DNA of 64,000 nt from Leptogorgia sarmentosa (taxonomy: Eukaryota): the NCBI GenBank assembly GCA_964658305.1, contig OZ210885.1:23622001-23686000 (forward strand), read 5' to 3'. The translations under genes were made by a program, and so were the position numbers. This document shows positions 1-64,000 of the stretch, piece after piece; positions within the stretch are counted from its first letter, which is position 1; every line of letters begins with the position of its first letter. The notes beneath the pieces are model-generated. The model saw only the letters and a list, made by a program, of their open reading frames with translations, had not been told where the DNA came from and did not search any database.

Positions 1-912
1 CAGGAAATTCATAAATTCATCACGTCATAAAATTTATAAACGTAGAAATGTGATGATATATAATGTTTGTAAAAACTTGGCAACTCACTGACTTACGTGT
101 TATCATTGTTGTCAGGACTCAGGACCGTAGCTAGAACGCTATTTGGAAGCTGTATGTATGTTCATATAATCATTTTATATGAAGAAATTTGTCTGGTAGA
201 ACATGCAGCCATAAATGAGTATCCACGGTGTATAATATAAAAATAGGCTAATCTTTGAAATTAAAATTAGTCATAAAATATTATTGTGATCCGATTGGTT
301 TGAACTCCATGGAGTTAATGACGCTTGAGTGGAAACATTTTTTGTTTTGAGGTTCGCTAAATGATTCGAAGCATTTATGCTTGTCAGATGAATTCAATAC
401 AATAACTAATTTGAATTTCAAAGACTAGTCTTTTTTATGCACCCTGTACACCCCCTTCCCATTCATGATCTAGCATGATTCTTGTTAATTGTTATTCCAA
501 CCGTCTCAGTAAAACAATCATCGTACTGTCATCTTCAATGAAAATTACCACAATTAACGTTTTTGTTTTTCGAAATATAGTAAATCACTCATTTCCCAGG
601 AACTCAAGAATATATAATTGATGGCCATGTCATTCCTGACAAGCGAAACACACTTAATTTCCTCCGAATTTGGAACATAGCTACATAGCATATTTATGTT
701 ACGCGAAGTCGAACATTCGAAACACGAAGTCGAATATTCAATGTAAATAAAAAATTTCGATTTGAGAATAAAAATACAACATGTTGTGCAATTATTATTT
801 CAACTTCGAAAATAACTGAAATTCAGATATAGCTAAGATAACTACTTTTTATACCCCTTGTAAGTTAATTAATTTAATTAAGTCAAAAATATACTGTATA
901 GGTTGGAAGTGT

Positions 913-3257
913 TCAATTGCTATGGAAAGCTAACAGTTTAAGTGGCCAGATATAAAACGCACCCTTCTCGACAACATCGCTATCAAATGGTGTTGGATAT
1001 TCCGGTCGAAGTTTGCACCCAGGCAAGATGTCTTCAATCAGCACACCAACGTGGCCTTCTGGTAATGCCTGACCATGCATCTCGCGAAGCGAAAACAACG
1101 TACAGATCGCCCGGCGCTGTTGGTTCTTGTCAAGAACCCACAGTTTTGAGCCTAAAAAAGCAAGAAAATGCTCACAAATCAAGACATGTCAGAAGTATCA
1201 TTAATTCGACATTCAGAGGTATCCAGCGTCGTCTCTGTTGTGAAACGTACGAAAAATCCATCTTCACTTGCAAGTAGTAAAGTAAATCATTCAAGTTTTA
1301 TAAAAATGTCAACCAATGCCATGTGTGGGCCGTGGTTTGATACAGTATTGTACCTCAATATACTCGTACCTATCTTCACAAGTTTTACATTACTAGTTAA
1401 CTGGGAAGATCTTTCAGTGCTGGCAGGAGAACTTGGCTTTACCACTGTACTTGGTTCTTCTACAACTGAAGATAATGCCAAAGATGTTAGAGAAAACGCC
1501 AGGGGAGATGTTAGTACAGTTTTCTGAGAGCTAATCGAAGATGCGAGAGAAGATGTGGAAGAACATGTCTGCGAAAATGTGAGAGATGTGAAAGAAGGCG
1601 TCTGGGAAGTGAGAGGAGTCGACGAAGTGGGACGTGCGATAGAAGGTGTGATAGAAGGCGTCTGGGAGGTGAGAGGAGTCGAGGAAGTGGGACGTGCGAT
1701 AGAAGGTGTGGTAGAAGGCGTCTGGGAAGTGAGAGGAGTCGACGAAGTGGGACGTGCGATAGAAGGTGTGGTAGAAGGCGTCTGGGAAGTGAGAGGAGTC
1801 GACGAAGTGGGACGTGCGATAGAAGGTGTGGTAGAAGGCGTCTGGGAAGTGAGAGGAGTCGACGAAGTGGGACGTGCGATAGAAGGTGTGGTAGAAGGCG
1901 TCTGGGAAGTGAGAGGAGTCGACGGAGTGGGACATGCGATAGAAGGTGCGATAGAAGGTGCGATAGAAGGCGTCTGGGAAGTGAGAGGAGTCGACGAAGT
2001 GGGACGTGCGATAGAAGGCGTCTGGGAAGTGAGAGGAGTTGACGAAGTGGGACGTGCGATAGAAGGTGCGATAGAAGGCGTCTTTGAAGTGAGAGGAGTC
2101 GACGAAGTGGGACGTGCGAGAGCTGCAGGAGGCGTCTGGGAAGACGCAAGAGAAGAAGAGAAAGAAGGTGTCTGAGAAGATGAGGAAGAGGATGTGGCAA
2201 GTGATGATGTTAGAAAAGTTGTTTGAGATGATGTGAGAGGAGCTGTAACAACAGTTGTTTGAGAAGATGGTTCCGTGACTGGCGGTAGTGTGGCATTTCT
2301 CTCTGTCTTCATTAGTTCACCTAAACAACAACAGAAGTTAACAACAAAGCAATTATAATAGTCAATGCGACTGCTCTATGTTTTTGTTTAGTCATGTTTG
2401 AACAGTTTTTGGCATCACATAGTTTTGTAAATCTAATGTTTTTACACTTTATGCACAATATTTGCAAGCACTATTGCCCACTTATGTTCCGATTTAAAAC
2501 CACCATGGGTGCATGATATGAATCAATGAGATTAATTAACATACGTACTCCTCATAAAGCGGTCAAAGAGTGCTTCTGCAACTTTTCCAGGCTCATGTTC
2601 TTTACTGGCGACAAAGTTTTCTCCCAGACCTGGTGTACCATACGAGTAGGTTGTGAAACCTTTGCCATGCTTGCTGAATGCAAATATCACTAGATGCTGC
2701 TTGTGACGATGGCACAAAACATCAGCCTGAAACAATTTTTTTTGTTCATTCTAATTTGTCAATGAGGATTTCCTCATTTATACAGTACGTAAATTCTTAT
2801 TGAGTAGTTGCAATATAGTAAACACAGTATAAGCTGTTAATTACCGGTTTGTACAGTAAATCGCCTTTCATCTCTAGGACATGGCTTTACAGTATGGCTT
2901 TTTTCATGGTGTGGTAATGAACACTACCTCACTTATTATGAGACTAGATATTCCTGTACTTAAAAATACTGCAAAAGCATGCCTCTGGCAAGAACAGATA
3001 TTCTCATCACTGAGACAAAGATAACTGCGCCACAACATATTACAATAATACGGTTTCTAAAGAAAACTTGTTTTTGTCCCTTACCCTAAATTCCATCATT
3101 TCCCTCTAGTGAGAAGCACTTGTGTCCCCCATTTCCAATATCTTTCTCTTTCTGTTTTCAGCAGCTGCAGTTTTCCTACTTTGTGTTGTGTCTTTTTTAC
3201 AACCTTTACATATTCTTGTTGCATTTGGCAGCTCCAAGGCACAGTGCGGGCATACCT
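913..3257 (-). pseudogene. Spliced gene: N-terminal zinc ribbon, S/T/P-rich repeat linker, C-terminal Tnp1/En-Spm(TnpA)-like domain; probable transposon accessory gene
   Basis: Exons join in frame through GT-AG introns: ~3257-3084 (VCPHC...CKGC, one in-frame TAG near 3106), ~2726-2549, 2320-1370, 1151-913 (intron 1152-1369 gives VKLVKI-G-SKLWVL). The C-terminal pattern HG..L.....V.I..I.....P.P.....G.F..WP resembles the Tnp1/En-Spm-like domain (by eye). Confidence 0.5.
1597..2140. repeat. 60-bp coding minisatellite (about 9 units, some shortened) encoding TPSIARPTSSTPLTSQTPST
   Basis: Unit gaaggcgtctgggaagtgagaggagtcgacgaagtgggacgtgcgatagaaggtgtggta repeats at a 60-bp period; lines 1741-1920 are identical. 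Confidence 0.97.
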
Positions 3258-5531
3258 GGTAAAAAATAATTGCTACAACTATCCAGTCATGCAATGTAGC
3301 AATGTATATCCAAAAAACGTAAAAACGTAAAAACGTAACGTAACATAGAATAAGTAGCAAGTGTTGTGTTTCAAAAGATCATATTGGGAGGGGAATTATT
3401 GTGGACAATTACAAACATCCAAATTGACCTTTCGCCTTTTGGACGCATCTTTAAATTAAGAAATTTCATTACTGGATATTAGCACAGTTGGGAATAGATC
3501 TGAATATCACTTTGCCGTGGCTAATACAAAAGTATACAAAATTCGCCAACACTGCACTTTCCACATTTTACGTTGTTATTACGCAACCAAACGTCGCAAT
3601 TTTACTAAATTATTTATGCTCTTTCGGTCTTCCCTTTTCTTCTGGAAAAGGTCTATTAAAGTAATTATATATTCTAGGTATTCATGCAGAGGCAACATTT
3701 TACCGTCCAATTGGCTGCTATGTCAGCGAAGATTGTAATTTAGCGATGTGGGGTTTTGCACACAGTTACCTATTTACAATTATTATAAGTAATACCATGG
3801 TTTTTAAGGATATAGTGATTAAATCTCCCGCAAACCGAGGAATGTTTGTGAAACTCCGGTAAAGCTAAAGCCGGGAATATCGTGATTAAACCGAGAACGC
3901 GAGAGTGATCATTGTATTACAAACATTAATCTCTGTTCCTAAATGTCCACTGTAAATGTAATCTTTGTGAAGATGAAATACCAATTGACAGGTGTTTTGC
4001 TGATTTAGGGTGAAAAATTTAAGCAATCGTCAGGGAGAGGCTATGAATATATTTCGTAGGTGCGGTTAGCTTGTATATAGTGCCAAGGTGGTCATTCAAG
4101 TACAGGTAGTTTAACCTATAGTTCCTAGGGTTCGATCTTAAACTTTTTGCCATTGTGAAAGAACGTCTGGTCATCTGAGTGATACATGTTCAAAGTTCAG
4201 CTACAAAGTAAGTGCAGGAGGAGTGAAAACAACACAGTGCAGCCTGATATAAACGACTCAAATTAAGTAACAAATTACAAAAATTCTGTACAGGAAAAAT
4301 ATTTAAATTTATATTTATTCACATTCAAAACAAGTCTTGACTATGTTCCGCGCAAGTTAGATGAGGAAAAGATTTGTGTCACTGCAACCATTCCCTCGTT
4401 ACAACTACTGATAATCAATATTATGATTGATACCCATACCTTTGTTGTTTTTCCCTTGAATCTTTTTGCAACTGGTGCTGTAATTGAATTTTTAAAAAGA
4501 TAAAATCATTGTAAAAAATTGCAAAAGATACTGCAATCATTATAATCTACAATACGGTACTGTAGGTACCGATCTGTTCAAGTACCGGTATGAAACTGAT
4601 ACTGCCATACTGGTAATTGGTAAATTCCCTCTTTCATTTGCAGTATTGTTTATTTTGAGCATAGAGAATACAGAAGAATAGTCTATGCTTCAAGCTGTGT
4701 CTTCTATTAATACATTTGTGGAGGCAATAACAAAAAATAAAAAGGATTTGTTATGGAGGCACTAATTAATTCACTCTGTGCACATTCAGCCCTGCATCTA
4801 GTTTCAAAATTGCCCCTGCTTTTCAACTGAACAAACATTAAAATGCCTCCTTCGGTGTTATTAACTCTTTGGCAACATCTACCAATTACCATTCAAAGTT
4901 GCAAGGTTGCATCACCAATGAAATAAATATACATGCCAATGTTTAATAATATTCATGAATGTTATATTTATTCATTATGCAAGTTTGTCCTAATTACATG
5001 TTGGCGTCAGGTAAACTTCTCTATATACTGCGAGAAAAACAAAGGGTGATGGGTATATTAAATGAGAAACGGATTAATGTATATTCCATTTACGTTCAAG
5101 CTAGAAGCTTGCAAGAATAGGCTGAAGTTAAAGATTATTCTCTTCGGAGAAATTGAAACGATACGAAAGGCAAAAAAACACGAAAATTTTCGCTCCATTC
5201 AAAATCGATGCAAATGACATCGGGCAACATTCCGCAACAAGCCGCGATATTACACAAAAATATTACACTACTGAATGCTAGAAGGAAAAATTCTATTGCA
5301 AAATTTGACCCTCGATAAGCGCTGTGTAATATACAAGCAAAATATGCGCCATATGTATATTTAAATTAGTTTATGAATAATACATATTTTGTGTAATTTA
5401 CCTTTTCCAATGCTATTGTCCGCCATTTTGACTTTTGTTGATGCGCAGAACATGATAAATTTAGCTTTATCTGAGTTTCCCCTAGATAGACCATTATCAT
5501 CTATTTGCGACGTATTGTCAATTGATTCTAT

Positions 5532-6408
5532 TCATCTATTCAAGCACTGAGACTGTGTTGGCTGATCACAACACGTACAAATGTATTCTGGTCCAACACT
5601 AATGTTCTGATGAAATAATTCAATGGCTTTTGGTATGCTTGTTGACAACCTCGTATCATAAGGAGTAACATGTAAAGTTTCAATTGAATTGTCTTGGATG
5701 TTAGATTTTAATCTCTTTTGTTCACCGTCATTTTCACTATCTGTAGCCAGTTTCCTCTTGAGATAACTCCCTTTTTGAATATTTTGAACTCTTTCTGGAT
5801 AGTTATGATTATAAATTCTGCTTGAATTTTTGAATGATTCTGCAACCTTCTCAGGATTCGATTTTCTATATGATGCAGTCGCTCTTATTCTAGATTCTTT
5901 TACTTTTTCAGGATTCATATGTATATACGTTGCATTAGCTGTCTTAGTGGATTGTTTAACCTTCTCAGGATTTGATTTTCTATATGATGCAGTAGCTCTT
6001 ATTCTAGATTCTTTTACTTTTTCAGGATTCATATGTATATACGTTGCATTAGCTGTCTTAGTGGATTGATTAACCTTCTCAGGATTTGATTTTCTGTATA
6101 ATGCAGTAGCTCTTATTCTAGATTCTTTTACTTTTTCAGGATTCATATGTATATACGTTGCATTAGCTGTCTTAGTAGATTGTTTAACCTTCTCAGGATT
6201 TGATTTTCTGTATAATGCAGTAGCTCGCTTTCTGGATTCTTGAACCTTTTCAGGATTATTATGCATGTATCTTGCATTAGCTGTCTTAGTGGATTGCCTA
6301 ACCTTTTCAGGATTTGTTGGTTTGTAAGTTGCAGAGGCTTTTTGCCAAGATTCCTTAATTTTTTCAGGGTTTAAATTTTTATATTTTTTATTATAAGACT
6401 TTTTTCTT
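5532..6408 (-). CDS. Helitron-like ORF part 2: 19-aa NPEKVK repeats and start of a Cys-rich domain (truncated)
   Basis: ORF 5532..6266 with NPEKVK repeats, ending GPEYICTCCDQ and then running into unrelated sequence. Confidence 0.7.
5840..6315. repeat. 57-bp monomers arranged as a 114-bp dimeric higher-order repeat
   Basis: gctcttattctagattc recurs at 5881, 5995 and 6109; the encoded peptides alternate between NPEKVKESRIRATAxYRKS and NPEKVxQSTKTANATYIHM. Confidence 0.92.
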
Positions 6409-7860
6409 TCAAGTTCTTTCTTTTTGAATTTCTTTTCTTTTCTCTTTCATATATTCTTTCATGTATTTTTTCCTCTCGTCTAATTTTTTTAATAAGGCAG
6501 CTTCGTTTGATTTTAATAAAGCTTCTGAATTAGACTGAGAATCTCGTGGGTGCGATTCGGTTTGAGCACTAGTCATCTGATTCCTTTGTGCAGAAAAAGA
6601 TTGTGTGATAGGCGCAGTAGACACGTAATGCAGTTCATTTAGATGGCCGATATAAATATCTCTCGCATTTCTTCCTTCACACTGAGTATAAATGGAGTTT
6701 ACGATTGTTGACTCAGAAAAATTCAGTAAACTTTCCGTGATATTAATTCGTAAATTATTTGTATTAGCAACTGCCTGTATAATAATATGATCTGCCCATG
6801 TACCAAGTGTCGACATATTTTGTAAATATTGCATCCATGATTGATCAGTGTTATATTCCACGAAATGTTCTGGACAGTTTATTAAATGTTGGACTGCAAG
6901 AGCTCGTATTTGTGGATGACGATCTTCAGTTCCGTAAAGTTGGTGACTTACACTACGAAAGAAGCAATTACCGTCACCTACAATGTTTACTTGCTTTCGT
7001 CCTATGCGAGCTAATCTTGTCGTCAACACTGACATATCGGAAGTATTTACGGGACCCGGATTTAATTCAATATCACCACATATAAATAACAAAAAAATAT
7101 CACATGTTTTTATTCTTTGCACATTACATTTATTTGTGTTAACAACCATAGTATTGTTTGATTTAAACAATTTGTGTTTTCTTGTTCTGATTGTATGCTT
7201 GTTATTTATTTTCAAACTCCTTTTAAGATGGTCATTCTTTGCAGACTTTGTCACCTTCTGAAATTGCCACATGTTTGTATTTGTAGGTTTTTGAATTACA
7301 TATTTACGGTATCTTGTAGAGAGCAATTTGTGCCAACACGATGATTTAGGAATGAACTGCTTTATTAAGCTTTTTATTCCACGCCTTCTCGTTTTATTTT
7401 TACTCATTAAATACACTAACTTTTTCATAGGAATTCTAGATGGTTCCCGATCACGCTTTCTAGCATGTGCGAAATGTGTTATACATGGTGATCTACTTCG
7501 ATCTAAAGTGTACAACTGATTGGAAGTTAACTGCTTGCTGTATGTTGTTGGCGTGAATGAAAGGTCAGCTTTTGTGTTCGGATTATAATCATTATTTATC
7601 TCTGAACTAGCATCAGTTTTTTCAGAATTTGGATATGTACAAGTCTCATTGACCTTTGACAGTATATTCCCAAGGTCATCTGCAGTTACATGCAAAGAAA
7701 CGAGCGTTTCACATAAAAGTAATTTTTTCACATATACACTTTTGACACTTTCTGTTAAGTTCACATAGTTTCTCGTTAGATCTGATAATTTCTCATGACA
7801 ATTTAGAAGTTTCTCTCTCAGTTGAACACAATTTTGCACCGTTGTGCGAGACCCATGCAC
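6409..7860 (-). CDS. Helitron-like ORF part 1: 2A-like peptide plus OTU cysteine protease (deubiquitinase-like)
   Basis: FLLFICGDIELNPGP (7051-7074); OTU motifs GDGNCFFRSVS, WADH and GHLNELHY. Frameshift near 6420 into part 2. Confidence 0.8.
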   Translation of the reverse strand: MHGSRTTVQNCVQLREKLLNCHEKLSDLTRNYVNLTESVKSVYVKKLLLCETLVSLHVTADDLGNILSKVNETCTYPNSEKTDASSEINNDYNPNTKADLSFTPTTYSKQLTSNQLYTLDRSRSPCITHFAHARKRDREPSRIPMKKLVYLMSKNKTRRRGIKSLIKQFIPKSSCWHKLLSTRYRKYVIQKPTNTNMWQFQKVTKSAKNDHLKRSLKINNKHTIRTRKHKLFKSNNTMVVNTNKCNVQRIKTCDIFLLFICGDIELNPGPVNTSDMSVLTTRLARIGRKQVNIVGDGNCFFRSVSHQLYGTEDRHPQIRALAVQHLINCPEHFVEYNTDQSWMQYLQNMSTLGTWADHIIIQAVANTNNLRINITESLLNFSESTIVNSIYTQCEGRNARDIYIGHLNELHYVSTAPITQSFSAQRNQMTSAQTESHPRDSQSNSEALLKSNEAALLKKLDERKKYMKEYMKEKRKEIQKERT

Positions 7861-7872
7861 AAGGTCCGTAGT

Positions 7873-8110
7873 GATAACACGCTGGTTATCTCCTTGCCGT
7901 TTTCCTCGATTACATAAGGCTCGCTGGCAAGTGAAGCGAGTGGCGATAACACGCTGGCTATCTCCTTGCAGTTTTCCTCGATTACATAAGGCTCGCTGGC
8001 AAGTGAAGCGAGTGGCATAACACGCTGGCTATCTCCTTGCCGTTTTCCTCGATTACATAAGGCTCGCTGGCAAGTGAAGCGAGTGGCGATAACACGTTGG
8101 CTATCTCCTC
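7873..8110. repeat. 72-bp tandem repeat (about 3.3 copies; one 71-bp copy shifts the frame)
   Basis: gataacacgctggctatctccttgccgttttcctcgattacataaggctcgctggcaagtgaagcgagtggc repeated; peptide LSPLASLASEPYVIEENGKEIAS appears in ORFs 7818..8018 and 7982..8221. Confidence 0.93.
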
Positions 8111-10509
8111 GTCTTTGGCTTTTAGATACAGCCCTCTGACGAGTCGAGAGGTTTTCAGATATGTCTGCAAGGTTTGGACTTCATTTTCTTTGATAATATG
8201 CACAATACGCACAGCTCCCAACTGAACTTTGTGTCAACGCAAACTAAAATGACCTCCTGTGACAGCCGGATATTGATTCATATCGATCAGCTGGCCAATA
8301 ATATTCAATATTCTAAGCGTGTTGTGCACGTGCTATGGCTGTTTACATGATCTTTGGCACCTTGCGCAACAGAAATGTAATTTCCATATTTAGCGAGCCA
8401 ATCACCTTCAATTTTGCCCAAGCATGCTTCACACGTGCTATATCACTGAGATTTGGTCGTGCATACGCGCACGGTATGCATTTACGTATACTGTAAAATT
8501 ACTGTATTTCACAAATGATAATATGTATATGTTTAATAAAATTCCGAATCCAAACCGAATTACCTAAACCGTATGACCCGTATCGCGGTGGTAAATTACC
8601 GCGCGCATACGGTATTAAGGTTTGCTGTTTACAGTTTACACGTGCATGTAATGTTTACAGAGTAATATATAAGTGCATTTATTTTGAATTACAGTATTTA
8701 TTTTTGTCTATAAAGTCTATTTCTTGAGTAACATTTTAAACCTAAACCGTATCGTTTACATAACTAAGCTGGATTTACATATATCCAGACAAATTCATTC
8801 CAAATTATCAGTACTTTGTGTTGTGTAGGTTTCAACTCTGAATTTTATCAGTTGTTTTATATGGAAATATTTTCCCTGCGTAGTCGGTTTTGTCGTTACC
8901 TTTTACCGTGCTTTTGTACAACACAATAATATGATTTACATGTCGTAATCAAGTCACTACGGTGAAAAGTATACTCCAGCCTCCAGGACATATGTCCATA
9001 GTTTGAGGAATACACAAAAACAAGCATTCAACCGTAGTCCGTAGCCGTAGTTCGTTGTCAACATCTTGAATTCCGTAGTATGTTGGCTACACGTTTACAT
9101 ATAATATGCACGACGGTAGCCTGTTTTTATTTCTTCATCACAAAGGTACACAAGTTAATTTTCTACTGGTATTACATGTAAGATCTTGGGGTGTGATTGT
9201 CTAGATTCATCGCGGATATATAAAGACACTTTAACCGCTTCAGTTATCAACATATTCGAACATTTAATGTTGACCACATTCACTGATTCACGGTCCCACT
9301 CTTAGCGTCCGCCATATTGTGTAAACAAATATTTCATGGCCCGACTACCGACACGTGCCGAGCCGAGTTGCATTTGCGCAAAAATTGAATTTCCGGAGGA
9401 GCTTTTCGGCATTTTGTATTGTAATGTGTGGACTTCTTAGATCACATTACTCATCTAGCTAACTTTCTTATCCATAAGAACAACTGCAAACACTGATGAA
9501 CAATGATATAACGCCACAATTGGATAATTTTTGTTTGAACATTGTACGGATATCACTCAGATATCAGCCAACTACAGAGTTTGGCACCTCAAGGGAATTT
9601 GAAACGCACCCCCCGGAGTTTACACTATGACTCAATGACTCAATGACTGATGTGAATCTTCGCCACTCATCACAATACTGCAAAGTTTCTTTGAAACTTT
9701 GCACTAAAAATAGAAACACTTGAAAGTGAATATCATGAATGGTAGATGAACAGCATCTAAATCTCGGCTCTACATGTATAGTTTTTTTAAACTTATACAT
9801 GCAGGGAGATGGCATGGGTAGCTGTGCGTAATTACGAGAAATAATTGTAATTTCTACTAAAATATAAAGTAGTATAACAATATTCATCACCATTGCTAAA
9901 TAAATTGTATGAAATGTGTACCAATTTTAATCATGGCTATAATGGTATAACCCTTTAAGGTTCATGGCGACTTTCCCCCACCCCCTCCCTGACTTATCAT
10001 TTTACTCTAGATGCCACATGGATCACTTCTGAAGAGAAGAGCAGGGAAATGTACAGTATACTCTTTATGCATTCAGTGGCAGAGCATCCCATTGACATCT
10101 TGAACATATCAATTGGTAGAACACACTAAGGGCACACTGCACCTGGGTAGATTGCATGGTAGGAATTTAACATTTGTGTATTATGCTCAATATCCAATAA
10201 TAAAAGTTACCTATCTGATAGTTCCAGGTAATTGGCATATTCTTCCTTAAAATTAAAACCAAGTTTTGTCAGTAAGCAATTCATGTTTGGATTGATATTC
10301 AACAAGTGAACCATGCAAGTCAGCAAAAATTATCTTCATGAATGAACTATGTACACTCTGATCACAGATGCATGCACTGCAAGCAATAGTAAATGATCAG
10401 ACATACAGTAAAGATGCAACATTCCTTACATTCTGTTGATGATTTGGGGACACCACATCTTTATTGTTAGTAATGGTAACAGTCATAATGTTAACATAAC
10501 CAGTTATTG

Positions 10510-11352
10510 TCAATGACAATTAACTATTGTTTGTGTATTGCAAAAAAATAAAACTATTTTAATATACACATGCCATACAATATATAAATGACATAAATCA
10601 AAGAAGCTGACCTGTTCCTCTGGTAATTTATCACTATAAGCACCACTACAACCTTCCCAGACAGAGTCAAAATCATCCTCTGTGCAAAGATAAAGACATA
10701 TCCTTCGATAATCACGTCCTAATTCTTCTTTATATTTCGATAAATGGAAGAACTCTTTCTTTCCTCCAGGCATGAATAATGCTCGGTTGCCATCTTCATA
10801 GAGAAGGACGTATTCTTTGTCTTGCATGAGATTTGAATAATACGCGCCCCACTTGAGTCTTGCAGTCTCCAGAATATTTGCATATGTGGCGCACTTGGGA
10901 ACTTTGATTGGTAACCTTTTTCCCCAAATCTTTTTAAGTTGGTTCCCTCTGTTTTCCATCAAGCCAATGTTTATTGTTACAGGTTCGGCATCTTCCTCGC
11001 GCTTGTTGCAAGCAACTTTTCGTTTCTTTGTTTGCTTTGTTTGCCGAAATTCATTCGATCTTTTATCTTGCAGCCACTCTGTTAACGACTTTGCCTTACC
11101 AAAGCTGCTAGAAGCATGCGTGCTCGTTGCGTTTGACTTCGAAATCGACAGGTTGTCTTTAGAACTCGAAGCTTTTACCTCGTGGTTGGCAGGCCCTGGC
11201 TTGGGCAAAGGTTGTTGATGAAATGCCGCCAAATGGTTACAAGCTAAGCAAACAGACTGCGGTGTAACATCTGTGTCTGTGTGAACAAAAACCTGGCAAT
11301 TCAGATCGCAAGCCTTCTTGAACAAACATTTTTCAAACGTGGCCATTTTCAT
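10510..11352 (-). CDS. IS3EU-type accessory protein, N-terminal exon: Cys/His motif plus conserved LLYxDG..PG..FxLxxYKEELG..Y.RI.LYLC domain
   Basis: 280-aa ORF. Visible alignment to 31339..32136: LLYEDG/LLYPDI, MPGG/MIPGT, YKEELGRDYRRICLYLC/YKEDLGKPYERLTLYIC. Confidence 0.75.
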   Translation of the reverse strand: MKMATFEKCLFKKACDLNCQVFVHTDTDVTPQSVCLACNHLAAFHQQPLPKPGPANHEVKASSSKDNLSISKSNATSTHASSSFGKAKSLTEWLQDKRSNEFRQTKQTKKRKVACNKREEDAEPVTINIGLMENRGNQLKKIWGKRLPIKVPKCATYANILETARLKWGAYYSNLMQDKEYVLLYEDGNRALFMPGGKKEFFHLSKYKEELGRDYRRICLYLCTEDDFDSVWEGCSGAYSDKLPEEQVSFFDLCHLYIVWHVYIKIVLFFCNTQTIVNCH

Positions 11353-11375
11353 GATGAAGAAAAAAATGTCCAGAC

Positions 11376-11560
11376 AAAAATGTCAGAAGAGGGATTTTGT
11401 CATGACTAAACGTTTTGTCAAAAGCAATGGTCAAAAGAGAAAATTTTGTCATGATTAAAAGTTTTGCCAGAAGAGAATGTTTTGTCAGAAGAGAAATATT
11501 TGTCATGGTCAAAAGTTTTGTCAGAAGAGAAAATTTTGTCACAACCGAAAGTTTTGTCGT
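11376..11560. repeat. Subterminal ~18-bp ttttgtca-core tandem repeats
   Basis: Repeated aaaagttttgtcagaagagaaaattttgtcatg variants directly upstream of the accessory ORF. Confidence 0.8.
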
Positions 11561-11882
11561 AATAAGATAGATAGATAGATAAAACTTTTATTTTGATAGG
11601 GTGGTCTCATCAGACCACAACTGGTCTGTTATCAACGAGAGCCCTATATAACTACAATAAGTTCTATAGTACATTCTATCAATTATGTTGTAAAAACTAC
11701 ACTAATGTGAGACTATTAGCTATGATATGATATTAATATATTACTTACGTTAAAATCTATTGAAAGTTTAAAAGTATCTAGAGAAGACTGTGACCTAAGC
11801 GATTAAAAACCTTAACTCAATTATAGTAAAAAGATTTCTTCGCCATTTCTGTTTTAACTCTTGGCAGATGCAATAAATTGCT

Positions 11883-13912
11883 TTAGCGGGTAGTTGTCAC
11901 TGTCAATTGACGATTAAAACTAAAATAGTCACATAAGAATTGAGGAACAATTCCCTTCACACATTTCTTAACTAATTTAAGAACATGCTGTTCTCTCCTG
12001 TTTTTCAGAGTTTCCCATCGCAAATCATGTAACGCGTCGTCACTACAGTTCACCATCACTATCCTTGCTGCTCTGCGTTGTATTCTCTCAAGCTTTTCTT
12101 CATCCCCGGTATTGCAACAATTCCAGACCGTATCGCAATAGTCCAATGCTGGTAGAACATAGGATTTGTAAACGATGTTGGCAGTATGCATCGAAATATC
12201 ATTCCGTAGCCTCCTTAACATTCCAACTTTCGCAGATGTTTTCATCAAAACATGGTGTGTACATGGTCTCTCCAAGACAAACAATCATCCATGACAACAC
12301 CGAGATACTTGTATTTAAACACTCGCTTAATCCTTTGCCCATTTATGGAAATCTCAAAATTTTCTATCGTATGCAACCGCTTTGCAGAGCCAAAAAGAAC
12401 ACATTCCGACTTTTCCGCATGCAGAAAAAGTTTATTCATATTCAACCAGGAATTTAGTGCGTTCAAATCGGATGAAAGAACATTCTCGATATCAGTCACA
12501 CTTTTTCCACTGTAGAAAATTACCGTGTCATCCGCATACATCAATATTGAGCAAGAGTTCACAGCATTCGGCAAGTCGTTTACGAATATGACAAACAACA
12601 GGGGTCCCAATATGGATCCCTGCGGGACACCAGAATTTAATGGTAGTGGATCAGAATAGGTGTTGAGATAGTCAACCAATTGCTTACGATTTGATAAGTA
12701 GTCCTTAAACCAATCCAGTTCACCGCCGGTAACCCCAAAACCATGCAATTTTTTCAAAAGTAAATCATGGTTGACCGTATCGAAGGCTTTGCGAAGATCA
12801 ATAAACACAGACCCTGTAAGCATACCCTGGTCCATGCCACGTCGAATACTATCAGTCAAACTTATACAGGCAGTTTCAGTCGAGTGACGCTTGCGAAAAC
12901 CGCTCTGATACGGACTCAACAAGTTATTATCAACCATAAACTTGTAGAGTTGAATGTGGACAGCTCGCTCTAATATCTTGGAAACAACAGGTAGAATTGA
13001 TACCGGACGGTAATTATCCATATTATCTGATTCCCCCGATTTAAAAAGTGGGATAACTCTTGCCTCTTTCCATTCACTAGGGACACATCCGTTGACCAGC
13101 GAAAAATTTATTATTTTCGTTAATGGATTTGCAATAATTTCAACCGAGTCCTTTAGGAGCCCTGTGGGAATTGCATCTAATCCAGCTGCTTTCTTACTTT
13201 TCAACTTATTAAGTTGACCAAGTGTAAAATTTTCGGATATCTCCTCAAAATGAAACAGTTCATTTGGATTATTGCTTCTCCAGTACATGCCAAAACCCTC
13301 TCCTGATGTAAAAACGGATCCCATGGCCTCAGTTAATCTGGTTGTTGTGCCAACAAAAAACTTGTTGAAACCATTTGCAATCTTCGAATAACAATGCAAC
13401 GACATGTTATCTCCTTTAATATTCCTAGGAAGCACTTTTTTCCCTGGTATTAATCTAGTTAATGTCCTCCAAAAGGACTTGGAGTCTCCAGAATTATCTT
13501 CAATTAACTTCCTATTGTAACTTCCTTTCGCTGATTTCACCATTGCAGTGACACGGTCTCTAAGTGTCTTATACTTTTCCCAATCTGCAGTCGAATTAGT
13601 CTTACGAGCAATTTTGCTTTGTTTATCTCTTTCATACATGACTTTCTTAATCTCCCCATTCAACCATGGACAATCAATTCCTCTCACTCGTTTATTTATC
13701 ACTGGTGCGTGACGATCAGCAACAGAAATAAATGCAGATTTAAAGTTTAACCACATTCGATCAATCACACTTAAATTGGCATTCGGTCTTTCTGGCAAAA
13801 TCGAATTCATTTGCTTCTCCCAATCGATCCCTCGTAGGTCATTACAAAAAGCCGAGCTATTATATCTTGCATAATTTCTAAAAGACTTAGCCTGTCCAGA
13901 TGATCGCTTAAA
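11883..13912 (-). pseudogene. LINE reverse transcriptase and C-terminal domain (frameshift near 12260)
   Basis: NYRPVSILP, QSGFR, DLRKAFDTV, GVPQGSILGP, YADD, YKYLGV, then LDYCDTVW and LERIQRRAAR. Confidence 0.95.
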
Positions 13913-16900
13913 CAGGGATTATTCTAAGGTGCAGTGATAACCAATTTGTGCAGTGATAAATGAGATTTGTGCAGTGATAAAAGAGATTGTGTGCAATGAT
14001 AAAATGCGATATTTATCATTTATTAGAATTTGGGATTAACCTTTAAGCATACAACAACAACGGTTCCTTTACATATTATTTAGCAAAAAGCTAAATAGGC
14101 AAAAATCTTCTGTAAATTCGCTACAGTTTTATGTTCTGAATTTGAACTATATTAATGTCTCGTGAATGTCACCTGTCACCGTAATTGAAAAGTATGTAAG
14201 ACTAAAATTCACGATTCAATTTTTTCTGTTTTGTCGCATTGTCTGCATCTTCTACATCACTCTCAGTTTCGTCCGTATCATCGCGTTGAAAAACTTTCTG
14301 AAACCATGCTTGCCTGTCAGCCTTTGGTGTATCCTTCACGCGCCGTCTTCTTTCATCGATAAAATGACGAACGGCAGGCCTTGGGTCGAATTTTGACAAG
14401 ACTGGCATGTTGATGTTGACATAAAGATAATTACTTACCGTTTTGCGTTCAAGACGATTCCTTGAATTCGTCTTTACGGTGTTGTAGGCAGAGACTAATC
14501 TTTCACAATCTGCTGAGTGTGGTTTGCATACAAGTATCCAGGCCAGCACCTCTGTTAGCGTTTCAGTCTTGTTAGTCTTTTTGCAATAAAGCTTTGGGGT
14601 TGCCTTTATGCATGGTGCTTTCCTGTACATCTTCATACTCTTGTGCCAGATATCGCAGGTCGAGATCCGGTGCCACTGAAGCATGAATCTCTCGGATAAC
14701 TGCTTCACTTGCAGTAAACTTTACAAATGAAGAAAAATTTTTTTTCACGTGATCATCTATCTTGAGCCTTGTTTCCATAAAATTACGCAATGACTGTAAT
14801 ACTTCAACCTTTATCGCGGAGAACGCTCTCGTTTCGGAAACATAGAGATTTCTACGAGATGTGCGTCGTTCTTTTTGCCACAAAACTCTCCCAAAAAATG
14901 TTCCATCTTCCTCATCGTAGCTTTGTAAAAACTTATCTTCCCATCCACCAAGAATTGGGCGTTGGTGTAATTTGTCGATTTTGGCAATGAACTTCTTTGT
15001 TTCTGGGACAATATCAACGATTGTTACGTCGTCTCCTTGCAACTTCTTCTGGAACACCTTCAGAAGGAAAAGAACGTCGCCCAGTAAGCACATAAGCATT
15101 AAGTTGTCTTTGTTTGAGAACAGTTTCCCGAAACCTTTCGCTTGCTCTTCCTCTGATCTTTCACAAAACACCATAAGTGCCCTCCAAGAGATGAGAACAG
15201 CGTCAATCAAACCTGCTGTAAATTCCGTCCACCTGACTTCGTAATACTTTGGTAAGCGCCTAACTTTAAGGTCTTGCTCTTTAGCATACTTTTCAAGCTC
15301 TGCCGTACGAACTGCTGACGCATGGAAAAATGAGGAGATGCCAGAAACTTTTCGTATCAGAGTATCTACTTCTGAAACGTCCTTACACAGGTTATGGTAC
15401 GCTAATGCAGAAGAGTGAACTGCACAGACTGACTTCAACATTGGAAAGGTAGCTTCTTCTTTGGCTCTTTCATCATCAATCAATTTGCACAGCCCATTAT
15501 GCTCACCGACATTCTTGTTTTCCCCATCCGTTGTCATATGGTTGGAAATGGTCAACACTTTATTCAAACGAATTGTATCAGTTGCGCCTTCCTTCAATGC
15601 TTCTAAATCACCCTTGGCACCTCTATTTTTAACATGGCCAAGACCAACATAACGAAGTAATTCGTTTCCATGTTTGTTAATAACATTTAACAACATGAAC
15701 TCATCTTTTTGAGTACGATCCATTGAAGCATCACAACGGAAAGACGCTGCCAGACAATCATCGATTTCTTCTTTAAATCTTGGTAAGTCGGCCTGCACGA
15801 TAATTTTCAAAAGTTGCTGATGACTTGCTGGTGTGACGTATTGTAAGTCGAATACTGACGCGTCATACTCTTCAAAAGGACTGTTATAATCGAAAGTGTG
15901 AGCAATTTCACTAGCTACGACTCTTCGAATTATCAATTTACCGATTCGATTGGCGAGAAGATGTGTTTGTGCATTTGCTATCTTGAATAAGGGTATTGCT
16001 TGTAATTTTTCAGACGAAGATAACCCCTTGATTCTATTTAACTTAACGGACTCTTTATGAGCTTCACTTCTGAGATGGGTTGCTGTTGTTCCACTACGGG
16101 CTTCTGCTCCTGTTGGTGTGCAGATGGGGGGAATTCGACCTCTGTAGCAAAACCTTTTAACAACATCCGAATTTTCATTGCAAACTTTGCATCTTATTCT
16201 TTTTCTCTCTCCAGATTTAGTAGGCACCACTTCAATTTCTTTTGATGTAGTTTCGTGGAGAATAGAGTCATGTTCAGCCTCAGAATTACTGTCACCTGAA
16301 ACTGTTGAGCTTAAAATTGAAGAACTTTCGGTATTATTCGCTTCGTTGAGTTCACTCGATTGATCTGACTGCTCATGTAGCAATTGTGAATTTGAACTAC
16401 CATTCGCCATGTACGCTTGAGCTGGTTCGTTTGCTTCATTAGCATTTCGTATAAAGAAATCAAGCGCTGACTGCTTTTTTGCCATCTTTCCCAATCAATT
16501 GTATTTTGACAGCCCGTTCAGTTGCTTTCCTGTTGCTAAGGAAGTAAAACTGACCAATCAGCTACGACGTTGGTTTAAGTAACTACTTTACTAATATTAA
16601 TAAGTAACAATTATGCCTGAATCACAAACATTTATTCGATCAATGGTTCAACGCTGACAGGTACGTGTTATTGTATTGAGAAGTACTCCATTGAGAAGTA
16701 TTCTAAGATGTACTCTATTGAGAAGTATTCTAAGGTTTGGTTAAGATATTTCCTGCCGGTATTGATCGATATATTTACAACTTTATTCCTCGAGCACGTT
16801 CGTAGGCGCAAGCTTTAATTATAATCATATAATAACCGTCTTACAATAATACAATATGCAATGTTATGAGTATGACGTTATGTAGTCAATTAATACATTA

Positions 16901-17215
16901 ATTTCTTTTCACAGTTTCACTTGTGACAGTCTATTGTGGTATGTGGAGTACATTTATAGTAGTTAAACCCAAAGACAAAGTAGCCCCAGCAATTTTATTG
17001 TCTCCAAAAGCAAGTATACATACACTATACACATGTGTATTATTGCATAATTTGGCCGCATAGAATTAGTCAATAGGTAAACTTTAAGTTGCAGAATCAG
17101 TGCATGTACTCATGCAGGGCAGTCAGAGCTTTTCTAAAACAACGTTATATTTACATAAATTTTACCATTTTTTGCGCTTTTGTGCAGTGATAAAATTTCC
17201 TTAGAATAATCCCTG
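13913..17215 (-). mobile_element. hAT DNA transposon inserted into the LINE
   Basis: 17-bp perfect TIR cagggattattctaagg; 8-bp TSD cgcttaaa (13905-13912) / cgcttaca (17216-17223) with one mismatch; subterminal gtgcagtgataa repeats. Confidence 0.93.
14202..16494 (-). pseudogene. hAT transposase (ZNF862/KIAA1586-like), frameshifted near 14590
   Basis: CDASMD, TTDGE, CAVH, EVRW and the C-terminal dimerisation motif PHSADCERLVSAYN..KT..RNRL. Confidence 0.88.
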
Positions 17216-18435
17216 CGCTTACAATTCATTTTTCTGATACAATATAATAAGTCATGGTCACTAAGACAAGCATTAAGTACTCCAGATTTACTTGTAAACC
17301 TTTCGTTGTTTGTCGCTATCAGATCTAATAATGTGGCGGACCAGGCAGTTATTCTAGTAACCTCCTTGATCAGCTGGCAGAATCCTAGACTTCTGAGTGC
17401 CGAGGTTAACCGTTTACCGTTACCATTCAATGAGCCCTTTGCCAAATTACAGTTAAAATCCCCTAACAGAATAACTTCCTTATTATTAGATATGGCTCTC
17501 TCAGCACTATCTTCAAAATGATCCATAAATGCATCATTATAGTATCGAGAAGACTCCGGAGGTTGATAAAATGTACCAACCAAAAATCCGCGAGAGTGAG
17601 GGAAATTTACTTCTACCCATAGACTTTCCATATTCGACTGCTCTAAATCAAACCTTCTGCTTACCGACAAAATTCCAAGTCCCCCACCTTTCTCTTTAGC
17701 ACCTCTATCTCTTCTATGGAAAGTATATCCTTCAATACTAACTTCTGAGTCAGCAATATCATCCGTAAGCCAGGTTTCGGACAGTGTAAACAAATCGATT
17801 TTTGACTGAACACTAGATATGAGCAAACGAAGCTCATCAATCTTAGGTAACAAGCTGCAAATATTTTGATGGACTATTTTAACACCTAAGCCCCGAAATA
17901 TATCATTCATTTCCGTTGTCACTTGAGAATAGTACCCATCGTTATCGTTGCTAGTATTGCCATTCATTCCTACGAAACATTGCTTGGAAGTTCGGTTTAT
18001 ATCAAAACTCGATTCAAGACATTTCAAATGATTTACTGATTTACATCTTAAACATTCCACCCGCGGTTGATTTTTGCCTATAGGTTTTAAACACGCAGTG
18101 CAGACCAATGTTTCATTCGCAGGGCCAGGGTTTAAGTCAATATCATTACACATAATAAGAAAATTAACAACAGCAAACTGGGTGACAAGTTTGATCGATC
18201 TTACGAACTTTACATCGAAAGGCACAGCTGACTTCGCAAAGTTGGTTTTGGTTGGTCTCATGGGGGCATCAACAATCTCGAATTTAGTAAGGTTTAAAGC
18301 AACGCTAATACCAATATTCCATGGATGCGACCTCTTATCCACATAACCATCTTTTGCGGGATAGAATGACACACAAACAATCAGCAAGACCAAAAAATAT
18401 ATCAATCGCTTCGGGAGCTCATACATAGCCGCCAT
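17216..18435 (-). CDS. LINE ORF N-terminal part: hydrophobic leader, 2A-like DIDLNPGP, PHD finger, AP endonuclease
   Basis: LIYFLVLLIVCVSF; CNDIDLNPGP (18121-18144); CTAC...CLRC...HLKC; NICSL, LSETWL, GDFN, SDH. Confidence 0.9.
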
Positions 18436-18939
18436 CTTGTTATGTGTCTGCCATGTGTCTAATAAAGAGTAATAATTGGTGCTCCGAAATATATAATTGT
18501 TTCAAGAAAAAAACCTTTTTTCCAACTCAAAATAAAATGTTGACATGACACTTGTGGGCCACCGTACAGAATGGATAATGGGCTCTAAGTTCTTCTCTAA
18601 TTCGAATATGAAAGCAACCTGAAGCTAAGAGTATTAATATTATACTGTAGAAAGAATGCGGTTATGACTTATGCGGCTGCCTGTCTGGTTACTGGTTACT
18701 CTGCTTCCGCAAATCGGATTGATACATATTCTACACTTTATCACAGTTACATCTCTGTATGATATATATTCTGTGACTTTATTTCCAAAATTTAACTAAT
18801 TTTAAGATATTTTTGTATTTTCCTTCAACTTTCCTTTATTTTTCCAGAATTTCCTTCAAATTTCCTTCAAAAATTATTTCCTTTTTATTTCCTTCATTTT
18901 GCCAAAAAATCCTTTCAAAAGGAAATTTCCTTCAAAATG

Positions 18940-19400
18940 GAAGCACTGGTCATAGGCTTGGTCACTTGGCTCATGCCCACTGCACAAACTAACTGCAACT
19001 GCAGTAGCAAAAAGACCACAATCAGATACGCCTAGTTGCTTCTGCATTCTTGGCCATTCAATAACCATATTCGGCAAGGTGGTGTTGACCAATGCTGCCA
19101 ATCGCACTTTATCTTTTCCCGACATTGTTCGATAAAGTGGGTCGTAAACTTTTATTTTGTTCTCTTCGCATCCAATGTTGGTGACTGTCACTCAGTGGTT
19201 CCCACCAATATTTACTATCTGAACAAACCCTTTAAGTCCTTTCTCCACTTTAGGGGGGTTGCTTTGAAAAGCCAACACTGAATGCAATCCATTAACCACC
19301 GGAAACTGCTTGGCAATTAACCACTGTGCGTGATCAATGTGTTCATCAGTGAGCCAGTAGTTTTGTTGCATCACCGTTGAAGCCAGCTTTTCTGGATTTG
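18940..19400 (-). pseudogene. Ulp1/SENP-like cysteine protease domain (one stop at H-W)
   Basis: WLTDEHID...VQIVNIGGNH(W>stop)VTV...KVYDPL...QKQLGVSDCGLFA: His-Asp-Gln-Cys arrangement of clan CE proteases. Confidence 0.85.
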
Positions 19401-19519
19401 TATTTGGAGTACAATGCAGCACGTTCCGATTTCCTTTCTTTTTATGTATTCCAGACTTTGTTTTGTTTGCTTTTTTTGTAGACTTTAATTTTTCTTGTGG
19501 GCCTTTCTTACACACTGGT

Positions 19520-19782
19520 TTGGGCACATCACATGGTACCGGTGTGGTGTCATCACATGGTGGTTTGGGCGCATCACATACTGGTGTGGTGTAATTACAT
19601 ACGTGTGTGGTGTCTTCACATGCTGGTGTGGTGTTGTCACATGGTGGTTTGGGCGCATCATACTGGTGTGGTGTAATTACATACTTGTGAGGTGTCATCA
19701 CATGCTGGTGTGGTGTCATTACATACTTGTGTGGTGTCTTCACATGATAGGGTGGTAGTGTCATCTGGTAGGGTGTTGTCAT
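19520..19782. repeat. Degenerate 21-bp tandem repeat in the Ginger linker
   Basis: Repeated gtgtggtgtcatcacatgctg variants encoding TPHxYVM / CDxTTP heptapeptides. Confidence 0.8.
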
Positions 19783-20129
19783 TTGCTAGTGGTGCGTTCA
19801 AGTCATGAAGTTCACTTGTGACATACGGTCGCAGTTGCTCATAATTATGGAATTTTGTTTTTTAATTCCACTGCACCATCTTTCAAGGGAACCAGTGTTG
19901 CTCTTTGAAATGTGTCAATCTCTGTTACCCTAACAGCAATAAAAATAAACTGGTTTCAATTTAAACATATGAACCAAAACGTTTTATTGCAAAATTGTAG
20001 AAAGCATTAAGCTGGTGTAAACTGTTCATCCAACAAAAATATGCAAATTGCTCTACTTCTTAATTTATGACATTATTTGATAACTGATGTCACATTTTTT
20101 AGTTAACTTGGTTATTTTTTGAGATTTAT

Positions 20130-22670
20130 CACCTGTATGGACCTATCAAAGCACGTTCCATCTTTCCACCCTTTCTTGACACATTTTTCATGTTTTTTCT
20201 AAAAACAGTGTCCCCATTTTTGATGTCAAAGGTCTTAACACCCTTTCTCTTTCTTTCCTGGTACTGCTTCTTCTGCTTTTCTTGTGCATTTTCTATATTG
20301 CTAAGAACCTACAGCAATAAAAATTAATATGTGCTAATCTGAATAATTATAATAATACATTTTTTCATCACAAGATATGCAACAATTGCTAACAAACTGG
20401 GTACATGATGCTCAGGCTAAGTTATTCTGCTAGGACAAAGTTGCTAATTCATCTCATTGACCAATTATTGTGGAGCATATACTTGCTTGCAAGTGGTTTC
20501 AGATAAAGCAATCCTTTCACCAACTTGTTTGTCCAGCTGTTCTTCATCTTGATCAGGAGCAGAAGAACTGTCCTCCACAACAGTCAACTGTTAAGAGATA
20601 TTAAATAAATAGTTAAATACACATTACTCATTTGCAAGTCTTGACATGCTACACTGTCTATGTGTGAATACACAATTATTTTACCATCTGTGGGGAATTT
20701 GGATTCCGACCAAACATCAGAAAAAATGGAGTATATTTGGTGGTGGCTTGCTTTTGTGTCCTTAACAAGTATGCAACATCATCTAGGAAGTCACTCCAAT
20801 TGTTTTGGTAGTCATTCACCAATTTTGACAAGCGCTGTTTCAATGTTTGGTTTGTCCGTTCATCCAACCCATTTGTCTGGGGATGATATGCACTTGTCAC
20901 AGATCTTTTAATCCCAAACTCTCTAAAAACTTCATCGTTCACTTTTGCAACAAATTCTCTCCCCTGGTCGGAAAGAAGCCGAGCTGGTGCACCCCATCTA
21001 AAGATAACAATACGATCATAGAATTAGAAGACTGATGTATTGATCCTTAAAATTATCTCGGCATCACAGAGACAACACAAAGCCCCCTAGTCTAATAAAT
21101 ATTTATCAGCAAACTCATTCCCATATTTCTTAGTATTACCTGCATGTAAATGTTTTGATGCATCTTGCAACACCATATGCAGCTTTTGCTTTGAGGGGGT
21201 AAAAATCCACAAACTTGGTAAAATAGTCAGTGAAGGTGCAAACATATTTATACCCTTCTTCAGTTGTTGGTAATGGTCCTTTATATAGATATAGACCTTT
21301 GACCTTTTAATTTGTGATTGTTGGCTGTATAGTGACACTATGCGGTAACACAATACCTTAGCTAGTGTGTGTCTTGTCTGAATGTGATAACGATAACGTG
21401 TGTGTTAAAGTAGAGAAAGACTGTATAATAAAGTTACCGAAACGTGTTTGTTATTTCCACCGATACTACACTGTGTAACCTCATTCATATACAAAGGAAA
21501 GCTATTATCTACTTCCCAGAAGAAGGCGATACCCAATGGAATGAAGAGATTTGATGAGAAAGGTAGGACTACATTTCAGTCCTACCTTTCCTGGTGACTG
21601 GAAAATAGTTGCAAAATTGACTAATAAAATGATCTCTCTATTCAGTGTGATAGTTGAAGGGATGTATTTGGCCATTTACCATAAATAGAATACAATAGTG
21701 TGTGATCTCTATTTTGTTTTGAGCTATATTTATATATCATTACTGCTACTTACCAATCAAATCTATTCCAACTAATTCCAATGCCTCATTCACCTTGATA
21801 GGGATGAGTTCAGGTGCTTGTGTTTTGATTTTGCTGTATGTCTGGCACTGATGACATGACAGAATCTGAAAAATTAAAATTTGCAGTTAACCATTAGCTT
21901 GCCTTGCAAGTGTGAAGTCTTTGACTAAGTGACTCAGCCTCAGGTCTGCACACAGTTCATATTTTCAGTTTACACTTTATACACAACTACAGTGCTATTA
22001 ACTATGCCACTACTTCATGGTATGAGTGTATGACATCATTCGACAACTTGTTCACTCACCTGAGTGATAGCCTGTTCAATGTAAACTTACATGTTCTTGG
22101 ACATCCTCTTTTATCCCATTCCAACAATAATAAGTGGATATCTTGTTTAATGTGGCATTGACACCACTGTGCCCTCCCATAGCATTACTATGGTGATGGT
22201 GAAATATTTCAGTAATCTCTTCTAAGGTGAGGATAACCTTCTTTCTGACCCCAACCTTCCCACTGGTGAAATACAGCTCATTATCTGAAATATGCCATAA
22301 TGCAGATTAGAGAAAAGCACTTTAATCTTAAGGAAACAGAATAAACGCTTACATAAACATTACAATCGCAATGATTGATTTCGTACCACTGCATGGTATA
22401 GTTAGGTTTTAACTTGATATAACGTCAGCCATTTTTAACTTCAATATGATACTTGTGTCATTATGAGCATAGTAAACAAGTAATAATTACATATACTCAC
22501 TTGTCTCATCCAGAACATAATTCTTTGCTTGACCACGAACCACCCGCTGCTGATTTTTCGACAAACCAGTTTAATGCTTTCCATGCCGAAGGTAGTGCAC
22601 AATTCGCTCACATTTCTTATTGTGCTCAACTAAACGATCATTTCTGGTCATTTTTTGTGGTCCATGATCT
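20130..22670 (-). pseudogene. Ginger/GIN1-like integrase, multi-exon, degenerate
   Basis: Exons: VHYLRHG...LSKNQQRVVRGQAKNY (~22620-22500); HSNAMGGHSGVNAT...YCWNGIKEDV (~22280-22090); CHQCQ...LVGIDLIG (~21865-21752); GPLP...TDYFTKF (~21280-21140); SDQGREF...YHPQTNGLDER...YTPFFLMFGR (~21000-20685); IGPY (~20135). Confidence 0.85.
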
Positions 22671-23056
22671 TGACGTTCTCCTGTAGTAGTAGCAGTTTCT
22701 GCCTGTGGTGCCATTTTATTTCAAACGAATTTTTGATCGAAGTTGCAGTGTAAACGAACAGCGAAGAAGAAGGGGATATCTCAGACCACGTGTAAATGTT
22801 GTTGCACAACACCGCTGACGTGCGCATGCGCATTATAATAGGGGACAGTTGAGACCGGGGGAGTACTGAGACTGCTACACTGGAAAACCCACACTTGCAC
22901 AAATGAATCGGCATTTGGCATCCACAATAGCCATGAGCACTATTGAGTAAAATATTTAAATTCGTCAACAATTAAATTCGTCACTTAATTCGCTCTCGCA
23001 TTTACGACGAAGTCAATCTGGAATTAAATTCATCTCTTTTTGCATGTTGTTTAACA

Positions 23057-23985
23057 CCTGCCTAAATGTGATAATGCTGTAAAAGAGAGCAAATTTATGA
23101 AAGCAGAAGTGCTACGGCTTTCTAACGTTATTAAACAAAGTAATGAAGCTCTGAGTAATACTGAACAATATACACGACGTGTGTGTGTAGAAATCAGAGG
23201 AATACCAGAGGAACAAGATGAAAATACAAATGAATTAACAATTAAAGTTGGCTCTCTTATGGAATTGAATATCCAAGAGAGTGATATTTCAGTAAGTCAT
23301 TGCTTGCCACAAAAGCGTAAGAATCAAACCTATCTTCAAGACTAAGACCAAGAGCTGCATCAAATGTGGATGATCAACATTCAAGAATTATCGTTAAATT
23401 TGTAAGAAGAGATATGAAGGATCTATTTTATAGAGGCAGAAGGTATCTGAAAGGCAAAACTACTAGAGATATTGGCCTAGCAAGGACATCAGTTAATCAC
23501 ATCTATATATCGGAAAGCCTCACTCCAAGAAATAGAACACTTTTTAATGAATGCTTAAAGTTTAAGAAAGAGCATAACTATAAGTTTATATGGACCCAAA
23601 ATGGTCATATTTATCTCAGAAAAATTGAGATGAACCTGCAAATGTTATATCCTGCCATCAAGACTTGGATGGTTTACCAAGATAAGTAAATAAACTTTTG
23701 TCATGTTGAACGAACTAGAAAATTTACCTAGACTCGAACTGACTTCTAGTCTAAATAATCTGAATCTAGATGGGTGGGATATAGAAAATGGTTTATTTGG
23801 TCAAGTTAACTGTGAGTATTACACAGTTGATGGATTTAAAAACAGTGAGGGCATACAAAATTTCACTTCTAAGTCTAAGTCCTTTTCTATCTTGAATTTT
23901 AATATAAGAAGTTTGTCAGCTAATTATGATACTTTTTCATCCCTTTTGTGTGATCTCAATCACAAATTTAATGTCATTGGTCTTA
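23057..23985 (+). mobile_element. Host LINE (CR1/L2 group) segment 1: degenerate ORF1 and start of ORF2 endonuclease
   Basis: EQYTRR..VEIRGIPE, DISVSH.LP, IIVKF, IYISESLT, YKFIWT.NG.IYLRK; ORF2 FNIRSL...FNVIGL, interrupted at VIGL|SET. Confidence 0.88.
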
Positions 23986-26109
23986 GGCCAATAATATACG
24001 GTTACGGGTTCCGTCCACACGTAAACGGCGTTTTCGCCCACTGAAAACGGATAAATTTGAAAACGCTCTCCAGAGTGGATAAATTTGAAAACGCCGGCCA
24101 AGCGGATCCGTGTGGACGCGTTATCCGGATAAATTTGAAAACGATTTGAAAACGATGACGTAACAACTCGAACCCAGTGCACTCGGAAGCAATGGTCGAA
24201 CATAATAAAAGCTCAGAATCAGAAGTATTTTCTTTTGATGGTTGTTGATGCGATACAAGCGCTTTTTAAAAACAAAATTTAGTGTAGCGTTTTGACAGAG
24301 CGCGTTCTACTCACATCTCTATTGTTTATTGTTTGAAAGACATTGAAATAATTTATTGTGTTGTGGATTAACTGTGACATTTTTAACATTCCATTTTAAA
24401 ACTTGCGTTTGTTGTTAACATTAGCCAATAATGTGCTGTTTTGATCAAAACAAACTCGCATTTATGTTAGCCGATGAGCATGCGGGCACACATTTTTTTC
24501 TCTAATAGGCTGTCAGCCACTCACCAGATTTTGACTTTTCGTTTCCCCCATGCAGAGACAACAATTTGACGAGTGCAAATTTTGCCTAAAAGCTTATAAG
24601 GTCGAATAACAAAATGTTGTAATCGATAACACCTGCAGTTTTGCCAAAAATTTGCTTTGAAATTTGATCATTTTCACATTGTATCATTGCCATTTTTTCA
24701 CGCATTTCCGAGCTGCGTGTGCCCTTGCGCATACCACAAAGCAGTGCTTCTATTGGAATTAAGGAAATTTGCAAGGAAATAAAATACAAGGAATAAAATT
24801 TGCAAGGAAATGGCAATGAATTTTGTTGTCAGGAAGGGAATAAGAGGGATAATACGTTATTTCTGATAAATCCTAAGATTACAGCAATTTGCTGCTAGTG
24901 CATGCAAAACCGGTTATAAGACTAAACGATGTGGTTGCAAGAAAGAAGACAAGATGACGATGATTTTTACCAGGAGGACGATATTGACATCGAATGATTG
25001 ACATAAGACATAATCAAATCATAAGGCATAAATCATAATTAAGTCAATAAGACATAATCAAATCGTTTGCACGGATAAGAAATAATTTGTTAAATTGTGT
25101 TTCAATCTTTCATACAAATGATGTACATAATTTTACCTTTCTTTAATACACAAGTGTTCGGCTAATGTTGCGTGTAATTTAGCATTGTATCTGAATTGAA
25201 AACTTTGTGCCTGAAGAAATTACGTAGATTTCTTTCAGAATGGTATCAGCAAACTGCGAATATAATAAGATTAAAACTAACTTTTCGAAACACTAAAAAA
25301 ACTACTATGAAGATAAAAACCTTACTAATTTGATCTTTATTTTGGACAAACTTTTGATGGATGTTAATTAACATGTTTATGAAAACAATCGCTTGACATC
25401 GACACTGCGCTTAATTCTGTTGAGGCATAAATCTGCCTTCCTTTGATATGCATACTTGAACGCTCAATTGAAGGTATTACGACAGAAACATTTTACGTCT
25501 CTCCCGAAGAAACAGTCTCTCTAGAGGAGATTTGCTGTCCGAAAAATAAAGTTGCTACAGTTAAGTTGCTACTATTTACGGATACAAACAGACTAAAAAT
25601 GCTTACTCAGCATTTTCCCAAAACTTTGATCGGCAATATTTCAACAGCAATTGACCGTACGTGATTATCGTAATATAGTTTTTTTGAACATATGTGATGC
25701 TCTATCTGGCAGTATTGTCAAATTTTTGAATTTCCAAAATTTTTAGTTTTCTCATCTATGGATGACGTCATACATAGATAAAAGCAATTTTCTCGAGACT
25801 TGCATGTTTGCCGAAGTACAACATTGGTGTTTTACCATGGAAATGGATCCACTCAACATATAATGAAATCAAAATATGGTCTCCGTGGGGGGGAAACGAA
25901 ACTTGCTTTCCAGCTTCATTCTCGTGAGTGGCTGACGGCCTATAAAGAGCATGCTCAGTAGGCGATGTCAGCGTTTTCAAATCGTTTTCGCGTTTACGTT
26001 TGGACGCCAAAAACGATTCAGAAACGACAACGTGTGGACGCAGACTTTTTTGAAAACGGATAAATATTTATGCGTTTTCAAATTTATCCGGATACGTGTA
26101 GACGGGGCC
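23986..26109. mobile_element. Non-autonomous PIF/Harbinger-type element
   Basis: TTA TSD (23983-23985 / 26110-26112); ends ggcc...ccgtccacacg / cgtgtagacggggcc; subterminal ggataaatttgaaaacg repeats. Removing it restores the LINE VIGLSET. Confidence 0.88.
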
Positions 26110-26112
26110 TTA

Positions 26113-26346
26113 GTGAGACTAAATTTACCATGAATAAGGAACCCACTGCCAATATAAATATGACTGGATATAATTTTATATCCGAGCCTAGCCATTCAAA
26201 TGCAGGCGGAGTTGGTTTTTACATTAGAAAAGATTGCAAATTTCATTTTCATGATGATTTCTGTACTTCAACCATTGACTTTGAGTGTTTGTCCATAGAG
26301 CTCCATAATGCAACTCAAAGCTAATGCAACTCAAAGCAATGTGGTG
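26113..26346 (+). mobile_element. Host LINE segment 2 (AP endonuclease)
   Basis: SETK...GYNF...AGGVGFYI...FECLSIEL...NVV. Confidence 0.88.
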
Positions 26347-27616
26347 GGTGAGCACTATAACATAGACACGAAACGTACATTTCTGAAACTGCAATACATA
26401 CAAATCAGCGGTATTTCACATTTAAAATTTGAATAAATTTGCGCGCGTAATTAGAATAAAATGTGCGAAACTAAAGCAATATGGCTTCCATCGAAGAGTA
26501 TAGCGATAGTGACCGGTTTCTTATTTGCGCTTCACAAGCAGAAATGCTTGAGAAATTTGAAGACTACAAAATAAAAACGAATAGTGGTTGGGGATGTGTC
26601 AAATCAAACACACTTTTTGGTAAGTGAACTAATTTTAATATGTAAATTTATCTTATAAATATTCATACGGTATATATCAAAGGTCGAAAGGTGCATGTGT
26701 GTTAGTGTCACAAATTCTAACATGAGTAAGGTATTAAACTTATTAGGTGGTAGTTAAAACGGACATGCCCATATTAGGGTTGTTATTGTGGAGTTTTGGG
26801 GGGATGATTGACAAGAAGTGAGAGAGCATGGTAGTGGTGATGTAAGGGTTTTTTGGTTGATTGTGGATTAAAAAGATATATATATTGCTAGACTGGTGTA
26901 CTTATATCGCTCGTGACCAATAGAGAAGGAACTTTGCAACAGTTAGAATTATAGGAAAATATTGACTGGATAACCCTAACACTAGGCCCATCTTGGCAGA
27001 TTGTCTCCCAACTGCTGAACAAAAACTTAACAAATTATAGGAAAAATAAAGTAAATTCAGGCAGATTTTACGGTGGCTCACAAGGGTCACACACATATAT
27101 AAAAATATATGCAGAAAAAAGAATTGAACACACTAATAAAAATGTACGCAATTCAAATAAAAATAAACGCAATTAAAAAATTTATATATAATAAGATTAA
27201 TAAGGCCACATAAAATAAATTCCTTGATTCTCATCACCGCCCGACGGCATTTGGAGTCCCGCTTTGATCTTTGTTTCTATTTTGTTATAAAATATATATT
27301 TACTGCCCGACCGAGAATCTTTAGAGATTTATATTTTTTATATTTTATATTGGAATTTTTAACGATATTATTTTGCGAGAATCGCACTGAGTGGGGAATG
27401 CTTTGGTGGAGAATCACCATTGAAATCGCTCACTTGTTGAGAGATATGCTGGATGCTGAAGGGAAACATTGGGTTTATTTAGTACAATGATCTGAGGACC
27501 CTTGCGTATCCGTGTATGTTCTTCATAAACCACTATAAAAGCGTGGGCCGCGTGGCATGCAATGCATTGACATATGATAAATATTAATATTAAATGCTCA
27601 TTGATCGAACGAAGAA

Positions 27617-30600
27617 ATGCTGTTTGTTGTTGTTCAGTTGAGAGGTGAGTCTTGCAAGGTTCACAAGGCTTGGTTTGGCGTAAACGTGGTGGAATCTGTA
27701 AGCTTGCGAGAGTTGTTCAACGATTTTATTTCGGGCTCCCTAGACGGTCAAATCGCAAACCCCGACGTGTATCCTGATCCGACCAGTTTTCCTTCGGTAG
27801 CAGTAGGACCAAACAAATCGACCCTCACACCAGTGGATCTCGAATCAAAAGTTGGTGATGTTGTTAAAGTCCTAGGAAATTTTGTCAAGTTTGCCGTGTA
27901 CAAACAAAATGAAGCACTGGAAGTCAACGTTGCTTCGGTGAACAACGTCCTTATGAGAGCTGCATATGTATGTACAGAAATTTAAATATCGCAGAATATG
28001 GTGATCTAGCATAATAGTTAATGTTAAATAATGAATTTTGACAGTTAAATATATTTCATTTTATATCAAAATATTTGATTTCATGACAGTCAGAACAAAG
28101 GATTAAAAAATCCAGATTTTAGAGGAGAAAATCGCAACATGTAGATAGGCCTGGCTTATGAGAAATTTCAAGCCTGCCGCGAGATCTCGCTTTATGAAAG
28201 CAAGATCTCGCCTAGGTGGGCTAGCCTGGTTCCCATATAAACGCAAGATGAATATTGTTATAAATTACACTGTGCCATTAGATCTCGCCTAAGTGAGCTA
28301 GCCCAGGTACCTGGGCTAGCTCACCTCCATATAAACACCCCTTACAGTCTACAGGTGGGTCATTAGATATCCATGGAAAAGGGAGACAATTTTTTCATAG
28401 AGCTTTGAGGAAATTTTCTTGCTATGTACAAGTTGTAGGTCTGGAATTTTTAAGTAATATTTTTTGTATCCATGTAGTTCAGTAGTTTCAGGAATTTTCT
28501 TTCTTTCATTATTAAAATGCATGCTTCAAATATTTTTCAAATTCTATCCTTTGCATGATTTTGTTTATGTGCCATCCCCTCCCTGGATATCTTTTTCCAC
28601 CTATGTATTCAGATATTTTCATATAAAAAATATACACTGTATTTTCTGTATTAAAGGCCCCTGGCTGTTTATTCTCTTCAGGCCCTCTTTTAAGTGGGGG
28701 GGGGGGGGGGCAGGGTTATTTGAAGGGGGCTTGTTTATTTCTTGGTCTGTATTCTCAAAAACTGTACAATGGATCTTATTTGGTGGTTCCTATTTAAAAC
28801 CATTAAGGATGTTGTGTTTTAAATACATTATATTCTAGGAATCACAATTTTATGAAGAATCTTGCTCTCTCGTGCAAAGCCATTAAATATACCTACAGCA
28901 GTGGTATGGGAAATCTGAACTTCATTTGGAAGGTTCCAAGCAGTTGCGATGAAGCCACTCTTCTTTCAAGGAACATCAAAATAAGAGAAAGTTTATCCCC
29001 GGATCTACCAAAGCACCACAGTCGCGCAATGAAAAGAGAATTCATTAACTCTTTTGGGACCATCACAAACTGTAAACCAGCATTCTTGAGAAAGGCCTAT
29101 CAAGTTCTAACTGGTGACTCCTCCTCAGCACGTACGCTAGCTGAAAAGGAAGTAGATAAAGAGTAGCAGAAATATTAGAGATGCAAGATCCGGAGTTGAT
29201 TTGTGACCTTAGGGTTAACAATGAGGGAAGACCTGAAATGTACGAGACTTTTCTAGAAGAATGCAAGAAGTTTATCAATGCTGCTGTAGAGACTGCTGTA
29301 GATGATCGACGACATGACGACGTAGAGAATGGCAAATCTGTTGTGCATCTTGCAACAGCGCTTAGTGTTCCTGACCTACATGCTCAAGTTAAAGAGATGT
29401 CCAGATGGCATACCCATACCCTCTATTCAATGGCTAAGGCTTCAATTCTGGCCAAGACGAAAGAATTCTGCAGCTGCAAAGCGATATTATGGATCGCTGA
29501 AGATCAAGTACATGATACAAGCAAGGCAATTTCGACACCAACACGCCGATGCTCATTATGCATCAGCTCTTTTTAGATATCTGAAGGAGTTCTCACTGCA
29601 ATATCATCAGGACACATCTTTTGTGTGTTTGGATGATAAACACTCAATGAAGGTTGGAGAGCCCGGATATCCCGTGGCTGCAGTGGAAAGAGGAAGAGAG
29701 GTTCTGGTTGCTATGAGGACCCGATTTGAAGTTGGTGACCATGATTTCACTAAACTCAGCATCATTCCAAGTGTGATATTGAAGCTTGATATTCCAGAGA
29801 ATATAGAGGGATCATGGTATAGTGGCAATGTTTCAGTGGGACTTAAGGAGCACACTTTCCAGCCATCGTCTGCAATATGCCATGTTACAGAACTACATGG
29901 TGTCCTTCAGCATGATGATCGCCCAATAGTTAATTAATAGTTAATTTATAGTTAATAGTTAATTTATCCTTAATAGGCACTATATGTTTAGCATAAAGAA
30001 GTGTAAAGATACACAGTGCAAATATCATCTTCCACCAGTACTAGATGAAGAGTTGTTTGATTCCTTACACCATCTTCCAGATCCAATTCCCAGTTGAGAG
30101 AGGTACATGTATATTTCTATTGTTCTTTATATGGTGTATGCTTTATATAGTGTGTGATTCTCTTTTAAGGTACAAACCTTTTTCGGAGGTTTATGGTTCT
30201 GAAACTACTGAGAAACACAGGCCTTCTCTATTAGCTACAAGAGGCAGTGCCAGTGGTCACGGAATGCCATTCAACCCAACAAAGCAAACTGCACTGAATG
30301 TTGATGTAAATTTAAAAACACATGCAATGGTAACCGGATTTAGCAGTTAGAGCATGCTTTTTGTATACCAATATTTATTTACTAGTTGCGGTAGTGTACA
30401 GATGCAATTTAATCTTACGTATAATCTCTTAAATGTCGATCTTTTAATATTTTTAGCGTACTATACAGTGCAGTGAGTGTGGAAAATGGCGATTGCTACA
30501 TAGCAAAAATAAAGTAAAAGGTCATGATCAACAAGTCCTTGATCAGGCTTTGGAGGAAATTATCTATTCGTGTGGAGCAAATGTTTGCGATGTTGCTGAT

Positions 30601-30834
30601 GATGGGCAGTTACAATGTTTCAACGCAGTGTACTCAAGAATAGACCTCTCTTGCCAAAGCAACATTGAACTTCCATATTATAGCGCTGGATTCGAGGCTA
30701 TCTGCATTTACTGTGGCACAACAGATAATCTTCAAGCTGATTTACCAGAGTATTATCCACTTTGCAAAATTTGTTGTGATGAAGGGAAGCAAAAGATAAA
30801 GAGAAGAACCCGTTTCTTTACCCCGAGGAGCTAG
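27617..30834 (+). pseudogene. Zator transposase, multi-exon, frameshifted, central catalytic part apparently deleted
   Basis: Fragments 27617-27967, 28840-29937 (QARQFRHQHADAHY, DDKH, DHDF), 30170-30304 and 30458-30834 (C-terminal Cys cluster, IELPYY). No second-D/E region seen. Confidence 0.75.
28140..28342. mobile_element. Partial Harbinger-type MITE in a Zator intron
   Basis: Internal palindromes (gagatctcgcct, gggctagc); right end ctccatataaacaccccTTA; left end missing. Confidence 0.5.
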
Positions 30835-33800
30835 CACCCAAATTACATGTGTACTGTTAATGTGTACTTGTTTGGTTGATATTGTTTTATAACACAAATA
30901 TATCAAATTAAAAAATATTGATATTGTTTTATAACACAAATATATCAAATTAAAAAATATCCATTTTTTCACTTTTGTACGTATGTACAGTATCAGCATT
31001 GTTGACAACAGATTGAAGGGGGGGGGGGGGGAAGGACAAATATAAAAATACCTCCCTCTTCAGTTTTTTAAATCTTAAAATTTTTCTTTATATTTTGATA
31101 TAAAATATAAAATATAAACCTCCCGCCTCTTGGGCATTTTTGAAAGTTAGTGATGAGAATCAAGGAATTTATTTTATGTGGCCTAAAGAAGAATAAATAA
31201 TAGAACATTGTGTGAAATAAATAAGGCCATCACTTTTACCGAAAAAGAAAAAAATCTACGAAAAATAAATTGGCTAACATTAATTGTTATGCAATGCACA
31301 AACAAAAAAAATATTAACACACATAAAAGAAAGTAAAATTGTGCGCGCGCACGGCATCACAATTGTACTGCGGGCGCATATTCTGGAGTATTTGTTATTC
31401 AGTATTCACGGCTCTTCATACACGTGTGTTAATTTTGACTGCTTTCCATAAATTCATGACGTTTTGTTCCAGTTGTGGCACTAAAGCTGTTGCAGGTGCA
31501 TTGTTCTGCCATCAATGCGGTTTTTCTGTTCCACAAGCTGGTGGTTCAGACGTTTCACGGCCAGAAAATGCTTCAGCCAGTACGGCCAGTTGCAACCAAG
31601 TTCCATCGCGTTTGCCGTCAGGCACCGGCACACCTCTGTTGACATTTACAGAATTTAGAAAGCTCAAGGAAAGCGATCGCCGAAAGGATTTCAACACCAA
31701 GTCCAAGGCTTCGGGAAAGCGAAAAACCAATGAAACTGAGAAAGAAAAATTGGTTACATGCAAAATAGCATTCATGACGTACCGAGAAGACACCGGTCGT
31801 TTGAAATTGGTCAGAGGATCTCAACATTCGCTTTCCCTTTCTCCTGCCATCAATGCTTACGAGCTAAGAAGAAAAGCAGTTGAAAAGTTGAGCAGGTTTA
31901 ACCGCTCGTTGTCAAATAATCCGGAACATTATTGGCTGTTGTATCCTGATATAACGTTAGTTTGCATGATTCCGGGGACTGAAAAACCCTTTACGCTGAA
32001 GGAATATAAAGAGGACTTGGGAAAACCATACGAAAGACTTACTTTATATATTTGCAAACGAGAAGACTACCTTGCCAATGAAGGCATTGACGAAGATGAG
32101 GATGACGACAACTTATTTCCAAACCAGGTAAGGTGATCTTGATCGTGAATAAATATTAACTGCACATGTCTTCCATCATGCGCCATTATGCGCCAGTCTC
32201 TGTCATACTTCATGTAAACATTAACAACGGTTAAAAACATATGGTTAAAAATTTTATTTCAATGTTTCTTCTTTTTATCAAACATAGGATATTATGATCA
32301 ACGATAATGATCAATCAACACATGAAATCAAAAGAATTCGCAGGTATTGTTGAATATCTATTTATTTTGTTTAGTGCAAAAAAGAATTTCCAGGACATGT
32401 GCATTTGATGACACACATGGAGCTGCATCCTGTATTTCTGTTAAATGCCATGAAAGTTTTTATTGTCATTCTTTATAATTATATTCTTATTGGCATACTC
32501 CCACGTTTTAGTGATAATTCCATGGCTACGTTATCAGGTGGAATGTTGGCTGGCTTGGCTTTCTCCAGCACCACTCCAACCTCTCCCACCATTCCCGCCA
32601 CTCAGCACCCTTCTGACGAATTAGATAGCATGTATGCAACCTTACTGTTTGATGAAGTAAATTTTGACATGTTTGACAATGATCTTGTGGCGGAAGAAAC
32701 GGAAGTAAAGGTTATTGAAGACATTGAAGAAAACACTACATTGAAAGAGGTATTGGGGAAGCTTGGTGAACAAATATCCTTTGAAAAAGTTTCATTATTT
32801 AATCTAAGTCGCAATCATGCATGGGAAGGAACGAAACGAGCACTAAACAGAAAATCATTCAGCCCCGAGAATAAGTTATCTGTTAAATTTACCGATGACA
32901 TTGGGCAATCAGAAGGTGCTATTGACATGGGTGGTCCAGCAAGAGAATTTTTTACAATAATAACTGAATGGTTGCTTAGTTCTCAACTCTTCGTTGGTGA
33001 ACCAACATCCAAATTCCTGTCACTGAACGCAACTTCTTTGGAGGAAAGGGAATATTTCATGGCTGGCGAAATCTTCGCCATGTCCCTTGTGCATGGTGGC
33101 CCCGGTATTAACTGTTTCTCAAGTACTTGTTGTGATGCAATTGTTAATGATTCAGGAACGCTTAACCTTACTGCTAAACTTCAAGAAATTCCTGATCACG
33201 AGTTGAGGTCCTCCCTTAGTAAATTGCTGCAAGCCCCAAGTGTTACTGATGCTCATCAAATCATCACTGCTGACAAGTTGGATACCATATTTGAGATGGC
33301 AGGCACGATGAGAGTGATACGAACAAAAGCTGATGTCGACAAGGTGGTCCAGCTCACAATAAATTGGCATGTGTTGGGAAGATGCGAACTGTCGTACAGC
33401 AGTTTTAAGGAGGGCTTGCGAGCATTGGGTGTTCTTGCAGCTATATCGGCCCATCCAAAGTTGTTCAGAGAAATTTTTTGTTATAGATCTGAGTGTTTAA
33501 CTGCTGTCATTATGGAGTCTATTTTCAAAGTAATTCGAGCAGAAGAAGGATCAAATCGCAGAAATGCTGAAAGTCTGGTGTTGTCTTATTGGAATGATGT
33601 TCTGCAAGGTGCCGAAGATGATCCCACTGAAATTAGTTTGGCTGAAATTCTATTTTTTGCATCTGGGTGCAGAGTTTTACCTCCTTGGTATGCATGGAGA
33701 AGTTCAATTTCTTCATGATGTTGAAAGAGATGGCAATCTATCCAGGCTTCCTAAAGCCAACACATGTGCATGTGTCATTAAATTAGAAATTAAACGAGAC

Positions 33801-34279
33801 TTACCTGGTAAGTTGAAGTTTGATTGTAATTCTGCTATGCCATCAGTCAGGAACGAAGGAGTCACATGAGATGCGCATGCGCACTTTGCCGATCAGTTTT
33901 CAAATCAAGTGAGAATGAGCAGAAAACATGGAACGAAGGAGGATAGGGAGTGGAGGGTGCCTATGGGCATGTGACTCCTTCGTTCCTGACTGATGGCATA
34001 GCAGAATTACAATCAAACTTCAACTTACCAGGTAAGTCTCGTTTAATTTCCAATTCTACTCTGCCATCAGTCTACGTCACTACGGAGTCACATGAGATTT
34101 TAAAGTTCTGCTCAGACGAAACAACTGCAACACCAATTTAAGCACAAAACAAAATATATTTCACTGACAACAAGGATCAATAAGTCTCAAACAATAAAGT
34201 TTTGATCCGATAAATAGTTCATAGAGTCAAAGATGTATCAACACTTAGAACAGTTTCCCCAAAGTTCTGTGTGAGTTCT

Positions 34280-34388
34280 GTTGGCTTATGATAGAATCTC
34301 TCAAATGTTGTCGAATTTGTCCAGCCAGCTGCCTTCAAAATTTCTTGTAGTTTTAGGCCCTGTTTCGCCGCATGTGATGTCGATGCTC
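34280..34388 (-). pseudogene. DIRS tyrosine recombinase C-terminal fragment
   Basis: ASTSHAAKQGLKLQEILKAAGWTNSTTFERFYHKP, including the catalytic Tyr. Confidence 0.85.
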
Positions 34389-34920
34389 AATCAATGAGTG
34401 TCTTTATTTTATCTGTGGGCAGTAGTTTACCCCACCGTTTATTGACTATGTCTGCTAATTGCTGTTGGACCGGTGGCCCAGCAATATTTTCCACATCCAA
34501 AGAGTCAGCCAATTCTTTTAAAAATTTGTCATCTTGCTGGACTTGGTCGGTGACCTGTGGCTGTTTATCATGCTCGGTGAGCGCCCTAATATCGCTGTCC
34601 TCATCGCTGGGGTGAATGCTAAGAGCATCATCTCTTCGGCGTCTCTTATATGGTAAACCAGTATCACCTGATTTCTCGTCACTAGATTCCCCCACTGAAG
34701 CATGATCACGTTTCCTACGCGGTGAGAATTCATCGTTCGAGTCTGGTAGACGTTGGCATAAGGTTGCCAAAACCCCGGCCATTTTGCCCATGGTGTTATT
34801 AATAGTGGACAATGTAATCCTTACATCCTCAGAATGGGCTTCGGAAGTATTTGTAGGCCGTTGTTCCGCATCAAGTTGTGGCGAAGATCCACCATGAGGT
34901 TGTTCGTCGCTGTCTGCCAT
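34387..34920 (-). pseudogene. DIRS gag N-terminal fragment
   Basis: 177-aa low-complexity ORF ending GPPVQQQLADIVNKRW, positioned directly after the 5' ITR. Confidence 0.7.
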
Positions 34921-35722
34921 CGAAATTCAGACACGTATTTCTGAAAGAAATCTGCAAAAATATCAGTCACAGTACTTCCCAAGGGTTATCTCACTACTTA
35001 TCTCACTACAAGGAGTAGTAAGCATAACCGATGTATAAGGAATCTAAAAAATATCAAATTTTAAAACACAAGAATTTTGCTCACCTTGTTTGTACTTCGG
35101 CAAGGACACATACACTGATCGGCAAAGTGAGCATGCGCATCTCATGTGACTCCGTAGTGATGTAGACTGATGGCAGAGTAGAATTGCTTGTTGTACACAA
35201 CGATTACGACAGCTTCAAGAATGCAATGGTATTTGGCGTTAAGAATGCTCGCGGATTTGGTTGTCCGTAAGCTCTCCTAAAGGTGTACTCCAGAAGAAAG
35301 CTAAACACTGTTTTATTTAATTTTTTGGAAAAAGATTGCACTAAAATAATTTCTTTGATTTAGGAAAAGGCCATTACCTTTAAGTAATCTAATTGACAAA
35401 ATTTGTGTTTTATTAACACTTTTATTCAACTTTCTTCAGTCTCAGATTTAAATCTTGCAGAATGTTGAATGAATCAGCATACACTGGTTACGGTACGGAC
35501 TATGACATGTACAGTATATCAGAATTTATGTTCTAGAATATGGTGAACATGATTTATTAGTGATTTAGGGTCAGGATTAGGGTTGTTATTATATTTAGAT
35601 ATATAAATATATTTTTCTATCTATATATAAATTGTTTTATGTGAACAGAGATTGGGAGAATCGTTGTTACGATGTGATTCTTTTTTATCTTTTGGTCATT
35701 AGATACTTGATTGATATTATAA

Positions 35723-37051
35723 TCATTCCATCATGTTAACTAGGTGCTGGAACATCTTGAACGCTTCATGTACATCGTTTGGGGAACGCCAATTTCTCAT
35801 TTCACATACATATTCAAAATACTCCTCATAAATGTTTTCTCTCTCATCATTTTGCACACTCGCTTCCAGCTCATGTATTTTGGCAGGCGATACCTCACAA
35901 AGGCAATTATCTCCACCATAATGTTCAGGTATAAAAAACAGTAAATCTGGTATTCCAGCAATAGTTTCATGCTGCGATTTTCTGATGTGATGGCTGTTCC
36001 ATTGATCTTTCACATTATACAACTCTTGTTGAATTATTCTGATATAACAGAACCACAGACATTCCATATGGTAAATATTTCCAAGTTCTAAAATGCCTCT
36101 TTGACACTTATCTTGAAAAAGATCAATCCACCATCCTGATCGGTTTCGCCTTAAAAAAGACCACCACGCTTCTATTCGCTGATTTGCTGGGGAAGACCCA
36201 TAAATATGTGATTTCTCACCAGCCCATTCATCCAAACCATCTGCTCGGAGATAGCATTGCATACCAGCAAGTACAACATTTTCAGTCCCACAATCTGTCC
36301 TCACACGCTGTGGACAACCACCAACCTCTTTGACACAATCTAAATAAAGTCCTGCAACAATCTGTGGATCACTATTTGATCTCAAGACTTCCAACCAAAG
36401 AATGCGCCTGCTGTACCCACATATTGCAGCATGGACTGCAAACCCATAAGGTTTTAATTTATCATAACCTAAAATGCGTAGAATAAATTTCAACTTAAAG
36501 TTACTTGAATTGGTAAATACAAACATTTATGAGGGCATATTCATAGTTTGACAAAAATTGAGCCTAATATACAATTCTATGACTAAGCCTACATATAAAT
36601 ACATACCGTCTAAGTGCCAACAGGCATTTGCCCCTTTGCTTGTGTATGTTCTTCTATGTAGTCGTCTGGTTTTCCTAGACTGAACACCATCGGGGTCGAT
36701 CTCTCTCAACAATCTGCTGATAACATGGCGGCTTACATGCACCCCATGTTTTAAACGCAAAGCATGCCAAATCCCTCTGTACTCAGAAAGTTGTCCTGGG
36801 CCTTGAATTTCTTGAGTGACGAGAGCACGTAATTGATCTTCGTCAAAAAGGTTTCCTTTTTTTTTCAATCCTAATCGCTTAAGACGCCTTTTTAATGTGC
36901 TCAGTGATAAATGGATACCATTATTTCCAAGCAATTCGACAATAGCATCGTATGGATAGCCGCGATTGAAACACAATTTTATAATCTCACAGCTTTCGCA
37001 GTTTATAGTCCCTGCTTCTATTTCAACCGCAGTGCACCCTGAACAAGGCAT
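35723..37051 (-). CDS. IS3EU-type DDE transposase, 2 exons (37051-36607, 36468-35723), 396 aa, apparently intact
   Basis: GT-AG intron 36469-36606 joins WHLDG|YDKLKPYGF. DDE motifs WHLDG, RTDCGTEN, NQRIEAWW; N-terminal HTH LSLSTLKRRLKRLGL. Confidence 0.9.
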
Positions 37052-37379
37052 GTATTGTCAAAATACAAACAAAAGTCGACAGAATTTCACAGAAGTGGCA
37101 AATAAAATATGATTTATGAGTTATGCGTAAAATATTAAATGTGATTTTATCAGAATATGCGCCCGCAGTACAATTGTGATGCCATGCGCGTGCACAATTT
37201 TACTTTCTTTTATGTGCGTTAATATTTTTTTGTTTGTGCATTGCATAACAATTAATGTTAGCCAATTTATTTTTCGTAGATTTTTTTTCTTTTTCGGTAG
37301 AAAAGTGACGGCCTTATTTATTTCACACAATGTTCTATTATTTGTTCTTCTTTATTAATTTTGTTATATATTAATTTTT

Positions 37380-38650
37380 TAGAGGTTAATTTATGAGCGT
37401 TTTGAGCATTTTGTTTCAAGACAACGTAACATTGAGATGACGTAATTCTCACTGAGCCCACCCGCAAATTTAAGGGAACCAACGTGAAGGTGTGCAAAGC
37501 AGTTCTTGCGGGCTAAATATTACAAAATGGCAGCTGATATAGGCGCGAGCTAAAGAGTGGTGATGTGTTTGATCGTGGATTTTGTTTCGCATGAATATCC
37601 AGATAAAAAGAAAATATAATGTTCGCAGCGACAAGTGACTTCAGTGAAATAGAGGTTAATTTATGAGCGTTTACGCCGTTTAGAACACTATTTATACTAA
37701 GGAAATTTATACGCAAAAATATCATGACGCAAATTGCAGACATTGGCATTGCTTTTAAAGATATTAATTAAAGAGGTTCGCGTTCGCTATGCAATTTAGA
37801 TCATCAAAGCAAAAATATCATGATGCAATTTATACAATTGAACACAGCGAATATTTAAGGTTATGAAAGAGTTTAATGTCTTGACACAATTGCGCGTATA
37901 TTTTCCCTACGATACTTTAGCGCGATACTTTAGTGTGTCGGTACTGTCGCACTCACACACTGTACATGTTTGGACTGCCCGCGGTGTCATTGTGATCACG
38001 GAATATCTACTATATTTTGACGCTTCGCCATACGGAATGGTTGAAACATTCAATCCCAGGAAAGTAGATTTCGTAGCTTGTAATAAAACGGGTTTGTGCG
38101 TTTATTAAGCGCGAGACAAAACAAACGAAATCATATATAGTTTCAAGTATTCTGTTTTGAACCTACGCGCAATGTGCATACCGATCATACATACACTTTA
38201 GCGTCTACGCAAATGCGCATGAATGGACGGAATATATTGTATATAAATATATATATATAGGTATTGAAAAGGGTAAATTTGGTTTTTAGAGAGCCACATT
38301 TTTCACAAACAATCCAAAGCGCTGTGTCTATTTTAAAGACGCAATAACATAAAATGCGATATCATATGTCGTCAAGTTTCAAATCCTTATGCAATTTGAT
38401 ATATGATCGCGGGAATTCCGGAATGCGAGATAGTCATGAAAGCTTATATCAAGTATTGAATACGTCTCCGCACAACCTCACGTCTTGAAAGGAATTAGTA
38501 TTTGCGCTATTCGCCTATTCCCTAGCAATAAACCATTTTATACATGCAAGTTCGCGTATTAGGGACAGATAAGATGCGTGTATCGAAAAGCTGAAAACAA
38601 ATAAGACTTGATCATCAAGCTACATAGGCGCAGATACATGTACACTTTGT
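37380..38650. mobile_element. Unclassified ~1.27-kb insertion splitting the right TIR of the IS3EU-like element
   Basis: TIR homology stops at ~37380 and resumes at ~38651; tagaggttaatttatgagcgttt occurs at 37380 and 37650. Confidence 0.55.
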
Positions 38651-39887
38651 GTACCTATTTTTATTAGTGTGTTCAATTCTTTTTTTTTGCGTATATTTTT
38701 ATATATGTATGTGACCCTTGTGAGCTACCGTAAGATTTAACCAAAAGATTCAACAAAATTTCAACCGAACCACACACCACTCACCCCCCCCCCCCCGCAC
38801 AATTATCATTGTCAGCAGGGTCATGATGTTGATAGGGACAAAAATTAGACGACAGGATGAAAGGAACCAAAAAGAGGTAATAAATAACCTGATATATATG
38901 TAAGAAAGACTGGCCTGGACTGCATTATCATGGAGATTGTAGAGTAATTCTAAGAACAGTTTAATAGTCTTAGTTTAATTATTTAGGTAAACATTGAACA
39001 AACAGGTTATTAGAACTGGGCAAATTGTTAATACATACAAAAGTTGCTTACCTGAATAGTCATAACTATTTGTTGTAGAAAGTAAAATTAAAAGGCATGT
39101 AAAATAACCTTGATTATGCTTTTGTTTCAGGATCACAACCACACATTTAGGAAGATAATGAAGCGTTATCAACCATCTAAAAAGCTCGGCTGCCCAAGCA
39201 AAGTAGTTATGTCTAGGGTCTTGAAGTTTCCTGACTACATGGTAAATGTGTAAAGTGCAATTATCTTATATTTGGTACATTTATTTTTTACCTTAGTACA
39301 CAAGAAAATATATTGCCAAATATAAGGCTGGACTCTTGTCATGCCATTTTTTGAAAATGTGATATTAGATTTTAACATACAGTACTGAGCACTGCATGAA
39401 GAGTGGCTATTGTGGAATAGGCAGACAAAACTTCACATCATCATTTCAATGTTTTGTTTCAATGACATTCATTAAATAAAGCAACAGTAGCCCGTGTAGG
39501 TGCAAAGTTGACCACCAATCCACCATGTACCACCATGTAACTTCTTATGAATATGGCTTATCAGTTATCACCAATACGTCTATTAATTTAAATACTATAT
39601 ATTGGTCTTAAGTTTGAGTTAACATGATTTTTGAATTGACCCCCAATAGGTAATAGGTGATAAAAATTCTCGCTCACTAAATATACACACATACCTATTT
39701 AACTGAATAACTTCTTGCTTAAATCTCTGTTTGCATTTGTTTTTATTTGGTGTTTTAATTTATATTTTATACACATATGGTGCCACAAAATTGTCTTTAT
39801 ATAAAGTTTACAGCACATGAAATACCGTTGACTCGTATGTATTGCAGTTTCAGAAATGTACGTTTCGTGTCTGTTATAGTGCTCACC

Positions 39888-40827
39888 ATTGGTGTGTTCA
39901 GTTTTTTATAGGCACCCAAATAGTAAAATTGAAAATTTTATTGAATATTATACAAAATTAATGGAAAAAATTTCTAATGAAAAAAAAAAAGCATAATCAT
40001 GGGTGACTTTAATATAAATCTGCTTAATTATGAATCACATCCACAAACACATGAATTCCTTAGCAATCTGGGACCGTATTGTTTCCAACCCTATATCACT
40101 CAACCAACACGAATAACTGATCACTCAGCAACTTTGATTGATAATATTTACTTTAATTCTATTGAGCATGAGGCGATAAGTGGCAATTTGATTTGTGATA
40201 TAACTGATCATTTTCCTAATTTCTTAATTTTCAACAAGCTGACCTATACTTCCTCCAGTCCTACAATATATCAAAGAGATTATTCTGATTTTAATGAAGC
40301 TATGTTCTTTGAGGAGGTGTGTCTGATCGATTGGGAGGAAGTCTTGCCCGAAACTGAAGATGTGAATCTTATTTTTGAATTATTTCATAATAAATTATCC
40401 AATATTATCGATAGGCATGCACCTCTCCGTAAATTATCCAAGAAAGAAATTGGGATAAAAGCCAAACCATGGATTACAAATGGAATTAGAGTGTCTATTG
40501 CTAAAAAGAATAAACTGTATGAATTATATATTAAATCTAAAAATGACTACCATTTTTCTAAGTTTAAATCTTATAGGAATAAATTGAAACATCTTATATT
40601 GATTAATAAAAAGAAATATTATAATAAATACTTTGCAAATAGTAAATATAATAAGACACTTGGAAAGGTATTAAGCAGTTGATATCATTAAAAAATAAGC
40701 CTTATTCGGTTCCAAATTTATTAAAAGTGGACAATTTAAATTTGACCAATCCAAAATTGATTGCTAATGCCTTTAATAATTACTTCTCTAATATCGGTCT
40801 AGATATTGCTAACTCCATACCAACAGT
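39888..40827 (+). mobile_element. Host LINE segment 3 (rest of endonuclease and linker)
   Basis: IGV..YRHP, MGDFNINLL, PTRIT..SATLIDNI, ITDHFP, KPWITNGI, IANAFNNYFSNIG. Confidence 0.92.
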
Positions 40828-40871
40828 TATGGAAGCCCAGCAGGCTCACTTCAACTTTCATAAAGTACTTG

Positions 40872-41046
40872 GTATTTTCACATATAACTTAGCATTTTCA
40901 TATACCAACTTAGTATTTTCACATATCAACTTAGCATTTTCATATACCAACTTAGTATTTTCACATATCAACTTAGCATTTTCATATACCAACTTAGTAT
41001 TTTCACATATCAACTTAGCATTTTCATATACCAACTTAGTATTTTG
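40872..41046. repeat. 21-bp subterminal repeats alternating as a 42-bp dimer
   Basis: agtattttcacatatcaactt and agcattttcatataccaactt alternate about 8 times. Confidence 0.93.
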
Positions 41047-41214
41047 ACAGCCAAATATTGTTAACGTTTTATCTATACTTAGAAAAAAGTACCTTTTTCA
41101 AAATATTTTTGGTGTTTCAAAAAGTTTTTTTGGCAAATTGAAAAAATTTTTCGCGATTGAAAAATTTTCATGGTGAGTATAGACCATAACGCAACGCAGT
41201 CTTATGATGAAATA

Positions 41215-42803
41215 CACTGCGAACCACGATATTAGTTTGATATGAGATATACGCTGTTCATATTCTAAATAAGCAGCATTATTCATTGAAAAAGCATAAG
41301 TTTTAGTGGAAGGTGTGGAAACACAGTTCCGATGTTTACATTGTATAAAAGTCACGTGGGTAAAAAAAATGTAGGCGTTTCCCTATAAAAGAGGTGGCCC
41401 ACGATATTAGTTACAAAAATCTATGATCACGATGGGACGCAGTAAAGACCTCGCAGAACAAGAAAAAAAGTTTATCATAAAGGAAATAGCCAAAGGTAAA
41501 ACACCCAAAGCTATTGCTGAAAAAATAGGTCGTCACGTGATCACAGTTGAAAGATTTCTGAAAAATCCTTGTAAGAGGAAACCTCGACGTGATCGCGGAG
41601 TTGTAAAATCAGTCTCGAAGCGAGATATGAACCGTTTAAGGAGAACGCTCCGTAAAATGCCTGGGGCAACGAGTGCAAGAATTTTTGAAGACGCTGGTCT
41701 ACCAGATTTCGCGAAAACCACCCGCAATCGACTCCTCCGAAAGGTAGCATCAGTGAAAAGTCCGGCTAAAAGGCCACCTCTTACGTCCAGACATAAACGT
41801 TTACGTATGGATTGGTCAAAGAAATACATGAAAACGGACATGAAACATGTACTATTCACTGACGAGTCGAGAGCTACCTTAGATGGTCCTGATGGTTGGG
41901 CGAAAGGCTGGGTGTTCCACGGTGATGATTGTGCGACCCGAATGAGGCGTCAACAGGGAGGTGGTGGTGTTATGTTTTGGGCTGGCATCATTGGCGATGA
42001 CGTTATCGGCCCCTTTCGGGTGCCTGAAGGAGTGAAGCTTACTTCTACAACGTATTGCCAGTTTCTCAAGGATGCACTCGATCCATGGCTAGATGATCTA
42101 CCTTTGTCAGTGCTAAAGAAGATCATCTTCATGCACGACAATGCTCCGTCTCATGCAGCAAAGGCCACAACAGCATTTTTACAGTCTCTTGGATTTGTCA
42201 ACGACACTCTCATGGTTTGGCCTCCAAACTCGCCAGATTTAAATCCAATTGAGAACATGTGGTCTATAGTCAAGCGCATTGTTTATGCAGATGGCAGGCA
42301 ATATTCTTCAAAAGATGACCTGTGGAAGGCAATAAAACGATCTACTGCTTCCATCCCCAAGTCTACCATCAAGAACCTCACAGATTCGGTAAACGACAGA
42401 CTTTTCGAAGTTATCAAACGCCATGGGGCCCATGTGAATAAATAACTGAGTGATGAGATTCAAACTATAGCGTGTTCCATTATGTAAATGAGTAAATTAT
42501 TTGAAATTGTTTGTGTCGACAATTTAACAATAAAAATAAATCAACGAAAGATAATTCATTTCTTTCTGATGCACTTAACTTATTTTTTTCTAAATGAAAC
42601 TAATAGCGTGGTTCAGTGGGAAAAGCACAAAATGAAACGAAGGTACACTTCTTCATCAATATCAATTTGTGAAACACAAATTAAAATTTTCCCAGCATTA
42701 CTTGAATAACGTAAGCCAAATTATAATGTTTGAGCCAGAATTGTGCCAATGTGATCATTTTTTTCGTAAAGTTGTATTTGAACTAATATCGTGGTTCGCA
42801 GTG
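41215..42803 (+). mobile_element. Tc1-like DD37E (TRT-type) transposon, full length
   Basis: 23-bp perfect TIR cactgcgaaccacgatattagtt; TA TSD (41213-41214 / 42804-42805); intact transposase. Confidence 0.95.
41423..42445 (+). CDS. DD37E Tc1-family transposase, uninterrupted 340 aa (337 from the second ATG at 41432)
   Basis: FTDESRATLDGPDGW, RRQQGGGGVMFWAGI, HDNAPSH...SPDLNPIEN; 37 residues lie between the second D and the E. Confidence 0.95.
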   Translation: MITMGRSKDLAEQEKKFIIKEIAKGKTPKAIAEKIGRHVITVERFLKNPCKRKPRRDRGVVKSVSKRDMNRLRRTLRKMPGATSARIFEDAGLPDFAKTTRNRLLRKVASVKSPAKRPPLTSRHKRLRMDWSKKYMKTDMKHVLFTDESRATLDGPDGWAKGWVFHGDDCATRMRRQQGGGGVMFWAGIIGDDVIGPFRVPEGVKLTSTTYCQFLKDALDPWLDDLPLSVLKKIIFMHDNAPSHAAKATTAFLQSLGFVNDTLMVWPPNSPDLNPIENMWSIVKRIVYADGRQYSSKDDLWKAIKRSTASIPKSTIKNLTDSVNDRLFEVIKRHGAHVNK

Positions 42804-45332
42804 TATAAACATTTCAAGATTTCAAGATGGAGAGATTGGAAGATTTACCATTCGATGTATCAGAAGGTATGCGGAACTCTTTCTGCATGGATTTATTTGA
42901 TTCTTATATTGATAATGCAATGATATATTTTGAAATTTTGCAGAAATGTACGAGCGTATTAACGACTTAGTGGCAAAAATGAAGACAAATGTAATGATTT
43001 TAAAATACTTGGACAAAGAATATGGCTGCACATGGAGGTAACCATTACAACATTTGCAAAAACATAGAAATGATCAGAAATACAGCTAGATAAGAAAAAG
43101 TAGAGGAAAAGTAGCCCTACCCGAATATAATATTTAATTTTGACACTCCCAACCAGTGAATTCCCTGGCACTTAGAGAGCTTACATTACTCCCGTAGCCC
43201 CGGCGACGATATATACAAACGCACATTTAAGTGTATGATATCCTCATGATACCATAAACGTTTTCATTCTTGTCGACCTTGACCCAGATCACAAGCTTAT
43301 AATTCCTAACCCTTTTGTGCCATTAATCTAAAGAATATATTGAGTAAAAATTGAATAAATTCTATTCCGTATTTCTAATATTTGAAATATCAACATGTGT
43401 CTTAATTATATAGTTTGTCGACATTGAAAAGGAGGTTGAAAGTGATGAACATCCGCAGGCATGACGAATCAGCCAAATGATGTGATAAAGGCTGTAGCTG
43501 TAAGTGATCATTATTTGGAAGTAAAGATTTCGTGTGAATATAATGGCAGCACTTCCATGTATACTAGGTTGTCTTCCATATAAAAATAAATTCTTTTAGT
43601 AATTTGGCATTATGATCGTAATCTTTCCTATTAAAATCTATATATTTACATAATTTTTTAATGTAGAGTGAATTGAATGGACCTGCGAAAAAGATAGGAT
43701 ATCGAACCATGCATCTACGCTTACGTCAGAAACATAATTTAAAAGTGAAGAGGTACTTCTTAAAAGCAGCGGATTCTATAATAAAGTAGTTAGTATATAA
43801 TGTATACGCTATAATTCATCCAGGAACTATTTTCATGACTTTATAAAATACATCCTGTATGTTTTTGAATTAAGGGACGATGTATACCAGACGATGCAGT
43901 TTTTGGATCCGGGTGGAGTTCAAATGAGACAGGAAAGGATCCGGGATAGGCGGGACTATGTATCTGTGGTAAAGACATAACACTAATAATTGAACTATAA
44001 TTTCTTTTCATATCCTCAGTTGAAACATCTCTCATATATATTTGCAGGGTAGTAATTGGATATGGCACATTGATGGCCATGACAAATTAAAACCGTATGG
44101 TTTTTGCATTCATGGTGCTATAGATGGATTTTCCAGAAAAATCCTCTGGTTATGTATTGACCAGACTAATAATAATCCGTGGTACATCGCAAAATATTAC
44201 ATGGACTATGTGAGAATCAACCATGGTTAGTAGTCTTGTATATTTTCCGCATGACATAGCTACTATATAATAGCTATAGAGTATAGTCCAATAAAATTGC
44301 ATATCTGCAAATTCTGCATGGCCCCAAGACGAGGTGTCGCTTTGATTTTGAAGCAGCATCATTATAGTATAGCAAACATACAACATGTCAATATTTTATA
44401 TAGTTGTTCCTTCAATGACTAGATCAGATGCAGGTACAGAAAATGGAATACTAGTAAGCTGTCAAACATACTTGAGGCGAAATTTCTCTGATAATTTATC
44501 TGGGGAGAAAAGTCATGTGTATGGCACGTCAATGCTAAATCAGGTAGTTGCATGCGTTGTCATATATATACGTATATAAACATTTAAAGGACTGCTGCAT
44601 CACTGGAAGCAGCTGCGAATTTGTATTCGAAAACTATATTAGCTTATGCCTTGTCAAATCCTGCGAATGGATGTCCTGAATACATACAGTATTTTAATTA
44701 CGTTCACCAAATTATGTATTCATCAATGATACGCAGTGCATGGATGGGTAAGATGAGTATGAATTTCCACTCCTTTTTGATAGATTGAATTTTTACCAAT
44801 TCCAGAGAATTGAATGCTTTTGGAGGCAGCAAAGAGAATATCACACTGGACATTGGGAAAATGAATTCAGGGTTTGTATTATGATAACGAACTGTATATA
44901 ATGCAGTTAACGTAATCTATTTTGAAAAGATATATTATCAAAAATAGTCGATATATTTCAATATTTTATACTTAAGGATTTGGAACAAGATGCGCTGTTT
45001 TCTCAAGATTGTGTACTCCATAAGTAAGAGATCATATAGTCTTTCATTACTACAATACACATGCACTTTCACATTTTTCTTATCAACGTCATATGGCCTG
45101 GAACCTCGTCCTCACGAATCGTGAGCCAAAAGAGCAAGACTTTACACTATGCACTAATTAGGGCACATACTTTGGTTCCGAAGTACTGGGGCCGGTTGTT
45201 CGTGGCCCGTTTAGCTTAAACGGCGGATAAGTTGAGAATTTTAAGCAAGTTTATATATTCATTGAACAATTAAGGTAAAAATTTTAAATCTAAAAAGAAC
45301 ACCTATGCATACAAGTATATATTTTACACCCA

Positions 45333-48300
45333 GTGGCTGTCTCACTAAGAACCATGCACCCATTTCAGGTTGAAAATTAGATTTCCTTCAAATTTTCACC
45401 ATGAATTACTGCAACCCTAAAAGGTTTTAAATAAATATCAAAAGTTCCAAATTTGACACCCGATACAACGGCTAACTGCATGTCATATTGTTTATCATAT
45501 CTCGAGAAGTTTTGCGTCAAATTCAAAACTTTTTTGCCAGAATTGAGTTAGACTCCTTCCCTTCTCGAATATATGAAGAATTTATCATACGACTTATTTT
45601 AACAAAAATATTTGGTTTCCAACTGAGTCTATTTTTACTACACAAGCAATATTCCGGAAAGTTACGAAAATTAAAACGAAAATTTCTCAAAAGTGGCACC
45701 TAGTCAGAATCTAAATGTTTATTTTTGTTAAACTAGAACACTTGAAGTAATGTTATTTGCAATAAAACTTGTCGGCAAAGAAAAATTGAACATGTATAAT
45801 ATTTCATAACGTGGGCTATAATTAGCGTTATTGTTTACCTTCTGTGAAAGCTCATCGTTAAGAGGAAATTTGCATTTGTGATTAAATTACGTTCCAAACC
45901 CCAGGTTTGAAGTATGTTTCAATTTGGAATGTTTTTTTGTAGCAAAGTTACATTTCCAAAGAAGATAAACAACCGTACAAAAATAACAAAATACCAAGAC
46001 AAATTGTGCTTTTATTCCGTCGCGTTGATTTAATTTCACGGGGTTTCAAATAAATGTATGAAGCCTAGTAAATCTACTACGACTGATTATACTAGGAGGA
46101 AAACATCGGAGTTGTTTGGACGAATGAACTTCTAAATTTGAAGAATGAAAAGTTTATATGTCTATCTATCAGTCAGGATCAGAACCGTTAATTGAACAAA
46201 AGCTACACCCTTTCAAATATTAATTAATAATGTCAAATTAAATGAGATCCCAGAGATGAGGTCCATAATATTCGTTATAATTACATAACATTATGTCTCA
46301 CTTAAGAATGCGTACTCAGGTGAAAATTAGTAGACACTTCTCGTTGCTTGTTTAGAATTCAGAGTAAGAAGAAATTCTTATTCTAGTAGTACAGTGCTGT
46401 TAGGCACTAAGGTGGCGAAACGTCGACGCTGACGAAACTTTTCCCAGTCTCTCACTTTATAAAGGTCCCTATTTGAATTAGATAACATTATAAAATCATG
46501 TGAAAATCGCTGTTTCTTACATCTAGGAATATAATTAACAAAAAGCCACAATGTTCCCAACACGTCCAGACGAGAATTAGAGTCCATCGTCCGTCACTGA
46601 TTCTGGGAACAAGCACATTGTTCAATCATGTTCGAGATTATGTTGATCAGATCTTGTTTCTTGTCCCTTGATTTAAACTGCATATCAAAATGTTTGCAAA
46701 TTTCTTTTAGCATCGGTACTTTGAAAACGGATAGCTGTTCTTTACTGTACATGTCACACAAGTCATATGCATCGTAATATATGGGGTGGGTGACGTTGAT
46801 TGCAGAAAATATGTCGTTTACTAACGTTTCTCTTGCTTCTTCCTCCTCACAATTGCTATAATCTTCGTTTTCGTCTAATTTGTCTTCGTCAAGTTGCCCT
46901 TTCCTTCGTTGCTTCGCTAATCTTGAAAAAAAGCCCTTTATCTGCTGCTTATTCAGCCATTCTTCCTTTGGAAATAATCTCTCTCCACCTTCATTCCTGG
47001 CGCCCCGTATGTCCAATGAAACTTGTGCTGGGTCTGCTTTGTGGCCCGTTCGTTCTCCAAAGTCGAATTTTGCAGTCAGGTACTTTTTCACTTTATCAGA
47101 AAACCTTACAGATCCCGTTTTTGGTTGGCTTAAGGCCCAACCCATCTCAAGAGGGCTTATTGTACTTACTATAATACCACTCTGTTTATAAGATGCTTGG
47201 ACATTCTTTGATGTGAGTGTCTTGAAGTTATTCGCCCACTCTCTTCTAAGAACATCGTAAATACTTTCATTATTGACGAACCGACTATGCTGTCCTACAT
47301 CAATGTGTAGCTCTAAGTCCTCGAAGGACTTGAAAACGCAGTTGCAGCCAGGCTCAAGACATTCAAATAAACCCTCAGATTCTGCACCATCAACTGTACT
47401 TTCCTTTTTCAATGTTGTCTGTCTGACTGAATTAATGTCTGGGAATTGTTCCTTCACTTCCATCTGTGTCTTGCCCTGATGATGAACGTATATTGATTTA
47501 TCATGTACTTTCTTTCCCTCCCCTATTTCAAACGCTTTCCATACTCTGATACCATCTTTCTCGTACTTGAAATTGTGATAGCTGCTAAAGTTTGTTATCT
47601 TCTTTACTTTAAGCTCCTCTGCGGATTCATTAATTTTATTTACCGATGCCGAGGTTCCCTTTACAGTGTGATAACTGAGTGCAGTGTACATGTCTTTGGC
47701 GTTAAGAATGTCATGCCCTTCGTTGCAATATCTTCGAATAGATGACTTCAGCGGACTGATAATTCGATCGCAGATGTCTTTACCTTGTTGAAGCTCCGAG
47801 AAATGGTAACTATCAACTGAAATCCCGACCCGTTCCCCAATATCTTTTACTGCTGATATAAGAAGGTTATTGTGATAGCATCCAGCTTCATCTGACCTGA
47901 GGTAAGCTTTATTTACAAGTGGGAATTTACATTTTACGGCAGAGAGAAGATTTTCTATGATAGAAGCTACAGCGAACCAATCTTGAGTACAGGAATCAAA
48001 TAAATGAGCATATGTGGTCACCACAACTGTGTCTGTCGACGTGCCTTTGGAAACAACACTGCTCACATGCCAACTAAGTCCACGCTTTCCGTACCAATCA
48101 GACTGTTTCTCTCGGAATTTGGTCTGCTGGAATTTCATAGCCCAGTCCATAACTATAAGAACACTGGATTCATCAAGATTGTCCAAAACTTTCTGTTTTG
48201 CTCTCTCCTGATTAATTGATCGAAGAATATGTGATTTCCATTTCTGAATATTTTGAAAGGATTCCTCAAAATCGTAAACGAGCTCTTCTTTCACATCTTT

Positions 48301-51300
48301 TGTGCAGGAAAGGTGTTGGTTTTCTTGAAGTTTGTCACGAATTTCCTCCAATGTGGACTTTATGTTGTCGCAATTTTCACATACCATGGCGTGTTCATGC
48401 GCACAATTTAACTGGAATTCGCTTTCTGCAGGATCACTTAATGCAAACGCCCTACAATGATCTGCACATGGACTCTCATTTTCTTGGCAGTGTACTTTAT
48501 AATCTGTTTTGAGGTATTGCTTTGCTTTTTCCAATCTTTTGATTGTTTCCTGCGACCATTTTATATCAACACCTGAATGTTCCAGCCGTTCACAAATCTT
48601 TTCCATTGTACTGAATGCAGTCGAACCATCTGCCGCTGTGTTGTCTAGACCCTGTAGAGACTTGCGCTGTGATGCTTCTCTCACCTCAAGAATGCGAAAT
48701 AAGGTTGCCCTGCTAAGTGGCTCGAAACCGTCTTCAGTACAAAATTCTAAATACTGTGCAACCATCGTTGATCTTGTTACAGTACGCACAACATTCGGCA
48801 TTTCTATTGTCTCCCCATTTCGTAGTTTTAAATTCCTGGTTCCAAAAGCGACATCTTGATGAAAGTATGGACGATTCGCAAAGTCGATAAAGTGATCCAC
48901 TTTACCCATATTAAGACTGATTCGATGGTGCTTGGTTTTCTTCATCTCACGACCAGGTCCACAGGTTCTGGCATGGGCGCGAGCCCTGTCTATTTGCCAT
49001 CCACTAAGCTTGCCATATGGTTCGTGCAATTTCTGTAGTGCCTTTTTAGGTAGCTCGTATGCATATATGCTCAATATCTGTGTTCTCAAATTTCTGGTGG
49101 GTGCTTGGACAAAAGCATTTACTAAAGGTAAAAGGTGATCACATGTAGTTTCACGTGGTAAACTTTGAAATAACTTGTCTCCATCGTTAGGTGCGATGAT
49201 GCTGCAGATAATTTTACAGGCGTCAATTGCTTTGGCTATGCACTCATTCTTTTGCATAGAGTTAGCCGATTCCAGATCGTTTATTTGAAAGGATAGCTCT
49301 GATGGTTTGTCCATCCCAGCAAGTTCTGACAAATTATCCATTGCTTGATTGAACTTCGTCACCGTTGAAGCATCCGGGTGGTTATTGTCCTGCTCCACGT
49401 CACTGTCTGTAAAATATGCACTAGCGCATCCTGCTGTCCAAAGGGAAATATTTTCAGGCGTTTCTGAAGAGGAAGACGGACTACTAACTACACTCAGGTC
49501 TTCCATCTGATCTGCCAAAGGAACTACTGTTCGTCTAAAGACATAGTTATTTCATTGATTGAAATTTCAATTCCGAAATGCACGTTTTATATATTTAATT
49601 TTATATTTATAAAAAACATTTTCTTACGCTATATATACCTAGAAGATTCCACATTAACTCTTTCGTGGCTTTGAAGTTGTTCAGGATTCATCCAAACACT
49701 TTCTTTCTCCATTCTCTGTCGGTGTATCTGTCGACATTGTCTGCATATTGCTAAATACAAGTAAATACATTTATAGGGAAATAGAATCAAATACAGTTTC
49801 GGCCGCGCTGTAAAACATAACCCATGAAGAAGTGCGTGGAAGGAAATAGTTTCATACGTTAGTTAAAATCCAGTTTCTCATGGTATGTTTAGACAATACT
49901 TACGAGATCCTAATTGAACAAGTTTCCCATAAAGGGTAAATACTGCCTCTGATAATGAAACGTTGAAGACATCTCGCCCTGCGCACTTGCGAACAGGGCC
50001 TGAGTGAATCGGATACTGGCAAGATCTCAAAGGTCTCCAAAATCGCCCCAAATTATGACGATGAGACGGACAAATGGTCATTTTCTTATACTGATTCTCG
50101 CTAAGATGGAACATTCCGGCACGTAGTGCAATCAATTGACTCTCTCCCAAGTTCGACTTTGAAAGATGACAGGTTGCAAGCTGACTTTTTATGTCTTCTT
50201 GACAATCGAATAGGTTGCATATCTCCCGCAAACCACGATTTTCACCACAACTAATGCCACCAATGCCAACGAACGAACATTTTTTCTCCATAGTGCGAGA
50301 TGTTTCGCCAAGTAGTAGTACTAGTACTACGATAAACGTCAGTAACTTCGCAGTGTATCGCTAACGACAACGCAATATATAACAACAGATAGTCATTTAT
50401 TCTGCTTGTTTGTTTACTAAACTTGCCTTGTCTATGGAAAAATGTTTTAAAATTGCCAGTTAAGTTAATATTTGAAAGGGTGCGACACCTTACTAAAATT
50501 GTTAATTTCATTATATCATTGTGTTACAATACAGTGCAACAGCCAGCCATGCGTTTAAGCTTGAAAATTAGGGGTTAATTGTAGAATACAAGAATCTGTT
50601 GATTTATGATGTTCTCCTACGAGTATCATTGTGTATTAGTAGCACTGCAAAGATAATGTGAAGCCGTGAAGCCATGCAGCTTGCGTATTTACCGTGATTA
50701 AACGACAATTTGTCGAACACAAACATTTTGTATGATTATTTATCCTCTTAAGAAGTCAAACTCTGTCGAAAAATAAGAGTCCTATTATTAAAACATCCTT
50801 CCATGATGGAATTTGACTTCGAGCCTGAGGTTTAGAACATAATTTATTAACATTGATTAAATTTACTTGCAACGACGAGGACTCTGTTTTCACAGAAGGT
50901 AAACAATAACGCTAAATAACGCTAATTATAGCCCATGTTATGAAATATTATACATGTTCAATTTTTCTTTGCCGACAAGTTTTATTGCAAATAACATTAC
51001 TTCAAGTGTTCTAGTTTAACAAAAATAAACATTTAGATTCTGACTAAGTGCCACTTTTGAGAAATTTTCGTTTTAATTTTCGTAACTTTTCGGAATATTG
51101 CTTGCGTAGTAAAAATAGACTCAGTTGGAAACCAAATATTTTTGTTAAAATAAGTCGTATGATAAATTCTTTATATATTCAAGAAGGGAAGGAGTCTAAC
51201 TCAATTCTGGCAAAAAAGTTTTGAATTTGACGCAAAACTTCTCGAGATACGATAAACAATATGACATGCAGTTAGCCGTTGTATCGGGTGTCAAATTTTA

Positions 51301-51474
51301 GTCTCGTCAGCGACCGAAGTATAAAGGGTGGGAAAACTAAGAAAAAAATAAACTTTTGGAACTTTTGATATTTATTTAAAACCTTTTAGGGTTGCAGTAA
51401 TTCATGGTGAAAATTTGAAGGAAATCTAATTTTCAACCTAAAATGGGGTGCATGGTTCTTAGTGAGACAGCCAC
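45333..51474 (-). mobile_element. Sola3-like DNA transposon with ~520-bp TIRs
   Basis: Near-identical long TIRs 45333-~45849 vs ~50888-51474 (gtggctgtctcactaagaacc...), with ~57 extra nt in the right copy. TTAA on the right flank only. Transposase motifs as in the CDS feature below. Confidence 0.78.
46594..50291 (-). CDS. Sola3-like DDD transposase, 3 exons (50291-49904, 49750-49639, 49534-46594), 1146 aa, open throughout
   Basis: GT-AG introns keep the frame (GS-P-ICRQC; SS-R-RTVV). Motifs VMDWAMKF, REKQSDWYGKRGLSWH, RSDEAGCYH, GKDICDR; C2H2 finger CLEPGC...HIDVGQH. Confidence 0.82.
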
Positions 51475-52468
51475 TTAATAATTTTGTCTAGTTTATCACA
51501 AGACGAACGGGAGTGTAATTTAAATTTAACTTATCCGCCGTTTAGGCTGAACGGGGTACGAACAACTGGGCCCTGATATGGAATATGTGTGATCTGCATG
51601 CAGGACTGGCTTATATTTGCATGTGGCTAATATTTGGCACTTTCTTAAAATATTGAAAAACTCAATCGAACATTTTAAATACTATCATTGATTTTTCTAC
51701 TGCTATATAGATTATGCCTTCGCTATGTCTACATGCCACTTATATGAAATGAATTGGTGTGGTTCATTGATAAGCATAATAATCACCGCATACGAAAGCA
51801 GAAGGATCGCAAAACTCCTCAGGGAATACCCGAAGATCTTTACAATTTTCCAGATCATTTTGGTAGCGTTTTTTCCTTCAAACGTCACTTATTCGTATGT
51901 ATATTAAATTGCGCATAAACATTTAAGTAAACGTGATAGCTGGTTTTTTTTCAGGTTTTCGCAATGCAGGTTTTCAACCCAATGACAACGACATATCTTC
52001 ACTGGTAGAAGAGAATGGTTTTAATAAGCCAATCCCTCATTTTATGAATAACGAACGTTTCGTTGGACTGGCCAACGAGTTTTTGGATGAGCCAGTTACA
52101 ATAACCAATGCGAAAGAAGTTTACACATGCCTTGTTCAGTTCATGGAAACAAATTTGTAGGTGAAATATGAACAGTATTTACATTAAATATCAACTATTT
52201 GCATAATACAGTTATTATAAGACACATATTAAACTAAAACAAATTTTAATATAAGAAACATTAACGTTTGATAGTCACTAAACTAAACTTTTTGAAAGAC
52301 AATTCCAACCTATATACGTATAAGCCACTTATAGCTTGAAGGAGCTCTTCGACAATCTGTCTTCATCATTTTCTTCTATATATTTATAAAAGAGAAAATA
52401 GATTACAGGCCCACATTATTTAGTTGGAAAAAGCGACATATATATGTATGAACGAAAATATTCCTATA

Positions 52469-53053
52469 CAGGGTGTCTCAAAAAAAAGGTAATCGAACTT
52501 TGGTATGCCATTGTGCGTTAATTACTGGGTGTATGAACGTGATTTTTGCATGGTCATAAAGATCAAGGTCTTAGCAGTTGAATGACATATCTGTTGTACG
52601 ATATCGAAGAAAATCAGGCAAATGCGAGCGTGTTGAAAATCTCGGTGAAAAACGCATTCTTTCACCTCTGTGCCTAATTAAAGCAGTGCATAACAAAAGA
52701 AAAATGCAATTCATCGCGAATGTGTCATGGTAACAAAGATTTTATCAGGATTATTAATAATTATGCATAATTAGGTCGATTGTTGAAGGGATGGTCGTCA
52801 TCTTCGAGTCCCAGAGGGAGTTAATTTTGAATAAGTTTAGCTGCAATTCTCAGAGGTGAAAGAATGCGTTTTTCACTGAGATTTTTCAACACGCTCGCAT
52901 TTGCCTGATTTTCTTCCATATCGTACAAGAAATATGTCATTCAACTGCTAAGACCTTGATCTTTATGACCATGCAAAAATCACGTTCGTACACCCAGTTA
53001 TTAACGCACAATGGCATGCCAAAGTTGGATTACCTTTTTTTTGAGACACCCTG
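52469..53053. mobile_element. Tc1/mariner-type foldback MITE
   Basis: TA-cagggtgtctcaaaaaaa...tttttgagacaccctg-TA; about 200-bp near-perfect arms. Confidence 0.92.
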
Positions 53054-55279
53054 TATTAATAAGTGCATACATTTTGCAATATATTTTAGTTGTATTTATA
53101 GAAAGTTAAATATTTTTTTGTGTATGAACGCTGGTATACATACTATTCTGAACTATCGGAGGGAGGTTTAAAGTTTGGCAAACATATCCGCATTTGTGCG
53201 TCTTTTTGAATGTTTCAATCGCCTCACTGCCAACATTCCCAATTCCATAATACCTAAATGTATAGGTTATATACAGTTTCAACTATTTATTATAACAAAC
53301 ACAAATCTAATGCAGTTTCTTGGTACCCTTTTTCTTTCGTTGCCAATTCGATGTCTGTGAGCTTTAAGTTGACGCCTTTAGAAAGGAGAATTTAAACTAA
53401 TATTTCTCTCAAATATAAGTTTCAAAGACGGGTACAATACCCTACACTCTTTCAAGGAAGTTGATTAAATAAACTTGTAAATCAGCGATCATGAAGTCCC
53501 CGTGGCTGAAGATCAATGACCAATGAACTAAAGCCATGCATGTAACCGCAGCACTCCCTTTGCATTGATTTCGTTCTTTGCCTTCGTTTCCGATGTACTT
53601 TGTGAAGTGGCCTGGTAGAATGGGTTCCATCATATAGACATCGCCACTTGTTTCCTCAATGGCCAAAAATGCACTTATAACCCTACAGCAATAAAGATGA
53701 CAAAAAGTCAGACGCGTGCATACTTTCAGCACGCAGAAGAATTGAATGGAAGAAAACTCTGCACATACTCCGGAGCATCAGTCAGTTGTGTCTTGTACGT
53801 TTGACTAAATTGCTCCACCAAAGAACGGCAAACCATTTGTGTCTGAATTTCCTGAAACAAAATCAACATGCTTTATCTGCTCTTAGACATTTCATTCCAA
53901 TTCTGATTATAAACATGCTTAAATTTACTTTTTTTGCAATGGATTTAATCGATCTGTTTTTTTCTTCAGCTGCATTTACGACTGTGTCATTAAACCGCTT
54001 CAATAAAACATCTGTTCCTTTTGAGAATGTTCGCAACAAGTCGTGAGATAAACCCTCCAAAACAGTTGCTTTACTTGCTATTCTCATGCCACCTTGACCA
54101 AAATCTTCTTCACTGACTTCCATTCGCATGTAACCAAGTATTTTCCAGGATTTTGATTCAACAAAGAAAGTCGAAATTTGATAAATTTCGGCTTATATAT
54201 GAAAATAATACAGAAACTGAGATGGTAAACATAAATTATTATCAAAATATATATGAAAAGTAGAAAATATTTCTTCCAATCTTGCTACCTGAATTAATTA
54301 GCTCATCAACTTTTTTTGGGATGATTGACATACCACACCGTAGAACATCTTCCTTTGACAAAGTAGCATGTGCTTGGAAAGAAAAATTATAACAGATATT
54401 TCACAATTTGAACAAAGCTGTTATGTGAGAACAATTTTCCTGCCACTTCAGATAGAGTTTACCAGTGCCCTACACACTTTACAGTGATTACAACAGAAGA
54501 TTGATATAGCAGTGCGTGGTGATACTGGACTTTTTTCATGACCATTTAGTAAAATGCTCAACTTAATTAATGTTGATTTCATTTGTAGGACATAAAGTGA
54601 TTTTAGATTTAGTAAACTAAGTACCGGGTAATTTTGTTGGTAAATCCACAACTTCTTGTAAATCTTCATCACTACTTTTGCTCGGTTGACTGCTTTCGCT
54701 GAGGTTTGAGAGTGTGCTCTTTTGAATGGATGATGTAGAGTAAATATCTTTCTGAAATTTAAATTAAAATGGCTTGTTGTTGTGGATACAGCCTGATATT
54801 AATATCGAAAATTTGTAATTTACCTCAGTATAAAAAAATGAAAGCTAGTTCTGTTGAATGTGTAAGTAGGGTCTTTTGCAATAGCTTTTCCATCTAATAG
54901 AAAAAGTTCCAGATTTCTTTCCTTCACCTCCTCATCATAATTGTCTTTTGGTATATTTAAAAACTCCTCAGCACAAGCTTTTAACAGATTTTCAATAGTA
55001 GTTGTACTATTTGAGGAACAGTGGCTGCGATGAATTCTGTTCTTTTTCTTTTATTGAATTCTTTCATTTCAGAAAAAGCTACAAAAACATTGGCTAAAAC
55101 TTGCTGCATTCGTATGAATGGACGTCAGGAGTGGGCATTTACAGGCATATATCAACTGCCCAAATACTTTTTGTGCTAGGGGTACCCTTATTCTGGAATG
55201 AAATTGAAGTGCTGAATATTGTAATGATTTTTTGGAAGAGAATAATTCTGGTCAGTGCTTCCCTCACCAAGTTTTGAGG

Positions 55280-55746
55280 CACCGGAAGCAATCCAGGGCA
55301 GGGGCGGGGGGAGCAACATCTTTATAAAGAGCTTTTTTTTTTACATTGGCAAATAAGCAGAACTGCTTATTTGACATAAGATAATGCAATAAAAATTAAA
55401 CTTTTGTGCATTTAGCATTTCGTATATTAATATCGCATATATATGACGTATTATTATACCTTCACGCTTTGGTATCGTAATTCTAAACATATTTTAATAT
55501 GTATGGCCTTACATTTTATCAATAATTCATTACTGCTTAGTCTGCTTTTATATCGCGCTCACCGAGATCGCGCTTTAAGATCGTTTGTCAATTATCGGCC
55601 GACAAGTGACGACGACCAACGATTAATTAGGGTGATAAAATAATTCAAACTTTATAGCCAAAGGGCAAAACTGCCCCCGCTGTCCCCGACAACGAAAGGC
55701 AGGAGGGGCAGCTACCCCCGCTGCCCCCGTGGTTCCGGCGCCTCTG
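55280..55746. mobile_element. hAT-type MITE in an intron of the kinase gene
   Basis: 8-bp TSD ttttgagg (55272-55279 / 55747-55754); right TIR ggttccggcgcctctg; left TIR lacks its first ~6 nt. Confidence 0.75.
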
Positions 55747-57066
55747 TTTTGAGGTGCCAAAATACCTGTCAATATATGCTGTTCTAGGTAATAAAGTTAG
55801 TAGTACTAAACAATCATTCATTGTACACACTTTTTGGAGTATCTACTGTTCTCTTTTTCTCATCAGTACCTTTTACCAAATTGCCCTTTGCTATAGGGAT
55901 CTGTCGCTTATAGGGTTTTAACTTTATTGAACCAATAACAATAAATCACAAAATCACTCTCTCTCTCTCTCTCTTAAATCGCTCTCGTTCACTCTAAATT
56001 TAGCTCGCACGTGTCCCGCAACGTCAGTCAACTTTTCCTAATATGGCAATGTCAATCCACTGTATCTCTCAGTCTCCGACAACCTAAAATGAAATAAAAA
56101 GAATAATATAGCTTTCTCGCTATTATAATAAACCTCAATATGTTGTCAAACAGCGGCACCAACTTACATGACTTATTCCAGACAAAGGGCATTTGCTCAA
56201 AAAGACGAATATGTTTGTATTATTCAGGTAACTGATGAGTATAACTTTTGCTGCTTGTAGATATACTTATATCCAAATATTAAACCATATAAATTACTGT
56301 CTATTCAATACCTGCTGACATGGACACATGCCCAAGGCCTACGTGTTCATTAGGCAAATGTCCACATGCGTAACAATCATTAGTTCCAGGCACGTGCACA
56401 TACTTTTTACATGAGCATTCACCTTCGCCACCACTACATCCAACTTTAACCACCTTGAAAGAAGCAAAAAAAATAATATAATAAAAGTGAAATTGAATAA
56501 ATCTCAAAATGTTTCTTAATTAATGCACACAAGTTTACATGAACTGCTGCAGGATGACTGCATTCAGTGCAAACATTGCTCCCAGTTTTGACCGCATATT
56601 GAATGCAGGTACATTTCCCACACTTTCCTCGCAACACCTTGTTGTGATCTGAAAGATGATGATAAATTAATAATTTGAATGTTGAAATGTGAATAAAAAA
56701 TTGTGAAATACAATAATTATCGTTTATTATTATTCAGTTTATTATTCACTCAATTTTGATTGGTTAATTTACGTGCAAATAACTGCCTGCAAATATCACT
56801 TCAACTGCCAAAATTGGCGCAAACAGTTTACTGATCATGCTCATTTAGTTCAAAACTCGCTCAGCTGCAAATAATGGTTTGTTTGGATTACTTGCTTGTT
56901 TTGCAGAACATTTTGCGAATGAGTTCTCCTCTCTTTAACACGTTTATAATTCAAAGGAACGAAATTGGAGCTAAACGACTTATATTGGCGTCCCAAAGTA
57001 AACTTTCTACCGTGGTCGGTAAATTTTACGCCGAAGCGAGAGACAAAAGATCAGTAAATAATAAAC

Positions 57067-57628
57067 TGAATAATAAAACAATTATCGAACTCGGCTGTCG
57101 CAGAATATCGTGATTTATCAGTGGCGAGCAGATAAATTATTTAATCGTAAATAATTGATCTGCTCGCCACTGATAAATCACGATATTTTGCTCAGCCTCG
57201 TCCAATAATTTTATTTATTATTTATTTCAAATAATTTCAAGAGCCTAATTATTCATAAGCTCTAATTATTTCAAGAGTTTTGATTGGCTAAGAGCAGTGC
57301 GTTAAATTTTCATATGCGACATTATGACGTAATTATGTCGTATATTGACATTATAACGTCTACTAATTTATGCTGCTTATGCCAAAAGCTGAAAAATACA
57401 AGTGGCTTTCTTAAAGGTGGTTCTTGTGTACAATGCGTATACCCTAAGTCTGATAAAGATACAAATAAATAATAAAACAATTATTGAATTTGGTTCTCGT
57501 AGGATATGCTGAATTATTAAGGCCTCGGTTTGTGTTATTTGCCTCACCCTTCGGCTTCGACAAATAACACAAACCTCGGCCTTAATAATTCCTCATATCC
57601 TACTTGACCTCATTCAATAATTGTTTAA
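57067..57628. repeat. Two related long hairpins (57067-57210 and 57470-57628), possibly Crypton-type non-autonomous element ends
   Basis: aatatcgtgatttatcagtggcgagcagat...atctgctcgccactgataaatcacgatatt and aattattaaggcctcggtttgtgttatttg...caaataacacaaacctcggccttaataatt; both are preceded by aataaaacaattat. Confidence 0.6.
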
Positions 57629-59481
57629 TAATTTGAATAACAAAATATCAAATATCACATAATTACCATATGCTTCTGATGCCGCCATATTGTCTGTGCT
57701 TCCACCAATGAACTAGCTTCCACTTTTTCAGCACAAAATCAGTGCGCGTTGCATCATGGTCTATACTTGCCGAAAAAATTTTCAACTTGCAAGAAAAATT
57801 TTGAACTTGCGAAACTTTAACTTCTCATGAAATTTTTTAAAAACATCAAAAATATTTTGACAAACTGTGCTCTCTTTTTCAACTTTCGAAAATCGTTGAG
57901 CTTTTCAATTACTTCGAATAACATATGAGTTGATATATGTCAATACTAAGTTGATTTATGAAAATATTGAGTTGATATATCAAATTACTAAGTTGATTTA
58001 TGAAAATACTAGCAGCTGGGAAATTTGTTGCGCATGCGTCAAATGTGACTTGCGTGGTCTCCACGAACTAACATCGCGCGCAGGATCTTTAAAATTTGTA
58101 AACAAAAACATGAGCGGGATTTTTTTCTCTTGTGCCTCGTTTCTTTGGCTGTTTTTATCGCTGTTTTTGCAGTTGCAAATAGGAAGGACCTTTATTGTGC
58201 CGTATGCGGCAAATGCTGCAAAAAGAATTAAATTCTGCAAGGAATAGCTTCCGCAAAGCGCTGTTTTCGAGAGCTGTTTCGGTGTATCCTACGACGAAAC
58301 AGGGATATTATGCTCTACCTGTCGAACTTTAAAGGCGAAATTCAACTTGAAGCGCAATTTTCTCCTCAAAACGATTAGGTATTTATTTTTCCTACCTATC
58401 CAGAGAATTCAAAAATAGGAACAAGATTTTGGAGACTTTGGTTAGATTTTTCACAATTTTGCCGAGTTTCGACCCAATTTAATTCCTGATTGAGACGAGA
58501 AAATATAGCGAGATATAGTTTAAAATATTTTTTGTTCTAAAAGGAGTAACGGTTTGGTTTCTTTACACAAGTATTAATAAATTAGTACCAGAAACTAGAG
58601 CAAAAAATGAACCAACTACATCCAATTGATTCGCTATCGTTCGTCTTGATATGGCAGACATCAAAATTCAACCGATATGCAATGTTTGACATAGATTCCA
58701 CGATTTTGGTCGGAAGGGCAATTTTCATATCAACAAAATGCTGTTTATCAAAAACAACAAACAATGTGAATATCAAATTTAGTAACAAAACTTTGGAGAT
58801 TTCGTCTAGATTTTGAGCTTTCGAAGCTTGCCCGCCATACGTCTGTCTTGGGTCTATAACATCAACAGATGCGAAGCAATGTAAACTTTTGCTCACCCTG
58901 AACAAATGTGAAATTATCTGGCAAAAACAGAACCAGGGGTGACACATGAAGTTGTAAGGAACATATTATACACTCTTTCCAGTTTCAAACACCCACAAGT
59001 GGCAGTGAATCTTTACTCAAAGCACGCGCGTGCCAAAATTGTGTTCAAATTATCGGTCAACATCCTTGTGTGTATATGTGCTGATCACTCGCACAAGTTT
59101 GTTTCAAATCACTTGAAAAATCGTCTTCTGTCAGACCATAGATAACAGTTCACGTACAAGTTAGTTTTGATCCATGTAACCAAGCGAGTTGGCGCACAAT
59201 TTACAAATAAACACAACACTTCGCAAGGCATAATAACACGTTCAAACCCTAGGTGCCTTCGTCGCCAATATTTTAGTAAAATGTACCATTAAAAAGGACA
59301 TATTCAACATCTGAAGCAAACTTGGTGTGCTAAGAACAACTTCCTACTCTTTAAATAATTCGATTATGGCTCAGAGAAGCTCAGATCTCAAACAAACATG
59401 CGCTTTGCATTTTCATTCGAAATTTACAAATTCGAACAAAAAACAGGTTGTGCCCGCAATTTCTCTGCACAGCGACAACAA

Positions 59482-60830
59482 ATTACCAATCTGCATCTAT
59501 CTAAGTCTGTTGGACCATTTAGCATTCCTACTAAACTGGTAAAAATCTTGAAATGTCTCTTATCTGGTCCACTTGCTTATCTTTTTAATTGCTCATTCTC
59601 AATAGGTATTGTTCCTGATCAATTTAAACTAGCTAGAGTTATTGCAATTTATAAGAAAGGTTGTAAGTCAGCTGTATCAAATTATTGACCCATTTCATTA
59701 CTTTCAGTGTTTAATAAAATTTTAGAAAAAATTGATGTATAAGAGATTAATGACATTCTTGGAAAAGAATAAAATATTTTTTCAAGGCCAATTTGGTTTT
59801 CGTTCAAATCACTCCAGTACACATGCTATTCTACTCATTTCTGATAAAATCCAAAAAGCAATAGAAAGTAAAATATATTCATGTGGTATTTTCCTTGATT
59901 TTACTAAAGCTTTCGATACTGTAAATCATATAATCTTGTTAAAAAAACTTGAAAATAGTGGGATAAGGGGAATAGCACTGGAGTGGTTTTCATCTTATCT
60001 TTCAAATAGAAAACAATATGTATATCAATTGGCAGTGTAATCTCTGAACAAAAACCTATAACCTGTGGGGTTCCACAAGGTTCGGTTCTAGGCCCCTTAC
60101 TATTTTTGCTATATATTAATGATTTTAATAATTCTGCACCAAAAGTTAAGTTTCATTTATTTGCAGATGATTCAAATCTATTTTGTTCAGTTAAGAGTCT
60201 ACAAAACCTAGAAGTAATAATAAATGAGCAGTTAAATTCAGTGGGCAAGTGGTTATGTGCCAATAAACTTTCCATAAATATTGAAAAGTCACATTTTGTT
60301 CTCTTTCATCCACCACAAAAGAAAGTCAATTACTTGATAAACCTTATAATCCACAATAATGAAATAAAAGCAAAGATAAGTGTCAAATATCTTGGAATAA
60401 TCATGGATTGTAATCTAAGTTGGAAGGAACACATATATTTGAATTAAGCAAAAAAATATCCAGAGGTATATTATTTAAAATTCGAGACTTCGTTTCTATC
60501 GATATACTAACTCAAGTTTACTATTCAGTAATCCACCCTTTCCTTATGTATGCACTCCTGGTATGGGGACATACATATAAAAGTAATTTGCACCCATTAG
60601 TGATCTTGCAAAAGCAGGCTATTAGGTTAATGACTTTTTCTAATTTCCATGAGCACACCTCTTCGCTATTTAAGGCTCTAAAACTTCTCAAATTTACCGA
60701 TCTTGTGTATGTCAATACAGCATCATTTATGCTTCAGTATAGTTTGGGCAAACTTCCGGCCAATTTTGATGACTTTTTTACCTTGATTAATTAAAGACAA
60801 CCATGATTATGCTACTCGTTTAGCGGCTAC
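59482..60830 (+). mobile_element. Host LINE segment 4: reverse transcriptase and C-terminus, degenerate
   Basis: KSVGPFSIP, NY*PISLL, QFGFR, DFTKAFDTV, GVPQGSVLGP, FADD, VKYLG, YALLVWG, HDYATR; several frameshifts. Confidence 0.93.
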
Positions 60831-61200
60831 TGTAACGGATTGTTCAGACTCGGGGGTTTTTACTGGGCCGATTTAACGGAGCGACCAGAAGAGCAGACGA
60901 GCACACGAATAATATTTATATTTTAGACACTTGATCGTAATAATCAGCACGTAAAAACTACAAATGATATACAATAACTAACATTAACCTCTAAATATAC
61001 GATAACAAGCACTAATATGAATCCTCCTACCTCTTTCCCCGTATCTAGCGTCTCTTTAACCTTAATAACGATGCCCGAGATTAATAACACTAAACCGTTC
61101 GATTTTATCTCGTCCCTTTCGCGCCAAAGTAGTCAAACACGCGGTCCATTTAATATATTCGCATACATTAAAATAACTTAGCATGCATGATTACGTTACA
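60831..61200 (-). repeat. 3' LTR (370 bp) of a BEL/Pao retrotransposon
   Basis: TGTAAC...GTTACA termini; purine-rich tract (minus-strand aggagagcca) abuts at 61201-61210; inserted at the LINE 3' end. Confidence 0.88.
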
Positions 61201-61288
61201 TGGCTCTCCTAAATTGTTCGAGAGAGCAGTTTAAAATCAACTAATTAACAACTATACATGCTAACGACTCGTAGTCGATGACTTATCT

Positions 61289-64000
61289 TCATGGCTCCTC
61301 GTTGGGGAATCCCCAGTCCTCTTCACTTTCTTCTTCGGCTAGCAACAGGACCAACTTGTGAATAGGTCTTTCAAAATAACTTACTGGATGTATACGCTTT
61401 CCGCGATTGTCCCGAGCACAATCACCTACTTCAATCTTGACCTTTCGAACGAGTCCGTCGCTGTCTGGAAAGGTTTCGTGTACACGAGCAAGTTGCCATC
61501 GATTTCGCGGTAGTTCATCGGATTTCAGAATAACAACGTCGCCGACCTTCAGGTTTCTTTTAGGTCGCAGCCACTTTTGCCCGTGTTTGCAGCGTTTGCA
61601 AGAATTCCTTCCTTCAGCGGTCCCAAAACTCATTTGCCAGGTGCTGGACGTGGCGCCATCGCTTTCTCGAGTAAATATCCGTTCTTTGGAAAACACCAGG
61701 AGGAGGCAGCACGACGTGGGATTTCGAAGTCAAAAGATGGTTCGGAGTTAACGGCTCTAGTGAACCCGGACTATCAGTTGTGAGAGGGCGACTGTTTACT
61801 ATGGCTTCTGCTTCAACCATAAGGGTCAGCAGTAACTCGTCATCCAGTTGGATACCATGTCGGTCAAGGAGAGCAGATAATGTGCTTCGAACGGTTCGGA
61901 TCTGGCGCTCCCAGACACCACCCATGTGGCTTGCATGGGGGACGTTCATTTTCGAGTTGATCCAATCACACTGATCTTCTAATAATTTCTCATGAATTTT
62001 CTCTTCATCCATCTCGAGAAGGGCTTTCTGAAGTTCGGTTTGGGAGCCTACGAAGTTAGACCCACGATCTGATCGTAATTGTCTGATTGGGCCACGTCTT
62101 CCAGCAAAACGGCGATAAGCATTTATGAACGAACTTGTGTCCATGGAATGCGCAATCTCGATATGCACTGCCCGTGACGCCATACAGGTAAAGAGCACCC
62201 CGTATCGTTCTACTTCCTTACGCCCTTCTTTTACTAGCCACGGACCAAAACAATCCACGGCGCTGTACGTAAATGGTTGGCTTGGTTTGATCCGATCCTT
62301 TGGAAGATCCGCCATTTTCTGCCCTTGAGCGGCTGCGCGCAATTTACGACAGGTGACACACTACGGCTGATCTTCATGCCGGAGGAACAAATGGCTGCCA
62401 GAGTCATTCCACGACCTTGATGATGAATCTTGTTATGATGGTGACAAATCACCAAGTCCGTCACGTGTCCCTTCTTCGGCAGGATATATGGATGCTTAAC
62501 GCTCTCTGGTAGTTCTGCACTTCCAATTCGACCACCGACTCGGACGACGCCGTCACCATCTGCGTACGGGTCAAGGCGGGATAAGGTACTTGTCCGTTTC
62601 AATTTGACGGTTCGCCTGTCCCGAACGCTGCCGTTTTCCTTCGCCGATCGGAGGACTGCCAGCTCACCCTTGAAAGCTTGTTTCTGCACGTTCTTCACTA
62701 TCTCCTTTTCCGCGTTGACAAGATCTTCTACGTTGATGCCGCCGCTTGGTGTTTCCGCATAATGCCTCTGCGATATTTCCTCTACCTTTGAATGGTTTAT
62801 CTCGTGATGGTCGTTACGAACAGTTCTCTCATAGACTCTTGTGTTAAGCTTCCTTTTAAGACGTAAACATGCTGCAACGGCCTTCTTGGCCTTGTGCCAG
62901 TTGGAAAGGTGTTGAAGGTGGTCGGCTGTCGCGAATTCCTCCTCCGCTTGGATTGCAAAGGACGATACCTTCTTTGTTTCTGGGTCGTCGGGTGAGAGAG
63001 CAGCAGTTTCTTCATTGATACACCCTTGATCGTAGTCGTTCGGTTCCCATAAGAACTTAGGACCATTCCACCATTCAGTTGTTGAGATCAGGTCTTCCGC
63101 ACTCATCCCACGAGAAGCAAAATCGGCCGGGTTGGACTTCGTATCTACATACCTCCACTGGCTGGGCGAAGTTAGATCACGAATTTGTTGAACTCGGTTG
63201 GATACGAACACGTGAAGGCGACGAGCATCATTTGATATGTATCCCAAAACCACCTTGCTGTTTGTCCAGTAGAACAACTTCATTTCCTCGTACTCTAATT
63301 CCTTCTGCAAGAAGGCGCTAACTTTAGCGGAGACTAGCGCGGCAGTGAGTTCTAGTCGTGGGATTGTTACAGGTTTAAGTGGGGCAACTCGTGACTTCGC
63401 CATCACCAAGGTGCAGTAGATTCGGTTTTGGTCGTCTATTAATTTTAGGTATGAGCACTGGCCGTATCCATACAAACTGGCGCCTGAAAAATTATGCAGC
63501 TCGACGGTCTTCACTGCACCGAAGTCTTCGGGTTTATAACATCTCGGAAGGCATAGGGTGTTGAGTAGATTTAGACTACGTTGCCACTTTTCCCAGGTCG
63601 AGCGAAGACTTCCTGGAATTTTCTCGTCCCAATTAGTTCCTTGCCTGCACAACTCTTGGAGAATTCGTTTTCCTTTCAGGACCAGGGGCGACAAGAGACC
63701 GAGGGGGTCGAAAATGGAGCTGACAGTTGACAGCAAACCACGTCTGGTCGCGGGATGTTCCATCATTTCGTTCCTGAATTGCAAGGTATCGGATTCGACG
63801 CACCATTGTACACCCAAAGCCCTTTCGACTGGAAGTTTCTCGCAGGTCAAGTTGAGGTCCTTAATGCCACTCGCTCTTTCTTCGGGTGGAAACGATTCCA
63901 ATACGGCTTTGCTGTTGGATACGAGTTTATGCAAGTGGAATCCTCCTCGTTCGCACAGGCCCTTCGTTTTCCCCAATCGTTTTCCCCTTCGTTAGGGGAT
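61289..64000 (-). pseudogene. BEL/Pao pol: end of RT, RNase H, integrase, DUF5641-like C-terminus; frameshifted, continues beyond the window
   Basis: ALGVQW, FDPLG, LVMAKSRVAP..TIPRLEL, NPADFASRG, VDCFGP, SDRGSNF, GGVWERQIR, VNSRPL, LTPNHLL, ERPIHKLVLL. Confidence 0.95.

Follow-up and report, generated by a model that had tools for sequence, protein, structure and literature searches.

The window analysed here, a 64,000-nt stretch of the genome of an animal, Leptogorgia sarmentosa (contig OZ210885.1), probably contains three aged copies, denoted A, B and C, of cut-and-paste transposons of the IS3EU/GingerRoot type, whose second gene encodes a modular protein predicted to act as a modifier favouring the element. 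Three parts make up this protein: a small zinc module, which can be a zinc ribbon or a Cys/His finger of the A type, then a linker, then an enzyme. The zinc module of A and B is succeeded by a ubiquitin-like domain and, in B and the relatives of A, next by a HECT-like domain; the alpha-kinase of C comes after a pair of A-type fingers. All three elements are riddled with later insertions. Sequence comparison supports an IS3EU-like nature for each of them: B displays all hallmarks that could be tested, C combines a homologous DDE transposase with a TATGG tip, and A carries the tip of B (the hallmarks seen in B and C are those given in the available text of PMC10045372 and PMC12730594). A 20-nt tip, TACGGTGGCYCACAAGKGTC, occurs three times in the window, at 18566 (minus strand), 27069 (plus) and 38732 (minus), against a chance expectation of 0.01, and none of 100 shuffles reached three occurrences. 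Thus, the original prediction of three elements with TAYGG termini holds for both ends of B, the left end of C and the single tip of A, but not for the right end of C.

At 27069-38732 lies B, an IS3EU/GingerRoot-type element that is complete: it has TACGG..CCGTA tips, a 6-bp duplication (AGATTT) and inverted ends of ~340 bp, and its transposase (rve/rva_4) gene and second gene converge. Its ends had been placed exactly, at 27069 and 38732, and AGATTT flanks both. The element and its nested insertions comprise the following features.

27063..27068, no strand: 6-bp target duplication, AGATTT, on the left side (38733-38738 on the right)
27069..27203, plus strand: left inverted end, outer part, tip TACGGTGGCTCACAAGGGTC, from alignment to the right arm
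27204..31183, plus strand: Harbinger-like element nested in the left arm, with 33-nt perfect inverted ends (GGCCACATAAAA...) and a TAA duplication
31187..31385, plus strand: left inverted end, inner part (31184-31385 versus 37354-37151, 95.6% identity over 205 nt)
31456..32127, plus strand: second gene, exon 1 (donor position inferred by eye), with a zinc ribbon (31462-31527), a linker and the ubiquitin-like domain (31741-32085)
32375..33780, plus strand: HECT-like exon of the second gene, from an AF2 model and Foldseek (HECT-like HMM, 1.2e-25)
33781..35186, no strand: nested palindromic, MITE-like insertions with three inverted repeats (I4, I16, I18)
35723..37051, minus strand: IS3-like DDE transposase, with HTH, then WHLDG, an intron, RTDCGTEN and NQRIEAWW
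37151..37381, minus strand: right inverted end, inner part, from alignment to the left arm
37382..38646 (boundaries approximate), no strand: very abundant repeat inserted in the right arm (depth 110,000-280,000 versus ~200 nearby)
38647..38732, minus strand: right tip, from the tip match and the AGATTT flank

The outer arms are 90.7% identical between 27069-27151 and 38732-38647 and 90% identical between 27174-27203 and 37381-37352. The right arm keeps an uninterrupted ATTAATAAAGAAG where the left arm holds the Harbinger-like element, the ORFs of which include a CW-type zinc finger, and the left arm has merely 22 nt opposite the abundant repeat. Depth also rises to 3630 in the bin 33717-34117, compared with ~100-200 in the adjoining bins. 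The transposase matches the Pfam profiles rva_4 (1.4e-24), rve (0.0015) and HTH_21 (1.2e-5), and the zinc ribbon matches Zn_Ribbon_1 (7.9e-6). B and C are single-copy, at a likeness of at least 85%, in the sequencing runs compared, and two contigs of run X1 represent a junction lacking B, joining 27068 to 38735, exactly at its ends. Because of the two ends, the 6-bp duplication and this junction, B is one inserted unit with both genes. The same evidence makes it scarcely credible that we are dealing with host genes lying between transposon fragments, the TAYGG sequences being unrelated solo ends. Such an arrangement would fit the single end of A as well as the degenerate right tip and unconfirmed target duplication of C; against it, apart from B, stand the location of C inside a LINE reading frame and the arms of B and C, which are inverted repeats over 270-340 nt.

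The HECT domain predicted for the second gene of B is borne out at the level of the fold and not by Pfam. A Foldseek search started with the AF2 model of this exon (mean pLDDT 65) yields 36 matches at E<=1e-3, with all matches listed being HECT domains, at TM values of ~0.35-0.43; these include the PDB structures of the ubiquitin ligases NEDD4, SMURF, WWP and HUWE1. The HECT assignment is based on this pLDDT-65 model and the fold match, and the domain, encoded directly downstream of the ubiquitin-like exon, is very divergent. Identity of the B region to known HECT ligases is 12-19%; even with the cut-off relaxed to E 10, the Pfam HECT profile detects neither B nor the relatives P0001 and P0005, and it misses the family save for the C-lobe of the relative P0117. 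As in HECT ligases, relatives retain a cysteine ~35-45 residues from the C-terminus, and a cysteine within an HT[IV]C[FY]P-like motif is kept in all 12 complete C-termini. The N-terminal partners differ, namely, C2 and WW domains in HECT ligases and a zinc ribbon or finger with a ubiquitin-like domain in this family.

A is an end fragment only, consisting of the tip at 18566 and the first exon of the second gene, which are now separated by a LINE.

10612..11352, minus strand: second gene, first exon; A-type zinc finger at 11310-11218 and ubiquitin-like domain at 10992-10651, joined by a basic linker
11353..11558, minus strand: subterminal region upstream of the second gene, with repeated GACAAAAY-type words, from sequence reading
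11566..18468, minus strand: nested non-LTR retrotransposon splitting A, with an endonuclease (17134-18501), RT (12245-13918) and an (ATCT)n tail
18469..18566, minus strand: terminal 98 nt, tip TACGGTGGCCCACAAGTGTC, matching the tips of B; the flank beyond is CAGAAT

The LINE is identified by Pfam RVT_1 (1.2e-38) and Exo_endo_phos (1.6e-10) and by the target site duplication TTATTAC (18475-18469 and 11565-11559), and is itself interrupted by a hAT-like ORF (14202-16494; Dimer_Tnp_hAT, 0.0012). The first exon of A closes at a CAG|GT donor; the window contains no later exon of this gene, no effector enzyme, no transposase of A and no second end.

A and B share a domain of 110 amino acids, as had been proposed from the 'LLY.DG/YKEELG' motif (tblastn E 1e-10, 31% identity), that is matched by no Pfam family. 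A search with the A and B profile retrieves 1297 database clusters at E<=1e-3, and an HMM of 154 stretches from these matches recovers A at 2e-44 and B at 6.8e-37; the family is large and unnamed. The tentatively suggested ubiquitin-like fold is supported by structure prediction, in that the AF2 model adopts a confident ubiquitin-like beta-grasp (pLDDT 94.5). Known beta-grasp domains, such as the USP11 UBL, the PI3K Ras-binding domain, the plexin UBL, FERM F0/F1 and Par3-NTD, have no sequence similarity to this family. Of 156 proteins containing the domain, 61 also have the HECT-like region, among them P0001-P0004, the closest relatives of A. Further partners among 149 domain-bearing proteins (two CUE, one RING, one UBZ and one Pfam HECT) point to the ubiquitin system.

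In C, the features are distributed between a left end, TATGG, that had been placed correctly at 40828 and a right end that had been put at 58010; arm similarity continues beyond the latter, to ~58067-58070, where there is a degenerate tip and no clean TAYGG.

40828..41211, plus strand: left inverted end, in which 21/42-nt tandem repeats come after the tip TATGGAAGCCCAGCAGGCTCAC, from sequence and arm comparison
41212..42806, plus strand: nested intact Tc1/mariner element, with 26-nt perfect inverted ends, TA flanks and a 344-aa ORF (Pfam DDE_3, 2.2e-16)
42828..44898, plus strand: transposase exons, ATG at 42828, with WHIDGHDKLKPYGF, RSDAGTEN and RIECFW
45188..51573, minus strand: nested 6.4-kb element; its inverted ends are ~650 nt long and its 985-aa ORF belongs to no known family
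51727..51915, plus strand: last transposase exon (tblastn 3.4e-4)
53109..54192, minus strand: alpha-kinase exons of the second gene (54192-53866, 53777-53445 and 53282-53109), from Pfam Alpha_kinase
54823..55050, minus strand: exon claimed as an echo of the shared domain; homology unsupported
56343..56622, minus strand: two A-type zinc fingers (56622-56539 and 56417-56343)
57667..57688, minus strand: putative first exon of the second gene, ATG...|GTAATT
57746..58067 (end approximate), minus strand: right inverted end, from arm similarity, with the degenerate tip

The transposase exons are similar to the transposase of B (tblastn 4.5e-13 and 1.1e-10), and 44024-44227 matches Pfam rva_4 (3.7e-11). 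The predicted alpha-kinase is confirmed by Pfam at E 1.9e-11 and 3.8e-4; the piece 54192-53866 has no Pfam match. The finger and kinase exons probably form one gene, judging by strand and order. It is distinctly improbable that these pieces (fingers, middle exon and kinase) are remnants of separate genes or elements brought onto one strand by chance, in which case C would be uninformative on domain architecture. Several MITE-like insertions lie between the exons, a word-indexed search detected no relatives of the second gene of C (two of its exons having none), and no clean open splice path was found around 54823, all of which would suit such a history of decay; however, the pieces all share the minus strand and follow one another in a plausible order from the right inverted end to the 3' end of the transposase gene, and 53300-56770 shows even, single-copy depth. 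The copies in the window are inactive: A is a fragment, the ligase gene of B is broken because of a frame change near 33700 and the insertion that cuts it at 33781, and the transposase gene of C is split because of the 6.4-kb insertion.

The exon 55050-54823 of C, which had been taken as a weak echo of the shared domain, does not bear this out (HMM 1.3 bits, E 37; hhalign probability 0.38%; no significant phmmer match); a language-model search gives a sub-threshold lead towards ubiquitin-like families. Nor is any module of the postulated N-terminal adaptor detected in all three elements, the ubiquitin-like domain being common to A and B only and the A-type finger to A and C only, with a zinc ribbon in B where A has the finger. 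The finger likeness itself stands. The full motif, in a regular expression written after the sequences were seen, occurs three times in the window, once in A and twice in C, and in none of 100 simulations. BLASTP aligns A-type and C fingers with 8 of 16 residues identical (E 0.031), and an HMM built from the two fingers of C retrieves A-type fingers as its top five non-self matches among 2184 sequences, at E 0.005-0.06; reciprocal HMMs of A and C agree, with weak individual scores (E about 1). The A-type finger is found on the HECT-like database proteins P0001-P0003 and twice ahead of the alpha-kinase of C, and on these grounds there is real evidence, at the sequence level, of apparent domain shuffling between the ligase and kinase versions. 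The proposal of swappable effectors therefore survives for these two classes but not for a third, because the relatives of A carry the same HECT-like region as B.

The accessory gene was predicted to start just inside one inverted end, and does so in all three elements, though only once nested insertions are removed: the distance from tip to ATG is then ~305 nt in A, 405 nt in B and ~380 nt in C. The second gene is convergent with the transposase and begins just inside the opposite inverted end, a linkage observed at three loci of one window. It is possible, but in our estimation unlikely, that unrelated ligase-like and kinase host genes were captured separately by different IS3EU lineages as passengers that share no adaptor and play no part in transposition, the likeness then amounting to a small Cys/His pattern and a fold that are both common. 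Independent capture agrees with the lack of the ubiquitin-like domain in C in every sequence test, with the absence of alpha-kinases among the 149 database proteins containing this domain and with the weak E-values of single fingers, and TET/JBP genes are a documented case of passengers moving passively from one transposon superfamily to another, according to the available text of PMC12730594. Nevertheless, position, orientation and tip distance of the second gene agree in 3/3 elements, the reciprocal finger HMM ranks the five A-type fingers first, and in fungal IS3EU, as far as the same text goes, the alpha-kinase is a constant partner opposite the transposase, unlike a random passenger.

Among transposons, the closest described systems are fungal IS3EU elements, GingerRoot and Styx/REP9. 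In the available text of Kojima 2025 (PMC12730594), IS3EU elements of rust and other fungi have TAYGG..CCRTA tips, a 6-bp duplication, inverted ends of >30 nt and an IS3-like transposase, and, like C, an oppositely oriented alpha-kinase gene; that text gives the kinase a single sentence and describes no zinc-finger or ubiquitin-like head and no HECT-like second gene, and here the host is an animal. GingerRoot (Cerbin et al. 2019, PMC6839031), merged with IS3EU by Kojima 2023 (PMC10045372), is presented in the accessible portions of these papers as having a 6-bp duplication, TA..TA termini, inverted ends of 100-150 nt or longer and an integrase-related DDE transposase, and as occurring in fish, oysters and two groups of cnidarians, namely corals and sea anemones; PMC6839031 nowhere uses the words kinase, ubiquitin or ORF2, and a second gene falls outside its description. 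Styx/REP9 of Zymoseptoria, as covered by the available text of PMC8232023 and PMC10853768, is IS3EU-related and has extra genes, as here, but is a fungal four-gene element with extra genes of other kinds (DUF3716) and no ligase or kinase head described; both papers credit the IS3EU elements described so far with two proteins. The suggestion of a two-gene transposon system is correct in that each element has a second gene, but it has precedents: two proteins are attributed to IS3EU in PMC8232023, and fungal families pair an alpha-kinase gene with the transposase (PMC12730594), again within the text available. No literature pairing IS3EU with HECT was found among the papers searched, and what appears new is the ubiquitin-like/HECT-like version of the second gene, together with the finger common to it and the kinase version.

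Taken together, the unit would be bounded by two long inverted ends tipped with TAYGG and would hold a pair of convergent genes, each of which starts 300-415 nt inside an end, one for an IS3-like DDE transposase and the other for a modular protein predicted to modify proteins to the benefit of the element. Both genes may be co-expressed from the near-identical inverted ends; in B, the 95.6% identity of the arms extends to within 71-100 nt of each ATG. A common partner, be it the transposase, the element ends or a host factor, could be reached by the enzyme through the zinc module and, where present, the ubiquitin-like domain, and would be ubiquitinated or phosphorylated there. The two versions, ligase and kinase, would go back to a swap of the C-terminal enzyme in which a related N-terminal head was retained.

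Elements of the IS3EU kind occur widely in both fungi and aquatic animals. Three elements of this IS3EU/GingerRoot type, namely A (an end fragment), B (27069-38732) and C (40828 to ~58067), lie in the AT-rich eukaryotic DNA of the window (mostly 34-40% GC), which is packed with transposable elements; none of the three is intact. The evidence comes from the window itself, protein collections, the contigs of six coded public DNA-like sequencing runs (X1 and X6 among them) and published papers. In X1, at a likeness of at least 85%, the cores of B and C are covered to a depth of ~100-220, the same as the surrounding single-copy DNA; therefore, these are low-copy, old elements. Several of the repeats nested here exceed the B and C cores in depth by factors ranging from the hundreds up to a thousand. 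Besides the transposase, such an element carries a second gene, an accessory gene that is convergent with the transposase and starts just inside one inverted end.

Features of elements A, B and C (window positions)
11566-18468: LINE between the tip of A and its second gene; TTATTAC duplicated; hAT-like ORF nested inside
27204-31183: Harbinger-like insertion in the left arm of B, 3,980 nt; 33-nt perfect inverted ends starting GGCCAC; TAA duplication
31456, plus strand: ATG of the B second gene, ~405 nt from the tip, convergent with the transposase
minus strand of B: transposase; Pfam rva_4 1.4e-24 (87 bits, cut-off 26), rve 0.0015, HTH_21 1.2e-5 (below cut-off)
41212-42806: nested Tc1/mariner element in the left arm of C; 26-nt perfect ends, TA flanks, 344-aa open frame; apparently intact
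45188-51573: 6.4-kb element splitting the C transposase gene; ~650-nt inverted ends, 985-aa ORF
from ~380 nt inside the right end of C, minus strand: C second gene as predicted, with a proposed first exon (57688) followed by two exons for zinc fingers, then exon 55050-54823 and the alpha-kinase exons

The window contains three copies of the 20-nt word TACGGTGGCYCACAAGKGTC, starting from 27069 (plus strand), 38732 (minus strand) and 18566 (minus strand), compared with 0.01 copies expected by chance, and none of 100 shuffles gave three. The first two copies are the tips of B, and AGATTT adjoins both of them (27063-27068 and 38733-38738) as a 6-bp target site duplication, so that the bounds 27069-38732 put forward in the original prediction hold. 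The outer arms pair over 27069-27151 with 38732-38647 (90.7%) and 27174-27203 with 37381-37352 (90%), and the inner arms over 31184-31385 with 37354-37151 (95.6%). The idea that the inner inverted repeat of 200 nt is a nested element in its own right was rejected because this repeat is contiguous with the outer arm after removal of the Harbinger-like insertion and of an abundant repeat of ~1.26 kb that splits the right arm (summed contig depth ~1000 times that of the surroundings); the right arm has uninterrupted ATTAATAAAGAAG where the left arm has the 27204-31183 insertion. With the insertions taken out, the inverted ends of B span ~340 nt. In two contigs, both from X1, 27068 is joined to 38735 through 14 other letters; therefore, a version of the flank without B exists, with breakpoints at the ends of B. 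An internally deleted form of B is represented by a single contig each in X1 and X6, in which 3486 nt are skipped between 32559 and 36046. The Harbinger-like element is single-copy by depth, and none of its ORFs, which encode among other things a CW-type zinc finger (7.8e-6), matches a known transposase family; a 203-aa ORF at 29326 gives nothing significant in Pfam at E ≤ 10. The segments 37382-38646 (in B) and 57262-57720 (in C) have ~1000 times the depth of neighbouring DNA in four runs and are very abundant short repeats or MITEs.

Element C sits in a LINE reading frame, which it interrupts after ...ANSIPTV. It starts with TATGGAAGCCCAGCAGGCTCAC, which is similar to the B tip (~15 of 22 positions by eye), and its left terminus is TATGG. 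Its two arms (40856-41197 and 58011-57746) show 70-83% identity and include tandem repeats of 21/42 nt. On the right, the tip is degenerate, with no TAYGG at 58010, where this end had originally been placed, and the target duplication is at best 4 of 6 (AACAGT vs AACATC). CCATA (59136-59140), where CCATA..AACAGTT recurs, is a possible alternative right end, for which no arm similarity is seen. CCATACCAACAGTT (40815-40828) and CCATAGATAACAGTT (59136-59150) flank the entire stretch that interrupts the host LINE, and ~1.07 kb (58071-59135) lies between the right arm of C and the resumed LINE. Classification of C itself as a Tc1/mariner element was rejected: the DDE_3 ORF (41411-42445) belongs to the nested element 41212-42806, with its own 26-nt ends and TA flanks, which is probably a recent insertion. 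The transposase gene of C starts at 42828; a tblastn search with the B protein identifies matches at 44057-44215 (51% identity, 4.5e-13), 44409-44573 (1.1e-10) and 51727-51867 (3.4e-4), and one of the exons matches rva_4 at 3.7e-11. The element that splits this gene, 45188-51573, encodes a 160-aa ORF upstream of the 985-aa ORF, and the latter contains a C2H2-like stretch; nothing significant is found for the 985-aa ORF in Pfam at E ≤ 10, so that this may be an unclassified DNA transposon.

Only the right end of element A, with its tip at 18566, is present in the window. Without the intervening LINE, the ATG of its second gene (11352) is ~305 nt from the tip, and a CAG|GT donor closes the exon (11352-10612); neither another exon nor a transposase nor a second end of A was found in the window. 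The original prediction that the accessory gene starts just inside the inverted end holds for all three elements, with ATG positions ~305 (A), ~405 (B) and ~380 nt (C) from the respective ends, but only after removal of the nested insertions. The repetitive subterminal regions of A (11353-11558, GACAAAAY words) and C (40867-41049, 21/42-nt tandem repeats) are candidate transposase-binding sites. A 640-aa ORF at 14572 has nothing significant in Pfam at E ≤ 10. Just outside the A tip, an ORF at 18874-19785 (minus strand) includes ...SDCGLFA... and by eye resembles Ulp1/C48-type proteases, with no Pfam match at E 0.01; further out, at 20676-21023 (minus strand), lies an integrase-like ORF (...AYHPQTNG...). 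Two retrotransposon-type ORFs, 17134-18501 and 6409-8028 (both minus strand), contain 2A-like D[IV]ExNPGP words: DIDLNPGP precedes an endonuclease domain in the former and DIELNPGP precedes an OTU protease domain (Pfam, 2.1e-12) in the latter, which suggests ribosome-skipping peptides in LINE-like elements. The ORF 5532-6446, adjoining 6409-8028, encodes a tandem array of NPEKV-type repeats.

An IS3/IS481/integrase-type DDE transposase with an N-terminal helix-turn-helix is encoded by B (motifs WHLDG, RTDCGTEN and NQRIEAWW in its reading frames) and, judging by the rva_4 and tblastn matches, by C; A is without a transposase in the window. The TAYGG..CCRTA termini are found at both ends of B, at the single end of A and at the left end of C. 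Kojima (PMC10045372, PMC12730594) gives as hallmarks of IS3EU an IS3-like transposase, tips of the form TAYGG..CCRTA and target duplications of 6 bp, and B shares all of these. Nested insertions, as these loci show, hide the true architecture of IS3EU-type elements.

The second genes of A and B share a domain of ~110 aa, which aligns between the two over 142 residues (tblastn, E 1e-10) with 31% identity in a 114-residue core. Searched with a profile built from A and B, a collection of 1.84 billion representatives yields 1297 clusters at E ≤ 1e-3, of which 653 reach E ≤ 1e-10; in none of the 149 proteins listed is a Pfam family assigned to this stretch. An AlphaFold2 model of the A domain (76 aligned sequences, mean pLDDT 94.5) has the strand-strand-helix-strand...helix-strand order of the beta-grasp, in line with the original guess of a ubiquitin-like fold. 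A Foldseek search with this model yields no match at E ≤ 1e-3, and its best rows are of ubiquitin-like kinds; the domain combines a beta-beta-alpha-beta-beta topology with solved structures of ubiquitin-like proteins as its nearest neighbours. Molluscs, chordates and cnidarians are the sources of its language-model neighbours, which are clusters without a name; two named members are from a jellyfish and a deep-sea eel. Other partners of the domain among the 149 listed proteins are Zn_Ribbon_1 (13 proteins), CUE (2), and RING, UBZ/RNF220-like, a Pfam HECT C-lobe and Myb-like (1 each); no alpha-kinase is found among them. The database protein P0001 has a weak UIM-like match (E 0.1).

The enzyme encoded downstream of this domain in B is HECT-like. 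Pfam HECT (PF00632) does not match B exon 2 or the database proteins P0005 and P0001 at E ≤ 10, and only one of the 149 relatives, P0117, matches this family, in the C-lobe (2.2e-9); a search of solved structures (PDB) with the P0005 sequence returns no HECT chain, just two chance-level rows. The AlphaFold2 model of B exon 2 (43 sequences, mean pLDDT 65), which is without the last part of the C-lobe, is mostly confident in a core of ~120-430. A Foldseek search started with this model identifies 36 chains at E ≤ 1e-3, all HECT domains among the matches listed, the best being 3jw0_D (3e-5, TM 0.35/0.41). Thus, the HECT enzyme originally proposed for B is recovered by predicted fold, although PF00632 misses it. 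An HMM of the HECT-like region from 14 long relatives matches the B exon at 1.2e-25 and no other of the 2028 window pieces at E ≤ 1, and this region is present in 61 of 156 proteins with the shared domain, including the nearest relatives of A (P0001-P0004). All 12 complete C-termini of the relatives retain W.TGQ, F.H.C, an HT[IV]C[FY]P-like motif and AC...P..HM, and with them a conserved cysteine, a candidate for the catalytic residue. In B, the corresponding ...NTCA... segment is read in a different frame (33534-33869), so that this HECT-like copy is broken: the C-lobe shifts frame from ~33700 and is then cut by palindromic insertions at 33781.

In C, the second gene encodes an alpha-kinase instead. 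The exons 53777-53445 and 53282-53109 match PF02816 at 1.9e-11 (44.8 bits vs a cut-off of 21.3; profile positions 73-143) and 3.8e-4 (21.0 bits; positions 161-185), respectively, confirming the kinase read in this gene from the start; profile positions 1-72 and 144-160 are unmatched. A word-indexed search, a weak negative, gives no relatives of the kinase exon 54192-53866 at E ≤ 0.001.

The original prediction was of a single N-terminal adaptor with exchangeable enzymes, and included an echo of the shared ubiquitin-like domain in C exon 55050-54823. The exon is bordered by a good acceptor and donor (hand reading of 55140-54700); in the same reading, no frame runs on into a more coding-looking downstream frame. 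Contigs of the DNA-like runs show no splice joints for the predicted C gene. The 154-sequence HMM of the domain scores it at 1.3 bits (E 37, within noise), hhalign finds the helix and strand of the originally proposed alignment with a probability of 0.38%, phmmer returns no significant match, and a word-indexed search, again a weak negative, detects no relatives in longer proteins at E ≤ 0.01. Its language-model neighbours, at 0.77-0.84 (below the 0.9 line), are mostly Plexin_RBD, PI3K_p85B, FERM_f0, Kindlin_2_N and Ubiquitin_GT-1; these echo the structural neighbours of the A domain and, at such scores, provide a lead. On balance, these comparisons lean against specific homology of the exon to the shared domain.

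The part of the proposed adaptor that links A to C is instead a zinc finger. The N-terminus of A and two C exons fit C-x(1-4)-C-x2-[FYW]-x(4-14)-C-x2-C-x-H-x4-H, a pattern that a six-frame translation of the window contains at just these three places and that is absent from all 100 simulated windows. A shorter version that can be read off A by itself, CxxCxHxxxxH, detects the same three places vs 0.12 expected. This A-type finger is also at the N-terminus of P0001, P0002, P0003, P0011 and P0114, the first three of which have the HECT-like region. An HMM of five A-type fingers ranks the C exons 4th and 5th of 2028 pieces (E 0.8 and 0.97). In the reverse search, the HMM of the two C fingers against 2184 sequences ranks P0003 (0.005), P0114 (0.022), P0011 (0.022), A (0.03) and P0001 (0.06) directly after C itself, with noise starting at 0.26, and BLASTP aligns A with the first finger exon of C at 8 of 16 identical residues (E 0.031). 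Homology of the A and C fingers is probable on these sequence comparisons. The notion of one adaptor with exchangeable enzymes draws its support from this finger only.

The available text of PMC8232023, citing Kojima 2019, states that IS3EU encodes two proteins, and that of Kojima 2025 (PMC12730594) that all TET-positive IS3EU families carry an alpha-kinase gene opposite the transposase; the accessible part of the GingerRoot paper (PMC6839031) mentions no kinase, ubiquitin or second ORF. Conserved host-derived proteins thought to regulate transposition are carried by several transposon superfamilies, according to the portion available of Kapitonov 2012 (PMC3520738). Among the papers searched, none joins IS3EU and HECT and, beyond PMC12730594, nothing relevant was found on transposons with alpha-kinase, HECT, ubiquitin ligase or passenger genes; second genes of this sort may have been reported in Repbase Reports or in bioRxiv supplements. 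The architecture and domain assignments are demonstrated here or well supported, and three findings appear to be new: a second gene that combines ubiquitin-like and HECT-like parts in elements of animals, how large the unnamed ubiquitin-like family is (1297 clusters), and the finger common to the ligase form and the kinase form within one genome. Joint expression of the two genes from the inverted ends, a shared target and any influence on transposition are inferred.

The broadest hypothesis, which we consider tentative and rather unlikely, is that the IS3EU second gene is a plug-and-play effector. Its conserved head, a zinc finger or ribbon often accompanied by the ubiquitin-like domain, would dock on one partner (the element's own transposase, the element's ends or a host silencing factor), and the enzyme would have been exchanged in evolution between a HECT-type ligase and an alpha-kinase, so that lineages would differ in whether ubiquitination or phosphorylation serves the same goal. 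On this view, most of the 1297-cluster ubiquitin-like/HECT-like family seen in marine animals and fish would be carried by transposons. Two families missed by Pfam are now defined, one of ubiquitin-like domains, large and without a name, and one that is HECT-like, and such "ligase" and "kinase" genes annotated in animal genomes may be transposon genes. If the second gene is indeed a modular enzyme aimed at one partner, these elements would be among the rare cut-and-paste transposons with their own post-translational regulator and would, if so, open direct access to the factors that limit their transposition in the host.

What the first reader, a model, noticed from the sequence alone, without database searches (positions are those of the whole stretch)
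40828..58010. IS3EU-like transposon carrying its own alpha-kinase gene
Seen: between two matching subterminal/inverted regions lie an intron-rich DDE transposase (+ strand, ends 52160) and, tail-to-tail only ~170 bp away, a spliced gene (- strand, 57688-52329). That gene shows the hallmark alpha-kinase motifs: G.GGMR, VLLK, E.Q.Q helix, E..L.G.F.KY..N, HWS, DLQG..LTD, G.GN.G and the zinc-binding H.C...C. Its start sits just inside the right TIR, the same slot the HECT gene occupies in element 27069-38732. Established: alpha-kinases are atypical Ser/Thr kinases (eEF2K, ALPK1, TRPM6/7, MHCK). Inference: the kinase is an integral accessory gene of the transposon, not a host gene. It could phosphorylate the transposase or host silencing/translation factors. 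I do not know of a description of this pairing. This copy looks degenerate (stops in the transposase, two junctions needing 1-nt repair).
Basis: partly seen in the sequence, partly recalled or inferred. Interest (0 to 1): 0.88.

Follow-up and report, generated by a model that had tools for sequence, protein, structure and literature searches.

The report
Decayed transposon carrying an alpha-kinase gene
This is a broken IS3EU-type jumping gene, in what is likely an animal genome, that carries an alpha-kinase gene facing its transposase; the pairing is already noted in print for fungi, and the kinase likely modified host or transposase proteins to help the element keep moving.

Summary
Mostly confirmed, but the pairing is not new. 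An 11-exon DDE transposase (+, 42827-52160; Pfam rva_4) and a spliced alpha-kinase gene (-, 57688-52329; Pfam PF02816) converge 168 bp apart between ~280-bp inverted arms. Each gene starts just inside its arm. The left end is TATGG at 40828, inside a LINE. The right tip and the TSD are gone: a separate 1.5-kb repeat sits there, and about 37 LINE codons are missing. Public contigs show a second version: a different left flank (1 of 4 runs), and a deletion that joins the transposase directly to the kinase (3 of 4 runs). This copy is dead. Kojima 2025 (PMC12730594) states that TET-bearing fungal IS3EU families carry an opposed alpha-kinase. This scan noted the pairing earlier on other DNA (13 notes, at least 3 genomes, one invertebrate). 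What this adds: a likely animal lineage whose kinase profile matches TRPM7 best among solved structures, and a Cys/His motif shared with a gene related to the window's HECT-type cargo gene. The kinase's target is untested; host silencing factors are my first guess.

The parts
40828..41214 (+). Left end and arm of the element: TATGG terminus, 21-bp tandem array (40865-41070) and a motif shared with the right arm at 41177; inserted in a LINE ORF
   Evidence: X1 contig begins exactly at 40828 and an X5 contig has another flank there
41215..42803 (+). Nested Tc1/mariner element with an intact 344-aa ORF (41411-42445) and TA flanks, lying between the left arm and the transposase start codon
   Evidence: Pfam DDE_3 E 2.2e-16; ends; Tc1-free joint in 4 of 4 runs, 28 letters on the short side
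42827..52160 (+). IS3EU-type DDE transposase pseudogene, 11 exons: 42827-42866, 42944-43037, 43414-43499, 43667-43752, 43875-43968, 44048-44225, 44404-44543, 44806-44871, 44977-45023, 51711-51862, 51955-52160; frame break in exon 3, stop at 51745
   Evidence: 41% identical over 207 aa (E 1.5e-49) to the transposase of the TSD-bounded element 27069-38732
45188..51573 (.). Nested insertion in transposase intron 9: a small high-copy TIR element, itself interrupted by a long-TIR element (45333-51474) with a 985-aa ORF (46594-49551, -)
   Evidence: the 985-aa ORF has no Pfam family above cut-off
52329..57688 (-). Alpha-kinase pseudogene. N-terminal exons 57688-57667, 56648-56539, 56453-56312 (two Cys/His motifs); damaged middle exons near 56083 and 55192-54824; open exons 54751-54625, 54372-54289, 54191-53929, 53851-53769, 53682-53475, 53375-53327, 53253-53144, 52375-52329
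52469..53053 (.). High-copy MITE in the last kinase intron (TA flanks)
55276..55750 (.). Small repeated insertion in a kinase intron (approximate ends)
56750..57630 (.). Nested high-copy palindromic repeats in kinase intron 1 (approximate ends)
57689..58012 (-). Right arm: shared motif at 57766 (78 bp before the kinase ATG) and 21-bp array (57926-58011); outer tip missing
58013..59491 (.). Separate ~1.5-kb repeat with short imperfect inverted ends, in place of the element's right tip; the LINE resumes at ~59491 with ~37 codons missing

Best explanation
The stretch is a decayed, right-truncated IS3EU-type cut-and-paste transposon holding a DDE transposase gene and, facing it, an alpha-kinase gene that is likely a built-in second gene of the element, and that likely phosphorylated host silencing or chromatin proteins (or the transposase) when the element was active. 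Shown: both genes, their convergent layout, mirror arms with a shared motif 57 bp (Tc1 removed) and 78 bp upstream of the two start codons, the exact left end, and a second version in which the two genes are physically linked. Inferred: the arms act as two inward-facing promoters, so both genes are switched on together; the transposase cut at the TAYGG..CCRTA ends and made a 6-bp TSD, as the neighbour 27069-38732 shows; the kinase fills the same second-gene slot that a HECT-like gene fills in that neighbour. My odds for the kinase's role: host silencing or chromatin target about 45%, control of the transposase about 30%, passive passenger about 25%. This copy can no longer move or make either protein. 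Nested insertions, frame breaks, a stop and loss of the right tip came after insertion into the LINE.
For: Pfam and PDB identity of both genes. Arms and start-codon positions. The left terminus matches the start of rust-fungal IS3EU-2_PGr in 12 of 13 letters (compared by eye) and the TAYGG rule. An X1 contig starts at 40828 at depth 188, while the LINE-flank contig stops at 40857 at depth 105, and an X5 contig has 99 unlike letters before 40828. Joint 52147 to 53702 in 3 of 4 runs, with 224 and 255 letters on the short side in X5 and X6 and only 30 in X1. A version with five more bases in transposase exon 3, which keeps the frame, occurs in 3 of 4 runs. Twenty close kinase relatives lie on 16 contigs of distinct length, and 3 of the 20 break off inside an exon. 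With inserts removed the element is ~7.3 kb. Same opposed layout in fungal IS3EU (PMC12730594 section 4.1). TRPM6/7 cleaved kinases phosphorylate histones (PMC13143021 section 31): a precedent for a chromatin target, not a test.
Against: No right terminus or TSD in this copy. No single contig ties the second left flank to the kinase, so that flank could belong to a non-autonomous derivative; X4 and X5 show other sequences after the 21-bp array. The second version could be an allele. Only 2 studies hold the stretch, and X1 may be the source sample. The context of the 20 relatives is unknown. The variant test gave no sign of purifying selection on the transposase: 8 of 29 listed changes fall in exons, p 0.13, and 5 of the 8 change the residue; 27 further variant rows were not shown. 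There is no evidence here on substrate or activity.
Confidence: 0.75

Rival explanations
1. The kinase is a host gene recently captured (transduplicated) by this one family and carried as a passenger with no role in transposition.
For: GingerRoot elements are reported to capture gene fragments with introns (PMC6839031 passage). The kinase is intron-rich and its profile hits TRPM7 best. No selection signal was obtained.
Against: The reported GingerRoot captures are fragments of 84-1,654 bp, whereas this is a whole gene starting at the arm motif that mirrors the transposase start. The same pairing occurs in fungi. Exon ends are kept in relatives down to 33% identity.
Confidence: 0.17
2. The kinase is an ordinary host gene, and the transposase and arms are separate insertions that happen to flank it.
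For: The right terminus and TSD are missing, and the region is a dense nest of insertions.
Against: The whole unit sits inside one interrupted LINE ORF. The arms are each other's inverted copies. A second version links the two genes. Relatives are many and partly broken.
Confidence: 0.05
3. The kinase is a built-in gene but acts on the element's own transposase (an activation or auto-inhibition switch) rather than on host proteins.
For: Mirror arms suggest co-expression. The neighbour's second gene is HECT-like (weak NEDD4 hits, E 0.05), and a ligase or a kinase could each control transposase level.
Against: Transposases 35-41% alike go with two unrelated enzymes in the slot, which fits a swappable anti-host tool at least as well. 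No direct test.
Confidence: 0.25

Closest known systems
TET+ IS3EU families of rust fungi and Tuber (Kojima 2025, PMC12730594; passages, section 4.1, supplement part 1 of 20 and one term search seen)
   Same: Transposase and alpha-kinase in opposite orientation; TAYGG left end, 12 of 13 letters like IS3EU-2_PGr.
   Different: No TET/JBP gene between the two genes (168-bp gap); likely animal host; right end and TSD lost; both genes broken.
IS3EU/GingerRoot superfamily (Kojima and Bao 2023, PMC10045372; Cerbin 2019, PMC6839031; passages seen)
   Same: IS3/integrase-like DDE transposase, TA terminus, long inverted arms; present in corals and other aquatic animals. PMC8232023 (passages) says described IS3EU encode two proteins.
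   Different: Neither paper's main text holds the word kinase. The 6-bp TSD cannot be shown for this copy.
TRPM7 kinase domain (PDB 1ia9), and coral kinase-only genes annotated 'TRPM6-like' (Morini 2026, PMC13143021; passages, section 31 and supplement term searches seen)
   Same: Best PDB match of the kinase profile (E 1.5e-13), with the HW, DLQG, Gly-rich and His/Cys motifs aligned. Table S1 lists 6 Acropora millepora and 1 Orbicella kinase-only genes named TRPM6like.
   Different: No channel domain; an N-terminal Cys/His pair instead; inside a transposon. With the single exon as query an Entamoeba-type entry (4kuj; organism recalled) scores as well as TRPM7 (E 0.0021 against 0.0028). Whether the coral genes are transposon cargo was not tested.

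Membership tests
IS3EU/GingerRoot | IS3/integrase-like DDE transposase | tested here: met
   rva_4 E 6.4e-11 above cut-off; D, D and E motifs in the spliced model and aligned to the neighbour's transposase
IS3EU/GingerRoot | TA..TA termini (TAYGG..CCRTA) | tested here: inconclusive
   Left end TATGG at 40828 confirmed by contig branching; right tip absent, replaced by another repeat
IS3EU/GingerRoot | 6-bp target-site duplication | tested here: inconclusive
   None found, but the right flank is deleted: ~37 LINE codons missing
IS3EU/GingerRoot | Inverted repeats longer than 30 bp at the ends | tested here: met
   Subterminal arms of 282 nt at 69.5%; the outermost ~37 bp survive on the left only
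IS3EU/GingerRoot | Tree placement among Repbase IS3EU transposases | not testable with these tools
   No Repbase proteins or genome on hand
TET+ IS3EU (Kojima 2025) | TET/JBP gene between transposase and kinase | tested here: not met
   Only 168 bp between the two stops; not filed under this subgroup
Alpha-kinase (PF02816) | Profile match above Pfam cut-off | tested here: met
   44.8 bits against a cut-off of 21.3; 12 of 12 members of alignment A1 match at E up to 0.01
Alpha-kinase (PF02816) | C-lobe catalytic and zinc motifs (HW, DLQG, Gly-rich loop, His/Cys/Cys) | tested here: met
   Aligned to the TRPM7 chain; the G of DLQG sits on the broken splice junction. Roles of the residues are recalled.
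Alpha-kinase (PF02816) | N-lobe Gly-rich motif, invariant Lys and helix-C Glu | tested here: inconclusive
   Motifs seen, and the Lys invariant in 10 of 10 aligned rows, but the exon alone hits no kinase in Pfam or PDB
Alpha-kinase (PF02816) | Ser/Thr kinase activity | not testable with these tools
   Needs an assay on a naturally intact relative
ALPK2/3-TRPM6/7 clade | Three kinase-domain introns at shared positions and phases (PMC13143021 section 31) | not testable with these tools
   Positions are not given in the text or supplement passages seen; no host gene DNA on hand. That the positions match those here is recalled only.
ALPK2/3-TRPM6/7 clade | Closest kinase by sequence | tested here: inconclusive
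   The profile favours TRPM7 (1.5e-13) over 4kuj (6e-9), ALPK1 (3e-4), eEF2K (1e-3) and MHCK (0.15); the single exon does not; no ALPK2/3 chain appeared among the PDB hits

The most novel reading that the evidence does not exclude
Animal IS3EU kinases form a mobile alpha-kinase lineage that accounts for the multi-copy kinase-only 'TRPM6-like' genes of corals and shares ancestry, including intron positions, with vertebrate ALPK2/3 and the TRPM6/7 channel kinase, so that the chanzyme kinase descends from a domesticated transposon gene.
Probability: 0.1. Interest if true: 0.85.

Novelty: new member of a known kind. Interest (0 to 1): 0.33.

Why it matters
IS3EU elements are poorly studied and appear to keep a second enzyme gene (alpha-kinase or HECT-like ligase) facing the transposase. 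A likely animal kinase-bearing family extends a pairing that, among the papers searched, is printed only for fungi. It makes two things testable: whether coral 'TRPM6-like' kinase-only genes are transposon cargo, and where the vertebrate ALPK2/3-TRPM6/7 kinase came from. This copy is dead and truncated, so it is a pointer rather than a model system.

Tried and rejected
No genome is held for the window, so loci could not be counted. The JGI metagenome scan with alignment A1 gave 4 loci of 37 pattern matches. All four are fungal host loci matched on the opposite strand of one conserved gene, with weak E-values (4e-4 to 6e-4) and no transposase hit; rejected as chance. Viral contigs: 0 of 222 matches for the kinase; 3 of 12 for the transposase exon, but no loci returned. 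The genome-contig scan was not possible with A1. The search for longer homologues with A1 found none among 7994 candidates, so no full-length kinase was obtained and no tree was built. P0011 (repetitive, 2245 aa) was dropped from the 11 hits as spurious. The AlphaFold model of the 62-aa N-lobe piece was uninformative (pTM 0.36) and was not used for a fold search. The ESM Atlas gave no answer. No RNA holder was listed. No similarity between the kinase's middle exon and the N-terminal part of the HECT-like gene or the 10513-11382 ORF. Two papers that may bear on priority were not held: Kojima 2019 review and a fungal TET/transposon paper whose id I recalled. Repbase entries could not be seen and may already describe animal IS3EU kinases.

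Full report
Verdict. The two genes and their layout are real. The element is a dead, right-truncated IS3EU-type transposon. The transposase/alpha-kinase pairing is already stated in print for fungi, so the novelty lies in the likely animal host and in the kinase's affinities.

The transposase. Eleven exons from 42827 to 52160, with GT donors and AG acceptors at all ten introns, give a 395-aa model with one frame break in exon 3 and one stop at 51745. The exon at 44048 hits Pfam rva_4 at E 6.4e-11. The model is 41% identical over 207 aa (E 1.5e-49) to the transposase of the neighbouring element 27069-38732. That neighbour has TACGG..CCGTA ends and a perfect 6-bp TSD, the only such pair among the window's TAYGG/CCRTA sites. 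A Tc1 element (41215-42803) separates the left arm from the start codon, and a 6.4-kb nested insertion fills intron 9.

The kinase. On the minus strand, 53442-53777 hits Pfam Alpha_kinase at E 1.9e-11. All 12 members of alignment A1 (the window exon, P0005 and 10 of the 11 hits; P0011 dropped) match that family. The exons from 54751 to 52329 are open apart from one 1-nt break at the donor at 53475. Relatives support the exon ends: all 15 stored relatives that reach the DxQ motif continue with Gly and then diverge, and 8 of 10 N-lobe relatives diverge right after the residue where my exon 54191-53929 ends. C-lobe motifs align to the TRPM7 kinase. The N-lobe motifs are visible, but that exon alone finds no kinase. 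The first three exons splice in frame and carry two Cys/His motifs. The two stop codons are 168 bp apart.

The ends. The arms are inverted copies (282 nt, 69.5%; score 105 against at most 42 in 1000 shuffles outside the tandem repeats). A shared motif lies 57 bp (Tc1 removed) and 78 bp before the two start codons, which I read as paired inward promoters (inference). The left end TATGG at 40828 interrupts a LINE ORF. No right tip exists in the window. A separate 1.5-kb repeat (58013-59491, depth 31-44 in X4-X6 against about 2-3 for the bin holding the left flank) stands there, and the LINE resumes about 37 codons further on, judged against another LINE in the window. The TSD was therefore deleted, not disproved.

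Other copies. Seven of 15 listed runs, from 2 studies, hold the kinase stretch; X1 may be the source sample. I laid 4 of them. In X1 the LINE-flank contig (depth 105) stops at 40857 and a contig of depth 188 starts at 40828; in X5 one contig has 99 unlike letters before 40828 (58 loose-end rows not shown). A Tc1-free joint appears in 4 of 4 runs, with only 28 letters on the short side, under the tool's 31-letter rule. A version of exon 3 with five more bases and an open frame appears in 3 of 4. In 3 of 4 runs one contig joins transposase position 52147 to kinase position 53702, well bridged in X5 and X6. So a second, separately decayed version has both genes linked tail to tail. Limits: no contig links the second flank to the kinase, the second version could be an allele, and depth suggests only about two to three copies. 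The variant test found no selection signal on the transposase (8 of 29 listed changes in exons, p 0.13; 27 rows not shown). In protein collections, 20 close kinase relatives lie on 16 contigs of distinct length, and three (P0002, P0004, P0022) break off inside an exon, as transposon cargo would. Their neighbourhoods and species are unknown. The JGI and viral scans added nothing.

A second-gene slot. The neighbour 27069-38732 has the same convergent layout with a HECT-like gene (no Pfam hit; weak NEDD4 hits, E 0.05; motif reading recalled). An ORF at 10513-11352(-) is homologous to that gene's N-terminal part (E 6e-13) and carries the same Cys/His motif as the kinase's N-terminus. The motif occurs 3 times in the window and in none of 30 shuffles, but I defined the pattern after seeing the three cases. 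This hints that cargo genes share N-terminal parts and swap the enzyme. A direct comparison of the kinase's middle exon with those proteins was negative.

How it likely works. Shown: the anatomy above. From the literature on the family: cut-and-paste transposition with 6-bp TSDs (PMC10045372 passages). Inferred: co-expression from the two arms, and a kinase acting on host silencing or chromatin proteins (about 45%), on the transposase (about 30%) or on nothing relevant (about 25%). The chromatin guess leans on the histone-kinase role reported for cleaved TRPM6/7 kinases (PMC13143021 section 31) and on fungal IS3EU also carrying TET/JBP genes proposed to counter silencing (PMC12730594 abstract passage). 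None of this was tested.

What is known. [quoted passage not shown] The left end here matches the start of IS3EU-2_PGr in 12 of 13 letters. I found no paper that describes the pairing in animals in searches (listings only, apart from the papers named) or in passages of PMC10045372, PMC6839031, PMC11934779, PMC10853768 and PMC8232023. The Kojima 2019 review and Repbase were not available and may hold it; the supplements of those five papers were not opened, and only part 1 of 20 plus a term search of the PMC12730594 supplement was seen. This scan's earlier notes report the pairing 13 times in at least 3 other genomes, including one invertebrate; they are unchecked and not counted as support. 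I read the Kojima passage before seeing them.

The bold reading. The kinase profile's best solved match is TRPM7 (E 1.5e-13; next 6e-9; ALPK1 3e-4), though the single exon does not separate the top two. Corals have multi-copy kinase-only genes misnamed 'TRPM6-like' (PMC13143021 passage and Table S1 rows). TRPM6/7 and ALPK2/3 share three kinase-domain introns, and among human alpha-kinases only eEF2K was said to occur in invertebrates (PMC2827801 passage). From recall only, the intron positions here resemble those of that clade; I could not test it. If the vertebrate kinases nest among transposon kinases, the channel kinase would be a domesticated transposon gene. Capture from the host is at least as likely. 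I give the domestication reading 0.1. The host itself is not identified; an animal, probably a marine invertebrate, is my inference from the introns and repeat content.

Noticed in passing
window 27069-38732: Complete IS3EU-type element with TACGG..CCGTA ends, TSD AGATTT, rva_4 transposase (-, 37057-35723) and a convergent HECT-like gene (+, from ~31450); holds further nested inserts.
   Followed up: partly
window 10513-11563: ORF (-) homologous to the N-terminal part of the HECT-like cargo gene (E 6e-13) with the same Cys/His motif as the kinase N-terminus, next to an 18-bp-unit repeat array (11394-11563); possibly the arm of a third IS3EU-type remnant.
   Followed up: partly
window 41215-42803: Intact Tc1/mariner element (344-aa ORF), near-identical copies in all four runs laid and about six times the flank depth in X1; probably young.
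   Followed up: partly
window 45333-51474: Long-TIR (~480 bp, 98-99%) element with an unbroken 985-aa ORF lacking any Pfam family above cut-off; Sola-like by recall, untested; nested in a small high-copy TIR element (45188-51573).
   Followed up: partly
window 58013-59491: 1.5-kb repeat with short imperfect inverted ends and no long ORF; a shorter deleted form exists in 3 of 4 runs (joint 58058-59387); its insertion coincides with loss of the element's right tip and ~110 bp of LINE.
   Followed up: partly
window 26364-39872: A 55-bp inverted pair encloses the 27069-38732 element, i.e. another element into which it inserted.
   Followed up: no
window 60835-64000: LTR-retrotransposon-like ORFs (-) with integrase and RT/RNase H features interrupting the 3' part of the LINE; BEL/Pao-like by recall.
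   Followed up: no
window 1287-2375, 5532-8028, 14202-16494: Tandem-repeat ORFs (60-nt and 57-nt units), an OTU-like ORF and a hAT-like transposase ORF, all named from recalled motifs; the 14572-16494 ORF had no Pfam hit.
   Followed up: no
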